Part shown: positions 1 through 64,000 of the stretch, one piece after another
How the letters are laid out: each line of letters opens with the position of its first letter
Numbering within the stretch: the stretch's first letter is position 1
NCBI GenBank assembly: GCA_035708065.1
Contig: DASSTC010000016.1
Location: forward strand, 12,773-76,772
DNA length: 64,000 nt
Direction of reading: 5' to 3'
Source of the DNA: Candidatus Limnocylindria bacterium
Lineage (GTDB): Bacteria > Chloroflexota > Limnocylindria > QHBO01
Notes under the pieces: model-generated
Seen by the model: only the letters and a program-made list of their open reading frames with translations
Databases searched by the model: none
What the model was told of the DNA's origin: nothing
Translations under genes and position numbers: made by a program

Positions 1-144
1 CGCTCCGAGCGATCCGGTCTAGTCCTCGTGGACTGGACGGCACGCCCCGACCAACTCGCCAGGAACCTCGCCGGCCCCGCCGTGGAGATTGCGGCCGCCC
101 AGCCGGACGTTCTCGCGGGTGGCGTCGGCACGCGGCGTGCGTAG
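1..144 (+). CDS. C-terminal fragment of a gene cut by the window edge (hypothetical)
   Basis: Frame 1 is open from base 1 to TAG 142-144 (...LVLVDWTARPDQLARNLAGPAVEIAAAQPDVLAGG...). Only 47 codons and no recognisable domain. Confidence 0.2.
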   Translation, partial: RSERSGLVLVDWTARPDQLARNLAGPAVEIAAAQPDVLAGGVGTRRA

Positions 145-179
145 CGGCCGAGGCAACACTCGCAGCGTGAGGGAGCAAG

Positions 180-563
180 GTGGCACAGTTTGTTCGCGAT
201 CACGCCCTGAGCATCGTGCTCGCCGGACTGTTCCTCGGATCCTGGATCGGGCACGCCCTCTTCGGCTGGGTCGCGTTCGCCGCCGACCAGCAGAGCCATG
301 ACCAGACCGCGCAGCTGTTCGGCAGCTCCGGGTACATCTGGGATTGGCTCGAGGCCACGTTCGAGAACTGGCAATCGGAGTTCCTGCAGCTGTTCACGAT
401 GGTGGTTCTCACCGCGTTCCTGATCCATCGCGGCAGTTCCGAATCGCGTGACAGCCAGGAAGAGCTGCGCATCGCGATCCTGCACATCGAGGAGCAGCTC
501 GAAGCGCTTCGCGGCGAACCAGCCGAGAGCCATCCACAGCCGAAGGAAGGGACGAAGAAGTGA
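180..563 (+). CDS. DUF6766-type small membrane protein
   Basis: 127-aa ORF with a GTG start preceded by GGGAG. Has hydrophobic helices and an ENWQSEFLQ...HRGSSES motif that I associate with DUF6766 proteins. Confidence 0.75.
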   Translation: MAQFVRDHALSIVLAGLFLGSWIGHALFGWVAFAADQQSHDQTAQLFGSSGYIWDWLEATFENWQSEFLQLFTMVVLTAFLIHRGSSESRDSQEELRIAILHIEEQLEALRGEPAESHPQPKEGTKK

Positions 564-730
564 TCACGGAGCGGGAGCGCCGGCTCATGGACGATCACAA
601 GAAGGACGCAGACGTCATCCTCGACGAGGAGTGGCAGCAACAGCTTCCCGGCAACGCCCTGTATTTCATCGGCGTCCTCGTGGTCTGCTTCGTGATCGTG
701 ATGCTGTTGCTGGTGGCAATCGCTCGCTGA
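560..730 (+). CDS. Small single-pass membrane protein (56 aa), not in the ORF track
   Basis: GTG at 560 overlaps the upstream TGA (GTGA). Translation VITERERRLMDDHKKDADVILDEEWQQQLPGNALYFIGVLVVCFVIVMLLLVAIAR has a charged N-terminus plus one TM helix. Stop is at 728-730. Confidence 0.4.
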   Translation: MITERERRLMDDHKKDADVILDEEWQQQLPGNALYFIGVLVVCFVIVMLLLVAIAR

Positions 731-769
731 CCGCTCGCGCACGACGGATGCGCCTGATAGGCTCGGCTC

Positions 770-1006
770 ATGTGCAGAAGCATCAAGACCCTGCGTGACG
801 GAGCCGAGCCGGTCACCGACGAGGAGATCACCGCGGCGGCACTCCAGTACGTCCGAAAAGTCAGCGGCTACCGGCAGCCGAGCCGCGCCAACGCCGACGC
901 CTTCAACGACGCAGTGGCCGAAGTGGCGGCCGCGTCACGCCGGTTGCTCGACGCCGTGATCGCTACCCATCCAGGCCGCAGCCGGACCGATGCGCACGCC
1001 CACTGA
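770..1006 (+). CDS. DUF2277 domain protein
   Basis: 78 aa. The N-terminus [11 protein letters not shown]...[14 protein letters not shown] matches my memory of the DUF2277 family. Confidence 0.8.
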
Positions 1007-2222
1007 CCCTGCGCGCACGCCCGTCGTCGTCGACGGGCTGCGCACCGCCTTCGGCCGATACGGCGGAGCGCTGGCCGGGGTTCGTCCAGATGACATGGCG
1101 GCGCACGTGATCCGTGCACTCGTCGACCGGACCGGGGTCGACCCGGCGCAGATCGACGACGTGATCCTCGGCGCGGCGAACCAGGCGGGCGAGGACAACC
1201 GCAACGGCGCCCGCATGGCCTTGCTGCTGGCCGGGTTGCCGATCGACGTGCCGGGCCAGACGGTGAACCGCCTGTGCGGCAGTGGCCTGCAGGCAGTCGT
1301 CAGCGCGGCGCATGCGGTCGCCTTCGGCGACGGATCCGTCTTCGTAGCCGGCGGTGCCGAGTCGATGTCCCGCGCGCCGTTCGTCATGGCCAAGCCGTCC
1401 GCCGCGTTCCCCCGCGGCGAGCAGACGCTGTATGACACCACCCTCGGCTGGCGCTTCACGAACCCGCGCCTGGCCGATGCCCACTACCCGTACTCCATGG
1501 GCGAGACCGCCGAGAACGTCGTCGAGCGCTGCGGCGTCTCGCGCGAGGACCAGGACGCGTTCGCCTGGCAGTCACAGCAGCGCTGGGCCGCAGCCGATGC
1601 CGCCGGGCGCTTCGCCGACGAGATCATCCCCATCGAGGTGCCGTCCGGCCGCCGTGGCGAGACCCGCACGTTGGAGCGCGACGAGCACCCACGACCGGAA
1701 ACGACGCTCGAGGACCTGGCCCGGCTGAAGCCGGCGTTCAAGCGCGACGCGTCGGGCTCGGTGACTGCCGGCAACTCCTCGGGCATCAACGACGGCGCCG
1801 CCGCGCTGCTCGTCACGTCCGAGGCACGCGCACGCGAGCTTGGCCTGCGCCCGATGGCGCGGCTCGTCTCGTCCGGCGTCGCCGGTGTCGACCCGGCGAC
1901 GATGGGCCTCGGCCCCATCCCCGCTTCACGGCTCGCGCTCGAGCGAGCGGGCCTCAGCGTCGACGACATGGACCTCGTCGAGCTGAATGAGGCGTTCGCC
2001 GCGCAGGCGATTCCGGTCATGCGCGAGCTTGGCCTGGATCCGGAGACGACCAACGTGAACGGAGGCGCGATCGCCATCGGGCATCCGCTGGGCGCCTCGG
2101 GTGCTCGCCTCGCGACGACGCTGCTCCACGAGATGCGCCGACGCGGCGCGCGGTACGGGCTGGCCACGATGTGCATCGGTGTCGGACAGGGCATCGCTGC
2201 CGTCTTTGAATCGGTCGAGTAA
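990..2222 (+). CDS. Acetyl-CoA C-acyltransferase (thiolase)
   Basis: 410 aa with thiolase hallmarks: [11 protein letters not shown] (active-site Cys), [28 protein letters not shown]. Overlaps the upstream gene by 17 nt. Confidence 0.93.
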
Positions 2223-2313
2223 CGGGATGACGGAGCCCGAGCCGGGGATCGTCTTCAGCGGCGAGGCCGACGTGAGCAGCGCGCCGCGCAGCCGGCGGTA
2301 GTCGTCCCGGGGT

Positions 2314-3177
2314 CTACCGCGGGGTCGTCACCACCGCGTCCTCACGCATCACCACCACCCGCGTTCGACCGGTCTTGCCTTTGAGCGCGAGCTCGCGTCG
2401 CTCGAGACTGTCCAGGCTCAACCCGGCTTCGGTCATCGCCGCCAGCGTCACCAGGAGCTCGCCGGCCGCCGCAGCCGCCGATAACCGCGCGGTCACGTTC
2501 ACGATGTCGCCGAGCGCGGTGAACTCGACGTGCTCATCGGTGCCCACTGCCCCGACGTATGCGATCCCCGCGTTCACCCCGATGCCGATCGGAACGCTCC
2601 GGTGTGCGTCCCGGCCACCGGTCGCCGCCAGCAGCTCGAGTCCGGCCCGCACCGCCTCGCCGGCCGGTGGGCCATCGGTCAGCGAGGGCAGGAAGATCCC
2701 GATCACCTCGTCACCGACGAACTTGTCGACGAACGCGTCGTGTGCCACCAGGATGCCGTACGACGTCTGGTAGAAGCGATCGAGCAGCTGGCGGAACTCG
2801 GCCGGACGCATTCCCTCGGCGAGGGCCGTCGAGTTTCGGACGTCGGCGAACAGCAGCGCGCAATCGGTTTCTGCGCCCGCGCGCGTTCGATACAGCGCGG
2901 CGAAGCATCCACGGCAGTACTTGGGGTTTCCCGGCCACGGCCCGAGGTTGATCGCGCGCATGGCGGCGCCGCCGATGCCGCCGAACGGGCGGTGGCACAT
3001 CTTGCAGCGCGGCGCGCTCGGCATCGAACGCCAGATCCGTCGCAACCGCTTCTGGCGCTTGCCGCAAAGCTCTGCGGCCGCCGCACGCTCATCCACCGAG
3101 CCATTGTGGTCGGCGGCGGCAAGTCCCAGACTCGGCCTCATGGATACGAGGATCACCTTCATCGGTTCGTTCCGCAT
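2314..3177 (-). CDS. Adenylate/guanylate cyclase domain protein with N-terminal Zn-ribbon
   Basis: Class III cyclase core (LLFADVRNSTALAE...FVGDEVIGIF...GIGVNAGIAYVG) follows CxxC...CxxC (RCKMCHRPF...YCRGCF). The start is uncertain; alternative Met codons are at 3162, 3141 and 3024. Confidence 0.8.
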   Translation of the reverse strand: MRNEPMKVILVSMRPSLGLAAADHNGSVDERAAAAELCGKRQKRLRRIWRSMPSAPRCKMCHRPFGGIGGAAMRAINLGPWPGNPKYCRGCFAALYRTRAGAETDCALLFADVRNSTALAEGMRPAEFRQLLDRFYQTSYGILVAHDAFVDKFVGDEVIGIFLPSLTDGPPAGEAVRAGLELLAATGGRDAHRSVPIGIGVNAGIAYVGAVGTDEHVEFTALGDIVNVTARLSAAAAAGELLVTLAAMTEAGLSLDSLERRELALKGKTGRTRVVVMREDAVVTTPR

Positions 3178-3499
3178 CCCTGACTACGACGCCTGGCTGC
3201 CCGCCATGCAGGGGATGACACGCTTCGTGGCCGAACGCGTTCCGGGAGTCCTGTCGTTCGATGCCTATGTCGACGAGGGTCGCAGCCGCGGCACGGTCGT
3301 CTACGTCCACCCTGACGCCGACTCGCTGGACGAGCATCTGTCGGCCGCGGCAGACCAGATTCGTGTCGGCAGCGCCATGGTGGAGGTCACCGCCATCCGG
3401 ATCCTCGGCACACCTCACCAGGCGACGGTCGACAGGTTGCGGGCGTCCGGGGCGCCGGTCGAAGTCGACGAGCGCGTCGACGGGTTCGCCAAAAGGTAA
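3140..3499 (+). CDS. ABM (antibiotic-biosynthesis-monooxygenase-like) / Dabb-fold small protein
   Basis: 119 aa from ATG 3140 (MDTRITFIGSFRIPDYDAW...VVYVHPDADSLDEHL). The upstream part of ORF 2921..3499 is antisense to the cyclase and was trimmed. Confidence 0.6.
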   Translation: MDTRITFIGSFRIPDYDAWLPAMQGMTRFVAERVPGVLSFDAYVDEGRSRGTVVYVHPDADSLDEHLSAAADQIRVGSAMVEVTAIRILGTPHQATVDRLRASGAPVEVDERVDGFAKR

Positions 3500-3507
3500 C
3501 CCGGCGC

Positions 3508-4731
3508 TTGTCCGACGTCGCCCTCATCTTCGCGATCCAGGCGGTCCGCGCCGCGCTGTACGGCTTCGGCAGCATTCTGATCGGCGCCTCTCTGGCGCAG
3601 AGCGGCCTGGACGCCGCGGCCGTCGGACTCGTCTTCACGGCGATGCTGGTCGGCATGGCGGTGTCCTCCCTGGCGGTCGGACGTTGGGGTGAGCGGCTGG
3701 GCCGGCGGCGTGCCTACGTTGTGCTCCTCGCGGTCATGGGCGTGGCCGGCGCCCTCTTCGCCCTCACGGACAGCGTTCCACTGCTCCTGCTCGCCGCGCT
3801 GACCGGCTGCCTCTCGACCGATCCGAACGAGTCCGGCCCGATCACCACGCTCGAGCAGGCGATGCTGGCCGGCACTCCGCCGACCGAACGCGCCCGCGTC
3901 TACGGCCGCTACAACGCCCTGGCGTATCTGGCCGGGGCGGTCGGCGCGCTGCTGGCGGGCGGGCCGGCAGGGCTGCGCAACCTCATCCCGGCATTGCCGC
4001 CCGACCAGCGCTGGCTGCTCGTGCTGCCGCTCGGCGCGGTCGCCTGCGTGGTTCTCGCCGCGCACCTGTCGCCCGCTGCGGAGGTCGCACCCTCGAGGTC
4101 GCCGGTTGCGATGCCCGCCGGCGGACTGCAGCGCTCGCGCGGGATCGTGTTTCGCCTGTCGGGCCTCTTCGCGCTCGACGCGTTCGCCGGTGGGTTCGTC
4201 GTCCAGGCGTTCATGGTCTTCTGGTTCAGCCGCCAGTTCGGCGTCAACAGCGACGTCATGGGGCTCGTCTTCTTCGGGGTCGGTCTGCTGCAGGCTGCCT
4301 CGTCGATCGCCGCTGCGCGCGTTGCGGCGCGCATCGGGCTGCTGAACACGATGGTCTTCACCCACCTGCCGTCGAACGTGTTCCTGGCGGTCATCCCGTT
4401 CGCACCGTCGCTGCCGCTCGCGATCCTGTTCCTGCTGGCGCGATCCGCGCTGTCGCAGATGGACGTGCCGACCCGCCAGGCGTACGTCGCGGCCATGGTC
4501 GACCCCGAGGAGCGGACGGCGGCGGCGGCATACACCAACGCCTCGCGCTACGTGGCCCGGCCGGTCGGTCCGGCGCTGGCGTCGGCGGCGATGACCGTGA
4601 CCGTCGGGCTGCCGTTCGTGATCGCCGGCGGGTTGAAGGTCGTCTACGACCTGCTGCTGCTGGGCACGTTCCGCGGCGTCGAGCTGCCGGAGGGAGCTGG
4701 CGCGGGAGGTGGCGCTTCCCGACTGGGCTGA
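3508..4731 (+). CDS. MFS transporter
   Basis: 407 aa with about 12 hydrophobic helices. The loop motif GRWGERLGRRR after TM2 is typical of MFS. TTG start. Confidence 0.85.
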   Translation: MSDVALIFAIQAVRAALYGFGSILIGASLAQSGLDAAAVGLVFTAMLVGMAVSSLAVGRWGERLGRRRAYVVLLAVMGVAGALFALTDSVPLLLLAALTGCLSTDPNESGPITTLEQAMLAGTPPTERARVYGRYNALAYLAGAVGALLAGGPAGLRNLIPALPPDQRWLLVLPLGAVACVVLAAHLSPAAEVAPSRSPVAMPAGGLQRSRGIVFRLSGLFALDAFAGGFVVQAFMVFWFSRQFGVNSDVMGLVFFGVGLLQAASSIAAARVAARIGLLNTMVFTHLPSNVFLAVIPFAPSLPLAILFLLARSALSQMDVPTRQAYVAAMVDPEERTAAAAYTNASRYVARPVGPALASAAMTVTVGLPFVIAGGLKVVYDLLLLGTFRGVELPEGAGAGGGASRLG

Positions 4732-4911
4732 TGCGCACCCGGAGCGCAATGGCTCGCCGCAGCTGCGTCGAGCGCGCATTTGTCGCTGCTGTGCGCGGTA
4801 TCTGCCTCGGGGCACCCCCGCGCGGCAGGTTCTCAGCTCCGCGGAGCGTGGCGACCGGTCGTCAGAGCCATCCCGGCGGTGTTAGCGCGCAGATCCGCGA
4901 CATTTGACGCT

Positions 4912-5349
4912 TCAAGCGCCCGCGGTGCTCGGCCCCAGCGCCCACGAAGTCCAGTGCTCGATGCTCAGAACCATCGCCGCGCCGAACGGTGTCGACCAGG
5001 TCCGGTACTGCTCGTACTTCGCCTGGAGCAACCGGATCGTCAGCTCGCGCTCCGGCCCGTCCTCGACGATCCGCGCCGAGCCGGCGACGCGCACCCACCA
5101 GAGCCGATCCCAGTCCTCGTCGTACGCATCGGCCAGCAACGAGACCGCCGGATTCGCGCGGATGTTGCGAAATCGCAGCAGGTCCAGGGCGTCCTTGGGC
5201 TTGGGATCGGCGATGGAATAGAGACGGTCACCCTCGAGCGCGAAGACGATCGGCACGACGTGCGGCCGGCCATCGGTCCGGACGGTGGCGAGGTACGCCA
5301 CGCGCGATGCGGCGAGGCGACGGCGTGCCTCCGCGGCCGTGAGGCGCAT
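4912..5349 (-). CDS. PPOX-class F420-dependent oxidoreductase (pyridoxamine 5'-phosphate oxidase family)
   Basis: 145 aa. The pattern VAYLATVRTDGRPHVVPIVFAL...LWWVRVAGSARIV is typical of PPOX/F420 split-barrel proteins. Lies 9 nt downstream of the preceding gene. Confidence 0.85.
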   Translation of the reverse strand: MRLTAAEARRRLAASRVAYLATVRTDGRPHVVPIVFALEGDRLYSIADPKPKDALDLLRFRNIRANPAVSLLADAYDEDWDRLWWVRVAGSARIVEDGPERELTIRLLQAKYEQYRTWSTPFGAAMVLSIEHWTSWALGPSTAGA

Positions 5350-5358
5350 CGGTGCGGG

Positions 5359-6348
5359 CTAGGAGAGCTTCAGGCGGGGAAGCACCTTCTCGGCGAAGGT
5401 CGCGATGAACGTCGGCTGGTCGCGCCCGACGTTGTGCAGGTAGATCTCGTCGAAGCCCATGTCGACGAAGTTCTGCAGCTGCTCGACGTGCGCGTCGAGG
5501 TCGGCGCTGATCAGCATCCGGTTCTTGAAGTCCTTGAGCTGCACCAGCTTCGCCATGTTGGCGAAGTCCTCCGGGTTCTTGATGTCCTGCTTCGGGAATG
5601 GCATGCCGCCGTTCGGCCACTCGAGGACCGCCTGCTCCTCGGCCTCGGCCTGCGTCGGCGCCCAGGAGACGTGCACCTGCAGCTGCGTCTTCATGGCCGA
5701 TGCGTCCTTGCCCGCCTCCGCCGCTCCCTCGCGGAACTTGTCCCACAGCATGTTGATCTTCTCGTCGGCGGCCCCGACGGTGATGATCCCGTCGGCGTAC
5801 TTGCCGGTGCGCTTGGCGTTGACCGGGCCAGCGGTCGCCACGTAGACCGGCACCGGCTGCTCCGGCCGGGTGTACAGCTTCGCCGACTCGAGCGTGAAGT
5901 AGGTGCCCTGATGCTTGACGACCTTGCCGGTGAACAGCTTGTTGATGACCTCGATCGCCTCGAACATCATCGCGCTGCGCACGCCGACCTCCGGCCAGTT
6001 CGGGCCGATGACGTGCTCGTTGAGTGCCTCGCCGGCGCCGAGCCCCAGCCAGAATCGCCCGGGATACATCGCGCCCAGCGTGGCGGCGGCATGCGCGATG
6101 ACCGCGGGGTGGTACCGAAATCCGGGACAGGTGACCGCGGTGCCGAACGGCAGGCTGGTGCGCTCGCCCAGCGCGCCCATGAAGCTCCACGCGAAGGCGG
6201 CGTTGCCCTGCTGCGGCGTCCACGGGTGGAAGTGCTCGCTCACCTGGAAACCGGCGTCGAATCCGGCAGATTCCGCATGGGCGCACCAGTCGAGCAGGTC
6301 GGTCGGGTGGAACTGCTCGAGCATGGCCGCGTAACCGATCTTGGTCAT
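5359..6348 (-). CDS. F420-dependent LLM oxidoreductase, glucose-6-phosphate-dehydrogenase (FGD) family
   Basis: 329 aa. MTKIGYAAMLEQFHP...SEHFHPW...GLGAGEALNEH are luciferase-like / FGD-family signatures. SD GAGGGACGG lies upstream. Confidence 0.9.
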   Translation of the reverse strand: MTKIGYAAMLEQFHPTDLLDWCAHAESAGFDAGFQVSEHFHPWTPQQGNAAFAWSFMGALGERTSLPFGTAVTCPGFRYHPAVIAHAAATLGAMYPGRFWLGLGAGEALNEHVIGPNWPEVGVRSAMMFEAIEVINKLFTGKVVKHQGTYFTLESAKLYTRPEQPVPVYVATAGPVNAKRTGKYADGIITVGAADEKINMLWDKFREGAAEAGKDASAMKTQLQVHVSWAPTQAEAEEQAVLEWPNGGMPFPKQDIKNPEDFANMAKLVQLKDFKNRMLISADLDAHVEQLQNFVDMGFDEIYLHNVGRDQPTFIATFAEKVLPRLKLS

Positions 6349-6363
6349 CCGTCCCTCGTCTGC

Positions 6364-6380
6364 GTAGGCTTACAGCCTAC
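6364..6380. promoter_or_regulatory. 17-bp perfect palindrome GTAGGCT-TAC-AGCCTAC in a divergent promoter gap (candidate operator)
   Basis: Read directly: 6364-6370 is the reverse complement of 6374-6380. It sits in the 64-nt gap between the divergent genes at 6348(-) and 6413(+). Confidence 0.35.
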
Positions 6381-6412
6381 CGGCTTCTCAGGTGGACCGA
6401 TGAGGAGGCGTC

Positions 6413-7477
6413 GTGAAGCTAGGGCGACTCATCACGGCGGTGGACGCGCACGCGGGCGGCGAGCCCGGCCGGGTGATCACCGGCGGCGTGCTCGACGTTT
6501 CCGGCGCGACGATGTTCGACAAGATGGTGCACCTGCGCGAGCACGGCGACTCGCTTCGTCGGCTGATGTTGCGCGAGCCGCGCGGCTACCCGGCGCTGTG
6601 CTGCAACCTCATCCTCCCGGCGACGCATCCGGAGGCCGATGCGGGCTTCGTGATCATGGAGCAGGCGGAGTATCCGCCGATGTCCGGGTCGAACACGATC
6701 TGCACCGTCACCGTTCTGCTCGAGACGGGGATGCTGCCGATGCTCGAGCCTGAGACGGTGCTGATCCTGGAGGCGCCGGCCGGGCTGATTCGCGTCCGTG
6801 CAGCGTGCGCCGACGGCAAGGTCACCGGCGTCACGTTCGAGAACGTGCCGGCCTTTGCCGTTCATCTCGGCGTGCCGGTCGAGGTGCCGGAGGTGGGCAC
6901 CGTTGCCGTCGACGTTGCGTGGGGCGGGATGTTCTACGCCATCGCCGAGGCGGCGCCATTGGGCTTTGCGATCACGCCGGACGAGGGCCGCGACCTCGTG
7001 CGCATCGGCGAGATGATCAAGGCGGCGACCCGCGAGCAGTACCCGGTGCGCCACCCGGACAACGACAGGATCGAGGGCGTCTCGATCATGCAGTTCTCGG
7101 GGCCGCCATCGGTCGACGGCGCCGACATGAAGAACACCGTCGTCGTCTCGTCGGGGGCGTTCGACTGGGAGCGGCCGTCGACCTGGACCGGCGTCCTCGA
7201 TCGCTCGCCGTGCGGGACCGGCACCTGCGCCCGGATGGCGACGCTGCACGCCCGCGGGCAGCTGGGGATCGGGCAGCCGTTCGTCCACGAGGGGATCCTC
7301 GGGACGACGTGGACGGGTCGGCTGCTGCGCGAGGCGCGCGTCGGCGAGTACGCGGCGGTCGTGCCCGAGCTGACCGGCGCCGCGTGGATCACGGGGATTG
7401 CCTCGTACGTCGTCGACGCCGAGGATCCCTTCCCCGAGGGCTTCACCGTCGGGGATCTCTGGGCGAGCGGCGACTAG
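6413..7477 (+). CDS. Proline racemase superfamily protein (hydroxyproline epimerase/dehydratase-like)
   Basis: 354 aa, GTG start with GAGGAGG SD. Has the DRSPCGTG motif (second catalytic Cys). The first catalytic position reads PMSGSNTI, so Ser appears where racemases carry MCGH. Confidence 0.9.
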   Translation: MKLGRLITAVDAHAGGEPGRVITGGVLDVSGATMFDKMVHLREHGDSLRRLMLREPRGYPALCCNLILPATHPEADAGFVIMEQAEYPPMSGSNTICTVTVLLETGMLPMLEPETVLILEAPAGLIRVRAACADGKVTGVTFENVPAFAVHLGVPVEVPEVGTVAVDVAWGGMFYAIAEAAPLGFAITPDEGRDLVRIGEMIKAATREQYPVRHPDNDRIEGVSIMQFSGPPSVDGADMKNTVVVSSGAFDWERPSTWTGVLDRSPCGTGTCARMATLHARGQLGIGQPFVHEGILGTTWTGRLLREARVGEYAAVVPELTGAAWITGIASYVVDAEDPFPEGFTVGDLWASGD

Positions 7478-7574
7478 TCGTTCCACGCGTTCTGGCTCGG
7501 CGGCGCATGCACCAGAGGCATGCCAGCTGGCGCAACGGCGCCTCCCCGCGACCGACATTGCGCCCGGTGCGACA

Positions 7575-8525
7575 ATGCGGCCGATGGTAGGCAACGCCCC
7601 GAGCATCCACGTCAACCGCGACCAGAATCATCTCGCCTGGGACCCGGCCATCGAGCCGGTGGCGAGCGTGGCCTCCGGCGAGATCATCGAGTTCGACTGC
7701 CTCGACGCGTCCAACGGCGAGCTCACCGCAGACTCGACGACCGATTCGCTGGCGACCCTCAACTTCGACCGCGTCGACCAGGTCACCGGGCCGGTTGAGG
7801 TCGAGGGCGCCGAGCCGGGGGACACCCTGCAGATCGACCTGCTCGAGTTCGAGCACGCCGACTGGGGTTGGACGGCGAACATCTCGGGCTTTGGTCTGCT
7901 GGCCGACGAGTTTCCAGACGGCTTCTACAAGGTCACGCGCCTCACACCCGGCGCGCAACGCGCCGAATTCTGGCCGGGCATCAACCTGCCGCTGGCGCCG
8001 TTCTGCGGTGAGATCGGTGTGGCGCCGCGGACCGGGCCGCTGTCGACCATCCCGCCGGACGTCCACGGCGGCAACATGGACACGCGCCATCTGGTCGCCG
8101 GCTCGACGCTCTTTCTCCCGGTGTTCCACCGCGGCGCCCGCCTGTCCATGGGCGACGGCCACGCCACCCAGGGCGATGGCGAGGTGTGCGGCACGGCCAT
8201 CGAGACGCCCATGCGTGTCCGGGTGCGGGTCACCGTCCGCAAGGACCTGAAGGTCACCGGCCCCGAGTTCGTTGCCGCACCTGACCCACATGCCGAGCTG
8301 CGCAACGGGAAGCGTTACGCGACGGACGGCATCGGTCCGGACCTGATGGTCGCGGCACGCGACGCGGTGAAGCGCATGATCGACTGGCTCGGCCGCGAGC
8401 ACGGCCTGGAGCCGATCGAGGCCTACCTGCTGTGCAGCACGGCGATCGACCTGCGCATCAGCGAGATCGTCGACCAGCCGAACTTCATCGTCACCGCCCA
8501 CTGCCCGCTGGGGATCTTCGCGTGA
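7575..8525 (+). CDS. Acetamidase/formamidase family amidohydrolase
   Basis: 316 aa from ATG 7575. GEIIEFDCLDASNG...GPVEVEGAEPGD...HGGNMD...GDGHATQGDGEVCGTAIE are FmdA/AmdA family motifs. The upstream part of ORF 7398 was trimmed. Confidence 0.85.
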   Translation: MRPMVGNAPSIHVNRDQNHLAWDPAIEPVASVASGEIIEFDCLDASNGELTADSTTDSLATLNFDRVDQVTGPVEVEGAEPGDTLQIDLLEFEHADWGWTANISGFGLLADEFPDGFYKVTRLTPGAQRAEFWPGINLPLAPFCGEIGVAPRTGPLSTIPPDVHGGNMDTRHLVAGSTLFLPVFHRGARLSMGDGHATQGDGEVCGTAIETPMRVRVRVTVRKDLKVTGPEFVAAPDPHAELRNGKRYATDGIGPDLMVAARDAVKRMIDWLGREHGLEPIEAYLLCSTAIDLRISEIVDQPNFIVTAHCPLGIFA

Positions 8526-8531
8526 GGAAAC

Positions 8532-8553
8532 GGGCCGGCGTCGTCGCCGGCCC
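8532..8553. terminator. GC hairpin between convergent genes (bidirectional terminator candidate)
   Basis: GGGCCGGCG-tcgt-CGCCGGCCC forms a perfect 9-bp stem and lies between stop codons at 8525(+) and 8579(-). There is no clear U-tract. Confidence 0.45.
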
Positions 8554-8578
8554 GCATCGGTCAAGCCCGGCTGACGGC

Positions 8579-10093
8579 CTAGTCGGTCGACTCGCCGCCG
8601 TAGACCTCGCCCATGCGCTCCAGGCTCTCCGGGTTCGTCGAGCGGAGGTAGAAGTACAGGGCGATGCCGATGAGCACCCACACCGCGACGATCGGCGCGC
8701 ACCAGCGCAGCGCGTTGGTGTACGGGTCGAGCGTGACGTCGAGCAACGGAATGGTCACCCCGCCGATGACTGCCAGCGCGGCCGGGATCATGGCCAGCAC
8801 GCCCAGGATCGGCACGACGAGGTGCTTGATGACGTTGAACTCGTCACGCCGCTCGCGCCAGAAGTAGCCGATGCAGGCGAAGTTCACCGCCATGTAGATG
8901 AACGCGAAGATCAGCCCGAGCATGGTGCCCAGGAAGACGTACACGTTGAGAGGACCGAAGCTCGCCGCGCCCTCGGGCGTCGGATACGGGTCGTTGGCCA
9001 GCACGAAGCCGAGGATCACGGCGATGATCAGCGCGCTGATCGCCTGGAAGTGGACCGCGTTGATGGGCGCCCGCGTCTCGGGCGAGACCGCCGCGAACCA
9101 GCGCGGGAGCAGGCGGACGCGTCCCATGGCGAACAGCGAGCGCGTGGCCGCCGTGGCGCCGGAGTTGGCGTTGGCGATCGAGCTGTTGAGAATGGCGAAC
9201 ACGACCAGCAGGCCGCCGAGCGTGCCGAGCACCTGGGTCGCCATGCCGCCCCACGGATCGCCGTCGTTGAAGCTGAGGAAGTCGCCCATCTTGTCAGGGC
9301 CGAAGAAGACGGTCGCGGCGTAGTAGTTGAAGACGTAGAACAGGCCGACCACGATCGCCGACCAGATGACGGCCCGCGGGATGGTCGTTCTCGGTTCCCT
9401 GGTCTCCTCACCCAGCGGTGCCGCCGCCTCGAAGCCAATGAACGCCAGCAGGCAGAAGATCATCCCTTGGAAGGCGGGTCGCACCCCGTCGGCACCCGGG
9501 ACGAACACGCTCAGCGTGTTCCGCGAGCCGGCGTTGACGATCAGCAGCAGGCTGATCAGCACGAAGATTGCGATCTCGATGATCCCCAGCACCAGCCCGG
9601 TCCGCGTCGACAGGCCAACGCCGCGGTAGTTCAGCCACCACACCAGCAGGCCGCACAGGATTGCGAGCGGCACCCAGGCGAGGTTGAAGTCGACGTTCAG
9701 GTACTCCGACAGGAAGATCGCACCGTAGAAGCCGAAGCCGCCGAGCAGGAGCGGCATCACCAGCGGCTCGGCCAGCGCGAAGCTCCAGGCCACCAGCCAG
9801 CCGAAGAACGAGCCGAGGCCGCGGCGCACGTAGGTGAACATGCCGCCCGCCGAGGGAAGGTGGCGAGCCAGCTCGGCCATCGAGAAGGCCGTGAAGAGCA
9901 CGGCGATCATGGCGAACAGCACGGCCAGCGGCGTGATGCCGCCGGCGAAGCCCGTCGCGGCGCCGATCGACAGCGCAGTCGCCACGGCCGGTGCCATGTG
10001 GGTGACCGACTGGAACAGCACCTCGGGCAGGCCGATGGCGTTGCGTTCCAGCTGGGTGGGCGCGCCCCCCGGAGAATCGACTGCAGCGGTCAC
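8579..10093 (-). CDS. APC-family amino acid/amine permease
   Basis: 504 aa with about 12 TM helices. GTG start with GGAGG 8 nt upstream. Composition is typical of APC permeases. Confidence 0.9.
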   Translation of the reverse strand: MTAAVDSPGGAPTQLERNAIGLPEVLFQSVTHMAPAVATALSIGAATGFAGGITPLAVLFAMIAVLFTAFSMAELARHLPSAGGMFTYVRRGLGSFFGWLVAWSFALAEPLVMPLLLGGFGFYGAIFLSEYLNVDFNLAWVPLAILCGLLVWWLNYRGVGLSTRTGLVLGIIEIAIFVLISLLLIVNAGSRNTLSVFVPGADGVRPAFQGMIFCLLAFIGFEAAAPLGEETREPRTTIPRAVIWSAIVVGLFYVFNYYAATVFFGPDKMGDFLSFNDGDPWGGMATQVLGTLGGLLVVFAILNSSIANANSGATAATRSLFAMGRVRLLPRWFAAVSPETRAPINAVHFQAISALIIAVILGFVLANDPYPTPEGAASFGPLNVYVFLGTMLGLIFAFIYMAVNFACIGYFWRERRDEFNVIKHLVVPILGVLAMIPAALAVIGGVTIPLLDVTLDPYTNALRWCAPIVAVWVLIGIALYFYLRSTNPESLERMGEVYGGESTD

Positions 10094-10328
10094 GGGTTTG
10101 GCCTCCGATGCCTCCGTTGGTCAGCGTCCGGCCGACGCCAGGTCGGCCGTGGGCGCGGACCTCGCGACATAGTAGATACCCGTGTCCAGACCCCACCACG
10201 CTCTGTGCGCCAGGCCGGACGCCCGGCGTGATGAGACCCGGGCGCCGATCTGTATGCGCACCGCGCATGTGGCCAGTCAACTCGGCACCTCCGTGCACGA
10301 CCGGCGCACGCGTGGCACCCTTAGGCCG

Positions 10329-11405
10329 ATGACCGCCGTGGCCCGCCCGCTCTCGCCGCTCCCGACGCTCTCGCCGCTCCCGACCTCGGCCGATGCCGCC
10401 CTGGTCGACGGTCATGGCCGCATGCTGCGCTCGCTGCGGATCAGCGTGACCGATGCCTGCCAGTTCCGCTGCCTGTACTGCATGCCGTCCGAGGAGATGA
10501 CCTTCCTGCCGGCGAAGCAGCTGCTGACGATCGACGAGATCGACCGGCTGGCGCGGCTCTTCGTCGGAATGGGCGTCCGCAACATCCGGCTGACCGGCGG
10601 CGAACCGCTGGTGCGCAAGGACCTGCCCGAGATCGTGCGCCGGCTCGCGGCACTCGAGCGCGACGGCCTGGAGGACCTCAGCCTGACGACGAACGGCTTC
10701 CTGCTCGAGCGCATGGCGGAGCCGCTGGCCGCCGCCGGGCTGAAGCGGCTGAACGTCAGCCTGGACTCGCTCGTTCGCGAGCGCTTCCGCGAGATCACCC
10801 GGCGCGATGCGCTGGCGCAGGTGCTCGCCGGCCTCGAGGCGGCCGCCCGCCAGCCGACCCTTCGGCCGATCAAGGTCAACGCGGTGGCGCTGCGTGGCAC
10901 GACCGACCGAGAGATCCGTTCGTTCGCTCAGCTCGCCCGCGAGCACGGCTATGTCGTCCGATTCATCGAGGTCATGCCGCTCGATGGTGGGGGCGCCTGG
11001 TCGCCCGACGCGGTGCTCACCGGCGCCGAGCTCAAGGCGGCGCTGGAGGCCAGTGTCCCGTCGGCCTGGCTGCCATTGGTGCCGGTTCAGCGTGAGGATG
11101 CGGCGCAGACCAGCCGGGTGTATCGGTTTGCGGACGGCATCGGCGAGATCGGCTTCATCAACCCGGTCAGCGAGCCGTTCTGCGACGCGTGCGATCGGCT
11201 GCGGCTGACGGCCGAGGGCACGCTTCGCACGTGCCTCTTCAGCCTGACGGAGACCGATCTTCGAGGACCGATGCGGGCCGGTGCCTCCGACAGCGAGCTT
11301 GGCGAGATCGTGCGCGGCGCGGCCTGGCGCAAGGAGCTGAAGCACCGGATCGGCGATCCCGGGTTCGTCCCGCCGGCGCGCAACATGAGCCAGATCGGCG
11401 GCTAG
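10329..11405 (+). CDS. moaA: GTP 3',8-cyclase MoaA (radical SAM, molybdenum cofactor biosynthesis)
   Basis: CQFRCLYCMP radical-SAM cluster, GGEPLVRKD, and a C-terminal CDACDRLRLTAEGTLRTC cluster. Start taken at ATG 10329. Confidence 0.9.
   Translation: MTAVARPLSPLPTLSPLPTSADAALVDGHGRMLRSLRISVTDACQFRCLYCMPSEEMTFLPAKQLLTIDEIDRLARLFVGMGVRNIRLTGGEPLVRKDLPEIVRRLAALERDGLEDLSLTTNGFLLERMAEPLAAAGLKRLNVSLDSLVRERFREITRRDALAQVLAGLEAAARQPTLRPIKVNAVALRGTTDREIRSFAQLAREHGYVVRFIEVMPLDGGGAWSPDAVLTGAELKAALEASVPSAWLPLVPVQREDAAQTSRVYRFADGIGEIGFINPVSEPFCDACDRLRLTAEGTLRTCLFSLTETDLRGPMRAGASDSELGEIVRGAAWRKELKHRIGDPGFVPPARNMSQIGG
10349..10384 (+). repeat. Perfect 18-bp tandem duplication (GCTCTCGCCGCTCCCGAC x2) inside the moaA N-terminal extension
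   Basis: Read directly: 10349-10366 equals 10367-10384. It encodes LSPLPT twice. Confidence 0.9.
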
Positions 11406-11471
11406 TCGCCGGACAGACATCGCTGCCATCGGTCGAGATTGATCGGCCGTGGCACCTATGCTTTCCAGCAC

Positions 11472-13229
11472 ATGCGACCGCTGCCCCCACCGTTCGACAC
11501 GATCGCGGCCGGACTGCCGACCGAGATCCCGCTGAGCGGCAACGCGCTGCTCGGCTCGCGGCTCCTGAACAAGGACCTCGCCTTCCCGTACGACGAGCGC
11601 GTGGCGTTCGGGTTGCGCGGGCTGCTGCCGGACCAGGTGCTGAGCATCGAGCAGCAGGTCGAGGTGGAGCTCGGCCACGTCCGCCGCAAGGCCGATCCGC
11701 TGGAGCAGTACATCGGTCTCATCGCCCTCCAGGATCGGAATGCGACGCTCTTCTATCGCGTGCTGGCCGAGAACCTCGAGGAGCTGCTGCCGATCGTCTA
11801 CACGCCGACGGTCGGCCTCGCCTGCCAGGAGTTCAGCCACGTCCTGCGGCGGACCCGCGGGCTGTGGATCACGCCGGAGGACCGCGATCGCATCCCCGAG
11901 CTGCTGCGTGCCAGCCCGTACCCCGACGTGCGGCTCATCGTGGTCACCGACAACGAGCGGATCCTGGGGCTCGGCGACCAGGGGGCCGGCGGAATGGGCA
12001 TCCCGATCGGCAAGCTGGCGCTGTACACCGCGGCCTGCGGCATCCACCCGGCGGTGACGCTGCCGGTTTCGCTCGACGTCGGGACGGACAACCAGACGCT
12101 GCTCGACGACCCGCTGTACATCGGGCATCGGGCGCCACGGTTGCGCGGCGCGGAGTACGACGCGCTGGTCGATGCCTTCGTGCGCGGCGTGAACGAGGTG
12201 TGGCCCGGCTGCCTGATCCAGTGGGAAGACTTCAAGCAGCACAACGCGCTGCGCATTCTCGACCGCTATCGCGAGGACGTGTTCAGTTTCAACGACGACG
12301 TGCAGGGCACCGCAGCGACGGTCGTCGCCGGGATCCTGGCCGCCATGCGCGACCGCGGGGAGCGGCTGCGTGACCAGCGAGCCGTGCTGGCCGGCGCCGG
12401 CGCGGCGGGGATCGGGATCGCTCGTCTGCTGCGCATGGCAATGATCGAGGACGGAGCGTCGGCAGCGGAGGCCGGGCGCAGTGTCGTGCTCGTCGATTCG
12501 CGCGGCCTGGTCCACGCCGGGCGCGAGGATCTCGAGCCGGTGAAGCGTGACCTCGCGCTGGGGGCCGAGGAGGGAGCGACGCTCGGGTTCGGTGGAGGCG
12601 CATCGGACCTGTTCGAGGTCGTCGGCCGCATGCGCCCGACGATCCTGATCGGCACGACCGGCATGGCCGGCTCGTTCTCGGAGCCGGTGATCAGGACCGT
12701 GGCAGCCGGGACGCCGGCGCCGATCATCATGCCGCTCTCGAACCCGACCTCCGCTGCCGAGGCGGTGCCGCGCGACATCCTGGCGTGGACCGGCGGCGCG
12801 GCGACGGTCGCCACGGGTAGCCCGTTCGAGGCCGTCGTGTCCGATGGCGTGCGCCACGAGGTCGGCCAGGCGAACAACGTGTTCGTCTTCCCCGGGCTGG
12901 GCCTGGGATCGATCGTCGCCGAGGCGCGCCGCATCACGCCGGCGATGGTGCTTGCCGCTGCCCGCGCGCTGGCCGATGCGACGTCGCCGGCGCGCGTCGC
13001 CGCCGGCGCGCTGTATCCGCCGGTGACCGACCTGCGGGTTGTCGCTCGATCGGTCGCGATCGCGGTCGCCCGCGAGGCGATCGACGCCGGCGTGGCGGCG
13101 ATCGAACGCGGCGCCGACCTCGAGTCGGAGATCGACGCCGCGATGTGGTGGCCGGCGTACGCGCCGTATCGCGCGCCGGCCGAGGCCGAGGTCAGCCGCG
13201 CTGACCGCAGGTGGCGCTCAGAGGTCTGA
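11472..13229 (+). CDS. NAD(P)-dependent malic enzyme
   Basis: 585 aa. LPIVYTPTVGLACQEFS, DNERILGLGDQGAGGMGIPIGKL and FNDDVQGTAA are malic-enzyme signatures. An alternative start is at 11439. Confidence 0.9.
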   Translation: MRPLPPPFDTIAAGLPTEIPLSGNALLGSRLLNKDLAFPYDERVAFGLRGLLPDQVLSIEQQVEVELGHVRRKADPLEQYIGLIALQDRNATLFYRVLAENLEELLPIVYTPTVGLACQEFSHVLRRTRGLWITPEDRDRIPELLRASPYPDVRLIVVTDNERILGLGDQGAGGMGIPIGKLALYTAACGIHPAVTLPVSLDVGTDNQTLLDDPLYIGHRAPRLRGAEYDALVDAFVRGVNEVWPGCLIQWEDFKQHNALRILDRYREDVFSFNDDVQGTAATVVAGILAAMRDRGERLRDQRAVLAGAGAAGIGIARLLRMAMIEDGASAAEAGRSVVLVDSRGLVHAGREDLEPVKRDLALGAEEGATLGFGGGASDLFEVVGRMRPTILIGTTGMAGSFSEPVIRTVAAGTPAPIIMPLSNPTSAAEAVPRDILAWTGGAATVATGSPFEAVVSDGVRHEVGQANNVFVFPGLGLGSIVAEARRITPAMVLAAARALADATSPARVAAGALYPPVTDLRVVARSVAIAVAREAIDAGVAAIERGADLESEIDAAMWWPAYAPYRAPAEAEVSRADRRWRSEV

Positions 13230-13964
13230 GCCGGGGCTCGCCTGCGCGCCGTCGTCCTTCGGCGCCACGTTCCAGGGGCCGAGGCCCATGCCCGGACCGC
13301 CGAAGCCGGGTCCATGGCCGTGACCTGGCCGCGCCGGCGGCCAGTCGCCCGAGTCGAGGTTGTCCGACAGCCGGTCGAGCATCTTCTGCTCCTGGTCCGC
13401 GGTCAGCTTGCCGGAGCTGACCGCCTTGTCGAGGTCGATCTTCGCCGCATCGAGCACCGCCTTCTTGACGGCCGCGTAGTCGACGCCCTGCGCCGTGGCG
13501 ACTTCCTGGAGCGACTTGCCCGAACGCAGCTGGCCCGCGAGGGCCGAGGGCTGCATATCGAGCGCATCGGCGGCTGCGGCGCCGAGGTCGACGCCGTAGG
13601 CAACGGCACCCGGGTGCCCGATCAGCTTGCGCCCGAGCCCGAAGCAGCCGTCGAGATCGGCATCGGCCAGTCGCGACTTGATCGCGTCCGCCCGCTCTTT
13701 GGTCAGGTCGCCGTTGGCGACCGCCTCGTCGAGCGTGGCTGCCGCTGCGGCACGGAAGGCCGACTCAAGGCCGGCGGCATCGGTCTTGAGCTCATCGGCC
13801 AGGTGGCTGCGGAAGGTCTGGCAGTACTGGCCGGTGTTTGTGTCGTGGGTGGCGGTCGACGGCGTGCCCGAGGCTGTCGGCGTCTCGGCTCCCACGCTGC
13901 CGATCAACGCGCCTCCGAACAGTGCCGCGACGATGAGCGCGCCGATGGCGCCGAAGAGTTTCAT
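13218..13964 (-). CDS. Secreted helical-repeat protein with LTxxQ-like motifs and a Gly/His/Pro-rich tail (DUF2680/CpxP-Spy-like?)
   Basis: Signal peptide MKLFGAIGALIVAALFGGALIGSVGA. Two internal repeats (...AVANGDLTKERADAIKSRL / ...AVSSGKLTADQEQKMLDRL). Tail is GHGHGPGFGGPGMG. Its 3' end overlaps malic enzyme by 12 nt. Confidence 0.7.
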   Translation of the reverse strand: MKLFGAIGALIVAALFGGALIGSVGAETPTASGTPSTATHDTNTGQYCQTFRSHLADELKTDAAGLESAFRAAAAATLDEAVANGDLTKERADAIKSRLADADLDGCFGLGRKLIGHPGAVAYGVDLGAAAADALDMQPSALAGQLRSGKSLQEVATAQGVDYAAVKKAVLDAAKIDLDKAVSSGKLTADQEQKMLDRLSDNLDSGDWPPARPGHGHGPGFGGPGMGLGPWNVAPKDDGAQASPGSDL

Positions 13965-14085
13965 GGCCTGCATGCTTGGATGGCTCCGATGAACGAGTTG
14001 ACGACGCCGACGATGACGGCGCGACGTCAAGATCGGGTCAAGATCGGCCGCCTGCGTCTTGACATTTCCTGAATCGCGGGGTGGC

Positions 14086-14091
14086 TAGCAT
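14086..14091 (+). promoter_or_regulatory. -10-like TAGCAT located 5 nt upstream of the response-regulator ATG (leaderless start candidate)
   Basis: Sequence is TAGCAT-gcggc-ATG(14097) with no Shine-Dalgarno. TTGACA at 14059-14064 is too far (21-nt spacer) to be a canonical -35. Confidence 0.35.
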
Positions 14092-14096
14092 GCGGC

Positions 14097-14801
14097 ATGG
14101 CCCACATCCTGGTCGTCGAGGACGAGCCGCAGCTTCGCGCGCTGCTGCGCCTCTACCTCGAGCGTGAGGGCCACCGGGTGACCGATGCGGGCGACGGCGC
14201 GTCCGCGCTCGTCGCCTTCGAAACCGATCCGGCCGACCTCGTCGTGCTCGACCTCATGCTGCCCGCCATGCAGGGCGAGACGGTGCTCGCCGAGCTGCGA
14301 GCGCATGACTCGGTGCCGGTGCTCATCACCTCGGCCAAGCGGACCGATGCAGAGCGGATCGCCGGCCTGCGCGCCGGCGCCGACGACTACCTGGCCAAGC
14401 CGTTCAATCCGCACGAGCTGACCGCGCGCGTGGCCGCCATCCTCCGTCGGGCGCAGCCTGTCGAGCAGTTCGTGCCGCCGATCCTGTCGTTCGATGCCGG
14501 CCGGCTGGTGCTCGACACGTCGACCCGCCGCTGGCTCCTCGCATCGGGGCAGAGCGGGCGGCTGACGCCGGGCGAGTGCGCGCTGCTCGCCGCGCTGGCG
14601 CGTCGCCCGGGCAGCGTCGTCTCGCGCGACGCGTTGCTGGAAGACGTGGCGCGCCGGCCCGACGAGGTGTATGGCCGGGTCGTCGACGTTCATGTCGCCA
14701 ACCTGCGCCGCAAGCTCGGCGACGATGCCGGCGAGCCGTGGCTGATCGAGACGGTGTCGGGAGCCGGCTACCGGCTCGTCGCGCCCCTGGATCCGGCGTG
14801 A
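14097..14801 (+). CDS. OmpR-family response regulator
   Basis: Receiver domain (ILVVEDE...DLVVLDLMLP...KPF) plus a winged-helix C-terminus (VDVHVANLRRKL...GYRL). Confidence 0.92.
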   Translation: MAHILVVEDEPQLRALLRLYLEREGHRVTDAGDGASALVAFETDPADLVVLDLMLPAMQGETVLAELRAHDSVPVLITSAKRTDAERIAGLRAGADDYLAKPFNPHELTARVAAILRRAQPVEQFVPPILSFDAGRLVLDTSTRRWLLASGQSGRLTPGECALLAALARRPGSVVSRDALLEDVARRPDEVYGRVVDVHVANLRRKLGDDAGEPWLIETVSGAGYRLVAPLDPA

Positions 14802-16123
14802 GCTCGTCCGTGCCGGTGATCGCCGGCCAGCCGCTCGCCACGCGGATGGCGCTGCTGCTGTCGGGCGCGGTGCTCGTCGTCCTGCTCGTCGCCGGCCTGG
14901 TCGTCAACGCGGTGGTCAGCCGGTCGTTCGAGGAGCAGCTCGGCGTGCAGCAGCAGCGCCGGCTGGAGGACGCCGCGGCCGTGATCGGCTCGCTCCCGGC
15001 CAACCGGCTGCGGCCCGCGCTCGCGCGCCTCGCCCCGGCGACCGGCGGGCGCGTCTCGGTCCTCGACGATTCCGGCGGGGTCATCGCCTCGGGCGGACGG
15101 CCGCCTGCGGGGCCGGTCGATCGCCTCGAGCAGGCGGTCGGCGGCAGCGGTCCCGCGGCGAAGCTCGTCGTCGAGCTCCCGGCACGCCCGGCTGCCGGCC
15201 CGGAGCGGGCGTTCCTGCGCGTTTTCAACATCGCGCTGGTCGTCGCGGGCATCGTCACCGTGCTCGTCCTGATCGCCGCGGCGGGACTGCTGTCCGAGCG
15301 TCTGACTCGCCCGCTGCGCGGAGTGGCGGCGGCGGCGCGGCGGTTGGGTGCCGGCGACCTCGGCGCGCGCGCGTCGGGCGGCTCGGATCGCGAGTCGCGC
15401 GAGCTGGCCGGCGCGTTCAACGCCATGGCCGACCGGCTGCAGCAGTCCGAGGCGCTCCGACGTCGGGCGGCGAGTGACATGGCGCACGACCTCGCCACGC
15501 CGGCCACCGTCCTCGAGTCGCAGCTGCAGGCCATGGTCGACGGCGTCGTGCCGGTCGATCGGCAGCAGCTCGAGTCGGCGCGCGCGTCCGCGGCGGCCAT
15601 GAGCGGCGTCGTGTCGCGGATGGGCGAGCTGATCGATGCCGAGTCGGCGGCGCTGGTGCGCCGTCCCGAGCCGATCGTTCTCGCCGACCTGGTCTCGTCG
15701 GCCGAGTCGGCATTGAGTGGCCTGCTCCGCGAGCGCGCGGTGACGTTCACCGCCGATGTCCCCGACGACCTGCGCGTGATCGCCGATCCAGGTCAGCTTG
15801 CGCGGGCGATCCGCAACGTCGTCGCCAATGCGGTGGAGCATGGCGGCGGCTCGCTGTCGGTGAGCGCCAGCGCCGATGCGGCCGGCCGCGAGGTGCGGCT
15901 GCGGATCAGTGATGCTGGCGCCGGGATCGCCGAAGCGGATCTGCCGTACGTCTTCGAGCGCTTCTACCGCGCCGACCCGTCGCGGGCAGGGGCGAAGGGG
16001 GGCAGCGGCATCGGTCTGACCATCGCACGCGAGCTGCTGACCGCTAACGGCGGCTCCATCGAGGTCGAGCGGACCGGTCCGGACGGCACCACGTTTCTCA
16101 TCCGGCTGCCACGCGTCACCTAG
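14798..16123 (+). CDS. Sensor histidine kinase (HAMP-HisKA-HATPase)
   Basis: GTG 14798 overlaps the RR stop (GTGA). Has two TM segments, an H-box SDMAHDLATP and a G-box GGSGIGLTIAREL. The 5' part of ORF 14576 was trimmed. Confidence 0.9.
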   Translation: MSSSVPVIAGQPLATRMALLLSGAVLVVLLVAGLVVNAVVSRSFEEQLGVQQQRRLEDAAAVIGSLPANRLRPALARLAPATGGRVSVLDDSGGVIASGGRPPAGPVDRLEQAVGGSGPAAKLVVELPARPAAGPERAFLRVFNIALVVAGIVTVLVLIAAAGLLSERLTRPLRGVAAAARRLGAGDLGARASGGSDRESRELAGAFNAMADRLQQSEALRRRAASDMAHDLATPATVLESQLQAMVDGVVPVDRQQLESARASAAAMSGVVSRMGELIDAESAALVRRPEPIVLADLVSSAESALSGLLRERAVTFTADVPDDLRVIADPGQLARAIRNVVANAVEHGGGSLSVSASADAAGREVRLRISDAGAGIAEADLPYVFERFYRADPSRAGAKGGSGIGLTIARELLTANGGSIEVERTGPDGTTFLIRLPRVT

Positions 16124-16133
16124 CCCGTAGCGG

Positions 16134-16706
16134 CTATTCGAACTCCCAGCTCCGCTTACGGCCCAACGCCTCCCACTCGGATCGCAGGATCGCCATCAGG
16201 ACGACGTCATGGTGTGCGCCGCGGTGAAACCGCGCTCGACGCAGCACCGCCTCCCGCACGAAGCCGGACTTCTCGTACGAGCGCATCGCGCGCGGGTTGT
16301 AGTCGAAGACGTGGAGGTAGATGCGCTCGAGGCGCAGCTCGCCGAAGGCGAAGTCGAGGAGCGTGTTGACCGCGTCGGTGCCGAGGCCACGGCCCCACGA
16401 GCCGCGCAACATGAAGATCGAGAGCTCCGCGTTGCCGTCGGTGCGATCAACCGAGCGCAGTCCGCAGCTGCCGATCTCGTCGTTCGAGCCGAGCGAGCAC
16501 ACTGCGAACTGGAAGACCGATTGGCCGAGCTGCGGTCGCAGCTTCTCGAACCAGGCCTCGGAGGCCTCGCCGCCGATCGGCGACTTGAAGCCGGCATAGT
16601 GCGCCAGCTCCTGGTCGTCGAGGGGCCTGCTGACGTCGGCCTTCTCGAGCCAGCGCAGCCAGACGTGCTCGCCGCGCAGCATTGGCATCGGTCTGCCTTC
16701 GGTCAC
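16134..16706 (-). CDS. GNAT family N-acetyltransferase (RimJ/RimL-like)
   Basis: 190 aa. WGRGLGTDAVNTLLDFAF...N.RAMRSYEKSGF is an acetyl-CoA binding motif. GTG start. Confidence 0.85.
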   Translation of the reverse strand: MTEGRPMPMLRGEHVWLRWLEKADVSRPLDDQELAHYAGFKSPIGGEASEAWFEKLRPQLGQSVFQFAVCSLGSNDEIGSCGLRSVDRTDGNAELSIFMLRGSWGRGLGTDAVNTLLDFAFGELRLERIYLHVFDYNPRAMRSYEKSGFVREAVLRRARFHRGAHHDVVLMAILRSEWEALGRKRSWEFE

Positions 16707-16712
16707 CGCGGC

Positions 16713-16718
16713 ATGATA
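16713..16718 (-). promoter_or_regulatory. -10-like TATCAT 6 nt upstream of the GNAT GTG (leaderless start candidate)
   Basis: The minus strand reads TATCAT-gccgcg-GTG(16706). It lies back-to-back with the TAGCAT box of the divergent ALDH gene. Confidence 0.3.
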
Positions 16719-16732
16719 CTCACGCTCCCGCG

Positions 16733-16738
16733 TAGCAT
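16733..16738 (+). promoter_or_regulatory. -10-like TAGCAT 6 nt upstream of the ALDH ATG (leaderless start candidate)
   Basis: Sequence is TAGCAT-tcgccc-ATG(16745) with no SD. Confidence 0.35.
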
Positions 16739-16744
16739 TCGCCC

Positions 16745-18220
16745 ATGACCGAAGTCGAGATGCTCATCAACGGCGAGTCCCGCCCAGGCGCCGATGGGCG
16801 CACCTTCACCACCTACGAGCCCGCCCGCGGAACCTCCCTGGCCGAGGTCGCACGCGCCACGACCGACGACGTCGCGGCCGCGGTTTCCGCAGCCCGCGCG
16901 GCGTTCGAGGGTCCGTGGGCGAAGACGTCCCCCGCCAAGCGCTCGCGCATGCTGGCCAAGCTGGCGCAGCTGATCGAGTCACAGGCCGATGCCATCGCCG
17001 AGCTCGAGTCGCGCAACAACGGGAAGCCCAAGTGGCAGTGCCTGCTCGAGGTGCGCCAGGCGGTCAGCGACCTCGACCTGTTCGCGGGCGCCGCGCAGCA
17101 CATCTACGGCCGATCGTTCGCGGTCAGCCCGTCGGTGCTGTCCTACACGTTGCGTGAGCCGGTCGGCGTGTGCGCGGCGATCATTCCGTGGAACTACCCG
17201 TTCATGATGGCCGCCTGGAAGGTTGCCCCGGCGCTGGCGGCAGGATGCACCGTCGTGCTGAAGCCGGCCTCCGCGACGCCGATGACCGCGCTCGAGCTCG
17301 GGCGCCTGGCGCTCGAGGCCGGCATCCCGCCGGGCGTCGTCAACGTGGTCACCGGACCGGGCGCCGAGGTGGGGGAGGCGCTCGCCTCGCATCCGGGCGT
17401 CGAAAAGATCGCCTTCACCGGCGAGACCGGCACGGGCCGGCGGATTGCCGCGATCGCCGCCGACGGCCTGAAGCGCGTCTCGCTCGAGCTCGGCGGCAAG
17501 TCGCCGAACCTCGTCTTCGCCGACGCCAATCTCGACGCGGCGGTCCTCGGCTCGCTGTGGGCGATCTATTACTCGGGCGGCCAGTCGTGCGAGGCGCGCT
17601 CGCGGATCCTGGTCGAGGAGTCGCTGCACGACGCCTTCGTGGACGCGTTCGCCGAGAAGGCGCGCGCCCTGCGCATCGGTGACCCGCTGGCCGACGACAC
17701 GCAGGTCGGCTCGATGATCTCGCGCTCCCACGCCGAGAAGGTGCTGGGCTTCGTCAACGCCGCCGTCGAGGACGGCGCGCAGCTGGTGACCGGCGGCGCG
17801 GCGGATGGCGAGCTGGGCGAGGGGCTGGATGCATCGGCCTACGTGCGTCCGACGGTGATCGACTGCGTCGAGAACGACAGCCGCATCGGTCAGGAAGAGG
17901 TGTTCGGGCCGGTCGTCACGGTCACGACGTTCGCCGACGAGGCCGAGGCGGTGAAGCTCGCCAACGACGTGCGCTTCGGGCTGGCGGCGACGGTATGGAC
18001 CGGCGATTCGGCGCGTGGCCTGCGCGTGGCCGCGCGCGTCCGGGCCGGCACGGTCGGGGTGAACCAGCCGTTCGCGGCGTTCCCCGGCGTGCCGTTCGGC
18101 GGCTTCAAGGAGTCCGGCTACGGCCGCGAGATGAGCGTCGATGCGCTCGACCTGTACACCGAGCAGAAGGCGGTGCTGGTCAGCACCTCGCCGAAGCCGA
18201 TGAACCCGTTCGGGATGTAG
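16745..18220 (+). CDS. Aldehyde dehydrogenase family protein
   Basis: 491 aa. Has WNYPF, the ELGGKSP catalytic Glu motif, GQSCEA (catalytic Cys) and EEVFGPV. Confidence 0.93.
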   Translation: MTEVEMLINGESRPGADGRTFTTYEPARGTSLAEVARATTDDVAAAVSAARAAFEGPWAKTSPAKRSRMLAKLAQLIESQADAIAELESRNNGKPKWQCLLEVRQAVSDLDLFAGAAQHIYGRSFAVSPSVLSYTLREPVGVCAAIIPWNYPFMMAAWKVAPALAAGCTVVLKPASATPMTALELGRLALEAGIPPGVVNVVTGPGAEVGEALASHPGVEKIAFTGETGTGRRIAAIAADGLKRVSLELGGKSPNLVFADANLDAAVLGSLWAIYYSGGQSCEARSRILVEESLHDAFVDAFAEKARALRIGDPLADDTQVGSMISRSHAEKVLGFVNAAVEDGAQLVTGGAADGELGEGLDASAYVRPTVIDCVENDSRIGQEEVFGPVVTVTTFADEAEAVKLANDVRFGLAATVWTGDSARGLRVAARVRAGTVGVNQPFAAFPGVPFGGFKESGYGREMSVDALDLYTEQKAVLVSTSPKPMNPFGM

Positions 18221-18223
18221 CCG

Positions 18224-18811
18224 ATGGGCAGTGAGCTCCTGCGCTCCTTTCCGGAGTCGTTCGAGACCGAGCGCCTGCTCGTCCGCGCGGCGTCGCCCGA
18301 CGACGCGGAGCAGGCGAACGCGGCGGTCAACGAGTCGCGCGCCGAGCTGGTGCCCTGGATCTCGTGGGCCGACAAGGAGCTCGACCTCGATGCCGTGCGC
18401 GAGAGCCTGATCCGGGCGCGTGCCCGCTTCCTGCTGCGCGAGGATCTGCGCTTTCACCTGTTCCTGCGCGACGACCCAGCCACGTTCGTCGGGTCGATCG
18501 GGCTGCATCGGATGGACTGGAGAGTGCCGCGCCTGGAGATCGGCTACTGGCTGCGGACGAGCTACAGCGGACAGGGGTACGCGACCGAGGCGGTGCGGGG
18601 CATCACCGACTTCGCGTTCCGCGAGCTCGGCGCGGAGCGGCTCGAGATCTGGTGCGACGCGCGGAACGAGCGCAGCGCGGCGGTCGCTCGGCGCGCGGGA
18701 TTCAACCAGGAGGCGCTGCTACGGAACTACGACCGCGACACAGCGGGCGAGCTCGCGGATGCGCTGTGGTTCGGCCTGGTGCGCTCGGACTGGGAGGCAG
18801 GGCCCAAGTAG
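18224..18811 (+). CDS. GNAT family N-acetyltransferase (RimJ-like)
   Basis: 195 aa, starting 3 nt after the ALDH stop. SGQGYATEAVRGITDFAF...N.RSAAVARRAGF motif. Confidence 0.85.
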   Translation: MGSELLRSFPESFETERLLVRAASPDDAEQANAAVNESRAELVPWISWADKELDLDAVRESLIRARARFLLREDLRFHLFLRDDPATFVGSIGLHRMDWRVPRLEIGYWLRTSYSGQGYATEAVRGITDFAFRELGAERLEIWCDARNERSAAVARRAGFNQEALLRNYDRDTAGELADALWFGLVRSDWEAGPK

Positions 18812-18867
18812 CGCCGAGATCCGCTCGGTTGCAGCGGACCTCGGCACGCCGTACCGTGGCGAGCAGG

Positions 18868-19797
18868 ATGACCGACTCCCTCGCGGCGTGGTACGGACGA
18901 TTCCCCGAAGGCTGGTGGGGATACCACTGGACCGCGCCGCGGCCGATGTCGGCGGTCGAGATCGTCCAGTCCGGCAGCCTCGACGCGCGCCTGATGGCAA
19001 CCCTCTGGGCCGTCGTGTCCAGGCGCAAGAGCGTGATGCTCGCCTCGGAGGCGCCGATGGCCGGCAAGACGACCACCCTCTCGGCGCTCGTCGACTTCCT
19101 GCCGCCCGGCACCACCGGCGTCTTCCTGCGCGGCTGGGGCCAGGACGACAGCTGGGTCGACGAGATCGGTCCAGATGCTGCCTACATGCTCATCAACGAG
19201 ATGAGCGATCACCTGCCGATCTACGTCTGGGGTCGCAACGCGCGCGGCGCGCTGATCCTCGCCGGCAAGGGCTACGGCCTCGGTGCGACCATGCACGCCG
19301 ACTCGCTCGGCGAGGCGCTGGCCGCCCTGCGTTCCGACCTTGGTGCGACCGATGCGGACCTCGCCGGCCTGACGGTCTACCTCCAGTTCAGCGCCTATCG
19401 CACGCCGGCCGGGATGTATCGGCGCTGCGAGGAGGCCTGGCACCTCCGCCTCGACCAGTCCGGCTGCCTGGCGCCGGTGCAGCTCGCCGCGATGGAGGGC
19501 GATCGTTCACCGATCCTGACCGGTGCGCAACGGCTTCCGGCTCCACCAACGCTGGCCACCGATGCGGGCCGCCGGCATCGGCCGTTCGTGCATGACGCCG
19601 CCGCCTACGCGATCCTCGCACGCAACCTTGGGCTCGAGGCCGATGCGTTCGAGGCAGAGCTCCTGCATCGGTCTGGCTACCTGACCAGTCTGGGCGAGCG
19701 CGGCATCTGCGATCCTGTCTCCGTCGCCTACGCCCTCGCCGATTATGCAACCGATCCGTCCGCACCGCCCGATCCGTCCGAAGGAGCCGCGTCATGA
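18868..19797 (+). CDS. Divergent secretion-ATPase-like (VirB11/PilT/CpaF-type) P-loop protein lacking the usual N-terminal domain
   Basis: 309 aa from ATG 18868. Walker-A-like SEAPMAGKTTTLSAL, Walker-B/Glu-like YMLINEMSD, and His-box-like GLGATMHADS. The stop overlaps the next gene's ATG (ATGA). Confidence 0.6.
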   Translation: MTDSLAAWYGRFPEGWWGYHWTAPRPMSAVEIVQSGSLDARLMATLWAVVSRRKSVMLASEAPMAGKTTTLSALVDFLPPGTTGVFLRGWGQDDSWVDEIGPDAAYMLINEMSDHLPIYVWGRNARGALILAGKGYGLGATMHADSLGEALAALRSDLGATDADLAGLTVYLQFSAYRTPAGMYRRCEEAWHLRLDQSGCLAPVQLAAMEGDRSPILTGAQRLPAPPTLATDAGRRHRPFVHDAAAYAILARNLGLEADAFEAELLHRSGYLTSLGERGICDPVSVAYALADYATDPSAPPDPSEGAAS

Positions 19798-21206
19798 CCC
19801 ACCCGAGCATCGCCACCCTCGCCGAGCTGCGGGAGTCGGGCTATCGCTCGCGATCGGTGAAAGAGGAGATGCGCGGCAACCTCGTCGAGCGGCTGCGCGC
19901 CGAGGAGCCGCTGCTGCCCGGCATCCTGGGCTACGACGAGACGGTGCTGCCGCAGATCGAGAACGCGATCCTGGCGGGACAGGACATCATCCTGCTCGGC
20001 GAACGCGGCCAGGCGAAGTCGCGCATCGCCCGCTCACTGGTGGGACTGCTCGACGAGTGGATCCCGTTCGTCGCCGGTGCCGAGCTGCACGACGACCCGC
20101 TGGCGCCGATCTCGCCGTACGCTCGTGCCGTCGTGGCCGAGTCGGGCGATGCGACGCCGATCGAGTGGCTGCACCGCGACGACCGCTACGGCGAGAAGCT
20201 CGCCACCCCGGACATCTCGATCGCCGACCTCATCGGCGAGGTGGATCCGGTGAAGGTGGCGGAAGGCCGCTACCTGTCCGACGAGCTGACGATCCACTAC
20301 GGCCTGCTGCCGCGGACGCATCGGGGCATCTTCGTGCTCAACGAGCTGCCTGACCTGGCCGAGCGGATCCAGGTCGGCCTGCTCAACGTGATGGAGGAGC
20401 GCGACGTCCAGATCCGCGGCTACCGGGTGCGGCTGAACCTGGACCTCTTTGTCGTGGCCTCGGCCAACCCAGAGGACTACACCTCGCGCGGCCGGATCAT
20501 CACGCCGCTCAAGGACCGATTCGGTGCGCAGATCCGGACGCACTACCCGGAAGAGGCCGAGACGGAGATCGCGATCATGGAGGCCGAGCGGATGCGCTTC
20601 GCCGATCCGGTCTCGTCCGCCGTGCCGGTGCACTCGCCGGCATTCATGCAGGAGATCGTGGCCGAGCTGTCGCAGCTGGCCCGGCGGTCGTCGGAGGTGT
20701 CGCAGCGCTCCGGCGTGTCGGTGCGGGTCACCATCGCCAACGAGGAGACGCTGCTGGCCGCCGCGCTGAAGCGGGCGGTGCGCCTCGACGAGTCGACGGC
20801 GGCGCCGCGCGTGTCGGATCTGCCGGCGGTGGTCGCCTCGACCGCGGGCAAGATCGAGCTCGAGACGCTCGGCGACGAGTCGCGCGAGGACCGGGTCGTC
20901 GACAAGCTCGTCCAGCGCGCCGTGGTGAACGTCTTCAACCGGCACTACGCGCTTTCAGAGCTGGTGCCTCTGCTCGAGCGCTTCGAGTCCGGCGTGGAGG
21001 CCGAGGTCGGGGAGACGGCCCCGTCGGCCGCGCACGAGCTGCTCGTCGAGCAGATCCCCGAGCTGCGGCGCGCGGTGAGCCGCCTGGACGTGGGCGAGTC
21101 GCAGGCGGGGCTGGCGTCTGCGGTCGAGTTCGTGCTCGAGGGTCTGCATCTCAACCGGCGGCTCAACAAGGAGCGGCGCGCCGGCGGCGTGCGCTACGCA
21201 CGCTAG
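19794..21206 (+). CDS. ChlI/BchI-like AAA+ ATPase (often annotated Mg-chelatase-like or sigma54-interacting)
   Basis: 470 aa with AAGGAG SD 8 nt upstream. Variant Walker A LLGERGQAKS, Walker B IFVLNELPDL, and VQIRGYRVRLNLDLFVVASANPEDY. Confidence 0.85.
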   Translation: MTHPSIATLAELRESGYRSRSVKEEMRGNLVERLRAEEPLLPGILGYDETVLPQIENAILAGQDIILLGERGQAKSRIARSLVGLLDEWIPFVAGAELHDDPLAPISPYARAVVAESGDATPIEWLHRDDRYGEKLATPDISIADLIGEVDPVKVAEGRYLSDELTIHYGLLPRTHRGIFVLNELPDLAERIQVGLLNVMEERDVQIRGYRVRLNLDLFVVASANPEDYTSRGRIITPLKDRFGAQIRTHYPEEAETEIAIMEAERMRFADPVSSAVPVHSPAFMQEIVAELSQLARRSSEVSQRSGVSVRVTIANEETLLAAALKRAVRLDESTAAPRVSDLPAVVASTAGKIELETLGDESREDRVVDKLVQRAVVNVFNRHYALSELVPLLERFESGVEAEVGETAPSAAHELLVEQIPELRRAVSRLDVGESQAGLASAVEFVLEGLHLNRRLNKERRAGGVRYAR

Positions 21207-21224
21207 GCCGGTTCGCGGGCTGGC

Positions 21225-21680
21225 ATGCGGGGGACGACGCGGCCTGATCCCTTTCCCACGGCGCGCTTCGCTGCGCTCGTCGGCCGCTTCCCGCACTACG
21301 CGCGGCTCGCCTGGCGGCTGGGACGCGACGACCGGCTGAGCGGCGGCCGCCGTGCCGCGGTCCTCGCTGCGGCCGCGTACCTCGCGTCGCCGATCGACCT
21401 GGTGCCCGGCATCATCCCGTTCGCCGGACAGCTCGACGATGCCGCGGTCGCCCTCATCGGTCTGCGCTTCGCCTTGCGCGGGCTCGCCCCCGGAGACCGT
21501 GCCGTGCTGCTTGCCGACGTGGGTCTGTCCACGCACCACCTCGACGAGGATTTGGCGACGGTTCGTACGGGCGCAGGCTGGCTGCTGCGCCGCGGCGGTC
21601 GCCTCGGCGCGTCGCTGCTGCGCGGTGCCGGGCGGGCGGTCGCCGCTGGCGTCCGGCGCGCATCGGACCTGCGGCGGTAG
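21225..21680 (+). CDS. DUF1232 (YkvA-like) membrane protein
   Basis: 151 aa. The YLASPIDLVPGIIPFAGQLDDAAV motif is characteristic of DUF1232. Confidence 0.75.
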   Translation: MRGTTRPDPFPTARFAALVGRFPHYARLAWRLGRDDRLSGGRRAAVLAAAAYLASPIDLVPGIIPFAGQLDDAAVALIGLRFALRGLAPGDRAVLLADVGLSTHHLDEDLATVRTGAGWLLRRGGRLGASLLRGAGRAVAAGVRRASDLRR

Positions 21681-21824
21681 GGCGCTGGCGCCCCGCCATG
21701 CGATCGGTCTGGACTAATTCAAATCACGAACGCCCTAGGCGAGCCGAGCGCCTCTCGTCGCGCGCAACTTCAATCAGGACTGGCTTACGACGGTCGCCGC
21801 GGCCGCCGAAGCACGACCGCACGT

Positions 21825-22568
21825 TCATCTCGCCTGCGAAACGCGGACGCGCTGCTGTCCTGCCCGCCTTAGCCCCGTCTGATTTGAGTTGGGCAGCGAC
21901 ACGAATGACAACAGCCCGTCGACCGGATGGGGATGCTGCACCCATGCCTCGACGGCGCGGCCGCGCACCGAGTAGCCGGCGAACAGCGCTTCGTGCTCCG
22001 CAACACGGCGTCGGACCGTTCGGCCTTCGAGGAAGATGAGCGCGCCGACGACCCACTTCGCCCGCCAGCCCCGCTCCGCCGCAACGCGCGGCCCGAGGCG
22101 CACCTTGGCGTCAAGTAGCCCGAGCGTCTCCTGGGTATCCCACAGGCCCGTCTTGCACTCGCTGACCTCGAGGATTCCGCTTTCCGGATGAAACGCGAGC
22201 TGATCAATTCGGCCTCGCTCGCCGTAAATGCTGTAGCTCGCCTCGTTCCAGACTTGCCAACCGGCGCCGTGGTGACGCCTCGCCCACTCGCTTTCCAGCC
22301 GCGCATGGTCGCCATCCAACAATCGGTCGAGGTCGCCGCGGCCGTGCCATCGCACGTCGAGCGATGCCGAGGCATCCAGGACGCGAAGCACCGCGCGAAC
22401 GGTGGCCAGCGTGTACCGCTCGGCGCGCCCGCGCTCGATCTCCGAGATGGCGCCGGTGCTGACATTCGCACGCGCTGCAAGATCGACCTGGCGCCAGCCG
22501 CGGCGCTGGCGAAGGACGAGGACTGAACGACCGATGCGTGCGTCATCCACACGCCGACCATCGCACAC
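21825..22568 (-). CDS. XRE-family HTH protein fused to a PD-(D/E)xK nuclease-like C-terminal domain
   Basis: 247 aa. N-terminal HTH is LRQRRGWRQVDLAARANVSTGAISEIERG. C-terminal ...GRIDQLAF-(9)-LEVSECK fits D...ExK. GC is visibly lower than in the neighbouring genes. Confidence 0.75.
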   Translation of the reverse strand: MCDGRRVDDARIGRSVLVLRQRRGWRQVDLAARANVSTGAISEIERGRAERYTLATVRAVLRVLDASASLDVRWHGRGDLDRLLDGDHARLESEWARRHHGAGWQVWNEASYSIYGERGRIDQLAFHPESGILEVSECKTGLWDTQETLGLLDAKVRLGPRVAAERGWRAKWVVGALIFLEGRTVRRRVAEHEALFAGYSVRGRAVEAWVQHPHPVDGLLSFVSLPNSNQTGLRRAGQQRVRVSQAR

Positions 22569-22657
22569 CGGTCGTTACCAGGCGATTACCGCCGGGTTTT
22601 ACCGGCAACGGCGCCGATGGACGCCGGGGCATCGGTCTGGCACTGTAGCGAGGCACC

Positions 22658-24691
22658 ATGGCGCTGTACCGATACTCCCGCTGGGACGGCACGCAGAACC
22701 TGCCGCCGTTCGACGCCGACGACGTGCTCGAGGCGCTGGGCGAGGACGTCCTGGCCGAGGGCGACATTCGGCGGGCGCTGCAGCGACTGATGCAACGCGG
22801 GATGCAGGGGCGGCGCGGCGGCGACGTGCCGGGGCTGCGCCAGATCATGGACCGGCTGCGGCAGCGGCGGCGGGAGGAGCTCGAGCAGAGCAACCTCGGC
22901 GGCGTGCTCGACGACATCAAGGAGCGGCTGGAGAAGATCGTCGAGGCGGAGCGCGCGGGGATCGAGCAACGCGTCAACGACGCCGAGAACCGGGCGCTCG
23001 ATGCGCCGCCGGGAGCGGATCAAGACCAGGCCCGCATGGCCGAGCAGGTCCTGCGCCGAACGGCCCAGCAGCGAACGGACCGGCTGGACTCACTGCCGCG
23101 CGACGTCGCCGGGCAGATGCACGGCCTGCGCGACTACGAGTTCATGGATCCCGACGCGCGCGATGCTTTCCAACTGCTCTCCGACGAGCTCCGACAGCAG
23201 ATGCTGGAGACGTACTTCCAGGGGCTGAAGGAAGGCGTGCAGGGCGTGACGCCCGAGCAGCTCGCCGGCGTGCGCGACATGGTCAAGGACCTCAACGAGC
23301 TGCTCGAGAAGCACGCGGCCGGCTCTGACACGCCGGACGACTTCGCGCAGTTCATGGCCAAGCACGGCCATTACTTCCCGCCGGGCATCGAGAACGTCGA
23401 CCAGCTCATCGACCACATGCATCGGCAGGCCAGCCAGATGGCAAGCCTGCTGAACAGCATGAGCCCCGAGATGCGCGCGGAGCTGCAGCAGATGATGGAC
23501 GACCTGCTGCGCGACGACCGGCTGCGCTGGGACATGGCCCGCCTGGCGGGCAACCTCCAGGCGCTGCGCCCGGATCTCAACTTCGGTGAGCCGTATCCCT
23601 TCTCGGGTGACGAGCCGATGGGCCTGCCGCAGGCGATGGCCGCCATCGACCGGCAGCAGCGCTTCGACGAGATGGAGGAGGCCCTCGGCGCGGCACGCGA
23701 CCCGGACGGCCTGGAGCGGATCGACGAGGAGCTGCTGGGTGACCTTGCCGGCGACGACAGCGCCGAGGACCTGGAGCAGCTCCGCGAGCTGACCCGCGCG
23801 CTCGAGGAGGCAGGCTACCTGGAGCGCGACGGCGGCCGGCTGGAGCTGACCCCGAGGGCCGCCCGCAAACTGGGCATGCGCGCGCTGACGGAGATCTTCT
23901 CCAAGCTGCGGCGCGACTCGTTCGGCGGGCACACGCTTCCCCGCTCTGGCTTCGGCGGCGAACGGACCGATGAGACCAAGCCGCTGGAGTTCGGCGACCC
24001 GTTCGCCATCGACCTGAACCGGACGCTGTTCAACGCGATGGCCCGCGAAGGGCCGGGCACACCGATGCGCATCTCACCCGACGACTTCGAGGTGCATCGC
24101 TCCGAAGAGACGACGGTCAGCTCGACCGTCCTGCTGCTGGACATGAGCCGATCCATGCTGCTGCGTGGCTGCTCGACCGCCGCGAAACGGGTGGCCATGG
24201 CGCTCCACACGCTCATTCACACGAAGTACCCGCGGGATCGGCTGTTCGTGGTCGGCTTCGCGTACTACGCGCGCCAGATCAAGCCCGAGGCGATCGCCAC
24301 GCTGAGCCCGTACGAGTTCGAGTACGGCACCAACCTGCAGCACGCGCTGATCATTGCTCGCCAGCTGCTCGGCCGGCGGCACGGCGGCAACAAGGAGATC
24401 GTGGTCATCACCGACGGCGAGCCGACCGCGCACATCGCCAACGGCCAGGTCGAGTTCGCCTACCCGCCGACCATCCGCACCATGCAGTCGACGCTGCGGG
24501 AAGTCGGTCGGGCGACGAAGGAAGGCATCGTCATCAACACCTTCATGTTGGAACGCTCGCGCTATCTCTCCGAGTTCGTCGACCTGATGAGCCGCATCAA
24601 TCGCGGCCGCGCGTTCTACGTCGAGCCGGAGAACCTGGGCGAGTACGTGCTGGTCGACTACGTTTCGAAGAAGACCAAACGCGTCGCGTAG
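22658..24691 (+). CDS. VWA domain protein (partner of the ChlI-like AAA+), long helical acidic N-terminal region
   Basis: 677 aa. N-terminus is MALYRYSRWDGTQ. The C-terminal VWA has a complete MIDAS (LLLDMSRSM ... GTNLQ ... VITDGEPT). Confidence 0.88.
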   Translation: MALYRYSRWDGTQNLPPFDADDVLEALGEDVLAEGDIRRALQRLMQRGMQGRRGGDVPGLRQIMDRLRQRRREELEQSNLGGVLDDIKERLEKIVEAERAGIEQRVNDAENRALDAPPGADQDQARMAEQVLRRTAQQRTDRLDSLPRDVAGQMHGLRDYEFMDPDARDAFQLLSDELRQQMLETYFQGLKEGVQGVTPEQLAGVRDMVKDLNELLEKHAAGSDTPDDFAQFMAKHGHYFPPGIENVDQLIDHMHRQASQMASLLNSMSPEMRAELQQMMDDLLRDDRLRWDMARLAGNLQALRPDLNFGEPYPFSGDEPMGLPQAMAAIDRQQRFDEMEEALGAARDPDGLERIDEELLGDLAGDDSAEDLEQLRELTRALEEAGYLERDGGRLELTPRAARKLGMRALTEIFSKLRRDSFGGHTLPRSGFGGERTDETKPLEFGDPFAIDLNRTLFNAMAREGPGTPMRISPDDFEVHRSEETTVSSTVLLLDMSRSMLLRGCSTAAKRVAMALHTLIHTKYPRDRLFVVGFAYYARQIKPEAIATLSPYEFEYGTNLQHALIIARQLLGRRHGGNKEIVVITDGEPTAHIANGQVEFAYPPTIRTMQSTLREVGRATKEGIVINTFMLERSRYLSEFVDLMSRINRGRAFYVEPENLGEYVLVDYVSKKTKRVA

Positions 24692-24718
24692 TTACCGCGG
24701 GCTGCTACCGTCCGCGCC

Positions 24719-25630
24719 ATGCCCGAATGGGATCCCGAGGTCGTGGTCTCCGAGCGCCTCGCTCGCCAGCTTCTCGAGGCGCAGTTCCCGGAGCTGACCG
24801 TCGCCGGCCTGCGGCTCCTCGCCGAGGGCTGGGACAACACCGTGTGGCTGGTCAACGACGACCTCGTGTTCCGCTTTCCGCGCCGGGCGATCGCCATTCC
24901 GGGCGTCGAACGCGAGATCACGATCTTGCCGGCGCTGGCTCCTCGACTGCCCGCGGCGATCCCGACTCCGCTGCTCATCGGCCGACCGACCGATGCGTTC
25001 GCCTGGCCGTTCTTCGGCGCCCGCCTGGTTCCCGGACGCGAGCTGGCTGACGCCGACCTGACCGATGCCGCCCGCCTGCTGCTGGCACCCGAGCTGGGGC
25101 GCTTCCTGCGTGTGCTCCACGCGCCGGAGCTGCTCGACGCCTTCGGCGAACAGCTGCCGGTCGACCCGAACCGCCGCGCCGACATGACGTTCCGCGTGCC
25201 GATGACCCGCGAGCGCCTCGCCGAGCTCGACCGCCGCGGGCTGTGGCAGCCGCGCCCCGTCCCGTGGTTCGCCGAGGCCGAGTCGCTGCCCGCCTCCTCG
25301 CGCAGCGCCGTGACCCACGGGGATCTTCACCTCCGGCACGTGCTCGTCCACGACGACGGCTCGCTGGGCGGCGTCATCGACTGGGGCGATCTCGGTCGCA
25401 GCGACCCGGCGATCGACCTACCGCTGTACTGGAGCGCGCTGCCGCCGGCTGCGCGCCCGGCGTTCGTCGAGGCGTACGGAGCGTTGGACCATGCCGCGCT
25501 CCTTCGCGCCCGAGTCTTGGCCGTCTTCCTGAGCGGAACGTTGGCGCTCTACGCGGACGCCGAGGACCTGCCCGCGCTGAAACGCGAGGCGTCGCAGAGC
25601 CTGGAGCGAGCGATCGTCGATTCGGATTGA
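24719..25630 (+). CDS. Aminoglycoside-phosphotransferase-like (APH/ChoK family) kinase
   Basis: 303 aa. AEGWDNTVW, and HGDLHLRHVLV...GVIDWGDLG (catalytic loop plus DxG/IDW motif). Confidence 0.88.
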   Translation: MPEWDPEVVVSERLARQLLEAQFPELTVAGLRLLAEGWDNTVWLVNDDLVFRFPRRAIAIPGVEREITILPALAPRLPAAIPTPLLIGRPTDAFAWPFFGARLVPGRELADADLTDAARLLLAPELGRFLRVLHAPELLDAFGEQLPVDPNRRADMTFRVPMTRERLAELDRRGLWQPRPVPWFAEAESLPASSRSAVTHGDLHLRHVLVHDDGSLGGVIDWGDLGRSDPAIDLPLYWSALPPAARPAFVEAYGALDHAALLRARVLAVFLSGTLALYADAEDLPALKREASQSLERAIVDSD

Positions 25631-25915
25631 CAAATTCCCATCGGGGCGGGGCTAGGCATCGTCGCCCGGCGTGTCGGATTGATGGGCTGCCGGCAGTGAG
25701 CGTGGAATGGACCGCGAGCCGATTCGCTCGGTGGCCTGAGCGTGCCTAACTCCGGCCTGGCAGGAATGTGTCACGAATTGTGCTGCACTTCTGCCGTACT
25801 CCGCGCTGGCCGGAATCTGTCGCCAACCCGGCCGCGCCGAGACTTGCGCGAGGAACTCGAGCACCAGGCGGTTGAACGATGAATCCCGACTCTGCCGTCG
25901 CGTCATCATGGGCCG

Positions 25916-26830
25916 ATGAAGATCGGCGTGCAGCTTCCCGAGGTCGAGCGCGTGGTCCGCTGGACGGAGCTCCGGGCGATGGCGGAGGCCGCGGAGCGCA
26001 TCGGTCTCGACTCCGTGTGGGTCGGCGAGCACCTGCTGTACCGATACGCCGACGGCGAGGAACGCGGTCCGTGGGAGGCGTGGTCGCTGATGTCGGCGCT
26101 GGCCGCGGTGACGGAGCGCGTCGAGATCGGCCCGCTCGTCGCCTGCACCGGCTTCCACAATCCCGCGGTCCTGGCCAAGCAGGCCGCCACACTCGACGAG
26201 ATCAGTGGCGGCCGGTTGATCCTGGGCCTCGGTGCAGGCTGGAACGAGGTCGAGTACCGCGCCTTCGGCGTGCCGTACGACCATCGCGTTAGTCGCTTCG
26301 GGGAGGCGTTTACCATCATCCGCTCGCTCCTGCGCGACGGACAGGTCGATTTCGCGGGTGACTATTACGCCGCGCGCGATTGCGTCCTGCTGCCGCGCGG
26401 CCCGCGGCCGAACGGTCCGCCGCTGATGGTCGGCTCGATCGGCGCGCGCATGCTCGAGATCACGCTTCCCCATGTCGATGCCTGGAACGCCTGGCACAAC
26501 TGGTTCGGCAACCGCGTCGAGGGATACCGACCGATGCGCGACACCGTCGACGCCGCCTGCGAGGCGGTCGGCCGCGACCCGGCGACGCTGGAACGCACGG
26601 TCGCGCTGTTCGTCGCCTTCCCCGATGCCGTTGGGCGCAAGACCGCGGCGGACGACGCCGTCGTCGAGCCGCTGCCGTCCGAGCCGGGACCCCTGGCCGG
26701 GCACCTCGCCGCATTCGCCGACGCGGGCGTCGGGCACGTCCAGCTCGTGGTCGACCCGATCACCGTGGAGTCCATCGAGCGCCTGGCGCCCATGCTCGAG
26801 GAACTCCGTGGAGGCCGGCGCGGCGGATAA
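25916..26830 (+). CDS. LLM-class (luciferase-like) F420-dependent oxidoreductase
   Basis: 304 aa. MKIGVQLP...DSVWVGEHLL...ISGGRLILGLGAGW. CATCAT lies 6 nt upstream of the ATG. Confidence 0.9.
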   Translation: MKIGVQLPEVERVVRWTELRAMAEAAERIGLDSVWVGEHLLYRYADGEERGPWEAWSLMSALAAVTERVEIGPLVACTGFHNPAVLAKQAATLDEISGGRLILGLGAGWNEVEYRAFGVPYDHRVSRFGEAFTIIRSLLRDGQVDFAGDYYAARDCVLLPRGPRPNGPPLMVGSIGARMLEITLPHVDAWNAWHNWFGNRVEGYRPMRDTVDAACEAVGRDPATLERTVALFVAFPDAVGRKTAADDAVVEPLPSEPGPLAGHLAAFADAGVGHVQLVVDPITVESIERLAPMLEELRGGRRGG

Positions 26831-26861
26831 GCCCGACCACTGCGGCTGCTACCATCGCCGC

Positions 26862-27233
26862 GTGGAGCCGAACGAGCTGGTGCCGCTTCCCCTCGGCCGC
26901 GCCCGCCGCCTCGAGGCGGCCCCGCTGGCCAACAGCAACGGCGACCATGCCGTGCTGGTGCGCGAGGGCGAGCAGCCACGCGCGCTGCTGACGACCGAGA
27001 AAGAGGATCACCTGGTCCTCATCCCGCTCGACGATCGCAGCGAGATGCGCGTCGACGGCGACGCGCTCGCCATCTGGCTCACCCAGGGCTCGCTCCGTCC
27101 CGAGCGGCCGAGCCTGGCCGGCTGGGCGACGGCGGCGGGCATGGTCCTGCTGCTGGTGGTCATCGGCTTCGCGATCCTTGGCAGCCTGACCTTCTTCGAT
27201 TGGCTCTTCACGAGCCTGGGCATCATCCGCTAG
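26862..27233 (+). CDS. Hypothetical protein, soluble N-domain plus C-terminal TM helix
   Basis: 123 aa from GTG 26862 in the ORF 26472 frame (the 5' part overlaps the LLM gene). The C-terminus WATAAGMVLLLVVIGFAILGSLTFF is hydrophobic. No known domain recognised. Confidence 0.45.
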   Translation: MEPNELVPLPLGRARRLEAAPLANSNGDHAVLVREGEQPRALLTTEKEDHLVLIPLDDRSEMRVDGDALAIWLTQGSLRPERPSLAGWATAAGMVLLLVVIGFAILGSLTFFDWLFTSLGIIR

Positions 27234-27237
27234 GCCG

Positions 27238-27546
27238 ATGCGACCGCACGAGCACCACGTTCGTCCGCCGAGCAGCGGGGTGATCGCCATGCGGATCGGC
27301 CTGGAGTTCGGACCGCCCGAGGAGTTCTCGCGCAACCTGGAGCACGCCCTGGCCAAGGGAGGGGAGCGCGGTGCGACGCTCACCGCCCTGCTCGACCGCG
27401 GCGACATGACGATCCACATCCCGCGCGAGGACGGCCCGTGCTGGAACGCCGTGCCGCTGATCCATCTGCATCGCGGCGACCAGCCGACCGATGCGGAATG
27501 GGCGACCGCCAACGCCATCCTCGAGAAGCTCGAGCGGTACCGCTAG
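27238..27546 (+). CDS. Hypothetical small soluble protein
   Basis: 102-aa ORF lying 4 nt after the previous stop and 4 nt before the next start. No domain recognised. Confidence 0.5.
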   Translation: MRPHEHHVRPPSSGVIAMRIGLEFGPPEEFSRNLEHALAKGGERGATLTALLDRGDMTIHIPREDGPCWNAVPLIHLHRGDQPTDAEWATANAILEKLERYR

Positions 27547-27550
27547 GCAG

Positions 27551-28054
27551 ATGACACTCGAGAGCACGCCCGAGGGGCGGCGGCTGCGGCAGATGATGGC
27601 CCGCTTCGCGACCGGGGTGACCGTCATCTCGGCCCGGTACGGACCGCTCCTGGCGGGGATGACCGCCAACGCGATCGCCTCGGTCAGCATCGATCCGCCG
27701 CTCATGATGGCCAGCGTCAACCGCCGATCCGAGACGCACCAGGCGATCGTGCAGAGCCACTCGTTCGCGGCATCGGTCCTGTCGCTCGAGCAGCGTGAGC
27801 TGGCGGACTGCTTTGCGCAGCCGACGACCGCCACGAAGCTGAAGCGCTTCTGCGACGCGCCGTGGCACGAGGCCGAGACCGGCTCGCCGATCCTCGACGG
27901 CGCGATCGCCTACTTCGACTGCCGCCTCGTCGACCGGCACGACGGCGGTGACCACACGATCTTCATCGGCGCGATCGTTGCCGCGGGGTACGAGGAGGGC
28001 GTCGAGCCGCTGATCTGGTTCGGCTCGGGCTACCGCCGCCTGGCACCGTCGTGA
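27551..28054 (+). CDS. Flavin reductase family protein (NAD(P)H:flavin oxidoreductase)
   Basis: 167 aa. FATGVTVISA...GMTANAIASVSIDPPL...GDHTIFIG matches the flavin reductase-like FMN-binding domain. Confidence 0.88.
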   Translation: MTLESTPEGRRLRQMMARFATGVTVISARYGPLLAGMTANAIASVSIDPPLMMASVNRRSETHQAIVQSHSFAASVLSLEQRELADCFAQPTTATKLKRFCDAPWHEAETGSPILDGAIAYFDCRLVDRHDGGDHTIFIGAIVAAGYEEGVEPLIWFGSGYRRLAPS

Positions 28055-28623
28055 GCCGGCTGCCCGTCTGGGAGCGGCTGCGCGCGCCGGACCGCCGGCC
28101 GCTCGACGTGCGACCGGTCGAGCACCGTGGGGTCGAGCTGCTGCGGGTGGTCGACGGTGACATTCCCGACCTCGCCGCCACCGTCTTCGATGCCTGGATC
28201 GTTGCGGGCGGCTATGTCATCCGCGCGGCTGCGCTCGACGACGTGCGCGTGACGCCGTACCAGATTCGCGCCAGCCGCCTGCAGATCGAGAACAGCGACG
28301 GACGGCTGGAGGCGCTGCTCGCCGGATCGGGCGTGGTGGCGACCCTCGGCGAGCTCGAGCACCTCGCCTGCGCCTGCCGGGGAGTGGCCGCCGATGTCGT
28401 GTATCGCGCCGTCGCCAACGGCTGGGAGACCGTCGACCAGCTCAAGCGTGCGACGCGCGTCGCCTTCGGCGTCTGCCAGGGCCGGCGCTGCGTGCCCTGG
28501 CTGGCGGCGCGCCTGGAGCTCGACCGGGAGGACCCGCGGGCGCAGATCACGCCGCGGCCGCCGCTCGTGCCGGTGCCCGTATCGGTCCTGGCGGCGTTCG
28601 CCGAGGAAGAGCCGGCCGTCTGA
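28051..28623 (+). CDS. BFD-like [2Fe-2S]-binding domain protein with an unknown N-terminal domain
   Basis: 190 aa. GTG overlaps the upstream stop (GTGA). CACRGV...LKRATRVAFGVCQGRRC is a BFD/GlpA-C-type Cys pattern. Confidence 0.75.
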   Translation: MSRLPVWERLRAPDRRPLDVRPVEHRGVELLRVVDGDIPDLAATVFDAWIVAGGYVIRAAALDDVRVTPYQIRASRLQIENSDGRLEALLAGSGVVATLGELEHLACACRGVAADVVYRAVANGWETVDQLKRATRVAFGVCQGRRCVPWLAARLELDREDPRAQITPRPPLVPVPVSVLAAFAEEEPAV

Positions 28624-29537
28624 TGGCCGCGGTCGTCGAGCTGCGCGGCATCGCCAAGAGCTACGGGCGACAAACGGCGCTGGAGGCGCTCGACCTGAGC
28701 GTGGGCCCCGGCGAGGTGGTGGGGCTGCTCGGGCCGAACGGCGCCGGCAAGACCACGGCGGTGAAGGTCGTGCTCGGCCTGGTGCGCCCATCGTCCGGCG
28801 AGGGGCGTCTATTCGGCCGGCCGCTCGGCGACCCCGAGGCACGCCGCAAGGTCGGCTACCTGCCCGAGATGTTCCGCAACCCGCCCTGGCTCACCGCCCG
28901 CGAGGTGATGCGGTATCACGCCGAGCTGCTCGGCCTGCCGGCGGCGCAGCGCGGCCGCGTCGTCGACGCGGCGTTGGCCAATGCCGACCTGACCGACCGC
29001 GCCGACGACCTCGTCGGCCGCTACTCGAAGGGGATGCAGCAGCGCGTCGGCCTGGCCGTGGCGCTGCTCGGCGGGCCGGCGCTCGTGGTGCTCGACGAGC
29101 CCGCCACCGGCCTCGACCCGATCGGCCGCGAGGAGCTGCGCGGCGCCATCCGCGGCCTGCGCGAGAGCGGCACGAGCGTGCTGCTGAACTCGCACCAGCT
29201 CTCCGAGGTCGAGCAGGTGTGTGACCGGGTCACGATCCTGCACCAGGGCCACGTCCTGGCCGACGGTCGCCTGGACGAGCTGCTGCGCGCTGGTGGCATT
29301 CGTGTGCGCGTCACCGGCCTGGAGCAGCCGCTGCCGCCGCCGCTCGACCGATTCGGACCGGTCGAACGCGATGCCGACCTCTTCCTGTTCCGCGGGCTCG
29401 ATCAGCGGCGCGTGCCCGAGCTCGTCGCCACGCTGGTCGAGCTCGGCGCGCAGGTCCACGCGGTCGAACCGATCCAGCCCACCCTCGAGGAGCGCTTCCG
29501 CCAGCTGCTGCACGTCCCGCCGGAGGGCCACGCGTGA
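28623..29537 (+). CDS. ABC transporter ATP-binding protein (ABC-2 / NosF-like)
   Basis: 304 aa. Walker A GPNGAGKTT, signature YSKGMQQR, Walker B LVVLDEP. The ATG shares one base with the upstream TGA. Confidence 0.93.
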   Translation: MAAVVELRGIAKSYGRQTALEALDLSVGPGEVVGLLGPNGAGKTTAVKVVLGLVRPSSGEGRLFGRPLGDPEARRKVGYLPEMFRNPPWLTAREVMRYHAELLGLPAAQRGRVVDAALANADLTDRADDLVGRYSKGMQQRVGLAVALLGGPALVVLDEPATGLDPIGREELRGAIRGLRESGTSVLLNSHQLSEVEQVCDRVTILHQGHVLADGRLDELLRAGGIRVRVTGLEQPLPPPLDRFGPVERDADLFLFRGLDQRRVPELVATLVELGAQVHAVEPIQPTLEERFRQLLHVPPEGHA

Positions 29538-30406
29538 TCGACCTCGGCGCGACCTGGGTGATCGCCCGGCTGACGCTCCGCGAAGCGATGCGCCGCCGCA
29601 TGCTGCTCGCCCTGTTCGGCCTGTCGGGGGTCGCCGTGCTGCTCACCGCCTGGGGCTACGGCCAGCTGCAGAACGTGCCGGGCGTCAGCACCGGCAACGT
29701 CAGCATCGACCAGGTACAGCTCGTGGCCTCGCAGCTGCTCATCGGCGTGACCTTCATGTTCAGTTTCATCCTCGCGCTCTTCGCCGTGCTGGCCGCCGCG
29801 CCGGCGATCGCGGGAGCGCGGGAGTCGGGCGAGCTGCAGGCGATCGCCGCCCGGCCCGTTCCGCGCTCATCGATCCTTCTCGGCAAGTGGCTGGCCCTCG
29901 CGCTGGTCGTCGTGGGTTACGCCGCCGCCTCGGGGATCGCCGAGCTCGTCGTCGTGGCGCTCATCACCGGCTACGTCCCTGTCCAGCCGGCCGAGGCGAT
30001 CCTGTACGTCGCCGCCGAAGGGATCGTGGTGCTCAGCCTGACCTTCCTGCTCGGCACGCGGCTGTCGGCGGTCACCTCCGGCGTCGTCGCCATGCTGCTG
30101 TTCGGAATCGCGTGGCTCAGCGGGGTGGTCGGGGGGATCGGTCTGGCCTTCGGCGACCAGGCGATGTCGTGGGTCGCGCCGCTTGTCAGCGTGATGTTGC
30201 CCAGCGACGGGCTGTGGCGCGGCGCGATCTACAGCCTCGAGCCTGCGAGCGTGGTGCTGGCCGGCGCCGGGGCGGGTCCGCAGATCGCCGCGTTTCCGTT
30301 CTTTGCGGATTCGCCACCGGCGCCGGCCTTCATCGCCTGGAGCGTCGCCTGGGTGGTGATCGTGCTCCTCGGCGCGGGCATCGGCTTCGCCAGAAACGAC
30401 CTGTAG
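29534..30406 (+). CDS. ABC-2 type transporter permease (NosY-like)
   Basis: 290 aa with about 6 TM helices. GTG overlaps the ATPase stop (GTGA). Confidence 0.85.
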
Positions 30407-30482
30407 GGTCCGACGCGTCGGTTCGGCTACGATTGCCGCGCCAGGGGGGATACCGAGTTCGTGCAGCCATGAGGTTCGGGCT

Positions 30483-31931
<1,449 letters not shown>

Positions 31932-31987
31932 GGCGGGCGGCGGTGCGGGCCGTCCTCGGTTTCAGGATGAGTGTGTTCCACGTCGTT

Positions 31988-31993
31988 TAGCAT
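31988..31993 (+). promoter_or_regulatory. -10-like TAGCAT 7 nt upstream of the FMN-oxidase ATG (leaderless start candidate)
   Basis: Sequence is TAGCAT-ccgccgc-ATG(32001) with no SD. Confidence 0.35.
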
Positions 31994-32000
31994 CCGCCGC

Positions 32001-33302
32001 ATGGCTGGTGAGCCGCCAGGCGGCGGCATCGGGCGAGTCGTCCAGCGCGAGATCTACCGGCGCGGGGCCTTCGGGCATCGGCCTCGCGTGCCGGTCCTGC
32101 CGGATGGCCTGGCCCAGGCAGCCCGTCGGAAGATGAGTGCGGCGGCGTGGTCGTACGTCGCCGGATCGGCCGGGCAGCAGCAGACCGAACGGGCCAACCG
32201 GCTCGCGTTCGAGCGTTGGGGCATCGTGCCCCGGGTCCTGCGCGACATCTCGACGCGCGACACGGCCGTCGAGCTCTTCGGCGAGCGGCTGCCGGCGCCG
32301 TTCCTGCTCGCGCCGATCGGCGCGCTCGAGATGGTCCATCCCGATGCCGACCTTGCCGTTGCCCGCGCCGCGGCCGCACTCGGCCTGCCGATGCTCATCT
32401 CGACCCAGGGCTCGAAGCCCATGGAGCGCACGGCGGAAGCGCTCGGCAACGCGCCACGCTGGTTCCAGCTGTACTGGAGCACGAGCGACGAGCTCGTCGA
32501 GAGCTTCGTCCGTCGGGCCGAGGCCATTCGGGCAACGGCGCTGGTCGTGACGCTCGATACGCAGCTGCTCGGCTGGCGAACGCACGACCTCGACCTCGGC
32601 AGCCTGCCGTTCGTGCGCGGCCAGGGCATCGCCCAGTACACCAGCGACCCGGTCTTCATGGAGCTCGTTCGCGCGCGACTCCGCGGCAAGCCCTCCCCGG
32701 AACCCGGACCGCCGCCGCGGCCGACGCCAGCGGCCATCGCCACGCTCGCCTCGGTAGCACGCACCCATCCCGGGCCGTTCATGCGCAATCTACGCTCGCC
32801 GGTGCCGCGGGCCGCAGTCGAGACGTTCCTCGACATCTTCGCTCGCCATTCGCTGACCTGGGACAACCTCGCCTGGCTCCGCGAACGGACGAAGCTGCCG
32901 ATCGTCCTCAAGGGAATCCAGGACCCGCATGACGCGCAGCTCGCCGCGGACCATGGCGTCGACGGCGTCATCGTGTCGAATCACGGCGGCCGGCAGGTCG
33001 ACGGCGCGATCGGCGCGTTGACGGTCCTCCCGGAAATCGTCGAGCTCGTCGGCGACCGCCTCACGGTCCTGTTCGACAGCGGCATCCGCGGGGGCGCCGA
33101 TGTCTTCAAGGCCCTGGCGCTCGGCGCACGGGCGGTGGGCATCGGTCGACCGTGGGTCCACGGCCTGGCGCTCGACGGCAGCGACGGGATTGTCGGGGTG
33201 ATGCGCTACCTGATGGCCGAGCTGGACATCACCATGGCGCTTGCCGGCTGCGCGCGTCTCGACGACATCGGTCCCGATCTGCTCAGGCGCGAGGACTGCT
33301 GA
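32001..33302 (+). CDS. FMN-dependent alpha-hydroxy acid dehydrogenase/oxidase (lactate 2-monooxygenase-like)
   Basis: 433 aa from ATG 32001. Has RWFQLY, VTLDT, ILKGI and IVSNHGGRQ.D...DSGIRGG motifs. Confidence 0.9.
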   Translation: MAGEPPGGGIGRVVQREIYRRGAFGHRPRVPVLPDGLAQAARRKMSAAAWSYVAGSAGQQQTERANRLAFERWGIVPRVLRDISTRDTAVELFGERLPAPFLLAPIGALEMVHPDADLAVARAAAALGLPMLISTQGSKPMERTAEALGNAPRWFQLYWSTSDELVESFVRRAEAIRATALVVTLDTQLLGWRTHDLDLGSLPFVRGQGIAQYTSDPVFMELVRARLRGKPSPEPGPPPRPTPAAIATLASVARTHPGPFMRNLRSPVPRAAVETFLDIFARHSLTWDNLAWLRERTKLPIVLKGIQDPHDAQLAADHGVDGVIVSNHGGRQVDGAIGALTVLPEIVELVGDRLTVLFDSGIRGGADVFKALALGARAVGIGRPWVHGLALDGSDGIVGVMRYLMAELDITMALAGCARLDDIGPDLLRREDC

Positions 33303-33371
33303 TCCATGGCGATGAGTTTGCGGCGCATCGGCCGTCCATCAGATACAACGAGCCACCAGGAGGACAGACAC

Positions 33372-33791
33372 GTGGGATCCAAGCTCAACCCCTACCTCAA
33401 CTTCGACGGCAACGGGCGCGAGGCGATCGAGTTTTACCGCGACGTCTTCGGCGGCGAGCTGACGACCTCCTCGTACGCCGAGGGCGGCATGGCCGACAAT
33501 CCTGCCGATGCCGATCGGCTCATGCATGGCCAGCTCGAGACCCCCGCCGGCTTCACCCTCATGGCCGCCGACGGTCCGTCCGGCGAACAGGCCGATGCAC
33601 CCGGCGCGTTCTCGATCTCGCTCAGCGGCGACGACGATGCCGAGCTGCGCGGCTACTGGGATCGCCTTGCCGAGGGCGGCACGATCACGATGCCGCTCGA
33701 GAAGGCGCCGTGGGGCGACAGCTTCGGCATGCTGAAGGACCGATTCGGCACGCCGTGGATGGTGAACATCGCGGGCACGCCGCAGAGCTAG
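33372..33791 (+). CDS. VOC-family (PhnB/glyoxalase-like) protein
   Basis: 139 aa from GTG 33372 with AGGAGG 8 nt upstream. LNPYLNFDGNGREAIEFY...MPLEKAPWGDSFGMLKDRFGTPWMVN. Confidence 0.85.
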   Translation: MGSKLNPYLNFDGNGREAIEFYRDVFGGELTTSSYAEGGMADNPADADRLMHGQLETPAGFTLMAADGPSGEQADAPGAFSISLSGDDDAELRGYWDRLAEGGTITMPLEKAPWGDSFGMLKDRFGTPWMVNIAGTPQS

Positions 33792-33868
33792 CGGGGAGCG
33801 GCTGCTGCGTCGGTCGTCCACGTGGCGGTTGGACGCGCCGCCTGTCCGACCGCGCAGTCTCCGCCGGG

Positions 33869-33874
33869 TAGCAT
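33869..33874 (+). promoter_or_regulatory. -10-like TAGCAT 7 nt upstream of ATG 33882
   Basis: Sequence is TAGCAT-cggcgcc-ATG. Confidence 0.3.
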
Positions 33875-33881
33875 CGGCGCC

Positions 33882-34058
33882 ATGAAGTACGGCGTGATCA
33901 TCAGAGGCACCACCCAGCCGGCGACCGCATCGGATGCGGTCCGGCCATGGACCGATGCCGGCGCCACGTGGTGGATCGAATCGGACTGGTCGAACTTCGA
34001 GGTCGAGCCGGCGCGGCGGCGGACCGAGGCTGGCCCGCCGGGCAGCCGACGCACGTAG
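33882..34058 (+). CDS. 58-aa ORF, possibly a collapsed remnant of an LLM oxidoreductase
   Basis: MKYGVIIRG... resembles an LLM N-terminus and ...TDAGATWWIE resembles an LLM C-terminus, with nothing in between. Coding status is uncertain. Confidence 0.3.
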   Translation: MKYGVIIRGTTQPATASDAVRPWTDAGATWWIESDWSNFEVEPARRRTEAGPPGSRRT

Positions 34059-34230
34059 CCACCGGCTGGCGATCCGCCAGCAGGGTCGGCCGCAGCGGTG
34101 GGCGCGAAACCGCGCTTCTGGTACATTTGCCGTCGAGCCGCGCGGATCACCACGGACCGTGCGGCATCGGCACCGAGATCCTGTTGCGCAGACGCGTGCC
34201 ACGTCGGAACACGCAGCGGAGCAGACGCAG

Positions 34231-35463
34231 ATGCGCATCCTTCTCATCGGTGCCGGCACCGTCGGCGAAGCCATCGCCAGGATCACCGCCGATCGCGACT
34301 GGTGCGAGCAGATGGTGATCGCCGATTACGACCTCAGCCGCGCGACGTCCGTCGCGCAGGACATCGGGCAACCCGAACGCTTCACCGCCGTTCAGGCGGA
34401 CGCCTCGAACGTCGAGCAGCTGGCCGAGCTGGCGCGGAAGCACGAGTCAGACCTGGTCATGAACGCGGTCGACCCGCAGTTCGTCATGCCGATCTTCCGC
34501 GCCGCGCTCGAGGCGAAGACGAACTACATGGACATGGCGACCAGCCTGTCGAAGCCGAACCCGGAGCGGCCGTTCGAGGAGACCGGCGTCAAGCTCGGCG
34601 ACGAGCAGTTCGCGATGATGGAGCTCTGGGCGCGCGCCGGGAAGCTGGCGCTGCTGGGCATGGGCATGGACCCCGGTCTCACCGACGTGTTCGCCGCGTA
34701 CGCGAAGAAGCACCTCTTCGACGAGATCGACGAAGTCCACGTCCGCGACGGCGGCGACCTGCGCATCGAGGGCTACGCGTTTGCCCCGGTGTTCAGCATC
34801 TGGACGACGATCGAAGAGTGCCTCAACCCGCCGGTCGTCTGGCAGGACGGCGACTGGCACACGACGAGGCCCTTCTCCGCGCCGGAGATGTTCCCGTTCC
34901 CCGAGGGCATCGGTCCGGTCGAGTGCGTCAACGTCGAGCACGAGGAGGTGCTGCTCGTGCCGCGCTACATCGACGCGAAGAAGGTGACGTTCAAGTACGC
35001 GCTGGGCAGCGATTTCATCGATAAGCTCAAGACGATCCACACCCTCGGCATGGACCGCACCGATCGCGTCAACGTGAAGGGCGTCGAGGTCGCGCCGCGC
35101 GACGTGCTGGCCGCCATCACGCCCGACCCCGCCACGGTCGGGGATCGCATGGTCGGCCGGGCGATTGTCGGCACCTGGGTCATCGGCCGCAAGGATGGCA
35201 AGCCTCGCGAGGTCTTCCTCTACCAGATGACCGATGCCGTGCGCACCTGGCAGGACCACGGCCTCGGTGCGGTCGCCTGGCAGACCGGCTTCAACCCGGT
35301 GATCGCCATGGAGCTGCTGAGCTCCGGCGCATGGAAGGGAAGCGGCGTGCTCGGCCCCGAGCCATTCGACCCGGATCCCTACCTTGCCCTGCTCGACAAG
35401 TACGGCATTCACCACGACATGGTCGAGATGGAGCCCGGTGCGCACCGGCCCGCCTCCGCCTGA
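34231..35463 (+). CDS. Saccharopine dehydrogenase family protein
   Basis: 410 aa from ATG 34231. Rossmann N-terminus MRILLIGAGTVG. The Sdh C-terminal region has GMGMDPGLTDVFA. Confidence 0.9.
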   Translation: MRILLIGAGTVGEAIARITADRDWCEQMVIADYDLSRATSVAQDIGQPERFTAVQADASNVEQLAELARKHESDLVMNAVDPQFVMPIFRAALEAKTNYMDMATSLSKPNPERPFEETGVKLGDEQFAMMELWARAGKLALLGMGMDPGLTDVFAAYAKKHLFDEIDEVHVRDGGDLRIEGYAFAPVFSIWTTIEECLNPPVVWQDGDWHTTRPFSAPEMFPFPEGIGPVECVNVEHEEVLLVPRYIDAKKVTFKYALGSDFIDKLKTIHTLGMDRTDRVNVKGVEVAPRDVLAAITPDPATVGDRMVGRAIVGTWVIGRKDGKPREVFLYQMTDAVRTWQDHGLGAVAWQTGFNPVIAMELLSSGAWKGSGVLGPEPFDPDPYLALLDKYGIHHDMVEMEPGAHRPASA

Positions 35464-35476
35464 AAGGACCGATCCA

Positions 35477-36904
35477 ATGACGATCTCGGCCGGCATCGAC
35501 CGGGCACGACTGGCTTCCATTCACGAGCGGGAAGAGGCGGCCTACCGCGAGCGCACGCCACGCTCGGCGGAGCTCTTCGAGCGAGCGCAGGGCTCACTAC
35601 CGCTCGGCGTCGCCTCCTCGTTCCAGTCGTATGACCCCTATCCGCTGTTCATGACCGATGCGCGCGGGTCGCGCATCTGGGACGCCGACGGCAACGAGTA
35701 CGTCGACTTCGACATGGCCTTCGGCGTGCTCGCCGCCGGCCACTCGCACCCGATCCTGGCCGAGGCGCTTCAGCGTCGCGTGGCGAACGGCACCTGCTAC
35801 ACGTTCCCGGTCGAGGACGGTGTCGTGCTCGCCGAGGAGATCAAGCGTCGCTTTGGCGCCGACCTGGTGCGCTTCTCCAACTCGGGCACCGAGGCGACGA
35901 TGGACGCCATTCGTGTCGCCCGCGGGTACACCGGTCGGGAGAAGATCGTCAAGTTCGAGGGCGGCTACCACGGCCACCACGACGACGTGCTGGTCAGCAT
36001 CCAGCCGCCGCGCGACCTGATGGGTCCTGCCGAGGCGCCGAACACGGTCCCGGCCACGGCCGGCATGCCGCGCTCGCGGGTCGCCGAGACGGTCATCGCG
36101 CCGTACAACCAGCCGGATGCGCTGGCAGCGATCCTCGAGGCGCACCGCGGCGAGATCGCGGCGATCATCATCGAGCCGGTCCAGTTCAACATCGGCGTGG
36201 TGCCGCCACTCCCCGGCTACCTGGAGCGGGTCAGGGAGCTGGCCACCGAGCACGGCGCGGTGCTCATCTTCGACGAGGTGAAGACCGGCGTGGTGCTGGC
36301 CTACGGCGGCGCCACGGAGTTCTTCGGCGTGCAGCCGGACCTGTTCTGTCTCGCCAAGAGCATCGGCGGCGGCGTGCCGATCGGCGCGTTCGGCGGCCGC
36401 GCCGAGGTGATGCGCGTCATCGAGGCACTCCCCGAGGGCGGCGGCAACGGGACGGCGCTCGAGCATACGACGATCCCCGGCGGGGCGACGCGCGTCGCGC
36501 ACCTCGGCACGTTCAACGGCAATCCGCTGTCGATGGCCGCCGGCGTTGCCACGCTGACGCGCATCCTCACGCCCGATGTCTACCCGCAGCTCCGCGCCCT
36601 GGCCCAGCGGCTGACCGATGGTTGCGCGGCGGTCATCGCCGACTTCGGCCTGCCCGGCTATGCGATCAATGTCGGCCCGAAGGGCTGCGTGATGTTCACG
36701 CCGGACCGGGTGACGAACTACCGCGACTTCATCGGCCTCGATGGCGACCTGTGGGCGGCGTCGTTCTTCTACCTCGCCAACCGCGGCATCCTGCTGCCGC
36801 CCGGCCCGGACGACCAGTGGACGCTGTCGGTGCAGCACAGCGAGGCCGACATCGACCGATACGTCTCGACCTTCCGCGACTTCGCCCAGGAGCTGGCCGG
36901 CTGA
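35477..36904 (+). CDS. Class-III (PLP) aminotransferase, glutamate-1-semialdehyde-aminomutase-like
   Basis: 475 aa. DADGNEYVDFDMAFGVLAAGHSHP, FSNSGTEA, FDEVKTG, and the PLP-Lys region LAKSIGGG. Confidence 0.9.
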   Translation: MTISAGIDRARLASIHEREEAAYRERTPRSAELFERAQGSLPLGVASSFQSYDPYPLFMTDARGSRIWDADGNEYVDFDMAFGVLAAGHSHPILAEALQRRVANGTCYTFPVEDGVVLAEEIKRRFGADLVRFSNSGTEATMDAIRVARGYTGREKIVKFEGGYHGHHDDVLVSIQPPRDLMGPAEAPNTVPATAGMPRSRVAETVIAPYNQPDALAAILEAHRGEIAAIIIEPVQFNIGVVPPLPGYLERVRELATEHGAVLIFDEVKTGVVLAYGGATEFFGVQPDLFCLAKSIGGGVPIGAFGGRAEVMRVIEALPEGGGNGTALEHTTIPGGATRVAHLGTFNGNPLSMAAGVATLTRILTPDVYPQLRALAQRLTDGCAAVIADFGLPGYAINVGPKGCVMFTPDRVTNYRDFIGLDGDLWAASFFYLANRGILLPPGPDDQWTLSVQHSEADIDRYVSTFRDFAQELAG

Positions 36905-36905
36905 G

Positions 36906-38204
36906 CTAGACCGATGCGAGGGCCTGGCCGATGATCTCCACCGCCTGGTCGACCTCGGCATCGGTCGTCACCAACGGAGGAATGATCCGCACCACGTTGC
37001 CGTAGGTGCCGCAGTTGAGCAGCAGCAGGTGCCGATCGAAGGCGGCCCCAATCACCTGCTTGGCGAGATCCGGGCGAGGCGCGCGCGTCTCGGGGTCGGC
37101 AAGCTCGAACGCGACCATCAGGCCGCGGCCGCGCACCTCGGCGACGCCGGCGTGCCGCTCGGCTGCCGCGCGGAGGCCGGCCAGCAGCCGCTCGCCCTGG
37201 CGCTCGGCATTGGCCACCAGCCCTTCGTCCTCCATGACGTCGAGCGTCGCCAGCGCGGCGGCGCACGAGACGACGTTGCCGCCATAGGTCCCGCCGTGCG
37301 CGCCCGGGGCGAACGCCTCCATCAGCGATCGGCGGGCCATGATGCCCGACAGCGGCATGCCGGAGGCGATGCCCTTGGCCATGACGACGACGTCGGGGAC
37401 CGTATCGGTCCACTCGGAGGCGAAGAAGCGTCCCGTGCGGCCGAAGCCGGACTGCACCTCGTCGGCGATGACCAGGATGCCGTGGCGGTCGGCAATCTCG
37501 CGCAGCGCAGGCAGGAAGCCGTCGGGAGGCACCACGTACCCGCCCTCGCCCATCACCGGCTCGACCAGGAACGCGGCCACGTCGTCGGGGTAGATCAGCG
37601 TCGCGAACAGCTCCTCGACGCCGTCGATCGCCGCCCGGAGCGCCGCCTCCTCCGACCCGTAGCGCAAGGGATAGGGATAGGGAGCGAAGTGGATGCCGCC
37701 CAGCAGCGGCTCGTAGTGGCCGCGGTACTTCACGCTCGATGACGTCAAGGACATGGTTCCGTGGGTGCGGCCGTGGAAGCCGCCGCGGAAGGCGATCACC
37801 GCCGGGCGGCGCGTCGCCATCTTGGCCAGCTTGACGGCTGCCTCGACCGCTTCGGCGCCCGAATTCGAGAGGAACAGCGCAGCGTCGCCGCCGGGGAAGT
37901 AGCGTGGCAGCCGCTCGTGGAGCAGCAAGCCGGGCTGGTGGTAGACGATGTTCTGCTGGCCGTGGATCAGCTTGGCCGCCTGCTCCGCCACAGCCGCCGC
38001 CACCCGCGGATGCGCATGCCCGGTGCTGACCACACCGATGCCCGAGGTGTAGTCGAGGTACCGCTCGCCATCGACGGTCTCCAGCCACGAGCCGAAGCCA
38101 CGCTCGATGACAAGGTCGGTGTATCGGGCCCAGACCGCCGGCACGCCGTCGCGCAGTGCGGTCCAGGGCGCAGAACTCAGAACGTTGGTGGCGTGTTGAT
38201 CCAC
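36906..38204 (-). CDS. Class-III aminotransferase (4-aminobutyrate/putrescine aminotransferase-like)
   Basis: GIGVVSTGHAHP, SNSGAEA, ADEVQSGFGRTG, and MAKGIASG (PLP Lys). Start proposed at GTG 38204, overlapping the regulator by 28 nt. The ATG at 38315 is less likely. Confidence 0.9.
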   Translation of the reverse strand: MDQHATNVLSSAPWTALRDGVPAVWARYTDLVIERGFGSWLETVDGERYLDYTSGIGVVSTGHAHPRVAAAVAEQAAKLIHGQQNIVYHQPGLLLHERLPRYFPGGDAALFLSNSGAEAVEAAVKLAKMATRRPAVIAFRGGFHGRTHGTMSLTSSSVKYRGHYEPLLGGIHFAPYPYPLRYGSEEAALRAAIDGVEELFATLIYPDDVAAFLVEPVMGEGGYVVPPDGFLPALREIADRHGILVIADEVQSGFGRTGRFFASEWTDTVPDVVVMAKGIASGMPLSGIMARRSLMEAFAPGAHGGTYGGNVVSCAAALATLDVMEDEGLVANAERQGERLLAGLRAAAERHAGVAEVRGRGLMVAFELADPETRAPRPDLAKQVIGAAFDRHLLLLNCGTYGNVVRIIPPLVTTDAEVDQAVEIIGQALASV

Positions 38205-38953
38205 AGCAGTCGGGTCTCCCCGCTGGCCTCGTTGCGCCAGCGATGCGGCAGGGTGGAGGGAAAGGTGAGCGCATCCCCCTCGCTGAGCTGGTAGTGCTCG
38301 TCGGCGCCGAGCCACACGGCGAGCGATCCGGCCAGGACGAAGATGACCTCCTCGCCGGCGTGGGTGTAGGCGCCGTCGCTGGTGGCGCCCGGCGCCAGGA
38401 CGAAGAGCTGCGGCTCGAGCTGGGTGCTGCCCTGCGCCAGCTGCTCGATCCGTACGCCGTCACCCAGCTGCAGCGCCGGCCGCGCGTCGCCGCGCACCAT
38501 GCGTTCGCCGCGCCCCGCGTCGCCGTCGATCAGGTCCAGCAGGGTCGTCCCGTAGGCGGCCGACAGACGGCGCATCGTCCCGACGCTGGCTGCCGCGGCA
38601 CCGCGCTCGACGGCGCTGATGTAGCCCGACGACAGGCCGGAGCGCTCGGCGGCGGCCCGCAGCGACAGCCCCGAGCCCCGGCGCAGCTCCCGCAGCCGGC
38701 GGCCGTCCGCTGACGCCGCGCCGGCATGGCCGCTCAGCACGCGCCGGATGCCCGAAGGATTGACGCCGTCGACCCGACGCAGCCGCTGCACGCGATCCAG
38801 CCGGGCGAGGTCGTCGTCGGTGTACAGGCGGTAGCCGCTCGTCGTGCGCATCGGTCGAACCAGGCCCTGGCGTTCCCATTGGCGCAGCGCCGATGCCGAG
38901 ACGCCCACCCGACGCGCGGCCTCCGAGATGCGGTAGGCGGTCGAATCGGTCAT
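38177..38953 (-). CDS. Three-domain transcriptional regulator: MerR-HTH + XRE-HTH + cupin
   Basis: 258 aa from ATG 38953 (ATGA overlap with the upstream permease). YRISEAARRVGVSASALRQWERQGL is MerR-like. LSLRAAAERSGLSSGYISAVERG is XRE-like. The C-terminus H.GEEVIFVL.G...GDALTFPS..PHRW is cupin-like. Confidence 0.85.
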   Translation of the reverse strand: MTDSTAYRISEAARRVGVSASALRQWERQGLVRPMRTTSGYRLYTDDDLARLDRVQRLRRVDGVNPSGIRRVLSGHAGAASADGRRLRELRRGSGLSLRAAAERSGLSSGYISAVERGAAAASVGTMRRLSAAYGTTLLDLIDGDAGRGERMVRGDARPALQLGDGVRIEQLAQGSTQLEPQLFVLAPGATSDGAYTHAGEEVIFVLAGSLAVWLGADEHYQLSEGDALTFPSTLPHRWRNEASGETRLLWINTPPTF

Positions 38954-39801
38954 TCGTCGAACGGCCGCGCGGTGAGCTCGCGCCGCTGCAGCAGGATCCA
39001 GCCGACGATCCCGACCACTGCCACGACGAAGATCAGCGTGCCCATCACGTTCACCTGCGGCGGGATGCCGATCCGCGACGCGCCGTAGACCCACAATGGG
39101 AACGTGCTCGTCCGGCCGGAGACGAACAGGGTGATCACGAAATCGTCGATCGACAGGGCGAAGGCGAGCAGTGCCGCGGCCAGGATGCCCGGAAAGATCA
39201 ACGGCAGGGTGATCTTGCGGAACGTGGTCCACTCGTCGGCGCCGAGGTCCTGCGCCGCTTCCTCCAGGCGCCGATCGAACCCGGAGATCCGCGCGCGCAC
39301 GGTGATCACCACGAAGCTGATGTTGAACATGATGTGGGCGATCACGATCGTGGTCAGGTCGCGCGACACGCCGAGCGACACGAAGAGCGCCAGCAGGCTG
39401 GCGCCGAGCACGACCTCGGGCGTCGCGATCGGCAGGAAGATCAGCACGTTCAGCGGTCCGCGTCCGCGGAACGTGTACCGGGTCAGTGCCAGTGCGATGA
39501 GCGTCCCGAGCACGGTCGCCACGATCGTCGACACGACGGCGACCAGCAGGCTGGTCATCAGCGCATCGGCCAAACCCGGCACCGAGAAGAGCTCGGCATA
39601 GTTGTCGAGGGTGAAGCCCTGCCACGTGAAGTTGAAGCGGCCCTGCGGGTTGTTGAACCCGAACAGGATCATCACCGCGATCGGGATGAACAGGTATGCC
39701 ACCGCCAGGCCGGTGTAGACGGGCAGGATCCATTGACCGATGCGCACGCGCGAGCCCGCGCGTGCGGAGGGGACCGGTCGGGCCGCGGCCGTGGCGCTCA
39801 T
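38950..39801 (-). CDS. potC: Spermidine/putrescine-type ABC permease
   Basis: 283 aa, 6 TM, with EAA-type loop EEAAQDLGADEWTTFRKITLP. ATGA overlap with the upstream permease. Confidence 0.88.
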   Translation of the reverse strand: MSATAAARPVPSARAGSRVRIGQWILPVYTGLAVAYLFIPIAVMILFGFNNPQGRFNFTWQGFTLDNYAELFSVPGLADALMTSLLVAVVSTIVATVLGTLIALALTRYTFRGRGPLNVLIFLPIATPEVVLGASLLALFVSLGVSRDLTTIVIAHIMFNISFVVITVRARISGFDRRLEEAAQDLGADEWTTFRKITLPLIFPGILAAALLAFALSIDDFVITLFVSGRTSTFPLWVYGASRIGIPPQVNVMGTLIFVVAVVGIVGWILLQRRELTARPFDE

Positions 39802-40661
39802 CCGCCGGTGAGCTCCTCGCCGCCGAGCACCCTGGCGTACACGGCCACGCCGAACAGGATGGCAACCATCAGGATCAGGCTCAGCGCCGCCGCCTCAGGG
39901 TAGTCGTTCGACTGCAGGAAGCGGAACTGGATGACGTTGCCGATCATCGTCGTCTCGCGGCTGCCGAGCAGGTCGGCGTTGATGAAGTCACCGACCGCCG
40001 GGATGAAGCACAGCAGCGATGCGGCGAAGACGCCGGGCAGGCTGAGCGGCAGGGTCACGCGGCGGAACGCCTGCCAGCGGCTGGCGTACAGGTCGGTGGC
40101 CGCCTCGACCAGGCGATGGTCGATCTTCTCGAGGGCCACGTACAGCGGCAGCACGACGAACGGCAGGAAGTTGTAGGTGATGCCGCTGATCACCGCCGCC
40201 GGCGTGGCAAGGAGGTGAAAGCCCTCGTCCAACAGCCCCCAGCTCTTGAGCGTGCCGAGGACGATCCCCTGGTCGGCGAGCAGGAACTTCCAGCTGATGG
40301 TGCGGATGATGAAGCTGGTGAAGAACGGCAAAATGACGAGCAGGAGCAGGATGTTCTTGTATCGGCCGCCACGGAAGGCGATCGTGTAGGCCATCGGGTA
40401 GCCGATCGCCAGCGTGAGCGCGGTGACGATCAGCCCGTACTCCAGCGACCGGATGAACTGCGTCGAGTTCTTGGCGAGGACCTCGGGGAAGATCCCGAAG
40501 TTGAAGGTCAGCCGATAGCCCTGGCTGAGCGTCCCTTCCTGGACGCTGACCGATGCCATGGTCAGCATCGGCAGCAGGAAGAAGAAGATCAGCCAGAGAC
40601 CACCGGGGATCAGCAGCAGGTAGGGGATCGCCCAGCGGTGGCGCCGCAGGAACGCCGGCAC
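39798..40661 (-). CDS. potB: Spermidine/putrescine-type ABC permease
   Basis: 287 aa, 6 TM, with loop VEAATDLYASRWQAFRRVTLP. Confidence 0.88.
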   Translation of the reverse strand: MPAFLRRHRWAIPYLLLIPGGLWLIFFFLLPMLTMASVSVQEGTLSQGYRLTFNFGIFPEVLAKNSTQFIRSLEYGLIVTALTLAIGYPMAYTIAFRGGRYKNILLLLVILPFFTSFIIRTISWKFLLADQGIVLGTLKSWGLLDEGFHLLATPAAVISGITYNFLPFVVLPLYVALEKIDHRLVEAATDLYASRWQAFRRVTLPLSLPGVFAASLLCFIPAVGDFINADLLGSRETTMIGNVIQFRFLQSNDYPEAAALSLILMVAILFGVAVYARVLGGEELTGG

Positions 40662-40665
40662 GCGA

Positions 40666-41985
40666 TCAGCCCTGGACCACTTCCTGGAACAGGTCGTTCC
40701 ACTGCGACTCCTCGTCCTCGCTGAGCGCCTTGTAGCTGTAGACCTTGGCCAGCATGTCCTCGGTCGGGAAGACGAGCGGCGACGCGGCCACGGTGTTCAG
40801 GTAGTCCGACGTCTCCGAGTCGCCCTCGTCCGACGCGTCCTTGGCGTGCTGCTCGATGATCGCCTTCGCCTCTGGGACCGGGCAGATGTAGTTCACGTAC
40901 TCGGTGATCTGCGCCGCGATCTCGGGCTGGTAGACGAAGTTCATCATCTGCTGGGCGTCGACCGGATGCTTCGCGTGGGCCGGGATCGCCATGTTGTCGA
41001 CCCACAGGATGCCGCCCTCCTCGGGGACGACGAACTTGAGGTCCGGGTTGTCGAACTGGAGCTGGAACACGTCGCCGGACCAGGCCATGGTGACCGCCAG
41101 GTCGCCGTTGGCCAGCGCATCCGCGTACGAGTTGTCGTAATAGTCTCGGACCAGGGGCCCCTGCTCGAGCAGCTTCTGCTGTGCGCGCTTGACGTCGTCG
41201 ATGGTGGCGTCGAGCGGCTTCACACCGATGCCCAGCAGCGCCAGGTTCATCGTGTCGCGCATCTCGGTGAACATCCCGATCTTGCCCTTGAACGTGGGGT
41301 CGAACAGGTCCTTCCAGCTGGTGACCTCGCGCTTGGTGAGCTTCGGGTTGTAGGCGATGCCGGTGATCCCGGACTGCCACGGCACGCTGTGCAGGTTGTT
41401 CGGGTCGTAGCCGGGGTTCTGGTACTTGTCGCCGGCGTGCTCGCCGAAGTTCGGCACGTTGGCGGCGACGTCGATCTCCTCCAGGTAGCCCAGCCCGGCC
41501 ATCTTGGTGATCATCCAGTCGGTGACCACGATGAGGTCGTAGCCGGTGTCCTGCCCTGCCGCGAGGACCGGCTGGATCTTGCCGAAGAACGAGACGTTGT
41601 CCTCGATGTCCTCGGTGTAGCTCACCTTCGAGTTCGTCGCCGCCTCGTAGTCGGTGATCGTCTTGTGCTTGGTCTCGTCCTCTTCATCGGTGTCGATGTA
41701 GAGCGGCCAGTTCGCAAAGTTGAGCACGCCCGCCGCGCTCGGCTGCGGTGTCGGCGCCACGCTGGCGCTGCCGGATACGCTCGGCGCAGCGCTGGATGGC
41801 TTGGGCGTCGTGGCTGGACCGATGCCACACGCCGCGAGGATCGCCGGCAGGGACAGCGCCGACCCGGCGATCAGGCCGCCGCGGCCCGCTCGCCGCAGGA
41901 AGCTTCGGCGCGAAAGTCGCTCGTTGGCGACCGCGCGCTCGATGGCACGCTCGATCCGGCTCAGCTGGTCGTGGTCGTCAGGCAT
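40666..41985 (-). CDS. potD: Polyamine-type extracellular solute-binding lipoprotein (Tat signal)
   Basis: RRSFLRR twin-arginine motif plus LAACG lipobox, with a PotD/PotF-like body. Start taken at ATG 41985, overlapping the potA stop by 8 nt. An alternative start is at 42018. Confidence 0.85.
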   Translation of the reverse strand: MPDDHDQLSRIERAIERAVANERLSRRSFLRRAGRGGLIAGSALSLPAILAACGIGPATTPKPSSAAPSVSGSASVAPTPQPSAAGVLNFANWPLYIDTDEEDETKHKTITDYEAATNSKVSYTEDIEDNVSFFGKIQPVLAAGQDTGYDLIVVTDWMITKMAGLGYLEEIDVAANVPNFGEHAGDKYQNPGYDPNNLHSVPWQSGITGIAYNPKLTKREVTSWKDLFDPTFKGKIGMFTEMRDTMNLALLGIGVKPLDATIDDVKRAQQKLLEQGPLVRDYYDNSYADALANGDLAVTMAWSGDVFQLQFDNPDLKFVVPEEGGILWVDNMAIPAHAKHPVDAQQMMNFVYQPEIAAQITEYVNYICPVPEAKAIIEQHAKDASDEGDSETSDYLNTVAASPLVFPTEDMLAKVYSYKALSEDEESQWNDLFQEVVQG

Positions 41986-43144
41986 CGGTGGCTCCTTGTG
42001 CGTCTGCGTCGATGGCATCGGTCGAAATGGGATCGCCGGCCGAGCCGGCGTCGATGACGAAGGTGTGCTGTGGCTTCCAGGTCAGGCGCACACGCTGGCC
42101 GTCCGCCAGCGCCTCCTTGGCGCCGCTCGTCTCCAGGTTCTGGGCGTAGACACTCAGCCGTTGGCCATCCCGCGTCTCCACCAGGTACTGGGTGCTGACG
42201 CCGATGTAGCTGGCGTCGAGGATCGTGGCGTCGAGCACGTTGAGGCCGTGCGTGCTCGTGGTCGTGTCGTCGTGGAGGGCAACGCGCAGCTTCTCGGGTC
42301 GGACCCCGACGCGCACCCGCGGGGAGCCGTTGACCGTGGCCTTCGGTGCGCGGAGCAGCGTTCCGTCGTCGAGCCGCACGGTGGTCAGCTCGTCGTCGGT
42401 GCCGGCCACGTCGCCCTCGAGGAGGTTGCTGACGCCCAGGAAGCCGGCCACGAACTCAGTGGCCGGCCGCTCGTAGAGCTCCTCCGGTGCGCCGAGCTGC
42501 TCGATGTGACCGGCGCGCATGACCGCGATGCGGTCGGACATCGTCATCGCCTCTTCCTGGTCGTGCGTGACGTAGATGAAGGTGATGCCGACCTCGGTCT
42601 GAATGCGCTTCAGCTCGATCTGCATCTGCTTGCGCAGCTTCAGGTCGAGGGCGCCGAGCGGCTCGTCGAGCAGGAGGACCTGCGGATGGTTGATCAGCGC
42701 GCGGGCGAGTGCGACCCGCTGCTGCTGCCCGCCGGACAGCTGCGACGGCTTGCGGCGCTCGTAGCCGGGGAGCTCGACGAGCTCGAGGAGCGCGGCGACC
42801 TGGTGGCGGATCTCGGAGTCGGGGACGCGGCGACGGCGCAGCCCGAAGGCCACGTTCTCGTAGACCGTCAGGTGCGGGAAGAGGGCGTAGCTCTGGAAGA
42901 CGGTGTTGACGTCGCGCTTGAACGGCGGCAGCCCGGTGACATCCTTCTCGGCCAGGAAGATGTGGCCGTTCGTCGCGTCCTCGAAGCCGCCGATCATCCG
43001 CAGCGTGGTCGTCTTGCCGCACCCCGACGGTCCGAGCATGGAAAAGAACTCGCCGCGAATGATCTCGAGCGAGAGGTCGTCGACGGCAACGACTTCCGCG
43101 AATCGCTTCGTGACGTGATCGAGGCGGACGTCGACCTGTGGCAC
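41978..43144 (-). CDS. potA: Spermidine/putrescine ABC transporter ATP-binding protein
   Basis: 388 aa. Walker A GPSGCGKTT, LSGGQQQRVALARAL, LLLDEP, and a C-terminal TOBE-like region. Confidence 0.92.
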   Translation of the reverse strand: MPQVDVRLDHVTKRFAEVVAVDDLSLEIIRGEFFSMLGPSGCGKTTTLRMIGGFEDATNGHIFLAEKDVTGLPPFKRDVNTVFQSYALFPHLTVYENVAFGLRRRRVPDSEIRHQVAALLELVELPGYERRKPSQLSGGQQQRVALARALINHPQVLLLDEPLGALDLKLRKQMQIELKRIQTEVGITFIYVTHDQEEAMTMSDRIAVMRAGHIEQLGAPEELYERPATEFVAGFLGVSNLLEGDVAGTDDELTTVRLDDGTLLRAPKATVNGSPRVRVGVRPEKLRVALHDDTTTSTHGLNVLDATILDASYIGVSTQYLVETRDGQRLSVYAQNLETSGAKEALADGQRVRLTWKPQHTFVIDAGSAGDPISTDAIDADAQGATDA

Positions 43145-43199
43145 TCAGGACCTCGGGGAGAGGGTGAACCTTGTCGAGTTGCTGCAGGGTTGGTGCGGC

Positions 43200-43230
43200 A
43201 GTATAGCGGCGCTTGTGCTCGCCGCGTCAA
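43200..43230 (-). promoter_or_regulatory. Sigma70-like promoter candidate for the potA operon (TTGACG-N19-TATACT)
   Basis: The minus strand reads TTGACG (43230-43225), then 19 nt, then TATACT (43205-43200), about 55 nt upstream of the potA ATG. The spacer is longer than optimal. Confidence 0.3.
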
Positions 43231-43694
43231 CGGGTTCTGGGCGTCGCGGCGTGCGGCGAGGGAACGAAGGATCATGAGTACCGGTTCCCGTAGGCGCCGC
43301 TAATCCGTCGGTCGGCAGGTGCGAACCGAATAACGGTCCTGCTGGGAGTCGGTAACACTGGGCCAGCCCGATCGGATGCGGATAACGGCTCCCAGCGATC
43401 TCATGAGCGGCTCACGACCGGCATCGGTCTGGAATACCGAATCCCGTGGGGATCGGTAAGCACCATCACAGGCCGGCACGGCAGAACGGATGCAACCCTT
43501 CGGTCGCTCGGCGCGTCTGAAGCGGTACATGGCCAAGCCAAACCACGCCAAGCGATCGAGGCCTCGCCCGGTGAGCTCGCGCAAGCTCCGCTCATCGGCC
43601 CGGCGCGCGGCAGATCGCCGAACCCGGCGCGAGCTGGAGCGCTGGCGCCGCAGCTGAGCTCGAGGAACGCCGGCCGAGTCCCGACCGGCGTTCT

Positions 43695-43703
43695 TGCTAC
43701 ACT
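43695..43703 (+). promoter_or_regulatory. Extended -10 candidate TGcTACACT upstream of the acyl-CoA dehydrogenase gene
   Basis: TGCTACACT lies 43 nt before ATG 43746, with GGAG at about -15 from the ATG. Confidence 0.3.
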
Positions 43704-43745
43704 CCGAACGCCCCGCAATCTCGCAGCCCGGAGTGCCCGTCGCCC

Positions 43746-44897
43746 ATGGACTTTGCGCTCGACGCACAGCACGAGGAGATCCGTCGCACGGTGCGAGACT
43801 TCGCCGAGCGACGGATCGCGCCGGTCGCCGACGAGCTGGAGCGCAAGGGCGCGTTTCCGTACGAGATCGTCCGCGAGGCCGCCGGCCTCGGGCTGCTGGG
43901 CGTGCCGTATCCCGAGGAGGTCGGCGGGACCGGGCTCGACAACCTGGCCTACGCCATCACCATCGAGGAGCTGGCACGGGTGTCGGGCAGCGTGGCGATC
44001 ATCGTCAGCGCCCACACTTCCCTCGGCTGCTACCCGCTCTACCTCGCCGGGACGCCCGAGCAGAAGGAGAAGTACCTCCGCCCGCTGGCCAGTGGCCAGA
44101 AGCTCGGGGCCTACGGTCTGACCGAGCCCGGCGCAGGGTCCGACTCGCGCGGAACGCGCACCCGCGCCGCGCGCGATGGCGACGAATGGGTCCTCAACGG
44201 CAGCAAGCGCTTCATCACCAACGCCGGCGCGGCCGATACCTACATCGTCACCGCGGTCACCGAGAAGAGCGCCGACAGCGGTCGGATCAGCGCCTTCATC
44301 GTCGATAAAGACACGCCGGGCTTCTCGATCGGCCGCATCGAGGAGAAGATGGGCCTCCACGCCTCGAACACCGGCGAGCTCCTGTTCGAGGACTGCCACA
44401 TTCCCGCCGAGAACCTGCTCGGTGAGGAGGGCGAGGGCGACAAGCTCTTCCTGGCGACGCTGGACGGGGGTCGCATCGGCATCGGCGCGATGGCACTCGG
44501 CCTGGCGCAGGCGGCCTACGAGGCCGCATCGGCCTATGCGAAGGAGCGCAAGCAGTTCGGCAAGCCGATCGGGGCCTTCCAGGGGGTCGCCTTTATGATC
44601 GCCGACATGGCCACCCAGACCGATGCCGCCCGGATGATGGTCTATCGCGCGGCGTGGCTGAAGGACTGCGGGCAGCCGTTCAGCACCGAGGCGGCGATGG
44701 CCAAGCTCTTCGCCTCCGAGGTCGCGCAGCAGGTCACCAACGACGCGGTCCAGGTGCACGGTGGCTACGGCTACATCACCGAGTACCGAGTCGAGCGCTA
44801 CCTGCGCGACGCGAAGCTCACCGAGATCGGCGAGGGAACGAGCCAGATCCAGCGCATGGTCATCGCGCGCAACCTCCTCGGGGTGCGCTCCGGCTAG
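43746..44897 (+). CDS. Acyl-CoA dehydrogenase
   Basis: 383 aa. LTEPGAGSD, FITN, and the C-terminal YEGT-type motif EIGEGTSQIQR. Confidence 0.93.
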   Translation: MDFALDAQHEEIRRTVRDFAERRIAPVADELERKGAFPYEIVREAAGLGLLGVPYPEEVGGTGLDNLAYAITIEELARVSGSVAIIVSAHTSLGCYPLYLAGTPEQKEKYLRPLASGQKLGAYGLTEPGAGSDSRGTRTRAARDGDEWVLNGSKRFITNAGAADTYIVTAVTEKSADSGRISAFIVDKDTPGFSIGRIEEKMGLHASNTGELLFEDCHIPAENLLGEEGEGDKLFLATLDGGRIGIGAMALGLAQAAYEAASAYAKERKQFGKPIGAFQGVAFMIADMATQTDAARMMVYRAAWLKDCGQPFSTEAAMAKLFASEVAQQVTNDAVQVHGGYGYITEYRVERYLRDAKLTEIGEGTSQIQRMVIARNLLGVRSG

Positions 44898-45108
44898 GGC
44901 GGTTTCGGGATCGGTCCGGCGCTTCGTCGGGGTGATTCACCACGGACTCAGATGACCGGGAACCCGGGGCTCTCGTGCATCTGATTCAGCCAAGACCGCA
45001 AATCGACCGATCCCACTGGTTTTCCCCTTCAGACGCGCTGTCTTGATTCACGAGCGCCGTCAGGTGCATGAGCGCCAGTCGCTGTCGGTCGTTTGAGTCC
45101 GAGCAGAA

Positions 45109-47055
45109 TCACCGACCGGTGCGCGACCCAGCCAGGGCCACGAATGCGTCCAGGGCTTCGGGGTTCGCCAGCGAGCCGCGCGACGCCGCAACCTCCGGCG
45201 AAACGCCCGACAGGATCCGCTTCAACGGGACCTCGAGCTTCTTGCCGGAGAGCGTGCGCGGCACGCCCGGAACCGCCTCGATCCGGTCCGGCACATGCCG
45301 CGGCGACAGCTCCGAGCGCAGTGTCGAGCGCAGCCGATCGCGCAGCCCCGCGTCGAGTGAGGCACCCGGCGCCAGCGCCACGAATAGGAGGAGCTCGTCG
45401 GTCTCCTCGAGGTGGAGGACGACCGAATCGGCGATCTCGGGGAAGCCCTCGACCACGGCGTAGAACTCGGCAGTCCCCACGCGCACGCCGCCGCGGTTCA
45501 GCGTGGCGTCCGAGCGCCCGCTGATCACGCACGAACCGCGGGACGTGATCGTGATCCAGTCGCCGTGGCGCCAGACGCCGGGGAAGTCGGCGAAGTAGGC
45601 CTCGCGGTAGCGAGCGCCTGTGGGGTCGTTCCAGAAGGCGGCGGGCATGGACGGCATCGGTCTGGTCAGCACCAGCTCGCCCTGCGAGCCGACCACCGGC
45701 ACCCCGGAGGGAGAGAACGCCTCGACGGCGCAGCCCAGGTGGCGGCAGCTGATCTCGCCTTCCCAGACCGGGACGAGCGGCGAGGCGCCGACGAACGCCG
45801 TGCACACATCCGTCCCGCCCGAGACCGACTGGAGCTGCAACGACGGTCCGACCGCGGAATAGACCCAGCGAAAGCCCTCGGCCGGCAACGGCGCGCCGGT
45901 CGAGCCGATGCCACGCAACCGTGACAGGTCGAACGTCGTCCTCGGCGTCAGCCCGGCCTTGCGACAGGCCATCAGGAAGGGCGCGGACGTGCCGAAGTAG
46001 GTCATGGCCGTCTCTTCCGCCAGGGCCCACAGCGCATCGAGCGAGGGATGGGCCGGAGAGCCGTCGAAGAGCACGATCGTCGAGTCGACGAGCAGCCCGG
46101 AAACCAGGTAGTTCCACATCATCCAGCCGGTCGTGGTGAACCAGAAGAACCGGTCGCGCGCACCCAGGTCATGGTGCAGGGCGTGGATCTTGAGATGCTC
46201 GAGCAGGATCCCGCCGTGGCGGTGGACGATCGGCTTTGGGAGGCCGGTCGTGCCCGAGCTGTAGAGGATGTAGAGCGGGTGGTCGAACTCGACCGGGTCG
46301 AACGCGAGCTCGCCCGGCTCGGACGTCAGCTCCTCCCAGCTGACGCTGTCCGCCAGGCCGATCGCCAGGTAGGGCACGCAGACCACGGCGCTCAGCGACG
46401 GCAGAGCGGCGCGAATGGCGGCCACTTCGGCGGTCCGGTCCACGACGTGGTCGCCGTATCGGTAGCCGTCGATGGTGAGCAGCACCTTCGGCGCAATCTG
46501 CGCGAAGCGATCGACCACCGAGCGCGTGCCGAACTCCGGCGCACAGGAGCTCCAGATCGCGCCGAGGCTGGCGGTCGCCAGCAGCCCGATGGTTGCCTCC
46601 GGAATGTTCGGCAGGTAGGCGGCGACCCGATCGCCGGAACCGACCCCCAAGCGCTGCAGGCCGGCGCGCGCCCGTGCCACCGCGCCGCGCAGCCCTGCGG
46701 CGCTCATCTCCGTCGGCGGACGGGTCTGGGAGCGAGCGACGATCACCACGTCGTTGTCGGCTCGACCGGCGAGGCGCAGTGCACGATCGGCGTAGTTCAG
46801 GCGGACGTCCGGGAACCAGCGCGCATCGGGCATGGCGTCATCCGGCAGGACCTCGGACGGACGCTCACCAAGCTCGAAGTAGTCCCAGACCGATGCCCAG
46901 AAAGCCCCGACCTCGTCGACCGACCAGCGCCACAGCTCGTCGTAGGTGGCGAACGATCGGCCGCGTTCGCGCTCCATCCAGCGCAGGTAGTCGCCGATGC
47001 GTGTCCGCTCGCGAACATCCTCTGGAGGGTGCCACAGCACGTTCGGGATGCCCAT
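45109..47055 (-). CDS. Acetoacetate--CoA ligase (acetoacetyl-CoA synthetase)
   Basis: 648 aa. N-terminus is LWHPPEDVRERTRIGDYLRWME. AMP-binding motif YSSGTTGLPKPIVH. CATCAT lies 6 nt upstream of the ATG. Confidence 0.92.
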   Translation of the reverse strand: MGIPNVLWHPPEDVRERTRIGDYLRWMERERGRSFATYDELWRWSVDEVGAFWASVWDYFELGERPSEVLPDDAMPDARWFPDVRLNYADRALRLAGRADNDVVIVARSQTRPPTEMSAAGLRGAVARARAGLQRLGVGSGDRVAAYLPNIPEATIGLLATASLGAIWSSCAPEFGTRSVVDRFAQIAPKVLLTIDGYRYGDHVVDRTAEVAAIRAALPSLSAVVCVPYLAIGLADSVSWEELTSEPGELAFDPVEFDHPLYILYSSGTTGLPKPIVHRHGGILLEHLKIHALHHDLGARDRFFWFTTTGWMMWNYLVSGLLVDSTIVLFDGSPAHPSLDALWALAEETAMTYFGTSAPFLMACRKAGLTPRTTFDLSRLRGIGSTGAPLPAEGFRWVYSAVGPSLQLQSVSGGTDVCTAFVGASPLVPVWEGEISCRHLGCAVEAFSPSGVPVVGSQGELVLTRPMPSMPAAFWNDPTGARYREAYFADFPGVWRHGDWITITSRGSCVISGRSDATLNRGGVRVGTAEFYAVVEGFPEIADSVVLHLEETDELLLFVALAPGASLDAGLRDRLRSTLRSELSPRHVPDRIEAVPGVPRTLSGKKLEVPLKRILSGVSPEVAASRGSLANPEALDAFVALAGSRTGR

Positions 47056-47091
47056 GGACCGATGATGCCAGACCGGGTTACCGTTGACCGC

Positions 47092-49230
47092 ATGCTCCCG
47101 CGCGCGGCCTGCCTGGCGCTGGCCTGCCTGCTGGTCGCGCCGATGGCGAACGTCCGCGCGGCCGATCCGCCAGCCGCGATCCCGATTCCCGGCGAGCCCG
47201 GCGCGCAGTTCATCGATGGCGCGGCGTTCGGCGGCATCGTCGCGGACCTCGACGGCGACGGTGCTCGCGAGCTGGTGCGGCTCGTGCCGAAGGCCGATTC
47301 GCCCGGCGTGCTGGCGGTCGACGCCTGGCGGGTCAACGCCGACGGCTCGTGGCAGCCTCTCGGCGAGGTGCCGCTCACCCGGGCAGCCAGCGTGAACGAA
47401 ATCGTCAGTGAGCGTCCGGCGCAGCGCAACCCGATGCGCCCGGTCGGCGTCGGCGAACCCGCCCGCTTCCTGATGTGGAACGACGGCACGCGGGAGCGGC
47501 TGCTGGTCGCCACGATCGCCGCCAGCCTCGAGCCGGTCGCCTGCTGCCTCACCGTCTGGCAGGTCGACGAGCGGTCGGCCGGCGCGCCGATCACGTTGAG
47601 GCTGCGGCTCAGCACGCAGGGGAACGCGACCTCCATTCGTTCGCTCGACCTCGACGGCGACCGGCCCGACGAGCTGTTCATCACCCAGGAGCCGGCCCCC
47701 GGCCGCCCGGATCAGGTGCCGGTGCGCGCCTATGACTGGAACGGCAGCGCATTCCGCGAGTCGCGCTCGATCCTCATTGCACCACCCGGCTGGGAGGCGT
47801 TCGCGTCGGGTGACACCGATGGCCGGCCCGGCGGCGAGGTCCTGATCAGCTCCGACCCGATCGGCGGCAGCGGCAGCGCGGTGCTCAACCGCTTCTGGCT
47901 GACCGACGGCGCGCTGAAGACCGAGTCATGGGCGGTCCGCGCCCGCGGCGCCGTTGCGTCGTTCGATGCCGGCGACGGGCCGCGCATCGTCATCGTGCCA
48001 CCCGAGATCGGCCTGACGCTGGTCGTGCGCTGGCCGGCCGGAGGCGCGATCGAGTACGAGTCGGGCGCATCGGACGTCGGACGCCTGCTCGGTGTGCTCG
48101 GGAAGGGACCGAGCACGCGCATCCTGATTGCGGCACACGACGGGGAGAGCGGCTTCCGGATCAGCGGCCCACACCTCGAAGTTGTCCCGGTCCCCAGCGT
48201 TGACGGGGCGGCCGCCGCGCTGGAGCGCAACGGGCTCGACCCGTACGTCGGCGAGCTGCCGGGCGGCCTGTCGGGGGCTGCGGCGTACATCGCCGGCGGG
48301 CAGCTGATCGATCAGCAGCCATCGTCGAGCCTGCTGCGGCCGCTGGCCATGGCCGCCGTCGCGTCACTGCCCGGGATCACGCCGCTCGGCGTGCTGGGCC
48401 GGGGCGAGTCCTGGACGGCGCTGCTCCACGGGGCGGTCGACACGTCGCGGAACGGCGGCGATCTCGCCGCCCCGATGCTCCGCGCCCCGGCGTCGATCAC
48501 CGTCGCACTGACCACGACCGTGCTCTCGCCCGAGTCGCATGCCGGCGAGCTGCGCCCCGGTTTCGGCGGCGCGGTCTCGCTGGACGCCGGCGGTGGTGCG
48601 CTCGCGATCGGCCGCCGGCCGTTCACCGCGGCGCTATCCGGTCCGCCCGGCTCGTTTGCCCTCAGCGCCACCGGCGGTCCCACGGCCGTGGCCGATCCGG
48701 GCACGACCACCACGCCATTCCGCGACGGCGCGGTGCAACTGACCATCACCCCGCCCAGCGGCGAGCACCGCTTCAACCTGGGCATCAGCGTCGTGACGCC
48801 GGCCGGGCACGGCTACGCCGGCACGTGGCGCGTCGAGCTCCTGGACCAGCCGCCGCCGCTCGCCGCCGATACGCCGCTCGCGCCGTTCTCGCTCGATGTG
48901 CCGGTCAACGGCACGACCCGGCCCGGGGCGGCGCTGACGATCGACGGCGGCCCGGTGTCGGTGGCCGCGGACGGCTCGTTCGCCGCCGAGGTGCCGGCCG
49001 GCCTCGTCCCGCGTGACGTCCACCTGGTCGTGACCGATCCGGTCGGCAACGTCACGACCAAGGTGCTCAGCGTCGTCGGCTTCGTCGACTATCGCCGCCT
49101 GCCATGGATCCCGCTCGTCGTGGCGTTGACCGTTGCCGCGGCCGTCGTCCTGTTCTTGCGCGCCCCGCGCCCACGCCCCGAGCCGGCGCGCGCGCCGGAC
49201 GACGACGCGCGGCTCGAGGAGATCGACTGA
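47092..49230 (+). CDS. Exported FG-GAP/VCBS-like repeat protein with Ig-like domain and C-terminal TM anchor
   Basis: 712 aa from ATG 47092. Signal peptide MLPRAACLALACLLVAPMANVRA. Repeats DLDGDGARELV / LDLDGDRPDELF / GDTDGRPGGEVLI. C-terminal helix is LPWIPLVVALTVAAAVVLFL. The 5' 1 kb of ORF 46048 was trimmed. Confidence 0.75.
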   Translation: MLPRAACLALACLLVAPMANVRAADPPAAIPIPGEPGAQFIDGAAFGGIVADLDGDGARELVRLVPKADSPGVLAVDAWRVNADGSWQPLGEVPLTRAASVNEIVSERPAQRNPMRPVGVGEPARFLMWNDGTRERLLVATIAASLEPVACCLTVWQVDERSAGAPITLRLRLSTQGNATSIRSLDLDGDRPDELFITQEPAPGRPDQVPVRAYDWNGSAFRESRSILIAPPGWEAFASGDTDGRPGGEVLISSDPIGGSGSAVLNRFWLTDGALKTESWAVRARGAVASFDAGDGPRIVIVPPEIGLTLVVRWPAGGAIEYESGASDVGRLLGVLGKGPSTRILIAAHDGESGFRISGPHLEVVPVPSVDGAAAALERNGLDPYVGELPGGLSGAAAYIAGGQLIDQQPSSSLLRPLAMAAVASLPGITPLGVLGRGESWTALLHGAVDTSRNGGDLAAPMLRAPASITVALTTTVLSPESHAGELRPGFGGAVSLDAGGGALAIGRRPFTAALSGPPGSFALSATGGPTAVADPGTTTTPFRDGAVQLTITPPSGEHRFNLGISVVTPAGHGYAGTWRVELLDQPPPLAADTPLAPFSLDVPVNGTTRPGAALTIDGGPVSVAADGSFAAEVPAGLVPRDVHLVVTDPVGNVTTKVLSVVGFVDYRRLPWIPLVVALTVAAAVVLFLRAPRPRPEPARAPDDDARLEEID

Positions 49231-49231
49231 G

Positions 49232-52105
49232 TCAGCCGCCTCGGCGGCGGCGCGCGAGACGCTCGGCGAGCGTCTCGCCTGCCGGCGGATTCGGTGGGGT
49301 CGGCGTTTCGGCCGCCCGAGCAGGTGGCGGGGCAGTGGCTGCGGGTGCGGTCGGTGTGGCGGCTATCTCGCCCGATCGCTGGCTCAACCGGCTGCGACGG
49401 TCGCGCGCCACGCGCAGCTCGGCAAGCACCGGCACGGACTCCGGCGCCCGACGGCCGAGGCCAACGCGGCGCGCCACCCAGGCACGCGCCCGCGCCAGGT
49501 CCCCGCGCGACAGCGCCACGCGCCGCACGCCGATGTCGAGTGGCACGAGGAGAATGGCGAGCACCAGCAGCCACGGCCAGATCGGCGTCGGGAAGGCATC
49601 GGCCGCGATGTCGTGGCGCCACACGGCGGCTGCGGCAGCCGGATCCGCCGGGTCGAGAGATCGGCCGTGGCCGGTCGCGGCGAAGCGCGCCAGCGCGTCG
49701 GCGTTCACCCCGAGCCGCCGAAACTCCTGCGCGGCCGGGCTGACGATCCCAAGCGTGCGGCTGGCCGAATCGGTCGTGGTCGTCTGGGCCACGCGAACGA
49801 GGTACGCGCCCGGATCGTCGGCGCGGATGGCGCCGGCGTATCGGCCCGGCCCGACCTGGGTCAGCGTCGACTGCGTCGGCGTGAGGTCGGGCGACACGAG
49901 CCGGAGAACCGTGCGGTAGAAGTTGCGCGGCGCGCCGTCGTCGTCGAGTGAGGTGAGGTTCACGTTGAGCTGCCCGTCGCGTCCCGGGCTGAACTGCACG
50001 TCGATGCCCTGGGCGTCCTGCGGGGGCAGCGTCCAGCCGACCATCTGCGCCAGCGCGGTGCCGTAGACATCGGTGCCGATCCATTCGGTCGCCCATTGCG
50101 CCCGAGCGTCGGAGGTCCAGGCGACCGCGCGGCCGAGGCCGTACTGCCATTGCGCCAGCAGCGGGTCGTCCCGGGCGGTGAGCAGCGCCACGCTGGCGGT
50201 CCCCTTGGCGGTCGTGGCGTTGTAACCGAGCAGCGCGGGCAGGCGGCCGGCATCCAGGCCGCGCAGGATCTCGGAGGGCTGCGCCGGAACCGGCTGGAAT
50301 CGCTCCTCGACGATCTTCTCGCCGGCGGTGCGAATCGTCTCCTTGAGGAAGATGTCGGGGATCTTGGTGGCATCGGCCGCGTCGTAGTAGCGGCCTCCCG
50401 ATTCCTCGGCGAGCGACTTGAGGATGTGGGCCGAGCCACCGCCGGTGCCGATCGTCGACAGCGTGATCCCGGCGGCCTTCATGTCGGCGAGGAGGGCGTC
50501 GTACGTGCCTGACTGTGACCAGCCATCGGTGATGAGGATGATGTGGCGCAGCTTGGCCGGGTTCCGGACCAGGTCGTCGTACGCCGCCTTGAGGCCGGCA
50601 TAGATGTTCGTCGTGCCGTCGGCCGCGAAGCCGAGCCCGGCCTGCAGCGCATTGAGGTCGATCGGTGCGGTGTGCACCGCCCAATGCGCGCCGCCGTCGA
50701 AGGTGACCACACCGAGCTGATCGGAGGGCGCGAGGGCATCGGCCGCACGCAGGATCGCCTCCTTGGCGACGTCCACTTTCTCGAAGCCGCGGCTGCCGCC
50801 GGTCGCGTTGTCGCGGTTGTCGCCGGTGCAGTGGCAATCGGCCATCGAGCCGGACTTGTCGACCACGGCCACCAGCGCCACGTCTGGCGAGCGCTGCTTG
50901 TCGCGCACGGTCATGTACACCGGCATCGTTTCCTCGATCGGCGAGTTGAGGTAGCCGCCGGCGCCGTAGCTCTGCTTGCCCCCGATCATGACCAGGCCTT
51001 TGCCGAGATCGCGGACATAGACCTGCAGCGACGCCATCGCGGCATCGCCGAGCGCGGCGGCCGGGACGTCATCAAGGACCACCGCGTCGTAGCCCGCGAG
51101 CGTCGCCAGCGATGACGGAACGCCGCCGGCGGGGACCACCGTGACCTGCTGTCGCGCGGCCTCGAGCGCGTCGCGCAGCGTCGCGGCGTGGGCCGGATCG
51201 TCGGTTGCCAGCAGAACCTGCGGTTCGCCGCTGACCAGGACGTACGCATCCGCCGCGTTGTTCTGGGTGAAGTGATCGGTCTTCGGCTCGATCACCGCGC
51301 GGAACACGTGGAAGCCGGCCGCATCGGCCTTCACCGAGAAGTCGACCGACTGGCTGCCGGCCTTCAGCGTGAGGTCACGCGTGGCCACCGTCTGGCCATC
51401 GGCCAGCAGGCGCAACGTGGCCGTCGTCGCCACCGTCGACCGCACCCGCGCGGTCAGGTGGATCGTCTCGCCGACACGCGCGCCGGTCGGGGCGTCGAGG
51501 CCGTCGAACAGCGCCTCGCCGTACGTGTCGGTCGCCGGCTGCACGACATCCAGGCGCACGCCGCGGTCCGCGGCGGCCAGGATCGCCTGCTCGGCGCCGC
51601 CGGCCGTGTCGTTGCCGTCGGAGAGCAGCACGAGCCGCTGCTGTGTCCCGGCGGGGAAGATGGCGGTCGCCAGGCGCACCGCCGCACCGATGTCGCTGGC
51701 GCCGACCACCGGGATCGACGCCGGCTCGCTCAGCTCGTCGGACTGTGACGGCAGGCGGTCGACGAGCGCGTTCCCGCCGAAGACGACGACGCCGGCGGTA
51801 TCCGCCTCCGGCATGTCGCGGACCGATGCCCGCGCGAAGTCGAGCAGCGCCTGGCGGCTGCTGTCGACCATGGACGCCGACGCATCGACGAGGAAGACGA
51901 CGCTCAGCCGGTCGGACGGCAGCGCCAGCCGGGCTCCGGCCAGGGCAAAGACGAGCGCGCCGACGAGCACCAGCCGGATGACGAGCGACGCGATGCGCCT
52001 CCCGCGGGGCAGGACCCGCGACGCGACCAGCCAGCCGCCGACGACGAGGGCGACCGAAGGCACGAGCAGCCACAGCCAGGCAGGCGTGGCGAAGGCAACC
52101 GGCAT
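49232..52105 (-). CDS. Large membrane protein: TM - VWA - GATase1/ThuA-like - VWA - TM (BatB/DUF4159-like)
   Basis: 957 aa from ATG 52105 (TGATG junction). Two MIDAS motifs (FLVDASASM, VVDKSGSM). The middle segment is YDAVVLDDVP...LGKGLVMIGG. Confidence 0.85.
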   Translation of the reverse strand: MPVAFATPAWLWLLVPSVALVVGGWLVASRVLPRGRRIASLVIRLVLVGALVFALAGARLALPSDRLSVVFLVDASASMVDSSRQALLDFARASVRDMPEADTAGVVVFGGNALVDRLPSQSDELSEPASIPVVGASDIGAAVRLATAIFPAGTQQRLVLLSDGNDTAGGAEQAILAAADRGVRLDVVQPATDTYGEALFDGLDAPTGARVGETIHLTARVRSTVATTATLRLLADGQTVATRDLTLKAGSQSVDFSVKADAAGFHVFRAVIEPKTDHFTQNNAADAYVLVSGEPQVLLATDDPAHAATLRDALEAARQQVTVVPAGGVPSSLATLAGYDAVVLDDVPAAALGDAAMASLQVYVRDLGKGLVMIGGKQSYGAGGYLNSPIEETMPVYMTVRDKQRSPDVALVAVVDKSGSMADCHCTGDNRDNATGGSRGFEKVDVAKEAILRAADALAPSDQLGVVTFDGGAHWAVHTAPIDLNALQAGLGFAADGTTNIYAGLKAAYDDLVRNPAKLRHIILITDGWSQSGTYDALLADMKAAGITLSTIGTGGGSAHILKSLAEESGGRYYDAADATKIPDIFLKETIRTAGEKIVEERFQPVPAQPSEILRGLDAGRLPALLGYNATTAKGTASVALLTARDDPLLAQWQYGLGRAVAWTSDARAQWATEWIGTDVYGTALAQMVGWTLPPQDAQGIDVQFSPGRDGQLNVNLTSLDDDGAPRNFYRTVLRLVSPDLTPTQSTLTQVGPGRYAGAIRADDPGAYLVRVAQTTTTDSASRTLGIVSPAAQEFRRLGVNADALARFAATGHGRSLDPADPAAAAAVWRHDIAADAFPTPIWPWLLVLAILLVPLDIGVRRVALSRGDLARARAWVARRVGLGRRAPESVPVLAELRVARDRRSRLSQRSGEIAATPTAPAATAPPPARAAETPTPPNPPAGETLAERLARRRRGG

Positions 52106-54033
52106 CAGCTGCTGCTCCGCGGCTGCCTGACCGATGTCCCCGGCCGCGGCCGTCGAAGGACGCGTGCCAGCGCTCGCCGTCCCGGTCGATGGAAGAGCAG
52201 CCACTCAACCAGCAGCAGGGCCAGCGCGATGACCGCCAACCGCCACCACCACTCGACGCGCGCCGGCTGCTCGACCGCGGCACCGGTCGCCGGCCGACCC
52301 ATCTCCTCGATGGGCACCGGATCGCCGGGCGCGACGGCCGACTCACCCGGATCGAACAGGTTCGCCGCCGTGCGACCGAGCGACGTGCCGTCCTCGGTGC
52401 GCAGCTCGCGCAGGCCGACGGTCTCGGCCGCCGGCAGCGTGCCCCGCCCGGCGATCAACGGGATGCGCGTCGTCCCGGCGCCATCAGTCAACGAAACCGC
52501 GGTGATCGACGGGTCGACCGCCAGCGGGATCGCCTCGCCGAGCGGCTGCGAGGGCGGCAGCACGCCGTCGACCGGCGGCAGCAGGAAGTCGACGAGGTTG
52601 CTGGTCAGCAGCGGGAAGGCGACCTGCAGCGGCAGGTCGGAGTCGCCGAGCGCGAACGTGAGCAGCGCGACCGCCGTGCCGTCGACCGTCCCCGCTGCGA
52701 CGAGCGGGTCGCCCGTCGTGGCTGCCACCGCCGGCCGCATCCCATCGGTGAGCACGAGGCGCGCCGCTCGCCCGACGTGCAGCGTCGAGAGGTCGACGTA
52801 GCGCAGCAGCGGGTCGTCCGGATCGGTGCGGTCGAGGAGCGGCGCGTCGACGGTTCCGCTCACGGTGCCGAATGCGCCATCGTCGTGCGGCCCCACGTAC
52901 AGCGCCGGGACGTTCGGCGGCGAGGGCGGCACGAACCGGTCGAAGACGAGCAGACCGTAGGGCGTGCCGTCGGCATCGGCCTTCGCCACGGCGTCGCTGT
53001 ACCCGTCGGTGCTCACCGCGTAGAGCTCGAGGCGCGGCAGCAGTGCCAGGGCGTTCTCGAGGTACGTGTTGCCGTCGCTGACCAACAGCGTGCGGACGGC
53101 GGCCTGCGGCGGGGCGAGCGCGAAGGCACGATCGTCGACCGCGAGCGCGTCACTGCCGGCCAGGCGCGCCTCGATCACGGTCGCCGCCGGCGGCACGGTG
53201 GCGATGATCGCCTCCGCGCGCTGGCCGGCGGCGATCTGCAGGTCGCGGGCGTCGACCAGTGCGTCGTCGGCGTAGATCTCCAGCCGGCGGGTCACGTCGC
53301 CGGCCGACGGATTGGCCACCGCCACGAAGACGTCGAGCTGCGCTCCGCCGGAGCGGCGCGTGGCGGAGAGGGCGGCGACTGCCTGGTTCGCATCGGTCGA
53401 GCCGACCCGTTCGACCTTGACCGGTGCACCGATGCCGACCGGTGGCAGCCGGTCGGCGTTCGCATCGGTCACCACGACGACGGTCGAGTCCGCGTCGCGT
53501 GCAGCCAGCGCCGATGCCAGGGCGAACGCATCGGTCAGGTTGCCCGGAAGCTGGGTCGCGTCGATGCCGTCGATGGCGCGGTCCGCGCTGCTGCGGTCGT
53601 TGGTCTCGCTGGCCAGCACGTGCGCCGAGTCGTCGGCGGCCACCACCGTCACGCGACCGCCCTCGGGAAGCCGTGCGACGACCTGGTGCGCCAACCGGCG
53701 CGCAGCCTCGATCCGCGGCTGGCCGTCGTCGGTGGCGCCCATCGAAGCCGACGTGTCGACGATCAGCACGACGTTGGCCGCGAGATCCGAGGTCGTGTTG
53801 AGGAACGGGCGAGTCGCGGCGAAGACGACGAGCGCGGCAATGAGCAGCTGCAGGAGCAGGAGCCAGCTGAAGCGCAGGCGCTGCCACGGCGCGTTGGCCT
53901 CGACGTCGCGGACGAGCTGCTGCCACAGGAACGTGGAACCGACCGGCACGTCGCGGCGACGCAGCCGGAGCATGTAGAAGGCGACGATCAACGGCAGGAT
54001 CAGCAGGCCGATGAGGGCGAGCGGCGCGATCAC
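52105..54033 (-). CDS. BatA-like protein: aerotolerance-regulator N-terminal TM domain + VWA
   Basis: 642 aa from GTG 54033 (VIAPLALIGLLILPLIVAFYMLRLRRR). MIDAS is LIVDTSASM. The start is uncertain. An 18-codon uORF ends in GTGA at this start. Confidence 0.8.
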   Translation of the reverse strand: MIAPLALIGLLILPLIVAFYMLRLRRRDVPVGSTFLWQQLVRDVEANAPWQRLRFSWLLLLQLLIAALVVFAATRPFLNTTSDLAANVVLIVDTSASMGATDDGQPRIEAARRLAHQVVARLPEGGRVTVVAADDSAHVLASETNDRSSADRAIDGIDATQLPGNLTDAFALASALAARDADSTVVVVTDANADRLPPVGIGAPVKVERVGSTDANQAVAALSATRRSGGAQLDVFVAVANPSAGDVTRRLEIYADDALVDARDLQIAAGQRAEAIIATVPPAATVIEARLAGSDALAVDDRAFALAPPQAAVRTLLVSDGNTYLENALALLPRLELYAVSTDGYSDAVAKADADGTPYGLLVFDRFVPPSPPNVPALYVGPHDDGAFGTVSGTVDAPLLDRTDPDDPLLRYVDLSTLHVGRAARLVLTDGMRPAVAATTGDPLVAAGTVDGTAVALLTFALGDSDLPLQVAFPLLTSNLVDFLLPPVDGVLPPSQPLGEAIPLAVDPSITAVSLTDGAGTTRIPLIAGRGTLPAAETVGLRELRTEDGTSLGRTAANLFDPGESAVAPGDPVPIEEMGRPATGAAVEQPARVEWWWRLAVIALALLLVEWLLFHRPGRRALARVLRRPRPGTSVRQPRSSS

Positions 54034-54130
54034 CTTTCCGGCCCCATGTGACTGGGACGGCGGTGAAGGGACCGCCGGCCGCTCATCCTCGTCGGACGGC
54101 TCGCTCCTTCGACGGGTCGAGTGGTGGCCG

Positions 54131-55024
54131 TCATGCGGTGATGCGGCGGCGTCGGAGGACGTCGAAGAGGAGGTCCGCCAGGTCGAGGTCGCTCGGCACG
54201 GTGACGTACGAGCCGCCGCGGCGGGCGACGAAGGCCGCGATCTCGGCCTGCCATTCGCCCAGCCGGGTGCGGTATCGGTCGACGAGGTCGTCGTCGCCGG
54301 TGACCTCGATGCCCTGGCCGGTCTCGGTGTCGACCAGCCGTGCATCGGGCGGGACGTCGGGATCGAGCTCCTCGGGCGCCAGGACGTGGAGGACGCTGAG
54401 CTGGCAGCGCGTGCGGGCCAGGTCGCGCAACGCGTCCAGGTAGCCGGGATCCATCAGGTCGCTGATGAGCAGCAGCGGCCCGGAACCGCGCAGGCGGCCG
54501 GCGTATTCGCGCGCCGCGGCTGCCAGGCCGGTCAGTCGCTCGGTGCGCGGCTCGGAGAGAAAGCGGAAGACCTCGAACACGCGACCCTTGCCGCGCAGCG
54601 GCCGAAGTGTCGACGCGTGGCCGTCTCCCAGAAAGGCGACGCTCACCCGATCGAGGTGGGCCAGGCCGAGGTAGGCGAGCGCGGCAGCGGCACGACGGGC
54701 GAACTCGAGCTTGTTCGGGTCGCCGAAGTTCATGCTCGCGCTGGCATCGACCAGGACGTGGACGGTGACGTCCTCCTCCTCGACGAAGAGCTTGACGAAC
54801 AGCTTCTCGAGCCGCGCGTAGACGTTCCAGTCGAGCTGGCGCAGGTCGTCGCCGTGCGTGTAGTTGCGGTAGTCGGCGAACTCGACCGACTGCCCGCGCT
54901 TCGTGGAACGCCGCTCGCCCTTCATCCGCCCGGCGGTCAGCCGCCGCGACGCCAGCTCGAGCTGCTCGAGGCGCCGCAGGAACGCCTCGTCAAACAGCGG
55001 CGGGCGGTCCGAGACGATCATCAC
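54131..55024 (-). CDS. DUF58 domain protein (MoxR-associated, VWA-like)
   Basis: 297 aa. GERRSTKRGQSVEFADYRNYTHGDDLRQLDWNVYAR plus VLVDASASM is the classical DUF58 signature. Confidence 0.92.
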   Translation of the reverse strand: MMIVSDRPPLFDEAFLRRLEQLELASRRLTAGRMKGERRSTKRGQSVEFADYRNYTHGDDLRQLDWNVYARLEKLFVKLFVEEEDVTVHVLVDASASMNFGDPNKLEFARRAAAALAYLGLAHLDRVSVAFLGDGHASTLRPLRGKGRVFEVFRFLSEPRTERLTGLAAAAREYAGRLRGSGPLLLISDLMDPGYLDALRDLARTRCQLSVLHVLAPEELDPDVPPDARLVDTETGQGIEVTGDDDLVDRYRTRLGEWQAEIAAFVARRGGSYVTVPSDLDLADLLFDVLRRRRITA

Positions 55025-55059
55025 GCTCGGCGCAAACGGGTCTGCGTCATGCGGAACGG

Positions 55060-56072
<1,013 letters not shown>

Positions 56073-56076
<4 letters not shown>

Positions 56077-57842
56077 GGCTGCTCCGTCGGTTCGAGGCGT
56101 GAGAAGTAGTCGCGCACGAAGTCCTTCAGCGTGACCGGCACCTGTTGCCGGTCGAGCTGGTTGTTGGCGAAATTGCGGAAGAGATCGAAGACGGACCGAT
56201 ACGGCACGACCGACTGGTTATCCAGGCCGATGCCGTTGCCGCCGCCGTTCTGGGTCGGGCCGCCGTTGCCACCCTGCCCGGCGATGTAGCTCGGGTCGCC
56301 GGGATTGCCGAGGCGGTTGATTGGGGCGAAGAGCTTGTCGTCGCCATTCGGTGCGTCGGGCTTGTTGCCCTGCGAGGGCCCGTTGAAGCTCCCGGTCCGC
56401 AGGCCGCCGCCCGGGATGCGGTGCACCTGGGTACCGCCGCCGCCGCCCGGCTGATTGCCGGTGTTGTTGCCCTGGCCAGGCTGGGTGCCTTGGCCGGGCT
56501 GGTTGCCCTGGCCGGGCGCGCCGCTGGCACCGGGCGCCGGCTGGCCGCTTCCGCCGGGCGAGGGCTGGCCGGGCGAACCCGGTGCCGGTTGGCCCGATGC
56601 CCCCGGCTGCGGTTGGCCGGACGAACCCGGCTGCGGCTGACCTGCGCGCGCGACCTGGCGCGCGCCGTCCGATAACGCGGACTGCGCAGCCGCCACGTCA
56701 CGCTGCAGCTGGCGTCGCTGCTCGGCGTTGCGCGTCGCATCCGCGGCACGGTTGAGCGCATCGCGTGCCGCCTGCTGGTCATGCTGATCGCCGGACTGCG
56801 CCGCGCGGTCCAGGGCATCGGCTGCTTCGCTGAGCTGTCGAGCCAGGTCGGGCTGTCCTGACGCCGCCTGCGATGCCTGCCGCAGCGCATCGGTCGTCGA
56901 TCTCGCCTCGGAGGGTGACTGGCTGCCGAGCTTGTTGGCGAGGTCCTCGAGGTCCTTGGCCGCCGCATCGGTCGTGCCCTCGGCATTGTTCTGGTCGTCA
57001 CCGGTCACCGCGCGGGAGATGGAGCGCGACAGCTGCGTGAGCTCGGCGTCCCTGGCTGCCGCCTGCGGGTCGGCCAGCTTCGCCAACTGCTCCTGCACCG
57101 AACCGATGCGGGCCAGTGTTGCCTGCCGGTCATCGCCCTGTTCGCGGAGCTGCCTGGCCAAACGACGCAGCTGCTCCACGAGCTTGTCGCGCTCGGGATC
57201 CTTCGTGTCGGCGCCCTTGCGCTCGGCGTCGTCCGCGACCTTCTCCACGCGCTCGGCGACCTGCCGGCTCGCCTCGCGCGCCGCGCGACGATCGGCCAGC
57301 ACGCCGTCCTGCGGATTCGGCCAGACGACGAGGACGAGCAGCAGCACCAGCGCGATGCCGGCGACCGATGCGGGCCGGCGCTCGAGCCGCGGTCGGAAGG
57401 CGCCCCGCAGGTCGACCTCGGCCAGACGCGCGCGAGCATCCGCCAGCTGGCGCGGCACGAGATCGAGCTCGAGCTCGCGCTCTGTCGCGCCGCCGGATCC
57501 GATCAGCTCGAGCGCTGTGCCGAGGCGCTCGCGGAGCGCCAGCTCGTCATCGGCACGGTGGGCGGTCGCGACCAGCGACGGTCGCTGCAGCCAGCTCCAG
57601 GCGGCCCACGCCAGGATGACGGCGGCCACGACGGCGAGCATGAGCTGCGGCGCCCATTCGACCGCGATGCTGCGGGCCAGCAGCTGCACGCCGGCGAGCG
57701 CGATGAGCGCGGCCGCGGTCGCCCACCCACCACCGCGCAATGATCGCCGCAGCCAGAGCCGTCGCCGCAGGGCGGCCAGGCGTGTTGCGCTGTCGCGCCC
57801 GAGCCGATCGGTCACACGCCTGCCGTCCTGGCGGTCGGTCAT
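56073..57842 (-). CDS. Bitopic membrane protein with long coiled-coil and Q/G/P/N-rich low-complexity region (DUF4175-like?)
   Basis: 589 aa. TM helices are near residues 40-90 and 155-175. The middle is Ala/Arg/Asp/Gln-rich and helical. Carries a GQPxPG repeat. The C-terminus is VPVTLKDFVRDYFSRLEP. ATGA overlaps at both ends. Confidence 0.8.
56431..56645 (-). repeat. Coding low-complexity tandem repeat (SGQPxPGx octapeptide-like, then GQGNQPGQGTQPGQGN)
   Basis: The minus-strand translation reads GQPQPGSSGQPQPGASGQPAPGSPGQPSPGGSGQPAPGASGAPGQGNQPGQGTQPGQGNNTGNQPGGGGG. Confidence 0.85.
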
Positions 57843-59032
57843 GCTTCCGCTTCCTCGATGCGTGGATCGCCGTCGCCGGCGACTTGTGTCGCGCTGGCGA
57901 CACGCGCGCCACGCTGACGGCGGAAGACGAAGCGCATCCCCGCGGGGAGGACCAGGCGCATCGAGATGAGGGTCAGCAGCACCGCGAGCAGCGCGAACGT
58001 CGCGGCGAAGCGCGGCCAGAAGTGGTCGTAACGGGTGTTGAAGCCGAACGCCGTGGCTCGGTCAGGGATGCGCGAGCCGGGGACCTGGCAGATCGCGCCG
58101 GCCGGACACGGATCGGAGCCCGGGACGGCGCACGGACCGTCGCCGCACAGGTCGGTTGCCGTCGTAGGCACCAGCGGGCTGCCCGTGCCGAACTGGCTGA
58201 CGAACGAGCTGAACGTACCCGGCACCGACTCGGTGTTGGCGACGACGTCTGCCATGGCGACCGCCGGGTTGACCCACATCAGCTGCTCGGGGGCGGTGCG
58301 CCGTTCACTGAACGGGCTCGAGGTGTCTCGATTGGCGAGCGCCGTCCAGAAGACGAAGACGAGCAGGGTGCCGATGGTGAAGGCAAGCATCGTCGAATAC
58401 GTCAGGACGGTCGAGGCCTGCGTGCGCTTCACGAAGGCTGAGAAAAAGAGCCCGATCGTGCCGAAGCCGAGCGCTGCGCTGAGCAGGACGACGAGCTGGC
58501 GCAGCAGATCACCGATCGTCACGCCGCCGTACATGAACACCAGTGCGCTCAACGGGATGCCGGCCAGGATCATGAGCAGGAGGAAGGCAAGTGCCGCGAG
58601 GAGCTTGCCGACCACGATGGCGCCCGGTCGCATCGGTGTGCTGATCAGCAGGTCGAGCGTCTGCTTCTCGCGCTCGAGCGAGATGGCGCCGGCGGTGAAT
58701 GCCGGGGCGATGAAGCAGACCAGCAGCAGCTGGAACATCGACAGCGTGGCGAAGATCGCCTGACCGATGCTGGCCGATGCGTTGGCCGCATTGAGACCGC
58801 CGAAGCCCCCGAATGCACCGCCGGCCACCTGCGAGCGCGCCTGCGGCCCCATCACCGTGTATACGCCGTAGGCGATCAGGGCCAGGATCGCCAGGTAGAT
58901 GGTGAGCACCACGAACGCGCGCCGGCCGCGGAATCGCGAGCGCAGCTCCTTGACCATGATCGTGGCGACCGCCGAGGCGAACTCATGGAAGCGGCCGCGC
59001 TCGAGCGGCGCGGCAACGGCAGCGGCGCTCAC
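57839..59032 (-). CDS. ABC-2 type transporter permease with Cys-rich extracytoplasmic loop
   Basis: 397 aa and multi-TM. The loop DLCGDGPCAVPGSDPCPAGAICQ has 4 Cys. GTG overlaps the ATPase stop (GTGA). Confidence 0.85.
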   Translation of the reverse strand: MSAAAVAAPLERGRFHEFASAVATIMVKELRSRFRGRRAFVVLTIYLAILALIAYGVYTVMGPQARSQVAGGAFGGFGGLNAANASASIGQAIFATLSMFQLLLVCFIAPAFTAGAISLEREKQTLDLLISTPMRPGAIVVGKLLAALAFLLLMILAGIPLSALVFMYGGVTIGDLLRQLVVLLSAALGFGTIGLFFSAFVKRTQASTVLTYSTMLAFTIGTLLVFVFWTALANRDTSSPFSERRTAPEQLMWVNPAVAMADVVANTESVPGTFSSFVSQFGTGSPLVPTTATDLCGDGPCAVPGSDPCPAGAICQVPGSRIPDRATAFGFNTRYDHFWPRFAATFALLAVLLTLISMRLVLPAGMRFVFRRQRGARVASATQVAGDGDPRIEEAEA

Positions 59033-59994
59033 GCGGCCTCCTCGGCGCCGGCGTCCTGTCCGGTGACCTTCAGGAAGATCTCCTCGAGGCCGCTGGTCGC
59101 CTGCGCGAAGCTGCTCAGCCGGTGGCCGGCGGCGACGATGTCGCGCAGCAGCGCCGCCTGATCATCGGGCGTGCCGTCGAACGGCAGCTCGAGGCGCGTG
59201 ACTCCCGCGGCGGAGCCGTCGACCAGGATCTCGCCGATACGGCGGTCGGCCTCCAGCTTGGCGATCAGCGGCGCCGAGTCGGAGAGCACCTCGATCCTGA
59301 GGACGGCGCCCGCGCGCAGGGAGCGCTCGATCTCGTCGATGCTGCCCGAGCGCAGCAGCCGGCCGCGATCGATAATCCCGACGCCGGTGCACATCTCGCC
59401 GAGCTCCGGCAGGATGTGGCTGCTGACGAGGATCGTCTTGCCCATCGAGCGCAGCTCGCGCAGGATCTCGCGCATCTCCACCCGTGCTCGAGGGTCCAGG
59501 CCGGAGGCCGGCTCGTCGAGGATCAGCAGCGCCGGGTCGTGAACCAGCGTGTGGGCCAGGCACAGCCGCTGACGCATGCCGCGCGACAGGCTCTCGACGT
59601 AGGCGTCGCGCTTCTCGCCGAGGGCCACGATCTCGAGCAGCTCGCCGATCATCGCCGTGCGCCGGGGGGCGGGGACGCCGTAGCAGCGGGCGAAGAAGTC
59701 CAGGTACTCCCAGACGCGCAGATCGTCGTAGACGCCGTAGAAGTCCGGCATGTAGCCGATGCGCCGCCGAACGCCGATCGGGTCGACATCGACCGGGATG
59801 CCGCACACCAGCGCCTCGCCGGCCGTCGGCGCGAGCAGCGTGGCCAGGATCTTCATCGTGGTCGTCTTGCCCGCGCCGTTCGGCCCGACCAGGCCGTAGA
59901 TCTCGCCCGGTCCGACGACCATGTCCACGCCGGCGACCGCCATCTGGTCGTCGTAGCGCTTGGTGAGCCCACGGGTCTCGATCACCGGGGTCAT
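59029..59994 (-). CDS. ABC transporter ATP-binding protein (ABC-2 type)
   Basis: 321 aa from ATG 59994 (ATGA overlap). Walker A GPNGAGKTT, LSRGMRQR, LILDEP. Confidence 0.93.
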   Translation of the reverse strand: MTPVIETRGLTKRYDDQMAVAGVDMVVGPGEIYGLVGPNGAGKTTTMKILATLLAPTAGEALVCGIPVDVDPIGVRRRIGYMPDFYGVYDDLRVWEYLDFFARCYGVPAPRRTAMIGELLEIVALGEKRDAYVESLSRGMRQRLCLAHTLVHDPALLILDEPASGLDPRARVEMREILRELRSMGKTILVSSHILPELGEMCTGVGIIDRGRLLRSGSIDEIERSLRAGAVLRIEVLSDSAPLIAKLEADRRIGEILVDGSAAGVTRLELPFDGTPDDQAALLRDIVAAGHRLSSFAQATSGLEEIFLKVTGQDAGAEEAA

Positions 59995-62411
59995 CGGACG
60001 AGCACTCCGGAGAGGCTGGCCGTGGCGAACACCGGCGTCTCGCCCTGATCGGCCGGCACCGAGTCGCCGACGATCCGCACCAGGATGCTGTCGCCCGGAC
60101 CGATGAACTCGCTCGGGTCGGGCAGCTCGAAGCGGCTCAGCGCATTCGGGTTGCCGAGCTCCACCCACGCGTCGTTCGCGACGTTGTAGGCGGACACGTG
60201 GTAGCCCGGCGGCAGCGGGTTGCTGGCGTTGAACTGGTTGAACATCACCGAACCCGGGTCGCCGGCGGTCAGGATCGCGGCGGACGAAGGATGCAGGCCG
60301 ACCGCCTGGAGCGGCAGGGAGATGCGGAACTCGACCATCCCGTTGCCGAGCAGCGTGCCGAAGTCCTGGTTGATCACGTCGCCATCGGTCGCCACCACGC
60401 TGACATGCAGCTCGGAGGGGGTGAGCTCGATCTTGCCTGGACCGAGCGTCGGCGTGCCGGCGACGACCTCGACGCCTTGGCTGAAACGCTGCACCTTCTG
60501 CCCGTCGATCTCGACGCTGACCGGCGACGCGTCGTCATGCCAGCCGATGACGTATGGCCCGGCGGCGTCCGCGGCACCGGGCTGCTCACCGAGCTTGCCG
60601 AAGCCGGCGCCGGCGCCGACCAGCGTGTCGATCACCTGCCGCCGTGTCTGGATCTGCAGCTGGCGATCGGTCCCGGTGAACTCGCCGCTTTGGAAGCCGT
60701 ACACCCGATCGGACGCCTGTGAGCCGTCGAACGGGCTGATCGACAGGTTGAACTCGTGCGACGCGCCCGGCGCCAGATCCCCGATCTTCGTGCCACCACC
60801 GGCGGCGATCACCGCGACGTCGGTCAACGGCTCCTCGGAGACGTTCGTCACGCGGCCGGTGATCTGCCGGCCTTCGTGGTGCCAGGTCACGTCGAGCGAC
60901 GGCCGGTAGGCGATCGTCGTCTCGGCGCGGATGCCCTGCAGGCCGAAGACGCTCACCGACAGGCCACGCAGGTGCGACGGATCGCCCTGCTCGGTGGGGT
61001 GCTCGACCGGCTGACCGTTGCCGTCGAAGAAATCTGCCAGGGACGAGATCAGTGCGTCGCCGCGCACCGTGAGGTCGTACGTCGAACGGCTGGGCGAGAA
61101 GACGCCGGCATAGGTCGAGACCGATGCCGCCGACGCTCCGCTCGTGGTCCGCACCACGGACACCTCGTTGACGATGATGTCGCTGCCCTTCAGCGACGAG
61201 CCGATGCCGTACGACCCGGCCGAGAACGCGACGACCAGCGCCGGAGCGGTGACCCACGCCAGCTCGCGACGGTCCCATCGACGCAGGACGAAGTAGCTGG
61301 CCGGGCCGATGAGGACGATATATGCGCCGATGACGAGGAGCAGCAGCTCGGCCGGCGGGACCTGCAGCGACGGCAGGTTGGCGAGCGCCTGCGACATCAG
61401 CGCGTCGATCTGCTGCTGCTGCATCATCCCGCCGCCGGTTAGTTGCTGCTGCAGCCGGTCGTCGGGCAGCAGGCGCGACCAGAACGGCGCGGCGCCGGGC
61501 CAGTCGCGGAACGGACGAGTGGCCAGATCGACGCCGATGAACGTGACGCGTCCGGCGCCGCTCGATCGCGTGGTGAGCAACGGGTGGTGCTCGGGTGCCA
61601 GCGCGAACGCGTCGGAGCGCACCGTGCCGGCCGCCGCGGTTCCCAGCGTGGCGTCCGCCGGCAAGTCACTGCCGCTCCACGTCGCGAGCGCGTCGAACGG
61701 CACGTTGTCCGCCGAGCTCAGGTCGGTGACCGGCAGCAGGTCGCCGAATGCGGCGGTGCGCGCCTGCCAGTCCGGGCCACCGATCACGATCAGGTCGCCG
61801 CCGGCGGCGATCCAGCGTTCGAGCGCCCGCCGCTGCGCCTCGGTCAGCGTGCTGCTGTCGCCGGCCCACACGATCGTCTCGAGGCCTGCCAGCGGCTCAG
61901 GCCGTTCGGGGAGATCGGCTACCGCAAGCCCAACCGGCTCCGGCAGCCCGTCGCCCCGTGTCGTGACCTGCGCGCGCAGGTTGCCCTGTGCATCGCCGAC
62001 GAGCGCGACGTTCGCGCCGGAACGTTCGAGGACCTTGACCTCGGCGCTGCCGGTGGCGAGCGATGTGCCGGCATCGGTCTGGAAGTGCACTTCGACCTGG
62101 CGGGTGAAGGCGCCCGGGCGCAGGAACAGGGTCACCTGCTTGCGAGCGCCGGCCGGCAGCTCAACGGCGCGGCGCACCGGGCCGTCCTGGCCACTCGCCT
62201 CGAGGCGGCCGTTGACCGGCGCGCCGTCGTTGGTCAGCGAGACGGTCAGTCCCAGCCAGCCGCCGTCCTCGAAGCGGCCCGCGACGAGAGGCCGAACCTG
62301 GAGCTGGATCGGGTCCGCCGCAAGCGCGACACCGGCGATGGCGGGCAGCAGGAAGAGGGCGCAGGCAACGGCTGCGACGCATCGCGGCAGGGCTCGGGAC
62401 CGGACCGTCAT
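59991..62411 (-). CDS. Large exported/membrane protein with GATase1-ThuA-like (DUF4350/GldG-like) segment and two central TM helices
   Basis: 806 aa from ATG 62411 (GAGGGGAG upstream). Signal peptide ALPRCVAAVACALFLLPAIAGVALA. IVWAGDSSTLTEAQRRALERWIAAGGDLIVIGGPDW. TM pair lies around residues 375-420. Confidence 0.8.
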   Translation of the reverse strand: MTVRSRALPRCVAAVACALFLLPAIAGVALAADPIQLQVRPLVAGRFEDGGWLGLTVSLTNDGAPVNGRLEASGQDGPVRRAVELPAGARKQVTLFLRPGAFTRQVEVHFQTDAGTSLATGSAEVKVLERSGANVALVGDAQGNLRAQVTTRGDGLPEPVGLAVADLPERPEPLAGLETIVWAGDSSTLTEAQRRALERWIAAGGDLIVIGGPDWQARTAAFGDLLPVTDLSSADNVPFDALATWSGSDLPADATLGTAAAGTVRSDAFALAPEHHPLLTTRSSGAGRVTFIGVDLATRPFRDWPGAAPFWSRLLPDDRLQQQLTGGGMMQQQQIDALMSQALANLPSLQVPPAELLLLVIGAYIVLIGPASYFVLRRWDRRELAWVTAPALVVAFSAGSYGIGSSLKGSDIIVNEVSVVRTTSGASAASVSTYAGVFSPSRSTYDLTVRGDALISSLADFFDGNGQPVEHPTEQGDPSHLRGLSVSVFGLQGIRAETTIAYRPSLDVTWHHEGRQITGRVTNVSEEPLTDVAVIAAGGGTKIGDLAPGASHEFNLSISPFDGSQASDRVYGFQSGEFTGTDRQLQIQTRRQVIDTLVGAGAGFGKLGEQPGAADAAGPYVIGWHDDASPVSVEIDGQKVQRFSQGVEVVAGTPTLGPGKIELTPSELHVSVVATDGDVINQDFGTLLGNGMVEFRISLPLQAVGLHPSSAAILTAGDPGSVMFNQFNASNPLPPGYHVSAYNVANDAWVELGNPNALSRFELPDPSEFIGPGDSILVRIVGDSVPADQGETPVFATASLSGVLVR

Positions 62412-62457
62412 CTCCCCTCGTCGAGCGGATGGTGCCACGCTTGACGCGTGACGCAGC

Positions 62458-62467
62458 CAACCGGTTG
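62458..62467. promoter_or_regulatory. 10-bp perfect palindrome CAACCGGTTG in the divergent gap between the 13-kb operon and the GAF kinase
   Basis: Read directly. It is flanked by a TGACGC-G-TGACGC direct repeat (62442-62454). Confidence 0.25.
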
Positions 62468-62527
62468 CAGTAGCGTGAGTGTAGGGGCGGCGTCCAGTCG
62501 TTGTTGACCAGCAAGGCGGAGGGGCGG

Positions 62528-64000
62528 ATGGGACCAGGCGCGGCCAGGCGTTCCGATCTCGAGCGTCACCTCGAGCGCCAGATGCGCACCCAGGAGCGTC
62601 AGCTGATCGTGGTGCGCGCCGCGGTGGTGGCCGTCGCGCTGGTGGTGGTGCTCGTCTTCCGCCAGCAGCTGACCGCCTTCACGCTGATCCTGGGTCTGCT
62701 GGGCGCGGTTGCCGCATACGACATCGCGCTGGCGCTGCTGCTCAACCGCTTCCCGGCGCGCGAGGTCGGGATCGTGGCCACCGCGCTCGACATGGCGGCG
62801 GTCACCATCGCGATCTACGCCGAGCCCGGTGCGCTCGACGCCTATCTCTTCTACATCCCGGTGATCCTCGGCGCGGCACTGCGCTTCGGCCTGGGCGCCT
62901 CGCTGTGGTCCTCGCTGCTCATGGCCGCGATGTACGCCGCCGTCGTGCTGCTGGGTCCCGGGCCACGCAACCTCGTCGTGGAGCTGCTGCCGGTGCGGGT
63001 CGCGTACCTCGTCGGGATCGGCGTGGCCGCTGGGCTGTTCGCGCGGGTGGTCATCGGTCGAGCGGGTGAGAACGCCCGGTTGCAGTCACGGCTCGACGAG
63101 GAGGAGCGTGAGGCGGCGCAGTTGCGAGAGCGCGACGTGCTCTCCGCCATGGCCCGTGACTTCTCCGCGTCGCCGGAGCGCGATGCGACGGTGCGCGCGA
63201 TCCTGGACGCCGCCGCGCCGCTGCTCGGCAGCGTCACCGTGCTCTACCTCGTTGACGGCGACCGGCTGGCGCCCGCTGGTGTGGAGGGAATCGAGCCGGA
63301 GCTCGTCGAGGCCATGCGCGCGCACGTTACCGGTCGCACGCTGCGCATCGGCGAGGGGATCGCCGGACGGGTGGCCGCGACGGCGACGGCGATCGTCGCT
63401 GGCGGGGAAGCACCGGTCCCCGCCTTCCCCGGCGATCCGGACGCGGTGACGGCGCTTGACCTGCGCTCGGTCGTGGCCGTGCCGATGCTCAGCCGGGGCG
63501 CGGTCCAGGGCATCCTGTTCAGCGGGTCACGGTCCGCCGCCGCACTCGCCGACGGCGAGCGACGCCTGGCCGAGGCGATCGCCGAGCGCGCCGGTCCGGC
63601 GCTCGAGAATGCCGCGCTGTGGACCGACCTGCAGGACCAGGTCGTCCGCGAGCAGCAGGCCCAGCACATCAAGGACGATTTCCTGTCGATCGTCAGTCAC
63701 GAGCTGCGCACGCCGCTCACCAGCATCCAGGGCTACTCGCAGCTGCTGGAGGGTCGCCTGCGGGGGTCGACCGATGCGAACGCCAAGGAGCGCTCGCATT
63801 TGCGCATCATCCGCTCACAGGTCGCGCGGATGCGGCGGCTGGTCGATGACCTGCTCGACGTCAGCAGGATCGACAAGCGCGGCGGCGTGAGCATCGAGCC
63901 TGCCGCGTTCGACCTGGCCGAGGAGCTGCGCGAGATCGTGGCACGCACCGAGCGGGAGCATCCGAATCGGAAGGTGTCGCTCGACGCGCCGCCTTCGATC
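62528..64000 (+). CDS. Membrane GAF-domain sensor histidine kinase, 3' end beyond the window (not in ORF track)
   Basis: ATG 62528 with GGAGG upstream, and the frame stays open to base 64000 (491 codons). About 5 TM helices, a GAF-like region (IGEGIAGRVA...SVVAVPM), and HisKA H-box FLSIVSHELRTPLTSI. Confidence 0.88.
   Translation, partial: MGPGAARRSDLERHLERQMRTQERQLIVVRAAVVAVALVVVLVFRQQLTAFTLILGLLGAVAAYDIALALLLNRFPAREVGIVATALDMAAVTIAIYAEPGALDAYLFYIPVILGAALRFGLGASLWSSLLMAAMYAAVVLLGPGPRNLVVELLPVRVAYLVGIGVAAGLFARVVIGRAGENARLQSRLDEEEREAAQLRERDVLSAMARDFSASPERDATVRAILDAAAPLLGSVTVLYLVDGDRLAPAGVEGIEPELVEAMRAHVTGRTLRIGEGIAGRVAATATAIVAGGEAPVPAFPGDPDAVTALDLRSVVAVPMLSRGAVQGILFSGSRSAAALADGERRLAEAIAERAGPALENAALWTDLQDQVVREQQAQHIKDDFLSIVSHELRTPLTSIQGYSQLLEGRLRGSTDANAKERSHLRIIRSQVARMRRLVDDLLDVSRIDKRGGVSIEPAAFDLAEELREIVARTEREHPNRKVSLDAPPSI

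Follow-up and report, generated by a model that had tools for sequence, protein, structure and literature searches.

A short DNA word that is hyper-abundant and restricted to one lineage is present in an uncultured Candidatus Limnocylindria bacterium (Chloroflexota) from soil. In the stretch analysed, 64,000 nt in length (hereafter, the window), GACCGATGC and its complement occur 51 times by exact matching, 26 on the plus strand and 25 on the minus strand, i.e., one copy per 1255 bp when both strands are pooled. All 49 copies listed in an earlier note on this DNA are exact matches; since plus-strand copies at 11266 and 33950 had been overlooked there, the total is 51, and the massive over-representation that it claimed, about 1 per 1.3 kb, is slightly stronger than stated. 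The 8-mer GACCGATG is found 66 times (51 copies with C as the ninth base and 15 without), GACCGATG(C) being encountered about once per kilobase, with copies on both strands, within and between genes. Eight copies of the 12-mer CCAGACCGATGC were counted, the number given in the note. The strict core of the word is CCGAT; positions 3–7 are strict, and positions 1, 2, 8, and 9 permit variants that are themselves enriched. GACCGATG is the clade-wide form, and (CCA)GACCGATGC is preferred in the window genome. No paper describing the GACCGATG/GACCGATGC word was found in the literature.

Against the 51 copies observed, five null models predicted 2.4 to 18.5. Dinucleotide shuffles gave 2.35 ± 1.53 copies, 51 being reached in none of 100 shuffles, while 4.2 were expected from a Markov-3 model and 6.4 from codon-order shuffling. 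Codon-shuffled and Markov-5 nulls, which the earlier note had proposed as a check, also yielded far fewer copies: 9.9 for synonymous-codon shuffling inside genes, a value that contains 6 copies outside gene calls and untouched by the shuffle, and 18.5 for the Markov-5 model, which was trained on the window itself and therefore absorbed part of the motif into its expectation.

The window contains 53 genes, all of them ordinary housekeeping genes, and no mobile-element genes were identified among its gene calls by Pfam, which backs most of the calls. These calls span 92% of the window, and 45 of the 51 copies lie wholly inside them; the copies use five of the six reading frames as well as intergenic DNA (Table 1). 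The coding copies are distributed 22/9/8/5/1 over the five frames, T-D-A accounting for 22 of 45, and are thus not collapsed onto one peptide frame, an outcome that the note had set out as a test. The frames that it had named were matched (here T-D-A, R-P-M, G/R/S-I-G, A-S-V, and H-R-S), and the copies that it had placed in non-coding DNA, at 8554, 22629, and 43421, are intergenic. The word overrides codon preference and inflates the tripeptides that it encodes. Thr-Asp-Ala is spelled ACC-GAT-GCx in 24 of 25 cases, whereas GAT is a minority Asp codon (23%), and this tripeptide occurs 25 times versus 8.4 expected from amino-acid composition, i.e., about three-fold. Likewise, GCA is used in 8 of 18 A-S-V tripeptides and represents 7% of Ala codons. 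Since the copies are frame-independent and also intergenic and codon usage is distorted, the cause acts on the DNA and not on a peptide, as the note had argued, and peptide selection was rejected.

Copy spacing is random (CV 1.01), and the position of copies within genes is uniform. There is no strand polarity: the two orientations are about equally common, as claimed, and the summed chi-square is 7.2 on 12 df for 12 independent loci, none of which is skewed. A polar motif of the Chi/KOPS type was therefore rejected, in agreement with the earlier argument from strand symmetry.

Table 1. Exact matches to GACCGATGC in the window, with frame and context taken from our own gene calls; the last line gives GACCGATG 8-mers.
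Positions	Strand	Context	Relatives
985..993	+	gene boundary; its own ATG is the predicted start of thiolase gene 990-2222	
8329..8337	-	antisense to gene 7575-8525, G-I-G	kept in L059
8554..8562	-	intergenic, adjoins GC-rich hairpin 8531-8552	
10448..10456	+	sense, T-D-A	L059 carries CACCGACGC
11266..11274	+	sense, R-P-M; overlooked earlier	kept in L059
13777..13785	-	sense, T-D-A	
14180..14188	+	sense, T-D-A	
14342..14350	+	sense, T-D-A	
16008..16016	-	antisense, G-I-G	
16685..16693	-	sense, R-P-M	kept in L059
17883..17891	-	antisense, R-I-G	kept in L059
19347..19355	+	sense, T-D-A	kept in L059
19665..19673	-	antisense, H-R-S; extended 12-mer form	
22529..22537	+	intergenic	
22629..22637	-	intergenic; 12-mer form	kept in L059/L214, L202, L215
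24988..24996	+	sense, T-D-A	
25060..25068	+	sense, T-D-A	gain in window lineage
25998..26006	-	antisense, R-I-G	
26529..26537	+	sense, R-P-M	gain in window lineage
27486..27494	+	sense, T-D-A	gain in window+L202 lineage
27770..27778	-	antisense, A-S-V	common to L202, L204, L210, L214
30533..30541	+	sense, T-D-A	common to clade
31722..31730	-	antisense, A-S-V; 12-mer form	common to clade
33139..33147	-	antisense, G-I-G	
33950..33958	+	intergenic; overlooked earlier	window-specific
34907..34915	-	antisense, G-I-G	
35229..35237	+	sense, T-D-A	in 6/6 genomes compared
35653..35661	+	sense, T-D-A	in 6/6 genomes compared
36909..36917	+	antisense, over final codons of gene 36906-38204	mostly GGCCGATGC
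36958..36966	-	sense, T-D-A	
38848..38856	-	sense, R-P-M	
39735..39743	+	antisense, R-I-G	
40548..40556	+	antisense, A-S-V	
41817..41825	+	antisense, G-I-G	
42015..42023	-	sense, T-D-A	
43421..43429	-	intergenic, inside 600-bp spacer 43145-43745; 12-mer form	
44618..44626	+	sense, T-D-A; 12-mer form	
45654..45662	-	sense, R-P-M; 12-mer form	
46888..46896	+	antisense, A-S-V; 12-mer form	
51821..51829	+	antisense, A-S-V	
53390..53398	-	sense, T-D-A	kept in L109
53462..53470	-	sense, T-D-A	kept in L109
53528..53536	-	sense, T-D-A	kept in L109
55451..55459	-	sense, T-D-A	
56887..56895	-	sense, T-D-A	
56965..56973	-	sense, T-D-A	
57363..57371	+	antisense, A-S-V	
58762..58770	+	antisense, S-I-G	
61119..61127	+	antisense, A-S-V	
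62071..62079	-	sense, T-D-A; 12-mer form	
63769..63777	+	sense, T-D-A	
2673..63059 (span)	starts 2673-, 5271-, 6395+, 7107-, 11427-, 11711-, 21455-, 23965+, 33266-, 36613+, 47057+, 52129+, 60098+, 60383-, 63052-	15 GACCGATG 8-mers, ninth base not C	

The enrichment is common to the whole clade, and sister lineages are without it. GACCGATG reaches about 10 copies per 10 kb in the related clade, whereas other relatives, covered over 1.1 Mb and of the same GC content, have 0.8 per 10 kb. The density here is 40-fold theirs for the 9-mer and 13-fold for the 8-mer. Because the enrichment recurs in relatives, including their non-syntenic genes, it is not confined to the window, a possibility raised in the earlier note. 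In one branch of the clade the ninth base is less constrained, a dialect-like difference (p = 1e-4 for clade restriction together with this variant). In orthologous alignments, copies are gained and lost through single-base substitutions, not insertions, at otherwise orthologous positions, the window lineage having gained about 5 copies and lost about 3 in approximately 20 kb since the L204 split. Many copy sites are common to genomes that are 15–19% diverged. Conservation in related genomes, which the note had recommended checking, exceeds the control (8/14 versus 0.28, 6/13 versus 0.21, and 3/9 versus 0.125; Fisher combined p = 0.004), but selection for some chromosomal function would predict both this conservation and the clade restriction just as well. 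Identity to L202 comprises blocks of 99–100% beside one block of 77–87%, which is evidence for frequent homologous recombination in the population. Separately, four window copies are all missing from this divergent recombined segment of L202, an observation that is neutral with regard to an uptake tag.

The turnover by substitution, the indifference to strand, frame, and coding status, the overriding of codon preference, and the clade-wide sharing show that some directional process acts on the DNA word itself. The best explanation, quite possible if tentative, is that the word is a self-DNA tag tied to natural transformation, accumulating by molecular drive like the USS of Pasteurellaceae (AAGTGCGGT / ACAAGCGGT) and the DUS of Neisseriaceae (GCCGTCTGAA and dialects); its status as an "uptake sequence" is a hypothesis. 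As a "self" tag during transformation, it would cause the fragments bearing it to be preferentially bound, taken up, or recombined, and near-consensus variants would be transmitted more often than lost, as modelled for USS and DUS. Protein function would filter the frames able to hold the word, and the relaxed ninth position of one branch may reflect a shift in the specificity of a putative receptor, e.g., a ComP-type pilin. To our knowledge, natural competence has never been demonstrated in Chloroflexota, and the uptake sequences found in the literature were described for Pasteurellaceae and Neisseriaceae only. A ComEC-type protein is present in every surveyed Chloroflexi strain (PMC6299819), recombination correlates with ComEC loci in abundant soil bacteria (PMC7305173), and HIP1 promotes the transformation of a cyanobacterium (bioRxiv 2024.09.10.611283).

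The resemblance to USS and DUS, proposed earlier from density and frame behaviour, holds and extends further. All are non-palindromic words of 8–12 bp found about once per kilobase, with 51–66 copies per 64 kb here and 1471 USS in H. influenzae and 1892 DUS in N. meningitidis (PMC2817400). Equally common orientations, several frames plus intergenic copies, distorted codon usage, and inflated tripeptides are also shared, USS-encoded tripeptides being approximately doubled according to Findlay and Redfield (PMC2817400), as is a strict inner core with softer flanks (in the H. influenzae USS, four core bases are critical and the flanks are weaker; PMC3458573). Like USS and DUS, the word also arises by point mutation, is restricted to a lineage, and varies in a dialect-like way, for which the DUS dialects are a precedent (PMC3630211). 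Yet, the present word belongs to another phylum, is G+C-rich, and is unrelated in sequence. It also counts against a tag that the copies are approximately proportional to coding and non-coding DNA, with no clear intergenic excess, terminator-forming inverted pairs, or AT-tract flanks seen in the window, whereas USS and DUS show a relative excess in intergenic DNA (65%, 49%, and 34.5% lie within ORFs; PMC2817400).

A precedent as close as USS and DUS is HIP1 (GCGATCGC) of cyanobacteria, itself without a settled function. By analogy, each copy could be weakly selected for a chromosome-wide intracellular function with no uptake role, for instance as a binding site for an abundant nucleoid or structuring protein or as the target of an orphan methyltransferase, an explanation that we consider unlikely. 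Both are hyper-abundant octamer-scale words of Terrabacteria, though of different phyla, and both lie inside and between genes, here in near proportion; the excess falls in the HIP1 range of 15- to 300-fold, and HIP1 is similarly conserved between genomes beyond control, with no peptide- or RNA-level function (PMC5861425). However, the present word is non-palindromic, hence unlike a symmetric dimer or methylase site, and has no known methylase or other candidate protein, whereas HIP1 is a perfect palindrome with sites of two orphan methyltransferases. Its random spacing shows no order at the 64-kb scale; HIP1 is reportedly periodic at 10–90 kb, a range for which the 64-kb window is too short. 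Moreover, weak selection over approximately 3000 sites is hardly distinguishable from drive, and HIP1 itself is now experimentally linked to transformation (bioRxiv 2024.09.10.611283).

Distinctly unlikely is a non-polar recombination or repair signal, i.e., Chi-like modulation of a helicase-nuclease or recombinase, or a nuclease self-mark, with both orientations needed because two-ended breaks (e.g., from desiccation) dominate. Like Chi (RecBCD/AddAB) and KOPS/SRS (FtsK/SpoIIIE), the word is short, non-palindromic, and over-represented in core chromosomal genes, and the recombination evident in the L202 comparison would suit such a role. On the other hand, all characterised Chi and KOPS sequences that we know of are strongly co-oriented with replication, as opposed to the 26:25 ratio and 0/12 skewed loci here, and known Chi and KOPS sequences are over-represented just a few-fold, far below the present 13- to 40-fold excess. 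A partly Chi-like action has been proposed for HIP1 (bioRxiv 2024.09.10.611283).

A functionless, context-specific mutation or repair bias, such as deamination of methylated C (CCGACG to CCGATG) or very-short-patch-type (VSP) mismatch repair converting near-matches, appears improbable. The choice of T versus C is indeed shifted only in CCGA[T/C]G (3.0-fold versus 0.7- to 1.7-fold elsewhere), and GACCGACGC is almost missing, with 1 copy. Nevertheless, a single-site bias was rejected because relatives carry the C form at 0.7 per 10 kb, a pool that would have to be about 11 times larger to supply 8.0 copies of the word per 10 kb, and because gains occur at several different word positions. CCGACG is down by about 6 per 10 kb and CCGATG up by about 20, the T-D-A tripeptide is itself inflated, and the T or A one-off partners predicted to be depleted under VSP-type repair are not; we know of no precedent for a 9-bp non-palindromic repair specificity. 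Ordinary causes, namely chance, base or codon composition, a favoured peptide, or dispersed REP/MITE remnants, are scarcely credible: one frame does hold nearly half of the coding copies, but every null model falls short by 3- to 20-fold, the copies occupy five frames as well as intergenic DNA, and mobile-element remnants were rejected on account of flanks unrelated past about 3 bases, copies arising by substitution within conserved orthologous genes, and the lack of mobile-element genes in the window.

If the word is indeed a self-DNA tag, it may be a sign of sequence-selective gene exchange within a phylum without an earlier example, since its pattern is otherwise known from the Haemophilus and Neisseria tags and HIP1.

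The 64-kb window contains 51 copies of the word GACCGATGC or its reverse complement GCATCGGTC, of which 26 are on the + strand and 25 on the − strand. All the copy coordinates in the earlier note were correct, and two further copies had been overlooked. Across 100 dinucleotide shuffles of the window, the count was 2.35 ± 1.53 and never as high as 51. A Markov-3 null predicted 4.2 copies, a codon-order shuffle 6.4, and a synonymous-codon shuffle within each gene, which preserves the proteins and the per-gene codon usage, 9.9, a figure that includes 6 copies outside gene calls that this shuffle cannot touch. A Markov-5 null, trained on the window itself, predicted 18.5. The massive over-representation claimed in the earlier note holds against all of these nulls (51 observed versus 2.4 to 18.5), codon-shuffled and Markov-5 models included, and the excess of the word in the window is real. 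The G+C content is 70% throughout the window, and the excess over relatives is 13- to 40-fold. The longest stretch without the 9-mer still has four copies of the clade-wide 8-mer GACCGATG with another ninth base, and the syntenic part of L059, a locus from a related genome, is sparse too.

Among single-mismatch neighbors of the word, positions 3–7 (CCGAT) are near-invariant, and substitutions at positions 1, 2, 8, and 9 give variants that likewise exceed a codon-aware null. Under this null, GGCCGATGC is observed 24 times versus 12 expected and CACCGATGC 10 times versus 4, while GACCGACGC, in which Asp has its preferred codon, hardly occurs (1 versus 9.4). The 8-mer occurs 66 times in the window. 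The 12-mer CCAGACCGATGC forms a subset of 8 copies, the number given in the earlier note, which are found in five different frames and twice in intergenic DNA. Only about 9–12 bp of sequence are shared among the copies, and beyond CCA upstream the flanks carry little information. Since the flanks are unrelated beyond the 12-mer, the copies are not fragments of a longer dispersed element.

The 53 genes called by codon-usage score, most of them supported by Pfam, cover 92% of the window, and 45 of the 51 copies (88%) lie wholly within them. Sense copies encode T-D-A (22) or R-P-M (5), and antisense copies are read as G/R/S-I-G (9), A-S-V (8), or H-R-S (1). The other 6 copies are located outside gene calls or across a gene-call edge, so that the ~5 kb of non-coding DNA is at least as dense in the word as the coding DNA. 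With five frames used and these six copies, the frame independence and intergenic occurrence described in the earlier note are borne out. As many as 24 of the 25 Thr-Asp-Ala tripeptides are spelled ACC-GAT-GCx, although GAT accounts for just 23% of Asp codons, and 8 of the 18 Ala-Ser-Val tripeptides are spelled GCA-TCG-GTC, while GCA makes up 7% of Ala codons. The 25 occurrences of T-D-A in the window proteins compare with 8.4 from amino-acid composition, a threefold inflation. Thus, the word prevails over codon preference and has changed protein sequences, the same effect that Findlay and Redfield reported for uptake sequences (PMC2817400).

The ratio of sense to antisense copies (27:18) is not significant, the position of copies along genes is uniform, and 22 genes have no copy (Poisson expectation, 24.6). 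The spacing between copies (CV 1.01) is indistinguishable from random. Repeated protein domains were rejected as a source of close pairs (66–78 bp apart), the number of short gaps being near the Poisson expectation. The gene content is ordinary and includes thiolase, malic enzyme, aldehyde dehydrogenases, aminotransferases, ABC transporters, two-component systems, and MoxR/VWA (BatA-type) genes; gene calls and Pfam revealed no mobile-element or DNA-processing gene in the window. Scans of the window for Rfam families, tRNA genes, and tandem repeats gave no match to Rfam, no tRNA gene, and no relevant repeat. In two cases, the ATG within the word (GACCG-ATG) is a predicted start codon. An unusually long non-coding spacer, flanked by an ABC transporter operon and an acyl-CoA dehydrogenase gene, holds one motif copy and has no Rfam match.

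Coordinates of features in the window and of the spans aligned with loci from related genomes
Position	Feature	Remark
985–8329	Longest stretch without the 9-mer	7.3 kb
2673, 5271, 6395, 7107	8-mers with another ninth base	Within 985–8329
985–993	Word at predicted start codon	Thiolase, start at 990; may be an artefact of start choice
47057–47064	Word at predicted start codon	FG-GAP-like protein, start at 47062; may be an artefact of start choice
11266, 33950	Copies overlooked in the earlier note	
25060, 26529, 27486, 33950, 36909	Gains in the window lineage since the L204 split	About 5; parsimony on site table
24094, 27677, 28197	Losses in the window lineage since the L204 split	About 3; parsimony on site table
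35229, 35653	Examples of sites common to all genomes compared	
24500–26500	Block of 77–87% identity to L202	Flanked by 99–100% blocks
22660–22690	Recurrent string ACCGATACTCCCGC	Also L059, 21643; L028, 9371 and 15509
43145–43745	Non-coding spacer	600 bp
1–22.7 kb	Span aligned with L059	
39.4–54.3 kb	Span aligned with L109	
About 20–43 kb	Span aligned with L202, L204, L210, L214, and L215	

The best relatives of the malic enzyme encoded in the window are found in MAGs labelled Candidatus Limnocylindrales, Limnocylindria, or Chloroflexota, and the loci compared are pieces of about 20 kb. The copies in L028, L008, and L023 belong to genes without synteny to the window, so the enrichment is a property of the genomes and not of the window's gene set. 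A neighbor-joining tree of the malic enzyme groups the word-rich loci together, the clade limits being approximate because the tree is built on this single gene. The comparison with related genomes proposed in the earlier note therefore shows enrichment in a clade, and the excess is not confined to the window. The ninth base is C in 64–82% of the 8-mer copies in the window's sub-clade, but in only 35–38% in L028 plus L037 and L109 (background, 25%; Fisher p = 1e-4 between branches), which is a dialect-like difference.

Density of the word and of its 8-mer core in the window and in related loci (copies per 10 kb)
Locus	9-mer	8-mer
Window	8.0	10.3
L059 / L214 (same 1.16-Mb contig; nucleotide identity about 80% / 84%)	3.7 / 7.9	9.0
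L215 / L216	8.0 / 8.1	11.3 (L215)
L204–L209 (about 90% identity)	6.5–7.6	8.4 (L204)
L210	8.2	10.6
L202	4.2	
L109	4.0	10.7
L028 and L037	3.7 and 4.0	10.6
72 other related loci (1.1 Mb, same G+C)	0.2	0.8

No other word of comparable lineage-specific excess was found among 80 related loci. Weaker local excesses are present for GTCCGGAC in L034 (16 observed versus 2.0 expected) and CCACCGGG in L038 (18 versus 2.3). L065, from an Actinomycetota MAG (JBAVEY010000216.1), has 21 copies of CGCGATCGC in 21.7 kb, where 3.6 would be expected, and 32 of GCGATCGC; this is an excess of a HIP1-like palindrome in a non-cyanobacterial genome. Elevated counts of CGATCGCG are seen in L033 and L067 too. Across the window, GGGCCC (14 observed versus 72 expected) and CCCGGG (44 versus 115) are strongly under-represented relative to the synonymous-shuffle null, as if avoided on account of restriction systems, and CTCGAG is over-represented (204 versus 110). 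The recurrent string listed in the first table encodes the conserved N-terminus (M-A-L-Y-R-Y-S-R-W-D-G) of a VWA/Mb0984-like protein and is therefore a protein motif unrelated to the word. A metagenome scan for two copies 50–80 bp apart yielded, among the matches listed, mostly unrelated tandem repeats and arrays, L109 alone being useful, and a viral-contig scan with CCAGACCGATGCCG gave chance matches only, with background word density in their flanks.

In the alignments, copies are found at orthologous positions inside conserved genes, several of them in all genomes compared. Where a genome has no copy at an aligned site, it is one or a few substitutions away, often GAT versus GAC. The fraction of window copies conserved is 11/16 in L204, 8/14 in L210, 6/13 in L059, and 3/9 in L109, versus 0.46, 0.28, 0.21, and 0.125, respectively, for random aligned 9-mers, and conservation is above this control with p = 0.004 when three disjoint regions are combined. 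The window's identity to L202, its closest relative, is mosaic, a pattern seen in two independent assemblies (L202/L203), which indicates homologous recombination between diverged lineages. Within the divergent block, L202 is more diverged from the window than the more distant relative L204, and all four window motif copies are one-off variants in L202. This block indicates an imported recombinant segment.

These results show that a directional DNA-level process acts on an 8–9-bp word in a clade of Limnocylindria. To our knowledge, the full pattern is known only from the uptake-sequence drive of Pasteurellaceae (USS) and Neisseriaceae (DUS) and from the maintenance of HIP1, the hyper-abundant palindrome of cyanobacteria. 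USS and DUS are tied to natural transformation through biased uptake. HIP1 sites raise transformation efficiency (bioRxiv 2024.09.10.611283), ComEC-type proteins are found in every Chloroflexi strain surveyed (PMC6299819), and among abundant soil bacteria recombination correlates with ComEC loci (PMC7305173). For these reasons, we tentatively favor the reading that the word may be a self-DNA tag linked to natural transformation, whose copies would accumulate by molecular drive through a bias, which we infer, of uptake or recombination toward word-bearing DNA.

The likeness to uptake sequences drawn in the earlier note stands in part. As with USS and DUS, a hyper-abundant word of 8–12 bp occurs about once per kilobase, far above the expectation from composition, equally on both strands and without replication polarity. 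It is found in several frames and in non-coding DNA, with inflation of the encoded tripeptides; point substitutions at orthologous sites create and erase copies; and the word is confined to a lineage, with dialect-like differences between sub-lineages, here on a single-gene tree. In contrast, the relative excess of USS and DUS outside genes, the inverted terminator pairs of DUS, and the AT-rich flanking tracts of USS have no counterpart here, since the word lies mostly within the gene calls, has incidental close pairs only, and is devoid of such tracts. Phylum and sequence also differ; thus, the word resembles USS and DUS in pattern without belonging to either family by descent.

As an alternative to a transformation-linked tag, selection of a HIP1-like word for a role in the chromosome or in methylation is unlikely. 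The word shares with HIP1 its hyper-abundance and the conservation of sites between genomes above control. However, HIP1 is a perfect palindrome with methyltransferase sites, whereas GACCGATGC differs from its reverse complement; because it is not palindromic, the word is not a HIP. HIP1 is reported to be periodic over 10–90 kb; the spacing of the word is random at the local scale within the 64-kb window. Less probable still is an apolar recombination or self-recognition signal. Strand skew is absent in all 12 loci (summed chi-square 7.2 on 12 df). Chi and KOPS show strong co-orientation with replication and the word shows none, so polarity of this type is ruled out, and the argument from strand symmetry in the earlier note is upheld.

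A repair bias producing the word is very improbable. The near-absence of GACCGACGC prompted the idea of single-site deamination of CCGACG to CCGATG, and the T-versus-C shift is indeed confined to the CCGA[T/C]G context (3.0-fold versus 0.7- to 1.7-fold elsewhere). Yet GACCGACGC occurs in relatives at only 0.7 per 10 kb versus 8.0 per 10 kb for the word, a pool ~11-fold too small; the rise of CCGATG, about 20 per 10 kb, exceeds the fall of CCGACG, about 6; and gains are spread over several positions of the word in the site tables. A single-site mutation bias is therefore inadequate. Under VSP-type repair, the T or A one-off partners should be depleted, which is not the case. REP-, MITE-, or BIME-type elements, with usually structured, intergenic units of at least 20 bp spread by insertion, are ruled out by the short shared length, genic location, and origin by substitution of the word, and peptide selection, codon selection, and chance are ruled out by the null models and the use of many frames.

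A literature search with the 9-mer returned only primers and unrelated sequences and no paper reporting the word, and no work on uptake sequences or over-represented words came to light for Chloroflexi or Limnocylindria. In the literature found, sequence-specific DNA uptake is limited to two proteobacterial families. The word is rated a hyper-abundant genomic word in a new phylum, with a putative function. It is conceivable, if somewhat doubtful, that it represents the first uptake-type self-DNA tag outside Proteobacteria, with an uncultured soil Chloroflexota clade practicing sequence-selective transformation keyed to GACCGATG(C) in sub-lineage dialects. If so, the word could serve to recognize gene-exchange partners directly in metagenomes. 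Even if unrelated to transformation, it is a strong, clean sign of an unknown DNA-level force. The role of HIP1 in cyanobacteria has been in question for decades, and the word adds a separate case: a third, unrelated hyper-abundant word, found in an abundant uncultured soil lineage, whose gain and loss can be measured and which varies in a dialect-like way. Its existence suggests that tags spanning the whole genome play a more general part in how bacterial genomes evolve. Such tags also become open to study without cultivation, since their density and dialect can be charted from MAG to MAG, compared with gene content in search of a reader protein, and used to infer gene-flow barriers in soil populations.

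What the first reader, a model, noticed from the sequence alone, without database searches (positions are those of the whole stretch)
18868..24691. Secretion-ATPase-like P-loop protein translationally coupled to a ChlI-like AAA+ and a MIDAS VWA protein
A 309-aa protein has VirB11/PilT/CpaF-type core motifs: SEAPMAGKTTTL, LINEMSD and GATMHADS. It lacks the usual N-terminal domain, and the first Gly of its Walker A is replaced. It ends in an ATGA overlap (19794-19797) with a 470-aa ChlI/BchI-like AAA+ that has a variant Walker A (GERGQAKS).

Downstream follow a DUF1232 membrane protein and a 677-aa protein whose C-terminal VWA has a complete MIDAS. AAA+/VWA pairs are known as chelatases or maturation chaperones (ChlI/ChlD, CoxD/E, NorQ/D, CbbQ/O, RavA/ViaA) and occur in NTP-dependent conflict systems. 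I know of no described role for a secretion-type ATPase welded onto such a pair. The whole set appears to be driven from the leaderless ALDH-GNAT promoter at 16733.
Basis: partly seen in the sequence, partly recalled or inferred. Interest (0 to 1): 0.6.

Follow-up and report, generated by a model that had tools for sequence, protein, structure and literature searches.

The report
Truncated motor ATPase joined to AAA+/VWA pair
A soil Chloroflexota genome carries a conserved, expressed three-gene set in which the bare catalytic half of an archaeal-type pilus/archaellum motor ATPase sits in front of an uncharacterised chelatase-like AAA+ ATPase and its VWA partner (the pair also found in mycobacteria, where the VWA protein is Rv0959); I found no description of this combination, and its function is unknown.

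Summary

- **Small ATPase.** The 309-aa protein folds confidently (pLDDT 89). Its best structural matches are the C-terminal ATPase domains of archaeal GspE and FlaI (Foldseek E 7e-15, TM 0.69). It lacks the N-terminal domain.
- **Family.** It belongs to a Chloroflexota-wide family of about 270-300-aa stand-alone proteins under purifying selection.
- **AAA+.** The 470-aa protein is ChlI-like but is not a chelatase subunit. Its Walker B reads NE where DE is expected; this holds in all homologues checked, including an actinobacterial one. Its Walker A reads GERGQAK[ST] in all 81 Chloroflexota/soil-metagenome copies (GERGQGKT in the actinobacterium).
- **VWA.** The 677-aa protein is of the Rv0959 type, with an invariant MIDAS and a NorD-like VWA fold.
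- **Linkage.** It recurs in three gene orders: small-AAA+-VWA in Limnocylindria and in cultured Thermomicrobium roseum, small-AAA+ in metagenomic soil contigs, and VWA-small in three other Chloroflexota. An actinobacterial pair beside purN-purH lacks the small ATPase.
- **Expression.** Published T. roseum RNA-seq lists all three genes as expressed. The AAA+ rises 1.9-fold in stationary phase.
- **Operon claim.** The single-operon claim from the ALDH promoter is not supported.

Function is unknown. The likeliest reading is an ATP-driven remodelling machine with a lineage-specific third NTPase.

The parts
18868..19797 (+). Stand-alone FlaI/GspE-type C-terminal ATPase domain, 309 aa, with no N-terminal domain
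   Evidence: AF2 pLDDT 89.4, pTM 0.89. Foldseek hits: 2oap E 6.8e-15 with TMq 0.69, FlaI 1e-14. The family profile hits 2oap at E 2.2e-31. dN/dS is 0.25.
19045..19080 (+). Walker A region SEAPMAGKTTTL. GK[ST] is kept and the first Gly position is Glu.
   Evidence: In the family, Gly66 is invariant, Lys67 and Thr69 are 90% or more conserved, and the first position is variable (G/E/D/L).
19189..19233 (+). Walker-B-like family signature LINEMSDHLPIYVWG (N110, E111, S113, H115, Y119 invariant)
   Evidence: This is the only core segment that HMMER does not align to afGspE.
19282..19305 (+). His-box GATMHADS
   Evidence: H143 and A144 are nearly invariant.
19794..19797 (+). ATGA stop/start overlap between the small ATPase and AAA+ genes, with a GAAGGAG SD 8 nt upstream
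   Evidence: The same 4-nt overlap occurs in 43 of 76 related loci.
19794..21206 (+). ChlI-like AAA+ ATPase, 470 aa, inferred to be of the Rv0958 type
   Evidence: PDB ChlI 8osf E 1.9e-7. Weak Pfam hits to AAA_5, Sigma54_activat and Mg_chelatase. 66% identical to the T. roseum protein and 51% to the Tsukamurella protein beside purN-purH.
19998..20021 (+). AAA+ Walker A variant GERGQAKS (Ala at the sixth position)
   Evidence: GERGQAK[ST] occurs in all 81 copies from Chloroflexota loci and the two soil-metagenome contigs L085/L086. The actinobacterial copy has GERGQGKT.
20334..20357 (+). AAA+ Walker B variant VLNELPDL (Asn where Asp is expected)
   Evidence: NELPDL is invariant, including in T. 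roseum and Tsukamurella.
21225..21680 (+). DUF1232 protein, 151 aa; a variable passenger in the AAA+/VWA gap
   Evidence: Pfam E 2e-12. Present in this slot in about 12 of 80 related loci.
21825..22568 (-). XRE-type HTH_31 protein, 247 aa, on the opposite strand; probably an insertion that splits the module
   Evidence: GC3 is 0.77, against 0.84-0.94 for the module genes. A homologue sits in the same slot only in L006.
22658..24691 (+). Rv0959-type VWA protein, 677 aa: long helical N-terminal region plus C-terminal VWA
   Evidence: Close homologues carry PF27532 Mb0984_helical, PF27098 Rv0959_3rd and VWA_2. AF2 pLDDT 76. The VWA fold is nearest NorD in NorQD complexes, E 1.5e-6.
24140..24154 (+). 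MIDAS DxSxS motif (DMSRS)
   Evidence: Invariant, together with GTN and TDGEPT.

Best explanation
The three genes form a functionally linked cytoplasmic module of Chloroflexota. The core is an AAA+ ATPase plus a MIDAS-bearing VWA adaptor. This pair is widespread and uncharacterised: the VWA protein belongs to the Rv0959 family, and the AAA+ is inferred to be the Rv0958 counterpart.

By analogy with NorQ/NorD, CbbQ/CbbO, CoxD/CoxE and ChlI/ChlD, the pair most likely remodels or matures a client protein using ATP (inferred). Chloroflexota have added a third component: the catalytic C-terminal domain of an archaeal-type FlaI/GspE motor ATPase, freed from its N-terminal domain and from any pilus machinery (shown).

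The small protein keeps the P-loop Lys/Thr, a Walker-B Glu and the His box. To my knowledge, in full-length relatives the N-domain supplies arginine fingers, and that domain is missing here. I therefore infer that the small protein binds nucleotide and acts as a nucleotide-gated accessory or regulatory subunit that docks on the VWA protein and/or the AAA+ ring. I do not think it works as an independent hexameric motor.
For: Fold and homology:
- establish the FlaI/GspE-type fold.
- Family-wide conservation of G66, K67, T69, E111 and H143, with dN/dS 0.25, indicates a functional protein.

Linkage in independent gene orders:
- In Limnocylindria, 66 of 76 loci have the AAA+ gene within 200 nt, 43 of them with a 4-nt overlap. 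The VWA gene lies downstream in 33 of 47 loci.
- Thermomicrobium roseum DSM 5159 has the full trio with 25-26-nt spacers.
- L085 and L086 have small then AAA+.
- L095, L098 and L099 have the Rv0959-type VWA gene immediately upstream of the small ATPase, with unrelated flanks.

Partner proteins:
- The VWA domain has an invariant MIDAS, and its nearest solved fold is NorD bound to NorQ.
- The AAA+ protein is nearest to ChlI/BchI.

Expression:
- In T. roseum all three genes are expressed, and the AAA+ gene rises 1.86-fold in stationary phase (FDR 2e-31). Source: PMC6776052 Table S1.
- Mapping trd_A0504-A0506 onto the trio is my inference from their order and names.
Against: - No physical interaction, ATPase activity or client has been shown.
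- Family members in L084 and L096 have no AAA+ or VWA neighbour. In 14 of 47 Limnocylindria loci the VWA gene is not within the flank held downstream (5.5-8 kb).
- The one actinobacterial locus inspected (Tsukamurella) manages without the small ATPase, so the small ATPase is not intrinsic to the pair.
- In T. roseum the three genes differ in transcript level and in growth-phase response. This argues against simple stoichiometric co-expression.
- The region around the Asp box and Walker B is remodelled, so the small protein may not hydrolyse ATP at all.
- The AAA+ Walker B Asn could mean slow or no hydrolysis.
Confidence: 0.55

Rival explanations
1. The small ATPase is the client rather than a subunit. 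The AAA+/VWA pair would assemble, disassemble or load a cofactor onto the N-domain-less ATPase, for example with the MIDAS gripping an acidic residue of it. The real output of the system would then be whatever the small ATPase does.
For: Known AAA+/VWA pairs are often encoded beside their client (my knowledge of NorQD/NorB and CbbQO/RuBisCO). VWA-small adjacency occurs without the AAA+ gene in three loci. In T. roseum the small ATPase transcript is lower than the others and does not change with growth phase.
Against: The small ATPase has no recognisable output domain. The gene overlap with the AAA+ gene in Limnocylindria suggests coupled translation and fixed stoichiometry (inference), which is more typical of subunits.
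Confidence: 0.15
2. The pair is a class I metal chelatase motor of the ChlI/ChlD or CobS/CobT type, and the small ATPase is incidental.
For: Sources annotate the AAA+ as 'magnesium chelatase subunit I'. Weak hits to TIGR02442 and TIGR02030. ChlI and BchI are the best PDB sequence matches.
Against: Scores are far below the family cut-offs (36 bits against 779, and 30 against 467). The VWA protein has a helical N-terminal region and no AAA+ module like that of ChlD. No ChlH/CobN-like protein was found among the large ORFs of the window that I scanned. Walker B reads NE, not DE.
Confidence: 0.04
3. The trio is an NTP-dependent conflict or defence system.
For: AAA+/VWA combinations occur in such systems (PMC7159879, listed). 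In this window an HTH gene is inserted inside the locus.
Against: PADLOC gave no hit apart from two weak generic AAA+ matches to RtcR/PspF-type models (E about 1e-3). The AAA+ is 78-94% identical across about 80 Limnocylindria species loci, in a syntenic housekeeping context. It is 51% identical to an actinobacterial orthologue beside purN-purH and ribosomal protein genes. No effector domain is present.
Confidence: 0.04
4. The small ATPase is a decaying remnant of a Tad or type IV pilus locus, and its position next to the pair is chance.
For: It has a truncated architecture and non-canonical motifs. [quoted passage not shown]
Against: The family has 307 representative clusters at E below 1e-10 with uniform length. 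dN/dS is 0.25 and a family-specific motif is invariant. Linkage recurs in three different gene orders. No T2SSF/TadC or pilin Pfam families appear among the neighbours listed.
Confidence: 0.02

Closest known systems
Archaeal secretion ATPase GspE (Archaeoglobus fulgidus, PDB 2OAP) and archaellum ATPase FlaI (PDB 4II7, 4IHQ)
   Same: The C-terminal RecA-like ATPase domain is shared, including the archaeal-type C-terminal helical extension. The family profile aligns to afGspE residues 232-296 and 344-500 at E 2e-31. Foldseek TMq is 0.65-0.69.
   Different: - The roughly 225-residue N-terminal domain is missing and is replaced by a 24-residue PxxWWGxxW segment.
- The Asp-box to Walker-B segment is remodelled (RG..E.F, then NExSxHLPxYxWG).
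- The first Gly of Walker A is not conserved.
- No platform protein or pilin genes are nearby.
- The partners are an AAA+ and a VWA protein.
AAA+/VWA pair beside purN-purH in Actinobacteria (seen here in Tsukamurella; inferred to correspond to M. tuberculosis Rv0958 'possible magnesium chelatase' / Rv0959)
   Same: - The AAA+ protein is 51% identical to the Tsukamurella copy and the VWA protein 34% identical over its full length.
- The NELPDL Walker B and the MIDAS motif are shared.
- The AAA+ then VWA gene order is the same.
- Close homologues of the window's VWA protein carry the Pfam families Mb0984_helical and Rv0959_3rd.
   Different: The actinobacterial locus has no small ATPase; its upstream gene encodes an HTH_67 protein. 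The actinobacterial Walker A is canonical (GERGQGKT). The pair itself has no established function. Its M. smegmatis AAA+ orthologue was recovered in an RNA-polymerase-targeted affinity purification, but no DNA association was found (PMC7092591).
NorQ/NorD (MoxR-class AAA+ with VWA partner; PDB 9QH6-9QHG) and related CbbQ/O, CoxD/E, RavA/ViaA
   Same: An AAA+ ATPase is paired with a MIDAS VWA adaptor. NorD's VWA domain is the best structural match of the window's VWA domain (E 1.5e-6).
   Different: The AAA+ here is not a MoxR protein (AAA_3 scores 23.5 bits, below the cut-off of 27). The VWA protein has a roughly 450-residue helical N-terminal region with no PDB match. No client gene is evident. 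A third NTPase is present.
Mg-chelatase ChlI/ChlD and cobaltochelatase CobS/CobT
   Same: These are the closest solved relatives of the AAA+ by sequence (8osf at E 1.9e-7, 1g8p). They also follow the two-component AAA+/VWA logic.
   Different: Scores are far below the equivalog cut-offs. The VWA protein has no AAA+ module. No ChlH/CobN was found. The Walker motifs are non-canonical.

Membership tests
PilT/GspE/FlaI/VirB11 secretion ATPase superfamily (Pfam T2SSE PF00437) | C-terminal RecA-like ATPase domain fold | tested here: met
   Foldseek gives E 6.8e-15 and TMq 0.69 to 2oap. All 50 top hits are members of this superfamily. The family profile hits 2oap at E 2.2e-31.
PilT/GspE/FlaI/VirB11 secretion ATPase superfamily (Pfam T2SSE PF00437) | Passes the curated family model thresholds | tested here: not met
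   No Pfam hit at E 0.01 or better. NCBIfam FlaI scores 30.6 bits against a cut-off of 550, and TadA 16.2 against 373. A few distant family members do carry PF00437.
PilT/GspE/FlaI/VirB11 secretion ATPase superfamily (Pfam T2SSE PF00437) | N-terminal (N2/PAS-like) domain that packs on the neighbouring subunit and supplies arginine fingers | tested here: not met
   The protein starts 24 residues before the point that aligns to afGspE residue 232. The whole family is 260-310 aa long.
PilT/GspE/FlaI/VirB11 secretion ATPase superfamily (Pfam T2SSE PF00437) | Canonical Walker A, Asp box, Walker B (hhhhGE.RD) and His box | tested here: inconclusive
   The GK[ST] of Walker A, the Walker B Glu and the His-box His-Ala are conserved. 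The first Walker A Gly, the Asp box and the Gly/Arg-Asp of Walker B are not.
PilT/GspE/FlaI/VirB11 secretion ATPase superfamily (Pfam T2SSE PF00437) | Encoded with a platform protein (TadC/FlaJ/PilC) and pilins | tested here: not met
   No T2SSF or pilin Pfam families appear among the called neighbours of L001-L003, L084 or L095-L099, nor in the window genes flanking the module.
Mg-chelatase ChlI/BchI (TIGR02030) / cobaltochelatase (TIGR02442) | Passes the equivalog cut-off | tested here: not met
   30.5 bits against 466.95, and 36.1 against 779.45.
Mg-chelatase ChlI/BchI (TIGR02030) / cobaltochelatase (TIGR02442) | Partner D/T subunit (ChlD: AAA+-like module plus VWA) and an H/N catalytic subunit | tested here: not met
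   The N-terminal 450 residues of the VWA protein are helical with no AAA+ hit. No ChlH/CobN was found among the window ORFs scanned. The rest of the genome could not be searched.
MoxR-class AAA+/VWA chaperone pairs (NorQD, CbbQO, CoxDE, RavA-ViaA) | AAA+ gene linked to a VWA gene with an intact MIDAS | tested here: met
   The VWA fold is nearest NorD.
MoxR-class AAA+/VWA chaperone pairs (NorQD, CbbQO, CoxDE, RavA-ViaA) | AAA+ belongs to the MoxR family (Pfam AAA_3) | tested here: not met
   AAA_3 scores 23.5 bits against a cut-off of 27. A true MoxR elsewhere in the same window scores 212 bits.
MoxR-class AAA+/VWA chaperone pairs (NorQD, CbbQO, CoxDE, RavA-ViaA) | Identified client enzyme whose maturation depends on the pair | not testable with these tools
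   No conserved client gene is seen. The flanking genes differ between lineages.
Rv0958/Rv0959-type AAA+/VWA pair | VWA protein with Mb0984_helical + Rv0959_3rd + VWA_2 architecture | tested here: met
   Precomputed Pfam annotations on homologues 81-83% identical to the window protein, and on the 44-46% identical proteins of L095, L098 and L099. My Pfam copy lacks these two models, so the window protein itself was not scanned with them.
Rv0958/Rv0959-type AAA+/VWA pair | Orthology to the actinobacterial pair beside purN-purH | tested here: met
   In the Tsukamurella locus (purN, purH ... AAA+, VWA), the AAA+ is 51% identical over 456 aa and the VWA 34% over 681 aa. The M. tuberculosis sequences themselves were not compared.
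Known anti-phage defence systems (PADLOC) | Any component matches a defence-system model | tested here: not met
   There were only two weak, generic AAA+ matches to RtcR/PspF-type models, at E about 1e-3.

The most novel reading that the evidence does not exclude
The trio is an undescribed dual-NTPase machine. In this reading the long helical N-terminal region of the Rv0959-type VWA protein takes the place of the lost N-terminal domain of the FlaI-type ATPase. It would tether that RecA-type ATPase to a ChlI-type AAA+ ring, so that two unrelated ATPase engines act on one client.

A wider version is also open. One family member lies next to PrkA-YeaH(DUF444)-SpoVR in a Sphaerobacter MAG, and the T. 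roseum AAA+ gene rises in stationary phase. The small ATPase could therefore be a general accessory of AAA+/VWA-type starvation or persistence machines.
Probability: 0.2. Interest if true: 0.75.

Novelty: new variant of a known kind. Interest (0 to 1): 0.55.

Why it matters
AAA+/VWA pairs are a recurring design for ATP-driven maturation of metalloenzymes and complexes. The Rv0958/Rv0959-type pair is conserved from Chloroflexota to Mycobacteriales (Tsukamurella checked here) and still has no known function.

A lineage in which the pair has gained a dedicated third partner gives a new handle on that question. The module is present and expressed in a cultured thermophile, Thermomicrobium roseum DSM 5159. 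Thermophile proteins are often well suited to biochemistry and cryo-EM, so the question can be tested directly.

The module is also a clear case of a type-IV-filament motor domain reused outside filament biology.

Tried and rejected
- **Genome scan.** The genome-contig scan with a family alignment first failed because it had no conserved stretch. It then returned only Limnocylindria loci, because only the best 80 are kept. It gave depth within the class but no breadth.
- **Metagenome scan.** A scan with the canonical-P-loop clade gave only 6 loci, 2 of them informative.
- **Short contigs.** Look-ups of P0198, P0164 and P0171 landed on contigs of 1-2.7 kb with too little flank to judge.
- **Reads on the window.** Reads from a soil run labelled 'GENOMIC RNA-Seq' gave fragmented contigs at low depth. 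One 224-nt contig crosses the small/AAA+ junction. The library may be DNA, so this is no evidence of co-transcription.
- **Whole-genome search.** I have no phyletic profile and could not search the rest of this genome for ChlH/CobN or further copies.
- **Promoters and terminators.** The scan found no promoter and only background-level terminator hits.
- **Tsukamurella upstream gene.** It was tested as a possible cryptic small ATPase and rejected: hhalign probability 0.2%, and Pfam assigns it to HTH_67.
- **Rejected readings.** Defence system, chelatase and pilus-remnant explanations were considered and rejected, as set out under the rival explanations.


Full report
**Observation**

The window is 70% G+C. 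It comes from a member of Candidatus Limnocylindria, phylum Chloroflexota, judged from the names on near-identical proteins and contigs.

The region reads as follows.

| Coordinates | Strand | Gene |
|---|---|---|
| 16745-18220 | + | Aldehyde dehydrogenase |
| 18224-18811 | + | GNAT acetyltransferase |
| 18868-19797 | + | 309-aa small ATPase |
| 19794-21206 | + | 470-aa AAA+ |
| 21225-21680 | + | DUF1232 protein |
| 21825-22568 | - | HTH_31 regulator, 247 aa |
| 22658-24691 | + | 677-aa VWA protein |
| 24719-25630 | + | APH-family kinase |

The ATGA overlap at 19794-19797 is real and is preceded by a GAAGGAG Shine-Dalgarno sequence.

**The 309-aa protein**

- *Sequence searches on the single protein.* There is no Pfam hit. 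There are weak hits to NCBIfam FlaI (1.4e-7, residues 25-81) and to afGspE 2OAP (5e-6).
- *Family profile.* A profile of 24 diverse family members hits afGspE at E 2.2e-31, over afGspE residues 232-296 and 344-500. It hits FlaI at 3e-21 and bacterial CpaF only at 3e-4.
- *Structure.* The AlphaFold model is confident (pLDDT 89.4, pTM 0.89). Foldseek places it on the C-terminal ATPase domains of afGspE and FlaI (E about 1e-14, TMq 0.65-0.69, about 300 aligned columns). CpaF, PilU/PilT, PilB, DotB and VirB11 follow.

So it is the catalytic half of an archaeal-type type-IV-filament ATPase, including the archaeal C-terminal helical extension. A 24-residue PxxWWGxxW segment stands in place of the roughly 225-residue N-terminal domain.

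**The small-ATPase family**

- *Size.* An exhaustive search of 1.8 billion representatives finds 307 clusters at E of 1e-10 or better, nearly all 260-310 aa long.
- *Taxonomy.* Named members come from Limnocylindria, Thermomicrobiaceae, Sphaerobacter, Dehalococcoidia and Ktedonosporobacter. [quoted passage not shown]
- *Conserved residues.* G66, N110, E111, S113, H115, Y119 and R185 are invariant. K67, T69, H143 and A144 are nearly invariant.
- *Walker A.* Many members have a canonical GPSGAGKT P-loop. The Limnocylindria clade has E/S-A-P-x-A-GKT.
- *Divergent segment.* The segment between the Asp box and Walker B (RG..E.F ... NExSxHLPxYxWG) is the only core part that does not align to afGspE.
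- *Selection.* Pairwise dN/dS within Limnocylindria is 0.25 for the small ATPase and 0.20 for the AAA+.

The protein is therefore a selected, probably nucleotide-binding protein and not a relic. Whether it hydrolyses ATP is open. To my knowledge the N-domain of full-length relatives contributes the arginine fingers, and that domain is absent here.

**The AAA+ protein**

- *Closest relatives.* Among solved structures it is closest to ChlI/BchI (8osf at 1.9e-7). It is far below the chelatase equivalog cut-offs and just below the MoxR AAA_3 cut-off.
- *Walker A.* It reads GERGQAK[ST] in all 81 copies examined (Chloroflexota loci plus the two soil-metagenome contigs L085/L086). The actinobacterial copy has the canonical GERGQGKT.
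- *Walker B.* It reads NELPDL in every copy, including the actinobacterial one. The Asn where Asp is expected is thus a trait of every copy examined, not a local defect.

**The VWA protein**

- *MIDAS.* The DxSRS...GTN...TDGEPT residues are invariant.
- *Family.* Close homologues carry the Pfam families Mb0984_helical, Rv0959_3rd and VWA_2.
- *Structure.* The model (pLDDT 76) shows about 450 helical residues followed by a VWA domain. The best structural neighbours of the VWA domain are NorD in NorQD complexes, then Rea1/MDN1 MIDAS, BatA-like proteins and Rpn10. The helical part has no PDB match.

**Linkage**

The 80 Limnocylindria species loci give these counts.

| Comparison | Count |
|---|---|
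| Loci with downstream sequence | 76 |
| AAA+ gene within 200 nt of the small ATPase | 66 of 76 |
| Same 4-nt overlap as in the window | 43 of 76 |
| AAA+ gene 0.2-3.7 kb away (inserted genes) | 9 of 76 |
| No AAA+ gene | 1 of 76 |
| VWA gene downstream (loci with at least 5.5 kb of flank) | 33 of 47 |
| VWA gene directly after the AAA+ gene | 18 of 47 |

The gap between the AAA+ and VWA genes is prone to insertions. It holds a DUF1232 gene in about 12 loci, a PLP decarboxylase in L002 and L003, and DUF1232 plus an HTH gene here.

Outside Limnocylindria the picture is as follows.

- *Thermomicrobium roseum DSM 5159 megaplasmid.* It carries small-AAA+-VWA with 25-26-nt spacers. The proteins are 40%, 66% and 48% identical to the window's.
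- *Two soil contigs.* They have small then AAA+.
- *Three unrelated Chloroflexota loci.* The Rv0959-type VWA gene lies immediately upstream of the small ATPase, with different flanks and no AAA+ gene in the locus.
- *Two loci.* They show no partner.
- *One Sphaerobacter locus.* A family member lies 690 nt upstream of PrkA-DUF444-SpoVR.
- *Tsukamurella (Mycobacteriales).* The AAA+/VWA pair lies downstream of purN-purH. The gene in front encodes an unrelated HTH_67 protein.

The small ATPase is therefore a Chloroflexota addition to an older, wider pair. It is linked to both members of the pair.

**Expression**

Table S1 of PMC6776052 gives TMM-normalised RNA-seq counts for T. roseum.

| Locus tag | Annotation in the table | Exponential | Stationary | Ratio | Significance |
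|---|---|---|---|---|---|
| trd_A0505 | Magnesium chelatase subunit ChlI | 6819 | 12709 | 1.86 | FDR 2e-31 |
| trd_A0506 | Hypothetical protein | 7130 | 8420 | 1.18 | FDR 0.007 |

Equating these tags with TRD_RS11475, 11480 and 11485 is my inference from their order and names. All three genes are expressed, and the AAA+ gene responds to nutrient limitation. The unequal levels argue against one uniformly abundant transcript.

**Operon claim**

A TAGCAT hexamer lies 6 nt upstream of the ALDH start codon. This is compatible with a leaderless start but is untested. The consensus scan finds no promoter.

The opposite-strand HTH gene makes read-through from DUF1232 into the VWA gene unlikely. The ALDH is immediately adjacent in only 7 of 57 relatives, and the GNAT between ALDH and the small ATPase appears only here and in L005. 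Metagenomic read data were uninformative.

**Interpretation**

- *Shown:* the fold, the family, selection, recurrent linkage in three gene orders, and expression in a cultured relative.
- *Inferred:* by analogy with NorQD, CbbQO, CoxDE and ChlID, the AAA+/VWA pair is an ATP-driven remodelling or maturation device. The small ATPase is a nucleotide-gated accessory subunit or, less likely, its client.

I rejected the chelatase, defence and pilus-remnant readings. The reasons are failed cut-offs, no H/N subunit in the window, no defence-system match beyond two weak generic AAA+ hits in PADLOC, vertical high conservation, and no pilus genes.

**Literature and earlier notes**

Literature searches found no functional study of Rv0958/Rv0959 and no description of the trio. 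The nearest precedent is the reported linkage of vWA/MoxR-GvpN pairs to some archaeal type IV pilus loci as putative regulators (PMC4858521).

Earlier notes of this scan describe the same module in other genomes and reach the same reading. I treated them as leads and re-derived the claims here.

- the cultured T. roseum instance with published expression data;
- the finding that the Walker B Asn is shared with the actinobacterial copy examined, while the Walker A Ala is not;
- NorD as the closest solved VWA fold.

Noticed in passing
window 49232-56076 (-): A canonical MoxR operon: MoxR AAA_3 (55060-56076, E 3e-63), DUF58 (54131-55024), BatA-N plus VWA (52105-54345), and a 990-aa protein with two VWA domains and a GATase1_like domain (49232-52204). 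An ABC-2 transporter pair lies at 57839-60168. The genome therefore has a standard MoxR/VWA system in addition to the module studied here.
   Followed up: partly
window 21690-22650: The 247-aa XRE/HTH_31 gene on the minus strand (21825-22568) has lower GC3 (0.77) than its neighbours. Its downstream flank at 21700-21760 looks more A+T-rich by eye (not measured). A homologue (69% identical) sits in the same slot only in L006. This looks like a recent insertion into the swap-prone gap between the AAA+ and VWA genes. The C-terminal approximately 170 residues have no family assignment.
   Followed up: partly
L097:6001-12141 (Sphaerobacter MAG): A member of the small-ATPase family lies 690 nt upstream of PrkA (AAA_PrkA), DUF444/YeaH (VWA-like) and SpoVR. 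This is another AAA+-like/VWA-like starvation module. It is a single observation.
   Followed up: no
L099:944-6880: In one Chloroflexota MAG the Rv0959-type VWA gene is divergent from a CoxL/S/M-like molybdo-flavoprotein dehydrogenase operon, and it shows a faint VWA_CoxE hit. This may be coincidence or a hint at a client.
   Followed up: no
window 16134-16706 (-) and 18224-18811 (+): Two different GNAT acetyltransferase genes flank the ALDH gene. Relatives mostly have only the divergent minus-strand one. The plus-strand GNAT between the ALDH and the small ATPase is shared only with L005.
   Followed up: partly
L085:4134-4583: In the soil contig with small then AAA+ order, the next gene encodes a 2-TM protein with a coiled C-terminal region, not a VWA protein. 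In that lineage the VWA partner must be encoded elsewhere or be absent.
   Followed up: no

Follow-up and report, generated by a model that had tools for sequence, protein, structure and literature searches.

A conserved eight-gene operon joining an ABC-2 transporter set to a MoxR-DUF58-VWA set in Limnocylindria and other bacteria

Bat-type loci, in which MoxR, DUF58, BatA and BatB genes are grouped, are found in Bacteroidota and spirochaetes, like BB0170-BB0176 of Borrelia and the bat genes of Leptospira. The RL3499-RL3502 operon of Rhizobium leguminosarum is presumably a comparable locus. Few bacterial gene clusters that still lack a mechanism are as widespread as these MoxR-DUF58-VWA (“Bat”) clusters. 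MoxR-DUF58-BatA-VWA cores are common without any ABC genes, as in the Bat operons (PMC3557215; PMC5700661). The abstract of the Leptospira study states that no specific Bat function had been demonstrated experimentally (PMC3557215). For the BatA-type protein BB0173, experimental topology shows an outward VWA domain (PMC5700661).

MoxR/VWA pairs work via a VWA finger in the AAA+ pore, together with carboxylates on the target surface (PMC9976466, PMC13036017). In archaea, the neighbourhood of arCOG01314 (DUF4350), MoxR and vWA genes was predicted to encode a secretion or membrane-remodelling complex (Makarova, Galperin & Koonin 2015, PMC5898192). It contains S-layer-like Ig-domain proteins, and an ABC-2 transporter is not listed (PMC5898192). 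The link between DUF4350, MoxR and vWA proteins is already known from this work and is hence not new.

The locus and its limits

The DNA analysed is a window of 64,000 nucleotides from a Candidatus Limnocylindria bacterium (Chloroflexota). The class Limnocylindria has no cultured members and is represented here by metagenome-assembled genomes. Eight co-directional ORFs (g1 to g8) lie at 49232-62411, all of them already read from the sequence in a first-pass annotation:

g1, 59991..62411, minus strand: signature protein, 806 aa, membrane-anchored
g2, 59029..59994, minus strand: ABC ATPase, 321 aa, DrrA/GldA/NodI-like ABC-2 class
g3, 57839..59032, minus strand: ABC-2 permease, 397 aa
g4, 56073..57842, minus strand: protein of 589 aa, no family assignment
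g5, 55060..56076, minus strand: MoxR-type AAA+ ATPase, 338 aa (AAA_3 + AAA_lid_2)
g6, 54131..55024, minus strand: DUF58 protein, 297 aa
g7, 52105..54033, minus strand: BatA-type protein, 642 aa
g8, 49232..52105, minus strand: TM + VWA + GATase1_like protein, 957 aa

Five of the seven junctions overlap, exactly as that annotation had claimed:

g1/g2, ATGA at 59991-59994, minus strand: start/stop overlap
g2/g3, GTGA at 59029-59032, minus strand: start/stop overlap
g3/g4, ATGA at 57839-57842, minus strand: start/stop overlap
g4/g5, ATGA at 56073-56076, minus strand: start/stop overlap
g7/g8, TGATG at 52103-52107, minus strand: start/stop overlap

At the two others, g5 and g6 are separated by 35 bp and g6 and g7 by 97 bp, the latter figure presupposing that g7 starts at GTG 54033, which is backed by orthologue alignments. 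Internal promoters could lie in both gaps. The operon is limited by a divergent plus-strand gene from 62528, encoding a GAF-HisKA sensor kinase next to g1, and by a convergent plus-strand gene for an FG-GAP-like protein, ending at 49230. One further feature belongs to the upstream limit:

62412..62527, no strand: divergent intergenic region of 116 bp between g1 and the GAF-HisKA sensor kinase gene

This region presumably houses the operon promoter, placed there by position only; it gave no sigma-70 consensus site when searched and no Rfam match. Within it, GAGGGGAG is found directly upstream of the g1 ATG.

The eight genes form a tightly packed operon, and the proposed joining of an ABC-2 set to a MoxR/DUF58/VWA set is borne out by gene content and order. 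They are genuine genes and not the chance ORFs that are frequent in 70% GC DNA, since same-order orthologues exist in other phyla.

Predicted proteins of the two modules

The domains proposed for the eight proteins were recovered by Pfam, at sub-threshold level for g1 and without a family for g4. The protein g1 starts with a signal peptide, followed by a beta-sandwich, a GATase1-like (DUF4350/DUF7408-like) domain, a TM hairpin and three beta-sandwich domains. Its Pfam matches (DUF4350, DUF7408 and ThuA) are sub-threshold, DUF4350 reaching 24.9 bits for a cut-off of 30.4, and 13 of 19 g1 family members match DUF4350 at E<=0.1. The family comprises 5,072 representative clusters (50% identity, E<=1e-30). 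The AF2 model of g1 has a pLDDT of 78, and a fold search with it returned generic beta-sandwich matches only (TM-score about 0.15). A GldG-type auxiliary protein (ABC_transp_aux, PF09822) was considered for g1 and rejected (12.6 versus 34.7 bits, E=0.081; E<=0.1 in only 2 of the 19 members). The large proteins of the cluster, at first described as giant exported proteins, are membrane-anchored ectodomain proteins instead. The anchor of g1 is its central TM hairpin, which carries a conserved cytoplasmic loop, LRRxDRRELAW, in the cross-lineage alignment.

The ATPase g2 (ABC_tran, 92 bits) has a Walker A (GPNGAGKT), a signature (LSRG) and a Walker B motif (LLILDE), and with the adjacent permease g3 (4-bp overlap) it has the make-up of a generic ABC-2 transporter. 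It misses every NCBIfam equivalog cut-off, and its nearest relatives are drug and polymer exporter ATPases, e.g., DrrA and NodI. The label “GldA/F-like” was therefore dropped, as the GldA model (TIGR03522) gives g2 212.1 bits for a cut-off of 402.6 and the GldF model (TIGR03518) reaches 39.6 for 288.5. Six TM helices are predicted for the permease (ABC2_membrane_2, 73 bits versus 27.2), and its outer loop measures 110 aa. The four cysteines noticed in this loop are present here, but their spacing differs among orthologues and the large loop is missing in the shorter permeases of other lineages; the Cys loop is lineage-specific.

No match to g4 was found in Pfam, NCBIfam or the PDB. Its layout consists of a basic cytoplasmic N-terminus, three TM helices with a 71-aa cytoplasmic insert, an outer coiled coil and a stalk. 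The stalk is a variable (SGQPG)n repeat, encoded by a G/Q/P tandem array at about 56468-56639, and the C-terminal ~45 amino acids are highly conserved (VPY..LDRQQVPxTLKDFVRDYFSRLEP). Alignments show that both ends of g4 are conserved across phyla, and together with the cytoplasmic loop of g1 they rank among the most conserved parts.

In the second module, g5 (AAA_3, 212 bits) carries Walker A GVPGLGKT and Walker B LVLADE and is predicted to be cytoplasmic. Its identity is 83-90% within the class and 54-59% to other phyla. The DUF58 protein g6 (112 bits, with a weak VWA_2 match) has an intact MIDAS, VLVDASASM, whose DxSxS motif is retained in other lineages. It is predicted to be cytoplasmic as well, because it has no TM helix, and is likely the VWA adaptor of g5.

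Both g7 and g8 start with a double-TM hairpin and end with a C-terminal TM helix. In g7 (BatA, PF07584, 49.3 bits for a cut-off of 25.9; VWA_2, 61.5 bits), an outer VWA domain (MIDAS LIVDTSASM) and a further outer region lie in between, and a basic tail follows. Residues 209-483 of g7 show weak ectodomain similarity to residues 40-320 of g1 (hhalign probability 40%). In g8 (VWA_2, VWA, GATase1_like and VWA_CoxE in Pfam), the hairpin is followed by a VWA domain (FLVDASASM), a GATase1_like domain interrupted by a second VWA (VVDKSGSM), beta-rich domains and, after the last TM helix, a basic cytoplasmic tail of 101 aa. Its PDB relatives are isolated BatB VWA and GATase1-like domains only. All four DxSxS motifs of the first reading are thus in place, and the MIDAS motifs are largely retained across lineages. 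Judged by the positive-inside rule, the VWA and GATase1-like domains face outward while MoxR and DUF58 stay inside the cell, and the predicted topology of g7 agrees with the experimental one of BB0173 (PMC5700661). The GATase1-like domains are without any cysteine, which indicates that they are structural and not amidotransferases.

Conserved gene order and proposed working

The co-occurrence of the two parts in the same order extends far beyond the source genome. The first-pass annotation had named a lack of such co-occurrence as grounds for refutation, and this check came out in its favour. The order g1-g8 is identical in every long-enough locus among 83 related Limnocylindria loci. The cluster occurs in 234 species genomes of one class, and three examined loci share their DUF1015/hydrolase neighbours; it is a core, syntenic locus of Limnocylindria and not a variable island. 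Outside the class, the identical order is found in uncultured rumen Clostridia (L087-L089), in Ktedonobacteria (L090/L091, including the cultured Tengunoibacter tsumagoiensis), in two further lineages (L092/L093) and in Desulfoscipio gibsoniae of the Desulfotomaculia (L094). The hosts span two phyla, Chloroflexota and Bacillota, and protein identity to these outside loci ranges from 24% (g1) to 59% (g5). Dictyobacter is a further cultured carrier; with T. tsumagoiensis and D. gibsoniae also in culture, the question is open to experiment. The g4/g5 boundary, -4 bp here, measures 5-45 bp in four measured loci; for L091-L093 and L094, the coordinates of the genes give 6-8 bp and about 90 bp, respectively.

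Each module is also found without the other, so that they are not strictly in need of each other. Brevibacillus laterosporus has a three-gene, ABC-only version (g1-like, ABC and ABC-2), which lacks g4 as well as any MoxR genes within 10 kb, and locus L086 has g1-like and ABC genes only. These ABC-only loci and the Bat operons without ABC genes show the cluster to be a stable union of two modules. They also bear on a different explanation, by which the operon would hold two separate systems, an ABC-2 exporter and a Bat-like stress module, co-transcribed for envelope homeostasis. The exporter cargo would then be a lipid, a glycolipid, a wall polymer or a toxic compound, with g1 and g4 as accessory proteins. 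The Brevibacillus module adjoins an ECF sigma/anti-sigma pair of the sort common in envelope-stress regulons; this fits such a separation, as do the Bat-type modules lacking ABC genes (PMC3557215, PMC5700661) and the DrrA/NodI-type relatives of g2. However, none of the lineages has polymer-synthesis or glycosyltransferase genes alongside the cluster. Moreover, gene order and tight spacing, including the g4/g5 boundary, have been preserved in two phyla although the proteins share only 24-59% identity, which would be hard to maintain without a functional link. Two separate systems are therefore considered rather unlikely.

An anti-phage or conflict role, like that of the MoxR-vWA systems of multicellular prokaryotes, is very improbable. 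Ternary systems of this kind exist (PMC7159879), g5 has a weak Pfam bpMoxR match (32 bits) and the Ktedonobacteria among the carriers are mycelial. On the other hand, PADLOC gave no defence-system match; g2 and g5 had P-loop matches of a generic kind only, and the other six proteins had none. None of the genes encodes an effector domain such as a nuclease, protease or TIR, and a core syntenic locus is not what a variable conflict island would look like.

The reading that we tentatively favour, at somewhat less than an even chance, is that the eight genes are one conserved operon for a single envelope-spanning complex of two ATP-driven modules. It builds on gene content, motifs, predicted topology and cross-phylum gene order, from which we infer complex formation, binding partners and cellular role. 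It counts against this reading that none of the lineages has a recognisable gene for a cargo or substrate, and that either module can stand alone. Assembly or remodelling of membrane-anchored ectodomain proteins would be powered by two ATPases in the cytoplasm, ABC and MoxR/DUF58. Module A (g1-g4) would be an ABC-2 transporter made of ATPase g2 and permease g3, with g1 and g4 as dedicated membrane partners. The large ectodomains of g1, beta-sandwiches and a non-catalytic GATase1/GIFT-like domain, would flank the TM hairpin on both sides, and the 3-TM protein g4 would extend its coiled coil, variable Gly-Gln-Pro stalk and conserved C-terminal knob outward. The ABC-2 unit may export a substrate or pass ATP-driven movement to its ectodomain partner g1.

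The Bat-like module B (g5-g8) would consist of a cytoplasmic MoxR ring (g5) and its cytoplasmic VWA/MIDAS adaptor (g6), while g7 and g8 would display GATase1-like domains on the outer side, along with three VWA domains that carry a MIDAS. If it works like NorQ/NorD, MoxR-DUF58 might grip acidic surface residues on the loops or tails that the membrane subunits expose to the cytoplasm, and then remodel or assemble these subunits; candidate grip sites are the DRRELAW loop of g1, the cytoplasmic insert of g4 and the tail of g8. The outer MIDAS sites may bind acidic ligands, a candidate being the invariant acidic C-terminus of g4; these ligands are guesses from conservation. The net effect would be that a protein scaffold is built or held together in the wall or surface zone of mostly monoderm bacteria. 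The earlier suggestion of an envelope assembly or adhesion machine is a reasonable inference. It is possible, if doubtful, that ABC-2 and MoxR-VWA act as one unit in an unrecognised, widespread, monoderm-type envelope machine that secretes or assembles a cell-surface protein scaffold.

Comparison with described systems

The first-pass annotation had assigned the cluster to no characterised system, and this still holds: none of this composition was found in family libraries, the PDB or the searchable literature, the PDB holding isolated domains only and nothing of the whole cluster.

Bat loci share the core order of a MoxR AAA+ ATPase, DUF58 and two double-TM, BatA-type, MIDAS-bearing VWA membrane proteins. 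Here, g5 is followed by g6 after a 35-bp gap, and g7 has the N-terminal double-TM hairpin and MIDAS VWA (DTSAS) of the BatA type. The cluster could thus be seen as a local orthologue of the Bacteroides/spirochaete Bat aerotolerance operon, which would protect against oxidative stress, with a transporter alongside. The BatA domain of g7, above the Pfam cut-off (49 versus 25.9 bits), and PDB relatives among BatB and “aerotolerance-related” VWA domains speak for this. In contrast to Bat loci, the second VWA protein is much bigger, with 957 aa, two VWA domains and GATase1_like, four extra conserved genes (g1-g4, the ABC-2 transporter set) are integral to the cluster upstream, and the hosts are Chloroflexota and Bacillota instead of diderm Bacteroidota, spirochaetes or Proteobacteria. 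None of the eight proteins matches a BatC-like TPR, BatD, BatE or other Bat-specific family in Pfam or NCBIfam; the Leptospira BatA model (NF047508, VWA_BatA_Lepto) matches g8 only, at 24.7 bits for a cut-off of 380, and not g7. Nor is a role of Bat proteins in aerotolerance established in the first place, given what the abstract of the Leptospira study says about their function (PMC3557215). Such orthology is accordingly judged quite improbable. Across phyla, an ABC-2 transporter, a GldG/DUF4350-like ectodomain protein and a stalk-like protein accompany the Bat-like core as a fixed set, which points to a role in export or surface assembly rather than a purely cytoplasmic stress role.

Like g5 and g6, the pairs NorQ-NorD, CbbQ-CbbO and RavA-ViaA combine a MoxR-class AAA+ ATPase carrying Walker motifs with a soluble MIDAS VWA protein, and a specific target complex is likely remodelled here too. 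The targets of those pairs are known enzymes (NO reductase, Rubisco, respiratory complexes), whereas the sole plausible targets here are the co-encoded membrane proteins, and the adaptor is DUF58 and not NorD, CbbO or ViaA. GldA/GldF/GldG of Flavobacterium similarly unite an ABC-2 ATPase and permease with a large membrane-anchored, GATase1/GIFT-like ectodomain partner, but no gliding or T9SS genes are present here and the hosts are non-Bacteroidota.

In the archaeal system, a membrane-anchored extracellular flavodoxin/GldG-like DUF4350 protein is encoded beside a COG0714 MoxR ATPase and a DUF58-type vWA protein. MoxR and DUF58/vWA genes are present in this cluster as well, with g1 as a possible equivalent of the DUF4350 protein, and in both cases the components are mostly membrane or extracellular proteins. 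The DUF4350 match of g1, however, is below threshold, and g1 has a central TM hairpin and a second ectodomain where the archaeal protein has a single C-terminal anchor. The S-layer-like Ig-domain proteins (arCOG02884, pfam07760) have no match among the eight proteins in Pfam. If the one-unit machine proved true, it would be the bacterial counterpart of this archaeal DUF4350-MoxR-vWA system, itself predicted only, and the first concrete functional context for the Bat/MoxR-VWA family.

Gene set, junctions and domain content

The GC content is ~70% throughout the window, and both strands carry long ORFs that are spurious. The eight minus-strand ORFs in 49232-62411 are real genes, forming an ABC-2 transporter set (g1-g4) followed by a Bat-like MoxR/DUF58/VWA set (g5-g8). 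The domain list drawn up in the first-pass annotation was confirmed by Pfam and NCBIfam scans, as follows, together with the two flanking genes:

59991-62411, minus: g1, 806 aa; sub-threshold DUF4350 (24.9 bits against a cut-off of 30.4), DUF7408 and ThuA (Pfam)
59029-59994, minus: g2, 321 aa; ABC_tran, closest models DrrA, GldA and NodI, all under equivalog cut-offs (NCBIfam)
57839-59032, minus: g3, 397 aa; ABC2_membrane_2, 73 bits (Pfam)
56073-57842, minus: g4, 589 aa; no family match in Pfam or NCBIfam
55060-56076, minus: g5, 338 aa; MoxR, with AAA_3 (212 bits) and AAA_lid_2 (Pfam)
54131-55024, minus: g6, 297 aa; DUF58, 112 bits (Pfam)
52105-54033, minus: g7, 642 aa; BatA N-terminal domain and VWA_2
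49232-52105, minus: g8, 957 aa; VWA_2 and GATase1_like, the latter interrupted by a second VWA
62528-64000, running past the window end, plus: membrane-bound GAF and HisKA sensor histidine kinase, divergent from g1 across a 116-bp gap
~47050-49230, plus: FG-GAP-like protein with a signal peptide, a weak FG-GAP-like repeat match and a C-terminal TM anchor, convergent with g8

The five overlapping junctions on which translational coupling had been proposed (ATGA, GTGA, ATGA, ATGA and TGATG) were all found exactly where claimed. The two non-overlapping junctions have gaps of 35 bp and 97 bp, the latter figure holding for a g7 start at GTG 54033, which is preceded by GGAAAG and where the orthologue alignments also start. 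Simple promoter, terminator and Rfam scans gave no significant match. The adjacency of the kinase and g1 is not conserved, since a DUF1015 gene and a hydrolase are the upstream neighbours instead in three other Limnocylindria loci (L001-L003). At the other end, the stop of the FG-GAP-like gene is 1 nt away from that of g8; FG-GAP beside VWA is reminiscent of integrin architecture. The 64-kb window holds two other ABC ATPase genes, at 28623-29348 (plus, 40% identical to g2) and 42476-43141 (minus, 29%), and no second MoxR, DUF58 or VWA copy.

The four DxSxS MIDAS motifs are all intact, as are the Walker motifs of g2 and g5 and the ABC signature. Reading of g1, g7 and g8 revealed no cysteine in the GATase1-like regions: g7 has none at all, the two of g1 (residues 10 and 17) lie in its N-terminal signal peptide, and the two of g8 lie in its second VWA domain. 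From their sequence, the GATase1-like domains can thus be excluded as class-I amidotransferases, and a structural role is presumed. The sole cysteines of g8 belong to a Cys-His-Cys motif, ADCHCTGD (residues ~421-426, window 50860-50880 region), directly after the MIDAS motif, which might be an extra metal site. The 4-Cys loop of g3 is not retained as a diagnostic trait.

Conservation within and outside Limnocylindria

Homologues of g1 are found in Chloroflexota, chiefly labelled Candidatus Limnocylindria, at ~50% identity. When one genome per GTDB species was scanned, 234 genomes proved to encode a g1 relative; virtually all of the 80 loci retained are Limnocylindria-like, with 45-55% identity to g1. 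The eight-gene order is conserved: tblastn with the eight window proteins against 83 loci placed g1-g8 collinear and on the same strand in every locus long enough.

Some of these loci (L004, L012, L013, L018, L025, L039, L040 and L058) come from MAGs labelled Dormiibacterota, Zixiibacteriota, Methylomirabilota, Steroidobacteraceae, Binatia or Angelobacter. Their g1 is 46-54% identical and their gene order unchanged. As they resemble the window as closely as bona fide Limnocylindria do, they were not taken as cross-phylum spread, and the labels are probably binning or label errors.

Because the scan was saturated with Limnocylindria-like loci, an outward search was undertaken: g1 was compared by tblastn with plasmid records, giving two distant relatives; one of these seeded a protein search, and a distant match from that second step seeded a further search. 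The complete eight-gene order was recovered in further lineages, so the ABC-2 and MoxR/VWA parts do co-occur outside Limnocylindria.

Loci recovered outside the class
L087, L088, L089: full eight genes; uncultured rumen/gut Clostridia
L090: full eight genes; Ktedonobacteria-like metagenome contig
L091: full eight genes; Tengunoibacter tsumagoiensis, cultured Ktedonobacteria
L092, L093: full eight genes; two additional lineages
L094: full eight genes; Desulfoscipio gibsoniae, cultured Desulfotomaculia
L095: first four genes only; short contig

Identity to the window (gene: in the 83 loci; outside the class)
g1: 45-54%; 24-25%
g2: ~77%; 45-51%
g3: ~54%; 33-42%
g4: ~55%; family detectable across phyla via N-terminal and C-terminal motifs
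g5: ~85%; 54-59%
g6: 80-88%; 34-36%
g7: 65-70%; 30-33%
g8: ~75%; 29-34%

Outside the class the genes likewise overlap or lie close together, and this holds for the g4/g5 boundary where the two halves meet. A multi-lineage g1 profile matched 15,760 representative clusters (50% identity) at E<=1e-3; at E<=1e-30 the number is 5,072. Nearly all of the best 150 match over the full length. The g1 family is therefore large, and the loci sampled are a small part of it.

In the three rumen Clostridia loci, two extra genes (~422 aa and ~231 aa, at ~7920-9900) always immediately precede the g1 homologue and share its strand; they have no Pfam family except a weak DUF6320 match and may be lineage-specific additional components. 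In T. tsumagoiensis, flotillin (Band_7/Flot) and PspA/IM30 genes (L091 974-3508) lie 6-9 kb upstream of the cluster, with a PatA_N response regulator nearer to it. A PatA_N regulator and rpiA also adjoin the cluster in L090.

Each half also occurs apart. Brevibacillus laterosporus (L084) has a g1-like gene with an ABC ATPase (45% to g2) and an ABC-2 permease (32% to g3); g4 is missing, as is any MoxR/DUF58/VWA gene within 10 kb. Directly before these genes (L084 9772-11437), an ECF sigma factor is followed by a beta-propeller protein in the anti-sigma position, which hints at envelope-stress control of this stand-alone module. L086 has a g1-like gene and an ABC ATPase only. Conversely, the classical Bat loci are MoxR-DUF58-BatA-VWA cores without ABC genes (PMC5700661; PMC3557215). 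The existence of both kinds of locus makes the cluster a joining of two modules (g1-g4 with g5-g8), in line with the first-pass annotation.

L085 (NZ_CP061968.1), where a g4-like gene is present, was not counted as a clean ABC-only case because it contains duplicated inverted segments and its relative D. gibsoniae carries all eight genes. This 27-kb record, labelled "Klebsiella pneumoniae plasmid unnamed3", encodes a spore-germination permease and a protein 98% identical to one of Desulfofundulus kuznetsovii. It looks like mislabelled or misassembled Firmicute (Desulfofundulus) DNA rather than a Klebsiella plasmid.

The stand-alone variants speak for two independent systems that are merely co-transcribed, while the conserved gene order and spacing across phyla speak against them; this reading is held to be rather unlikely. 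Among the sampled loci of the g1 family, the joined state is the usual one. The eight genes very probably constitute one functional unit.

Predicted topology and putative mechanism

Hydropathy and the positive-inside rule predict the same layout for g7 and g8: an outer N-terminus, a TM hairpin whose cytoplasmic loop is basic, a very large part outside the membrane, then one TM helix near the C-terminus and a basic tail in the cytoplasm (28 aa in g7, 101 aa in g8). The layout matches the topology mapped experimentally for BB0173, a BatA-type protein of Borrelia with three TM helices and a periplasm-facing VWA domain (PMC5700661). No TM segment occurs in g5 or g6, and both are predicted cytoplasmic proteins.

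The AlphaFold2 model of g1 (pLDDT 78, pTM 0.79) begins with a signal peptide and a beta-sandwich, continues through an alpha/beta GATase1-like domain into a helical TM hairpin at 354-407, and closes with three more beta-sandwich domains. In this model both large parts are therefore outside the membrane. The short cytoplasmic loop of the hairpin, LRRxDRRELAW, is invariant in the class and recognisable in every lineage. A fold search of the model against the PDB was uninformative, with only generic beta-sandwich matches (mu-homology, transglutaminase and A2M domains) at a TM-score of ~0.15. Profile-profile comparison aligned g7 209-483 with g1 40-320 (beta-sandwich and GATase1-like domain); as the probability is only 40%, this is a mere hint of ectodomain likeness.

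The g4 protein starts with a basic N-terminus in the cytoplasm, followed by three TM helices around a 71-aa cytoplasmic insert (residues 86-156), an outer coiled coil, an (SGQPG)n tract and ~45 nearly invariant C-terminal residues ending in RLEPTE. The (SGQPG)n-type tract (window 56468-56639; orthologue alignment A2) changes strongly in length among species while both protein ends are nearly invariant, behaviour that fits a length-variable spacer. A likeness of g4 to DUF4175/TIGR02302 proteins (N-terminal TM helices, Gln/Gly-rich tail) was considered and the assignment dropped, as neither Pfam scans of 17 orthologues (E<=1) nor a PDB profile search gave a match.

Cytoplasmic elements in both g1 and g4 are strongly conserved. 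Our tentative model, to which we give slightly less than even weight, is a single envelope-spanning complex with two cytoplasmic motors. MoxR-DUF58 would act from the cytoplasmic side on membrane-subunit loops or tails. The ABC-2 unit would either export some substrate or mechanically drive its partner g1, much as the ABC-2-type NosFY complex mechanically drives its periplasmic partner NosD. Acidic ligands, for instance the invariant C-terminus of g4, could occupy the outer MIDAS sites. All parts might jointly build or uphold a scaffold at the surface in which the variable Gly-Gln-Pro tract of g4 serves as spacer; we give this surface-assembly role somewhat less than even odds.

Comparison with known systems

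The cluster shares MoxR, DUF58 and BatA-type features with the Bat operon, but a TPR (BatC-like) protein is absent, as is any further Bat-type protein, and with the curated Leptospira BatA model only g8 gives a hit, at 24.7 bits against a cut-off of 380. A plain Bat aerotolerance orthologue is thus improbable. A defence system is more remote still, PADLOC giving no match for the cluster. GldAFG membership was rejected by all three tests applied, and GldG has only the broad GATase1/GIFT-like superfamily in common with g1. PDB relatives are isolated structural-genomics domains only, of BatB VWA (3ibs, 4jdu) and GATase1-like (2gk3, 3rht) type. The statement that the cluster is not assignable to any characterised system was upheld, and no description of a MoxR/DUF58/VWA cluster with an ABC-2 transporter was found in open-access and bioRxiv full texts.

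For g5-g6, the best mechanistic template by analogy would be NorQ-NorD and its relatives, in which a VWA finger lies inside the AAA+ pore and carboxylates on the target surface are required (PMC9976466, PMC13036017). The nearest published idea to the whole cluster is the archaeal arCOG01314 neighbourhood, where DUF4350, MoxR and vWA proteins are predicted to form a secretion or membrane-remodelling complex (Makarova, Galperin, Koonin; PMC5898192). No ABC-2 transporter is listed for that neighbourhood, its accessory proteins differ from those of the cluster, and the complex is itself a prediction.

The cluster would supply a concrete export/assembly context for the unexplained Bat/MoxR-VWA family, and this context is testable, as the carriers include cultured organisms (T. 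tsumagoiensis, Dictyobacter arantiisoli and D. gibsoniae). Each component comes from a family that is already known, and a DUF4350-MoxR-vWA link had been predicted before, so the cluster is not categorically new; it is a conserved cross-phylum variant in which a Bat-like MoxR/VWA core is coupled to an ABC-2 transporter set.
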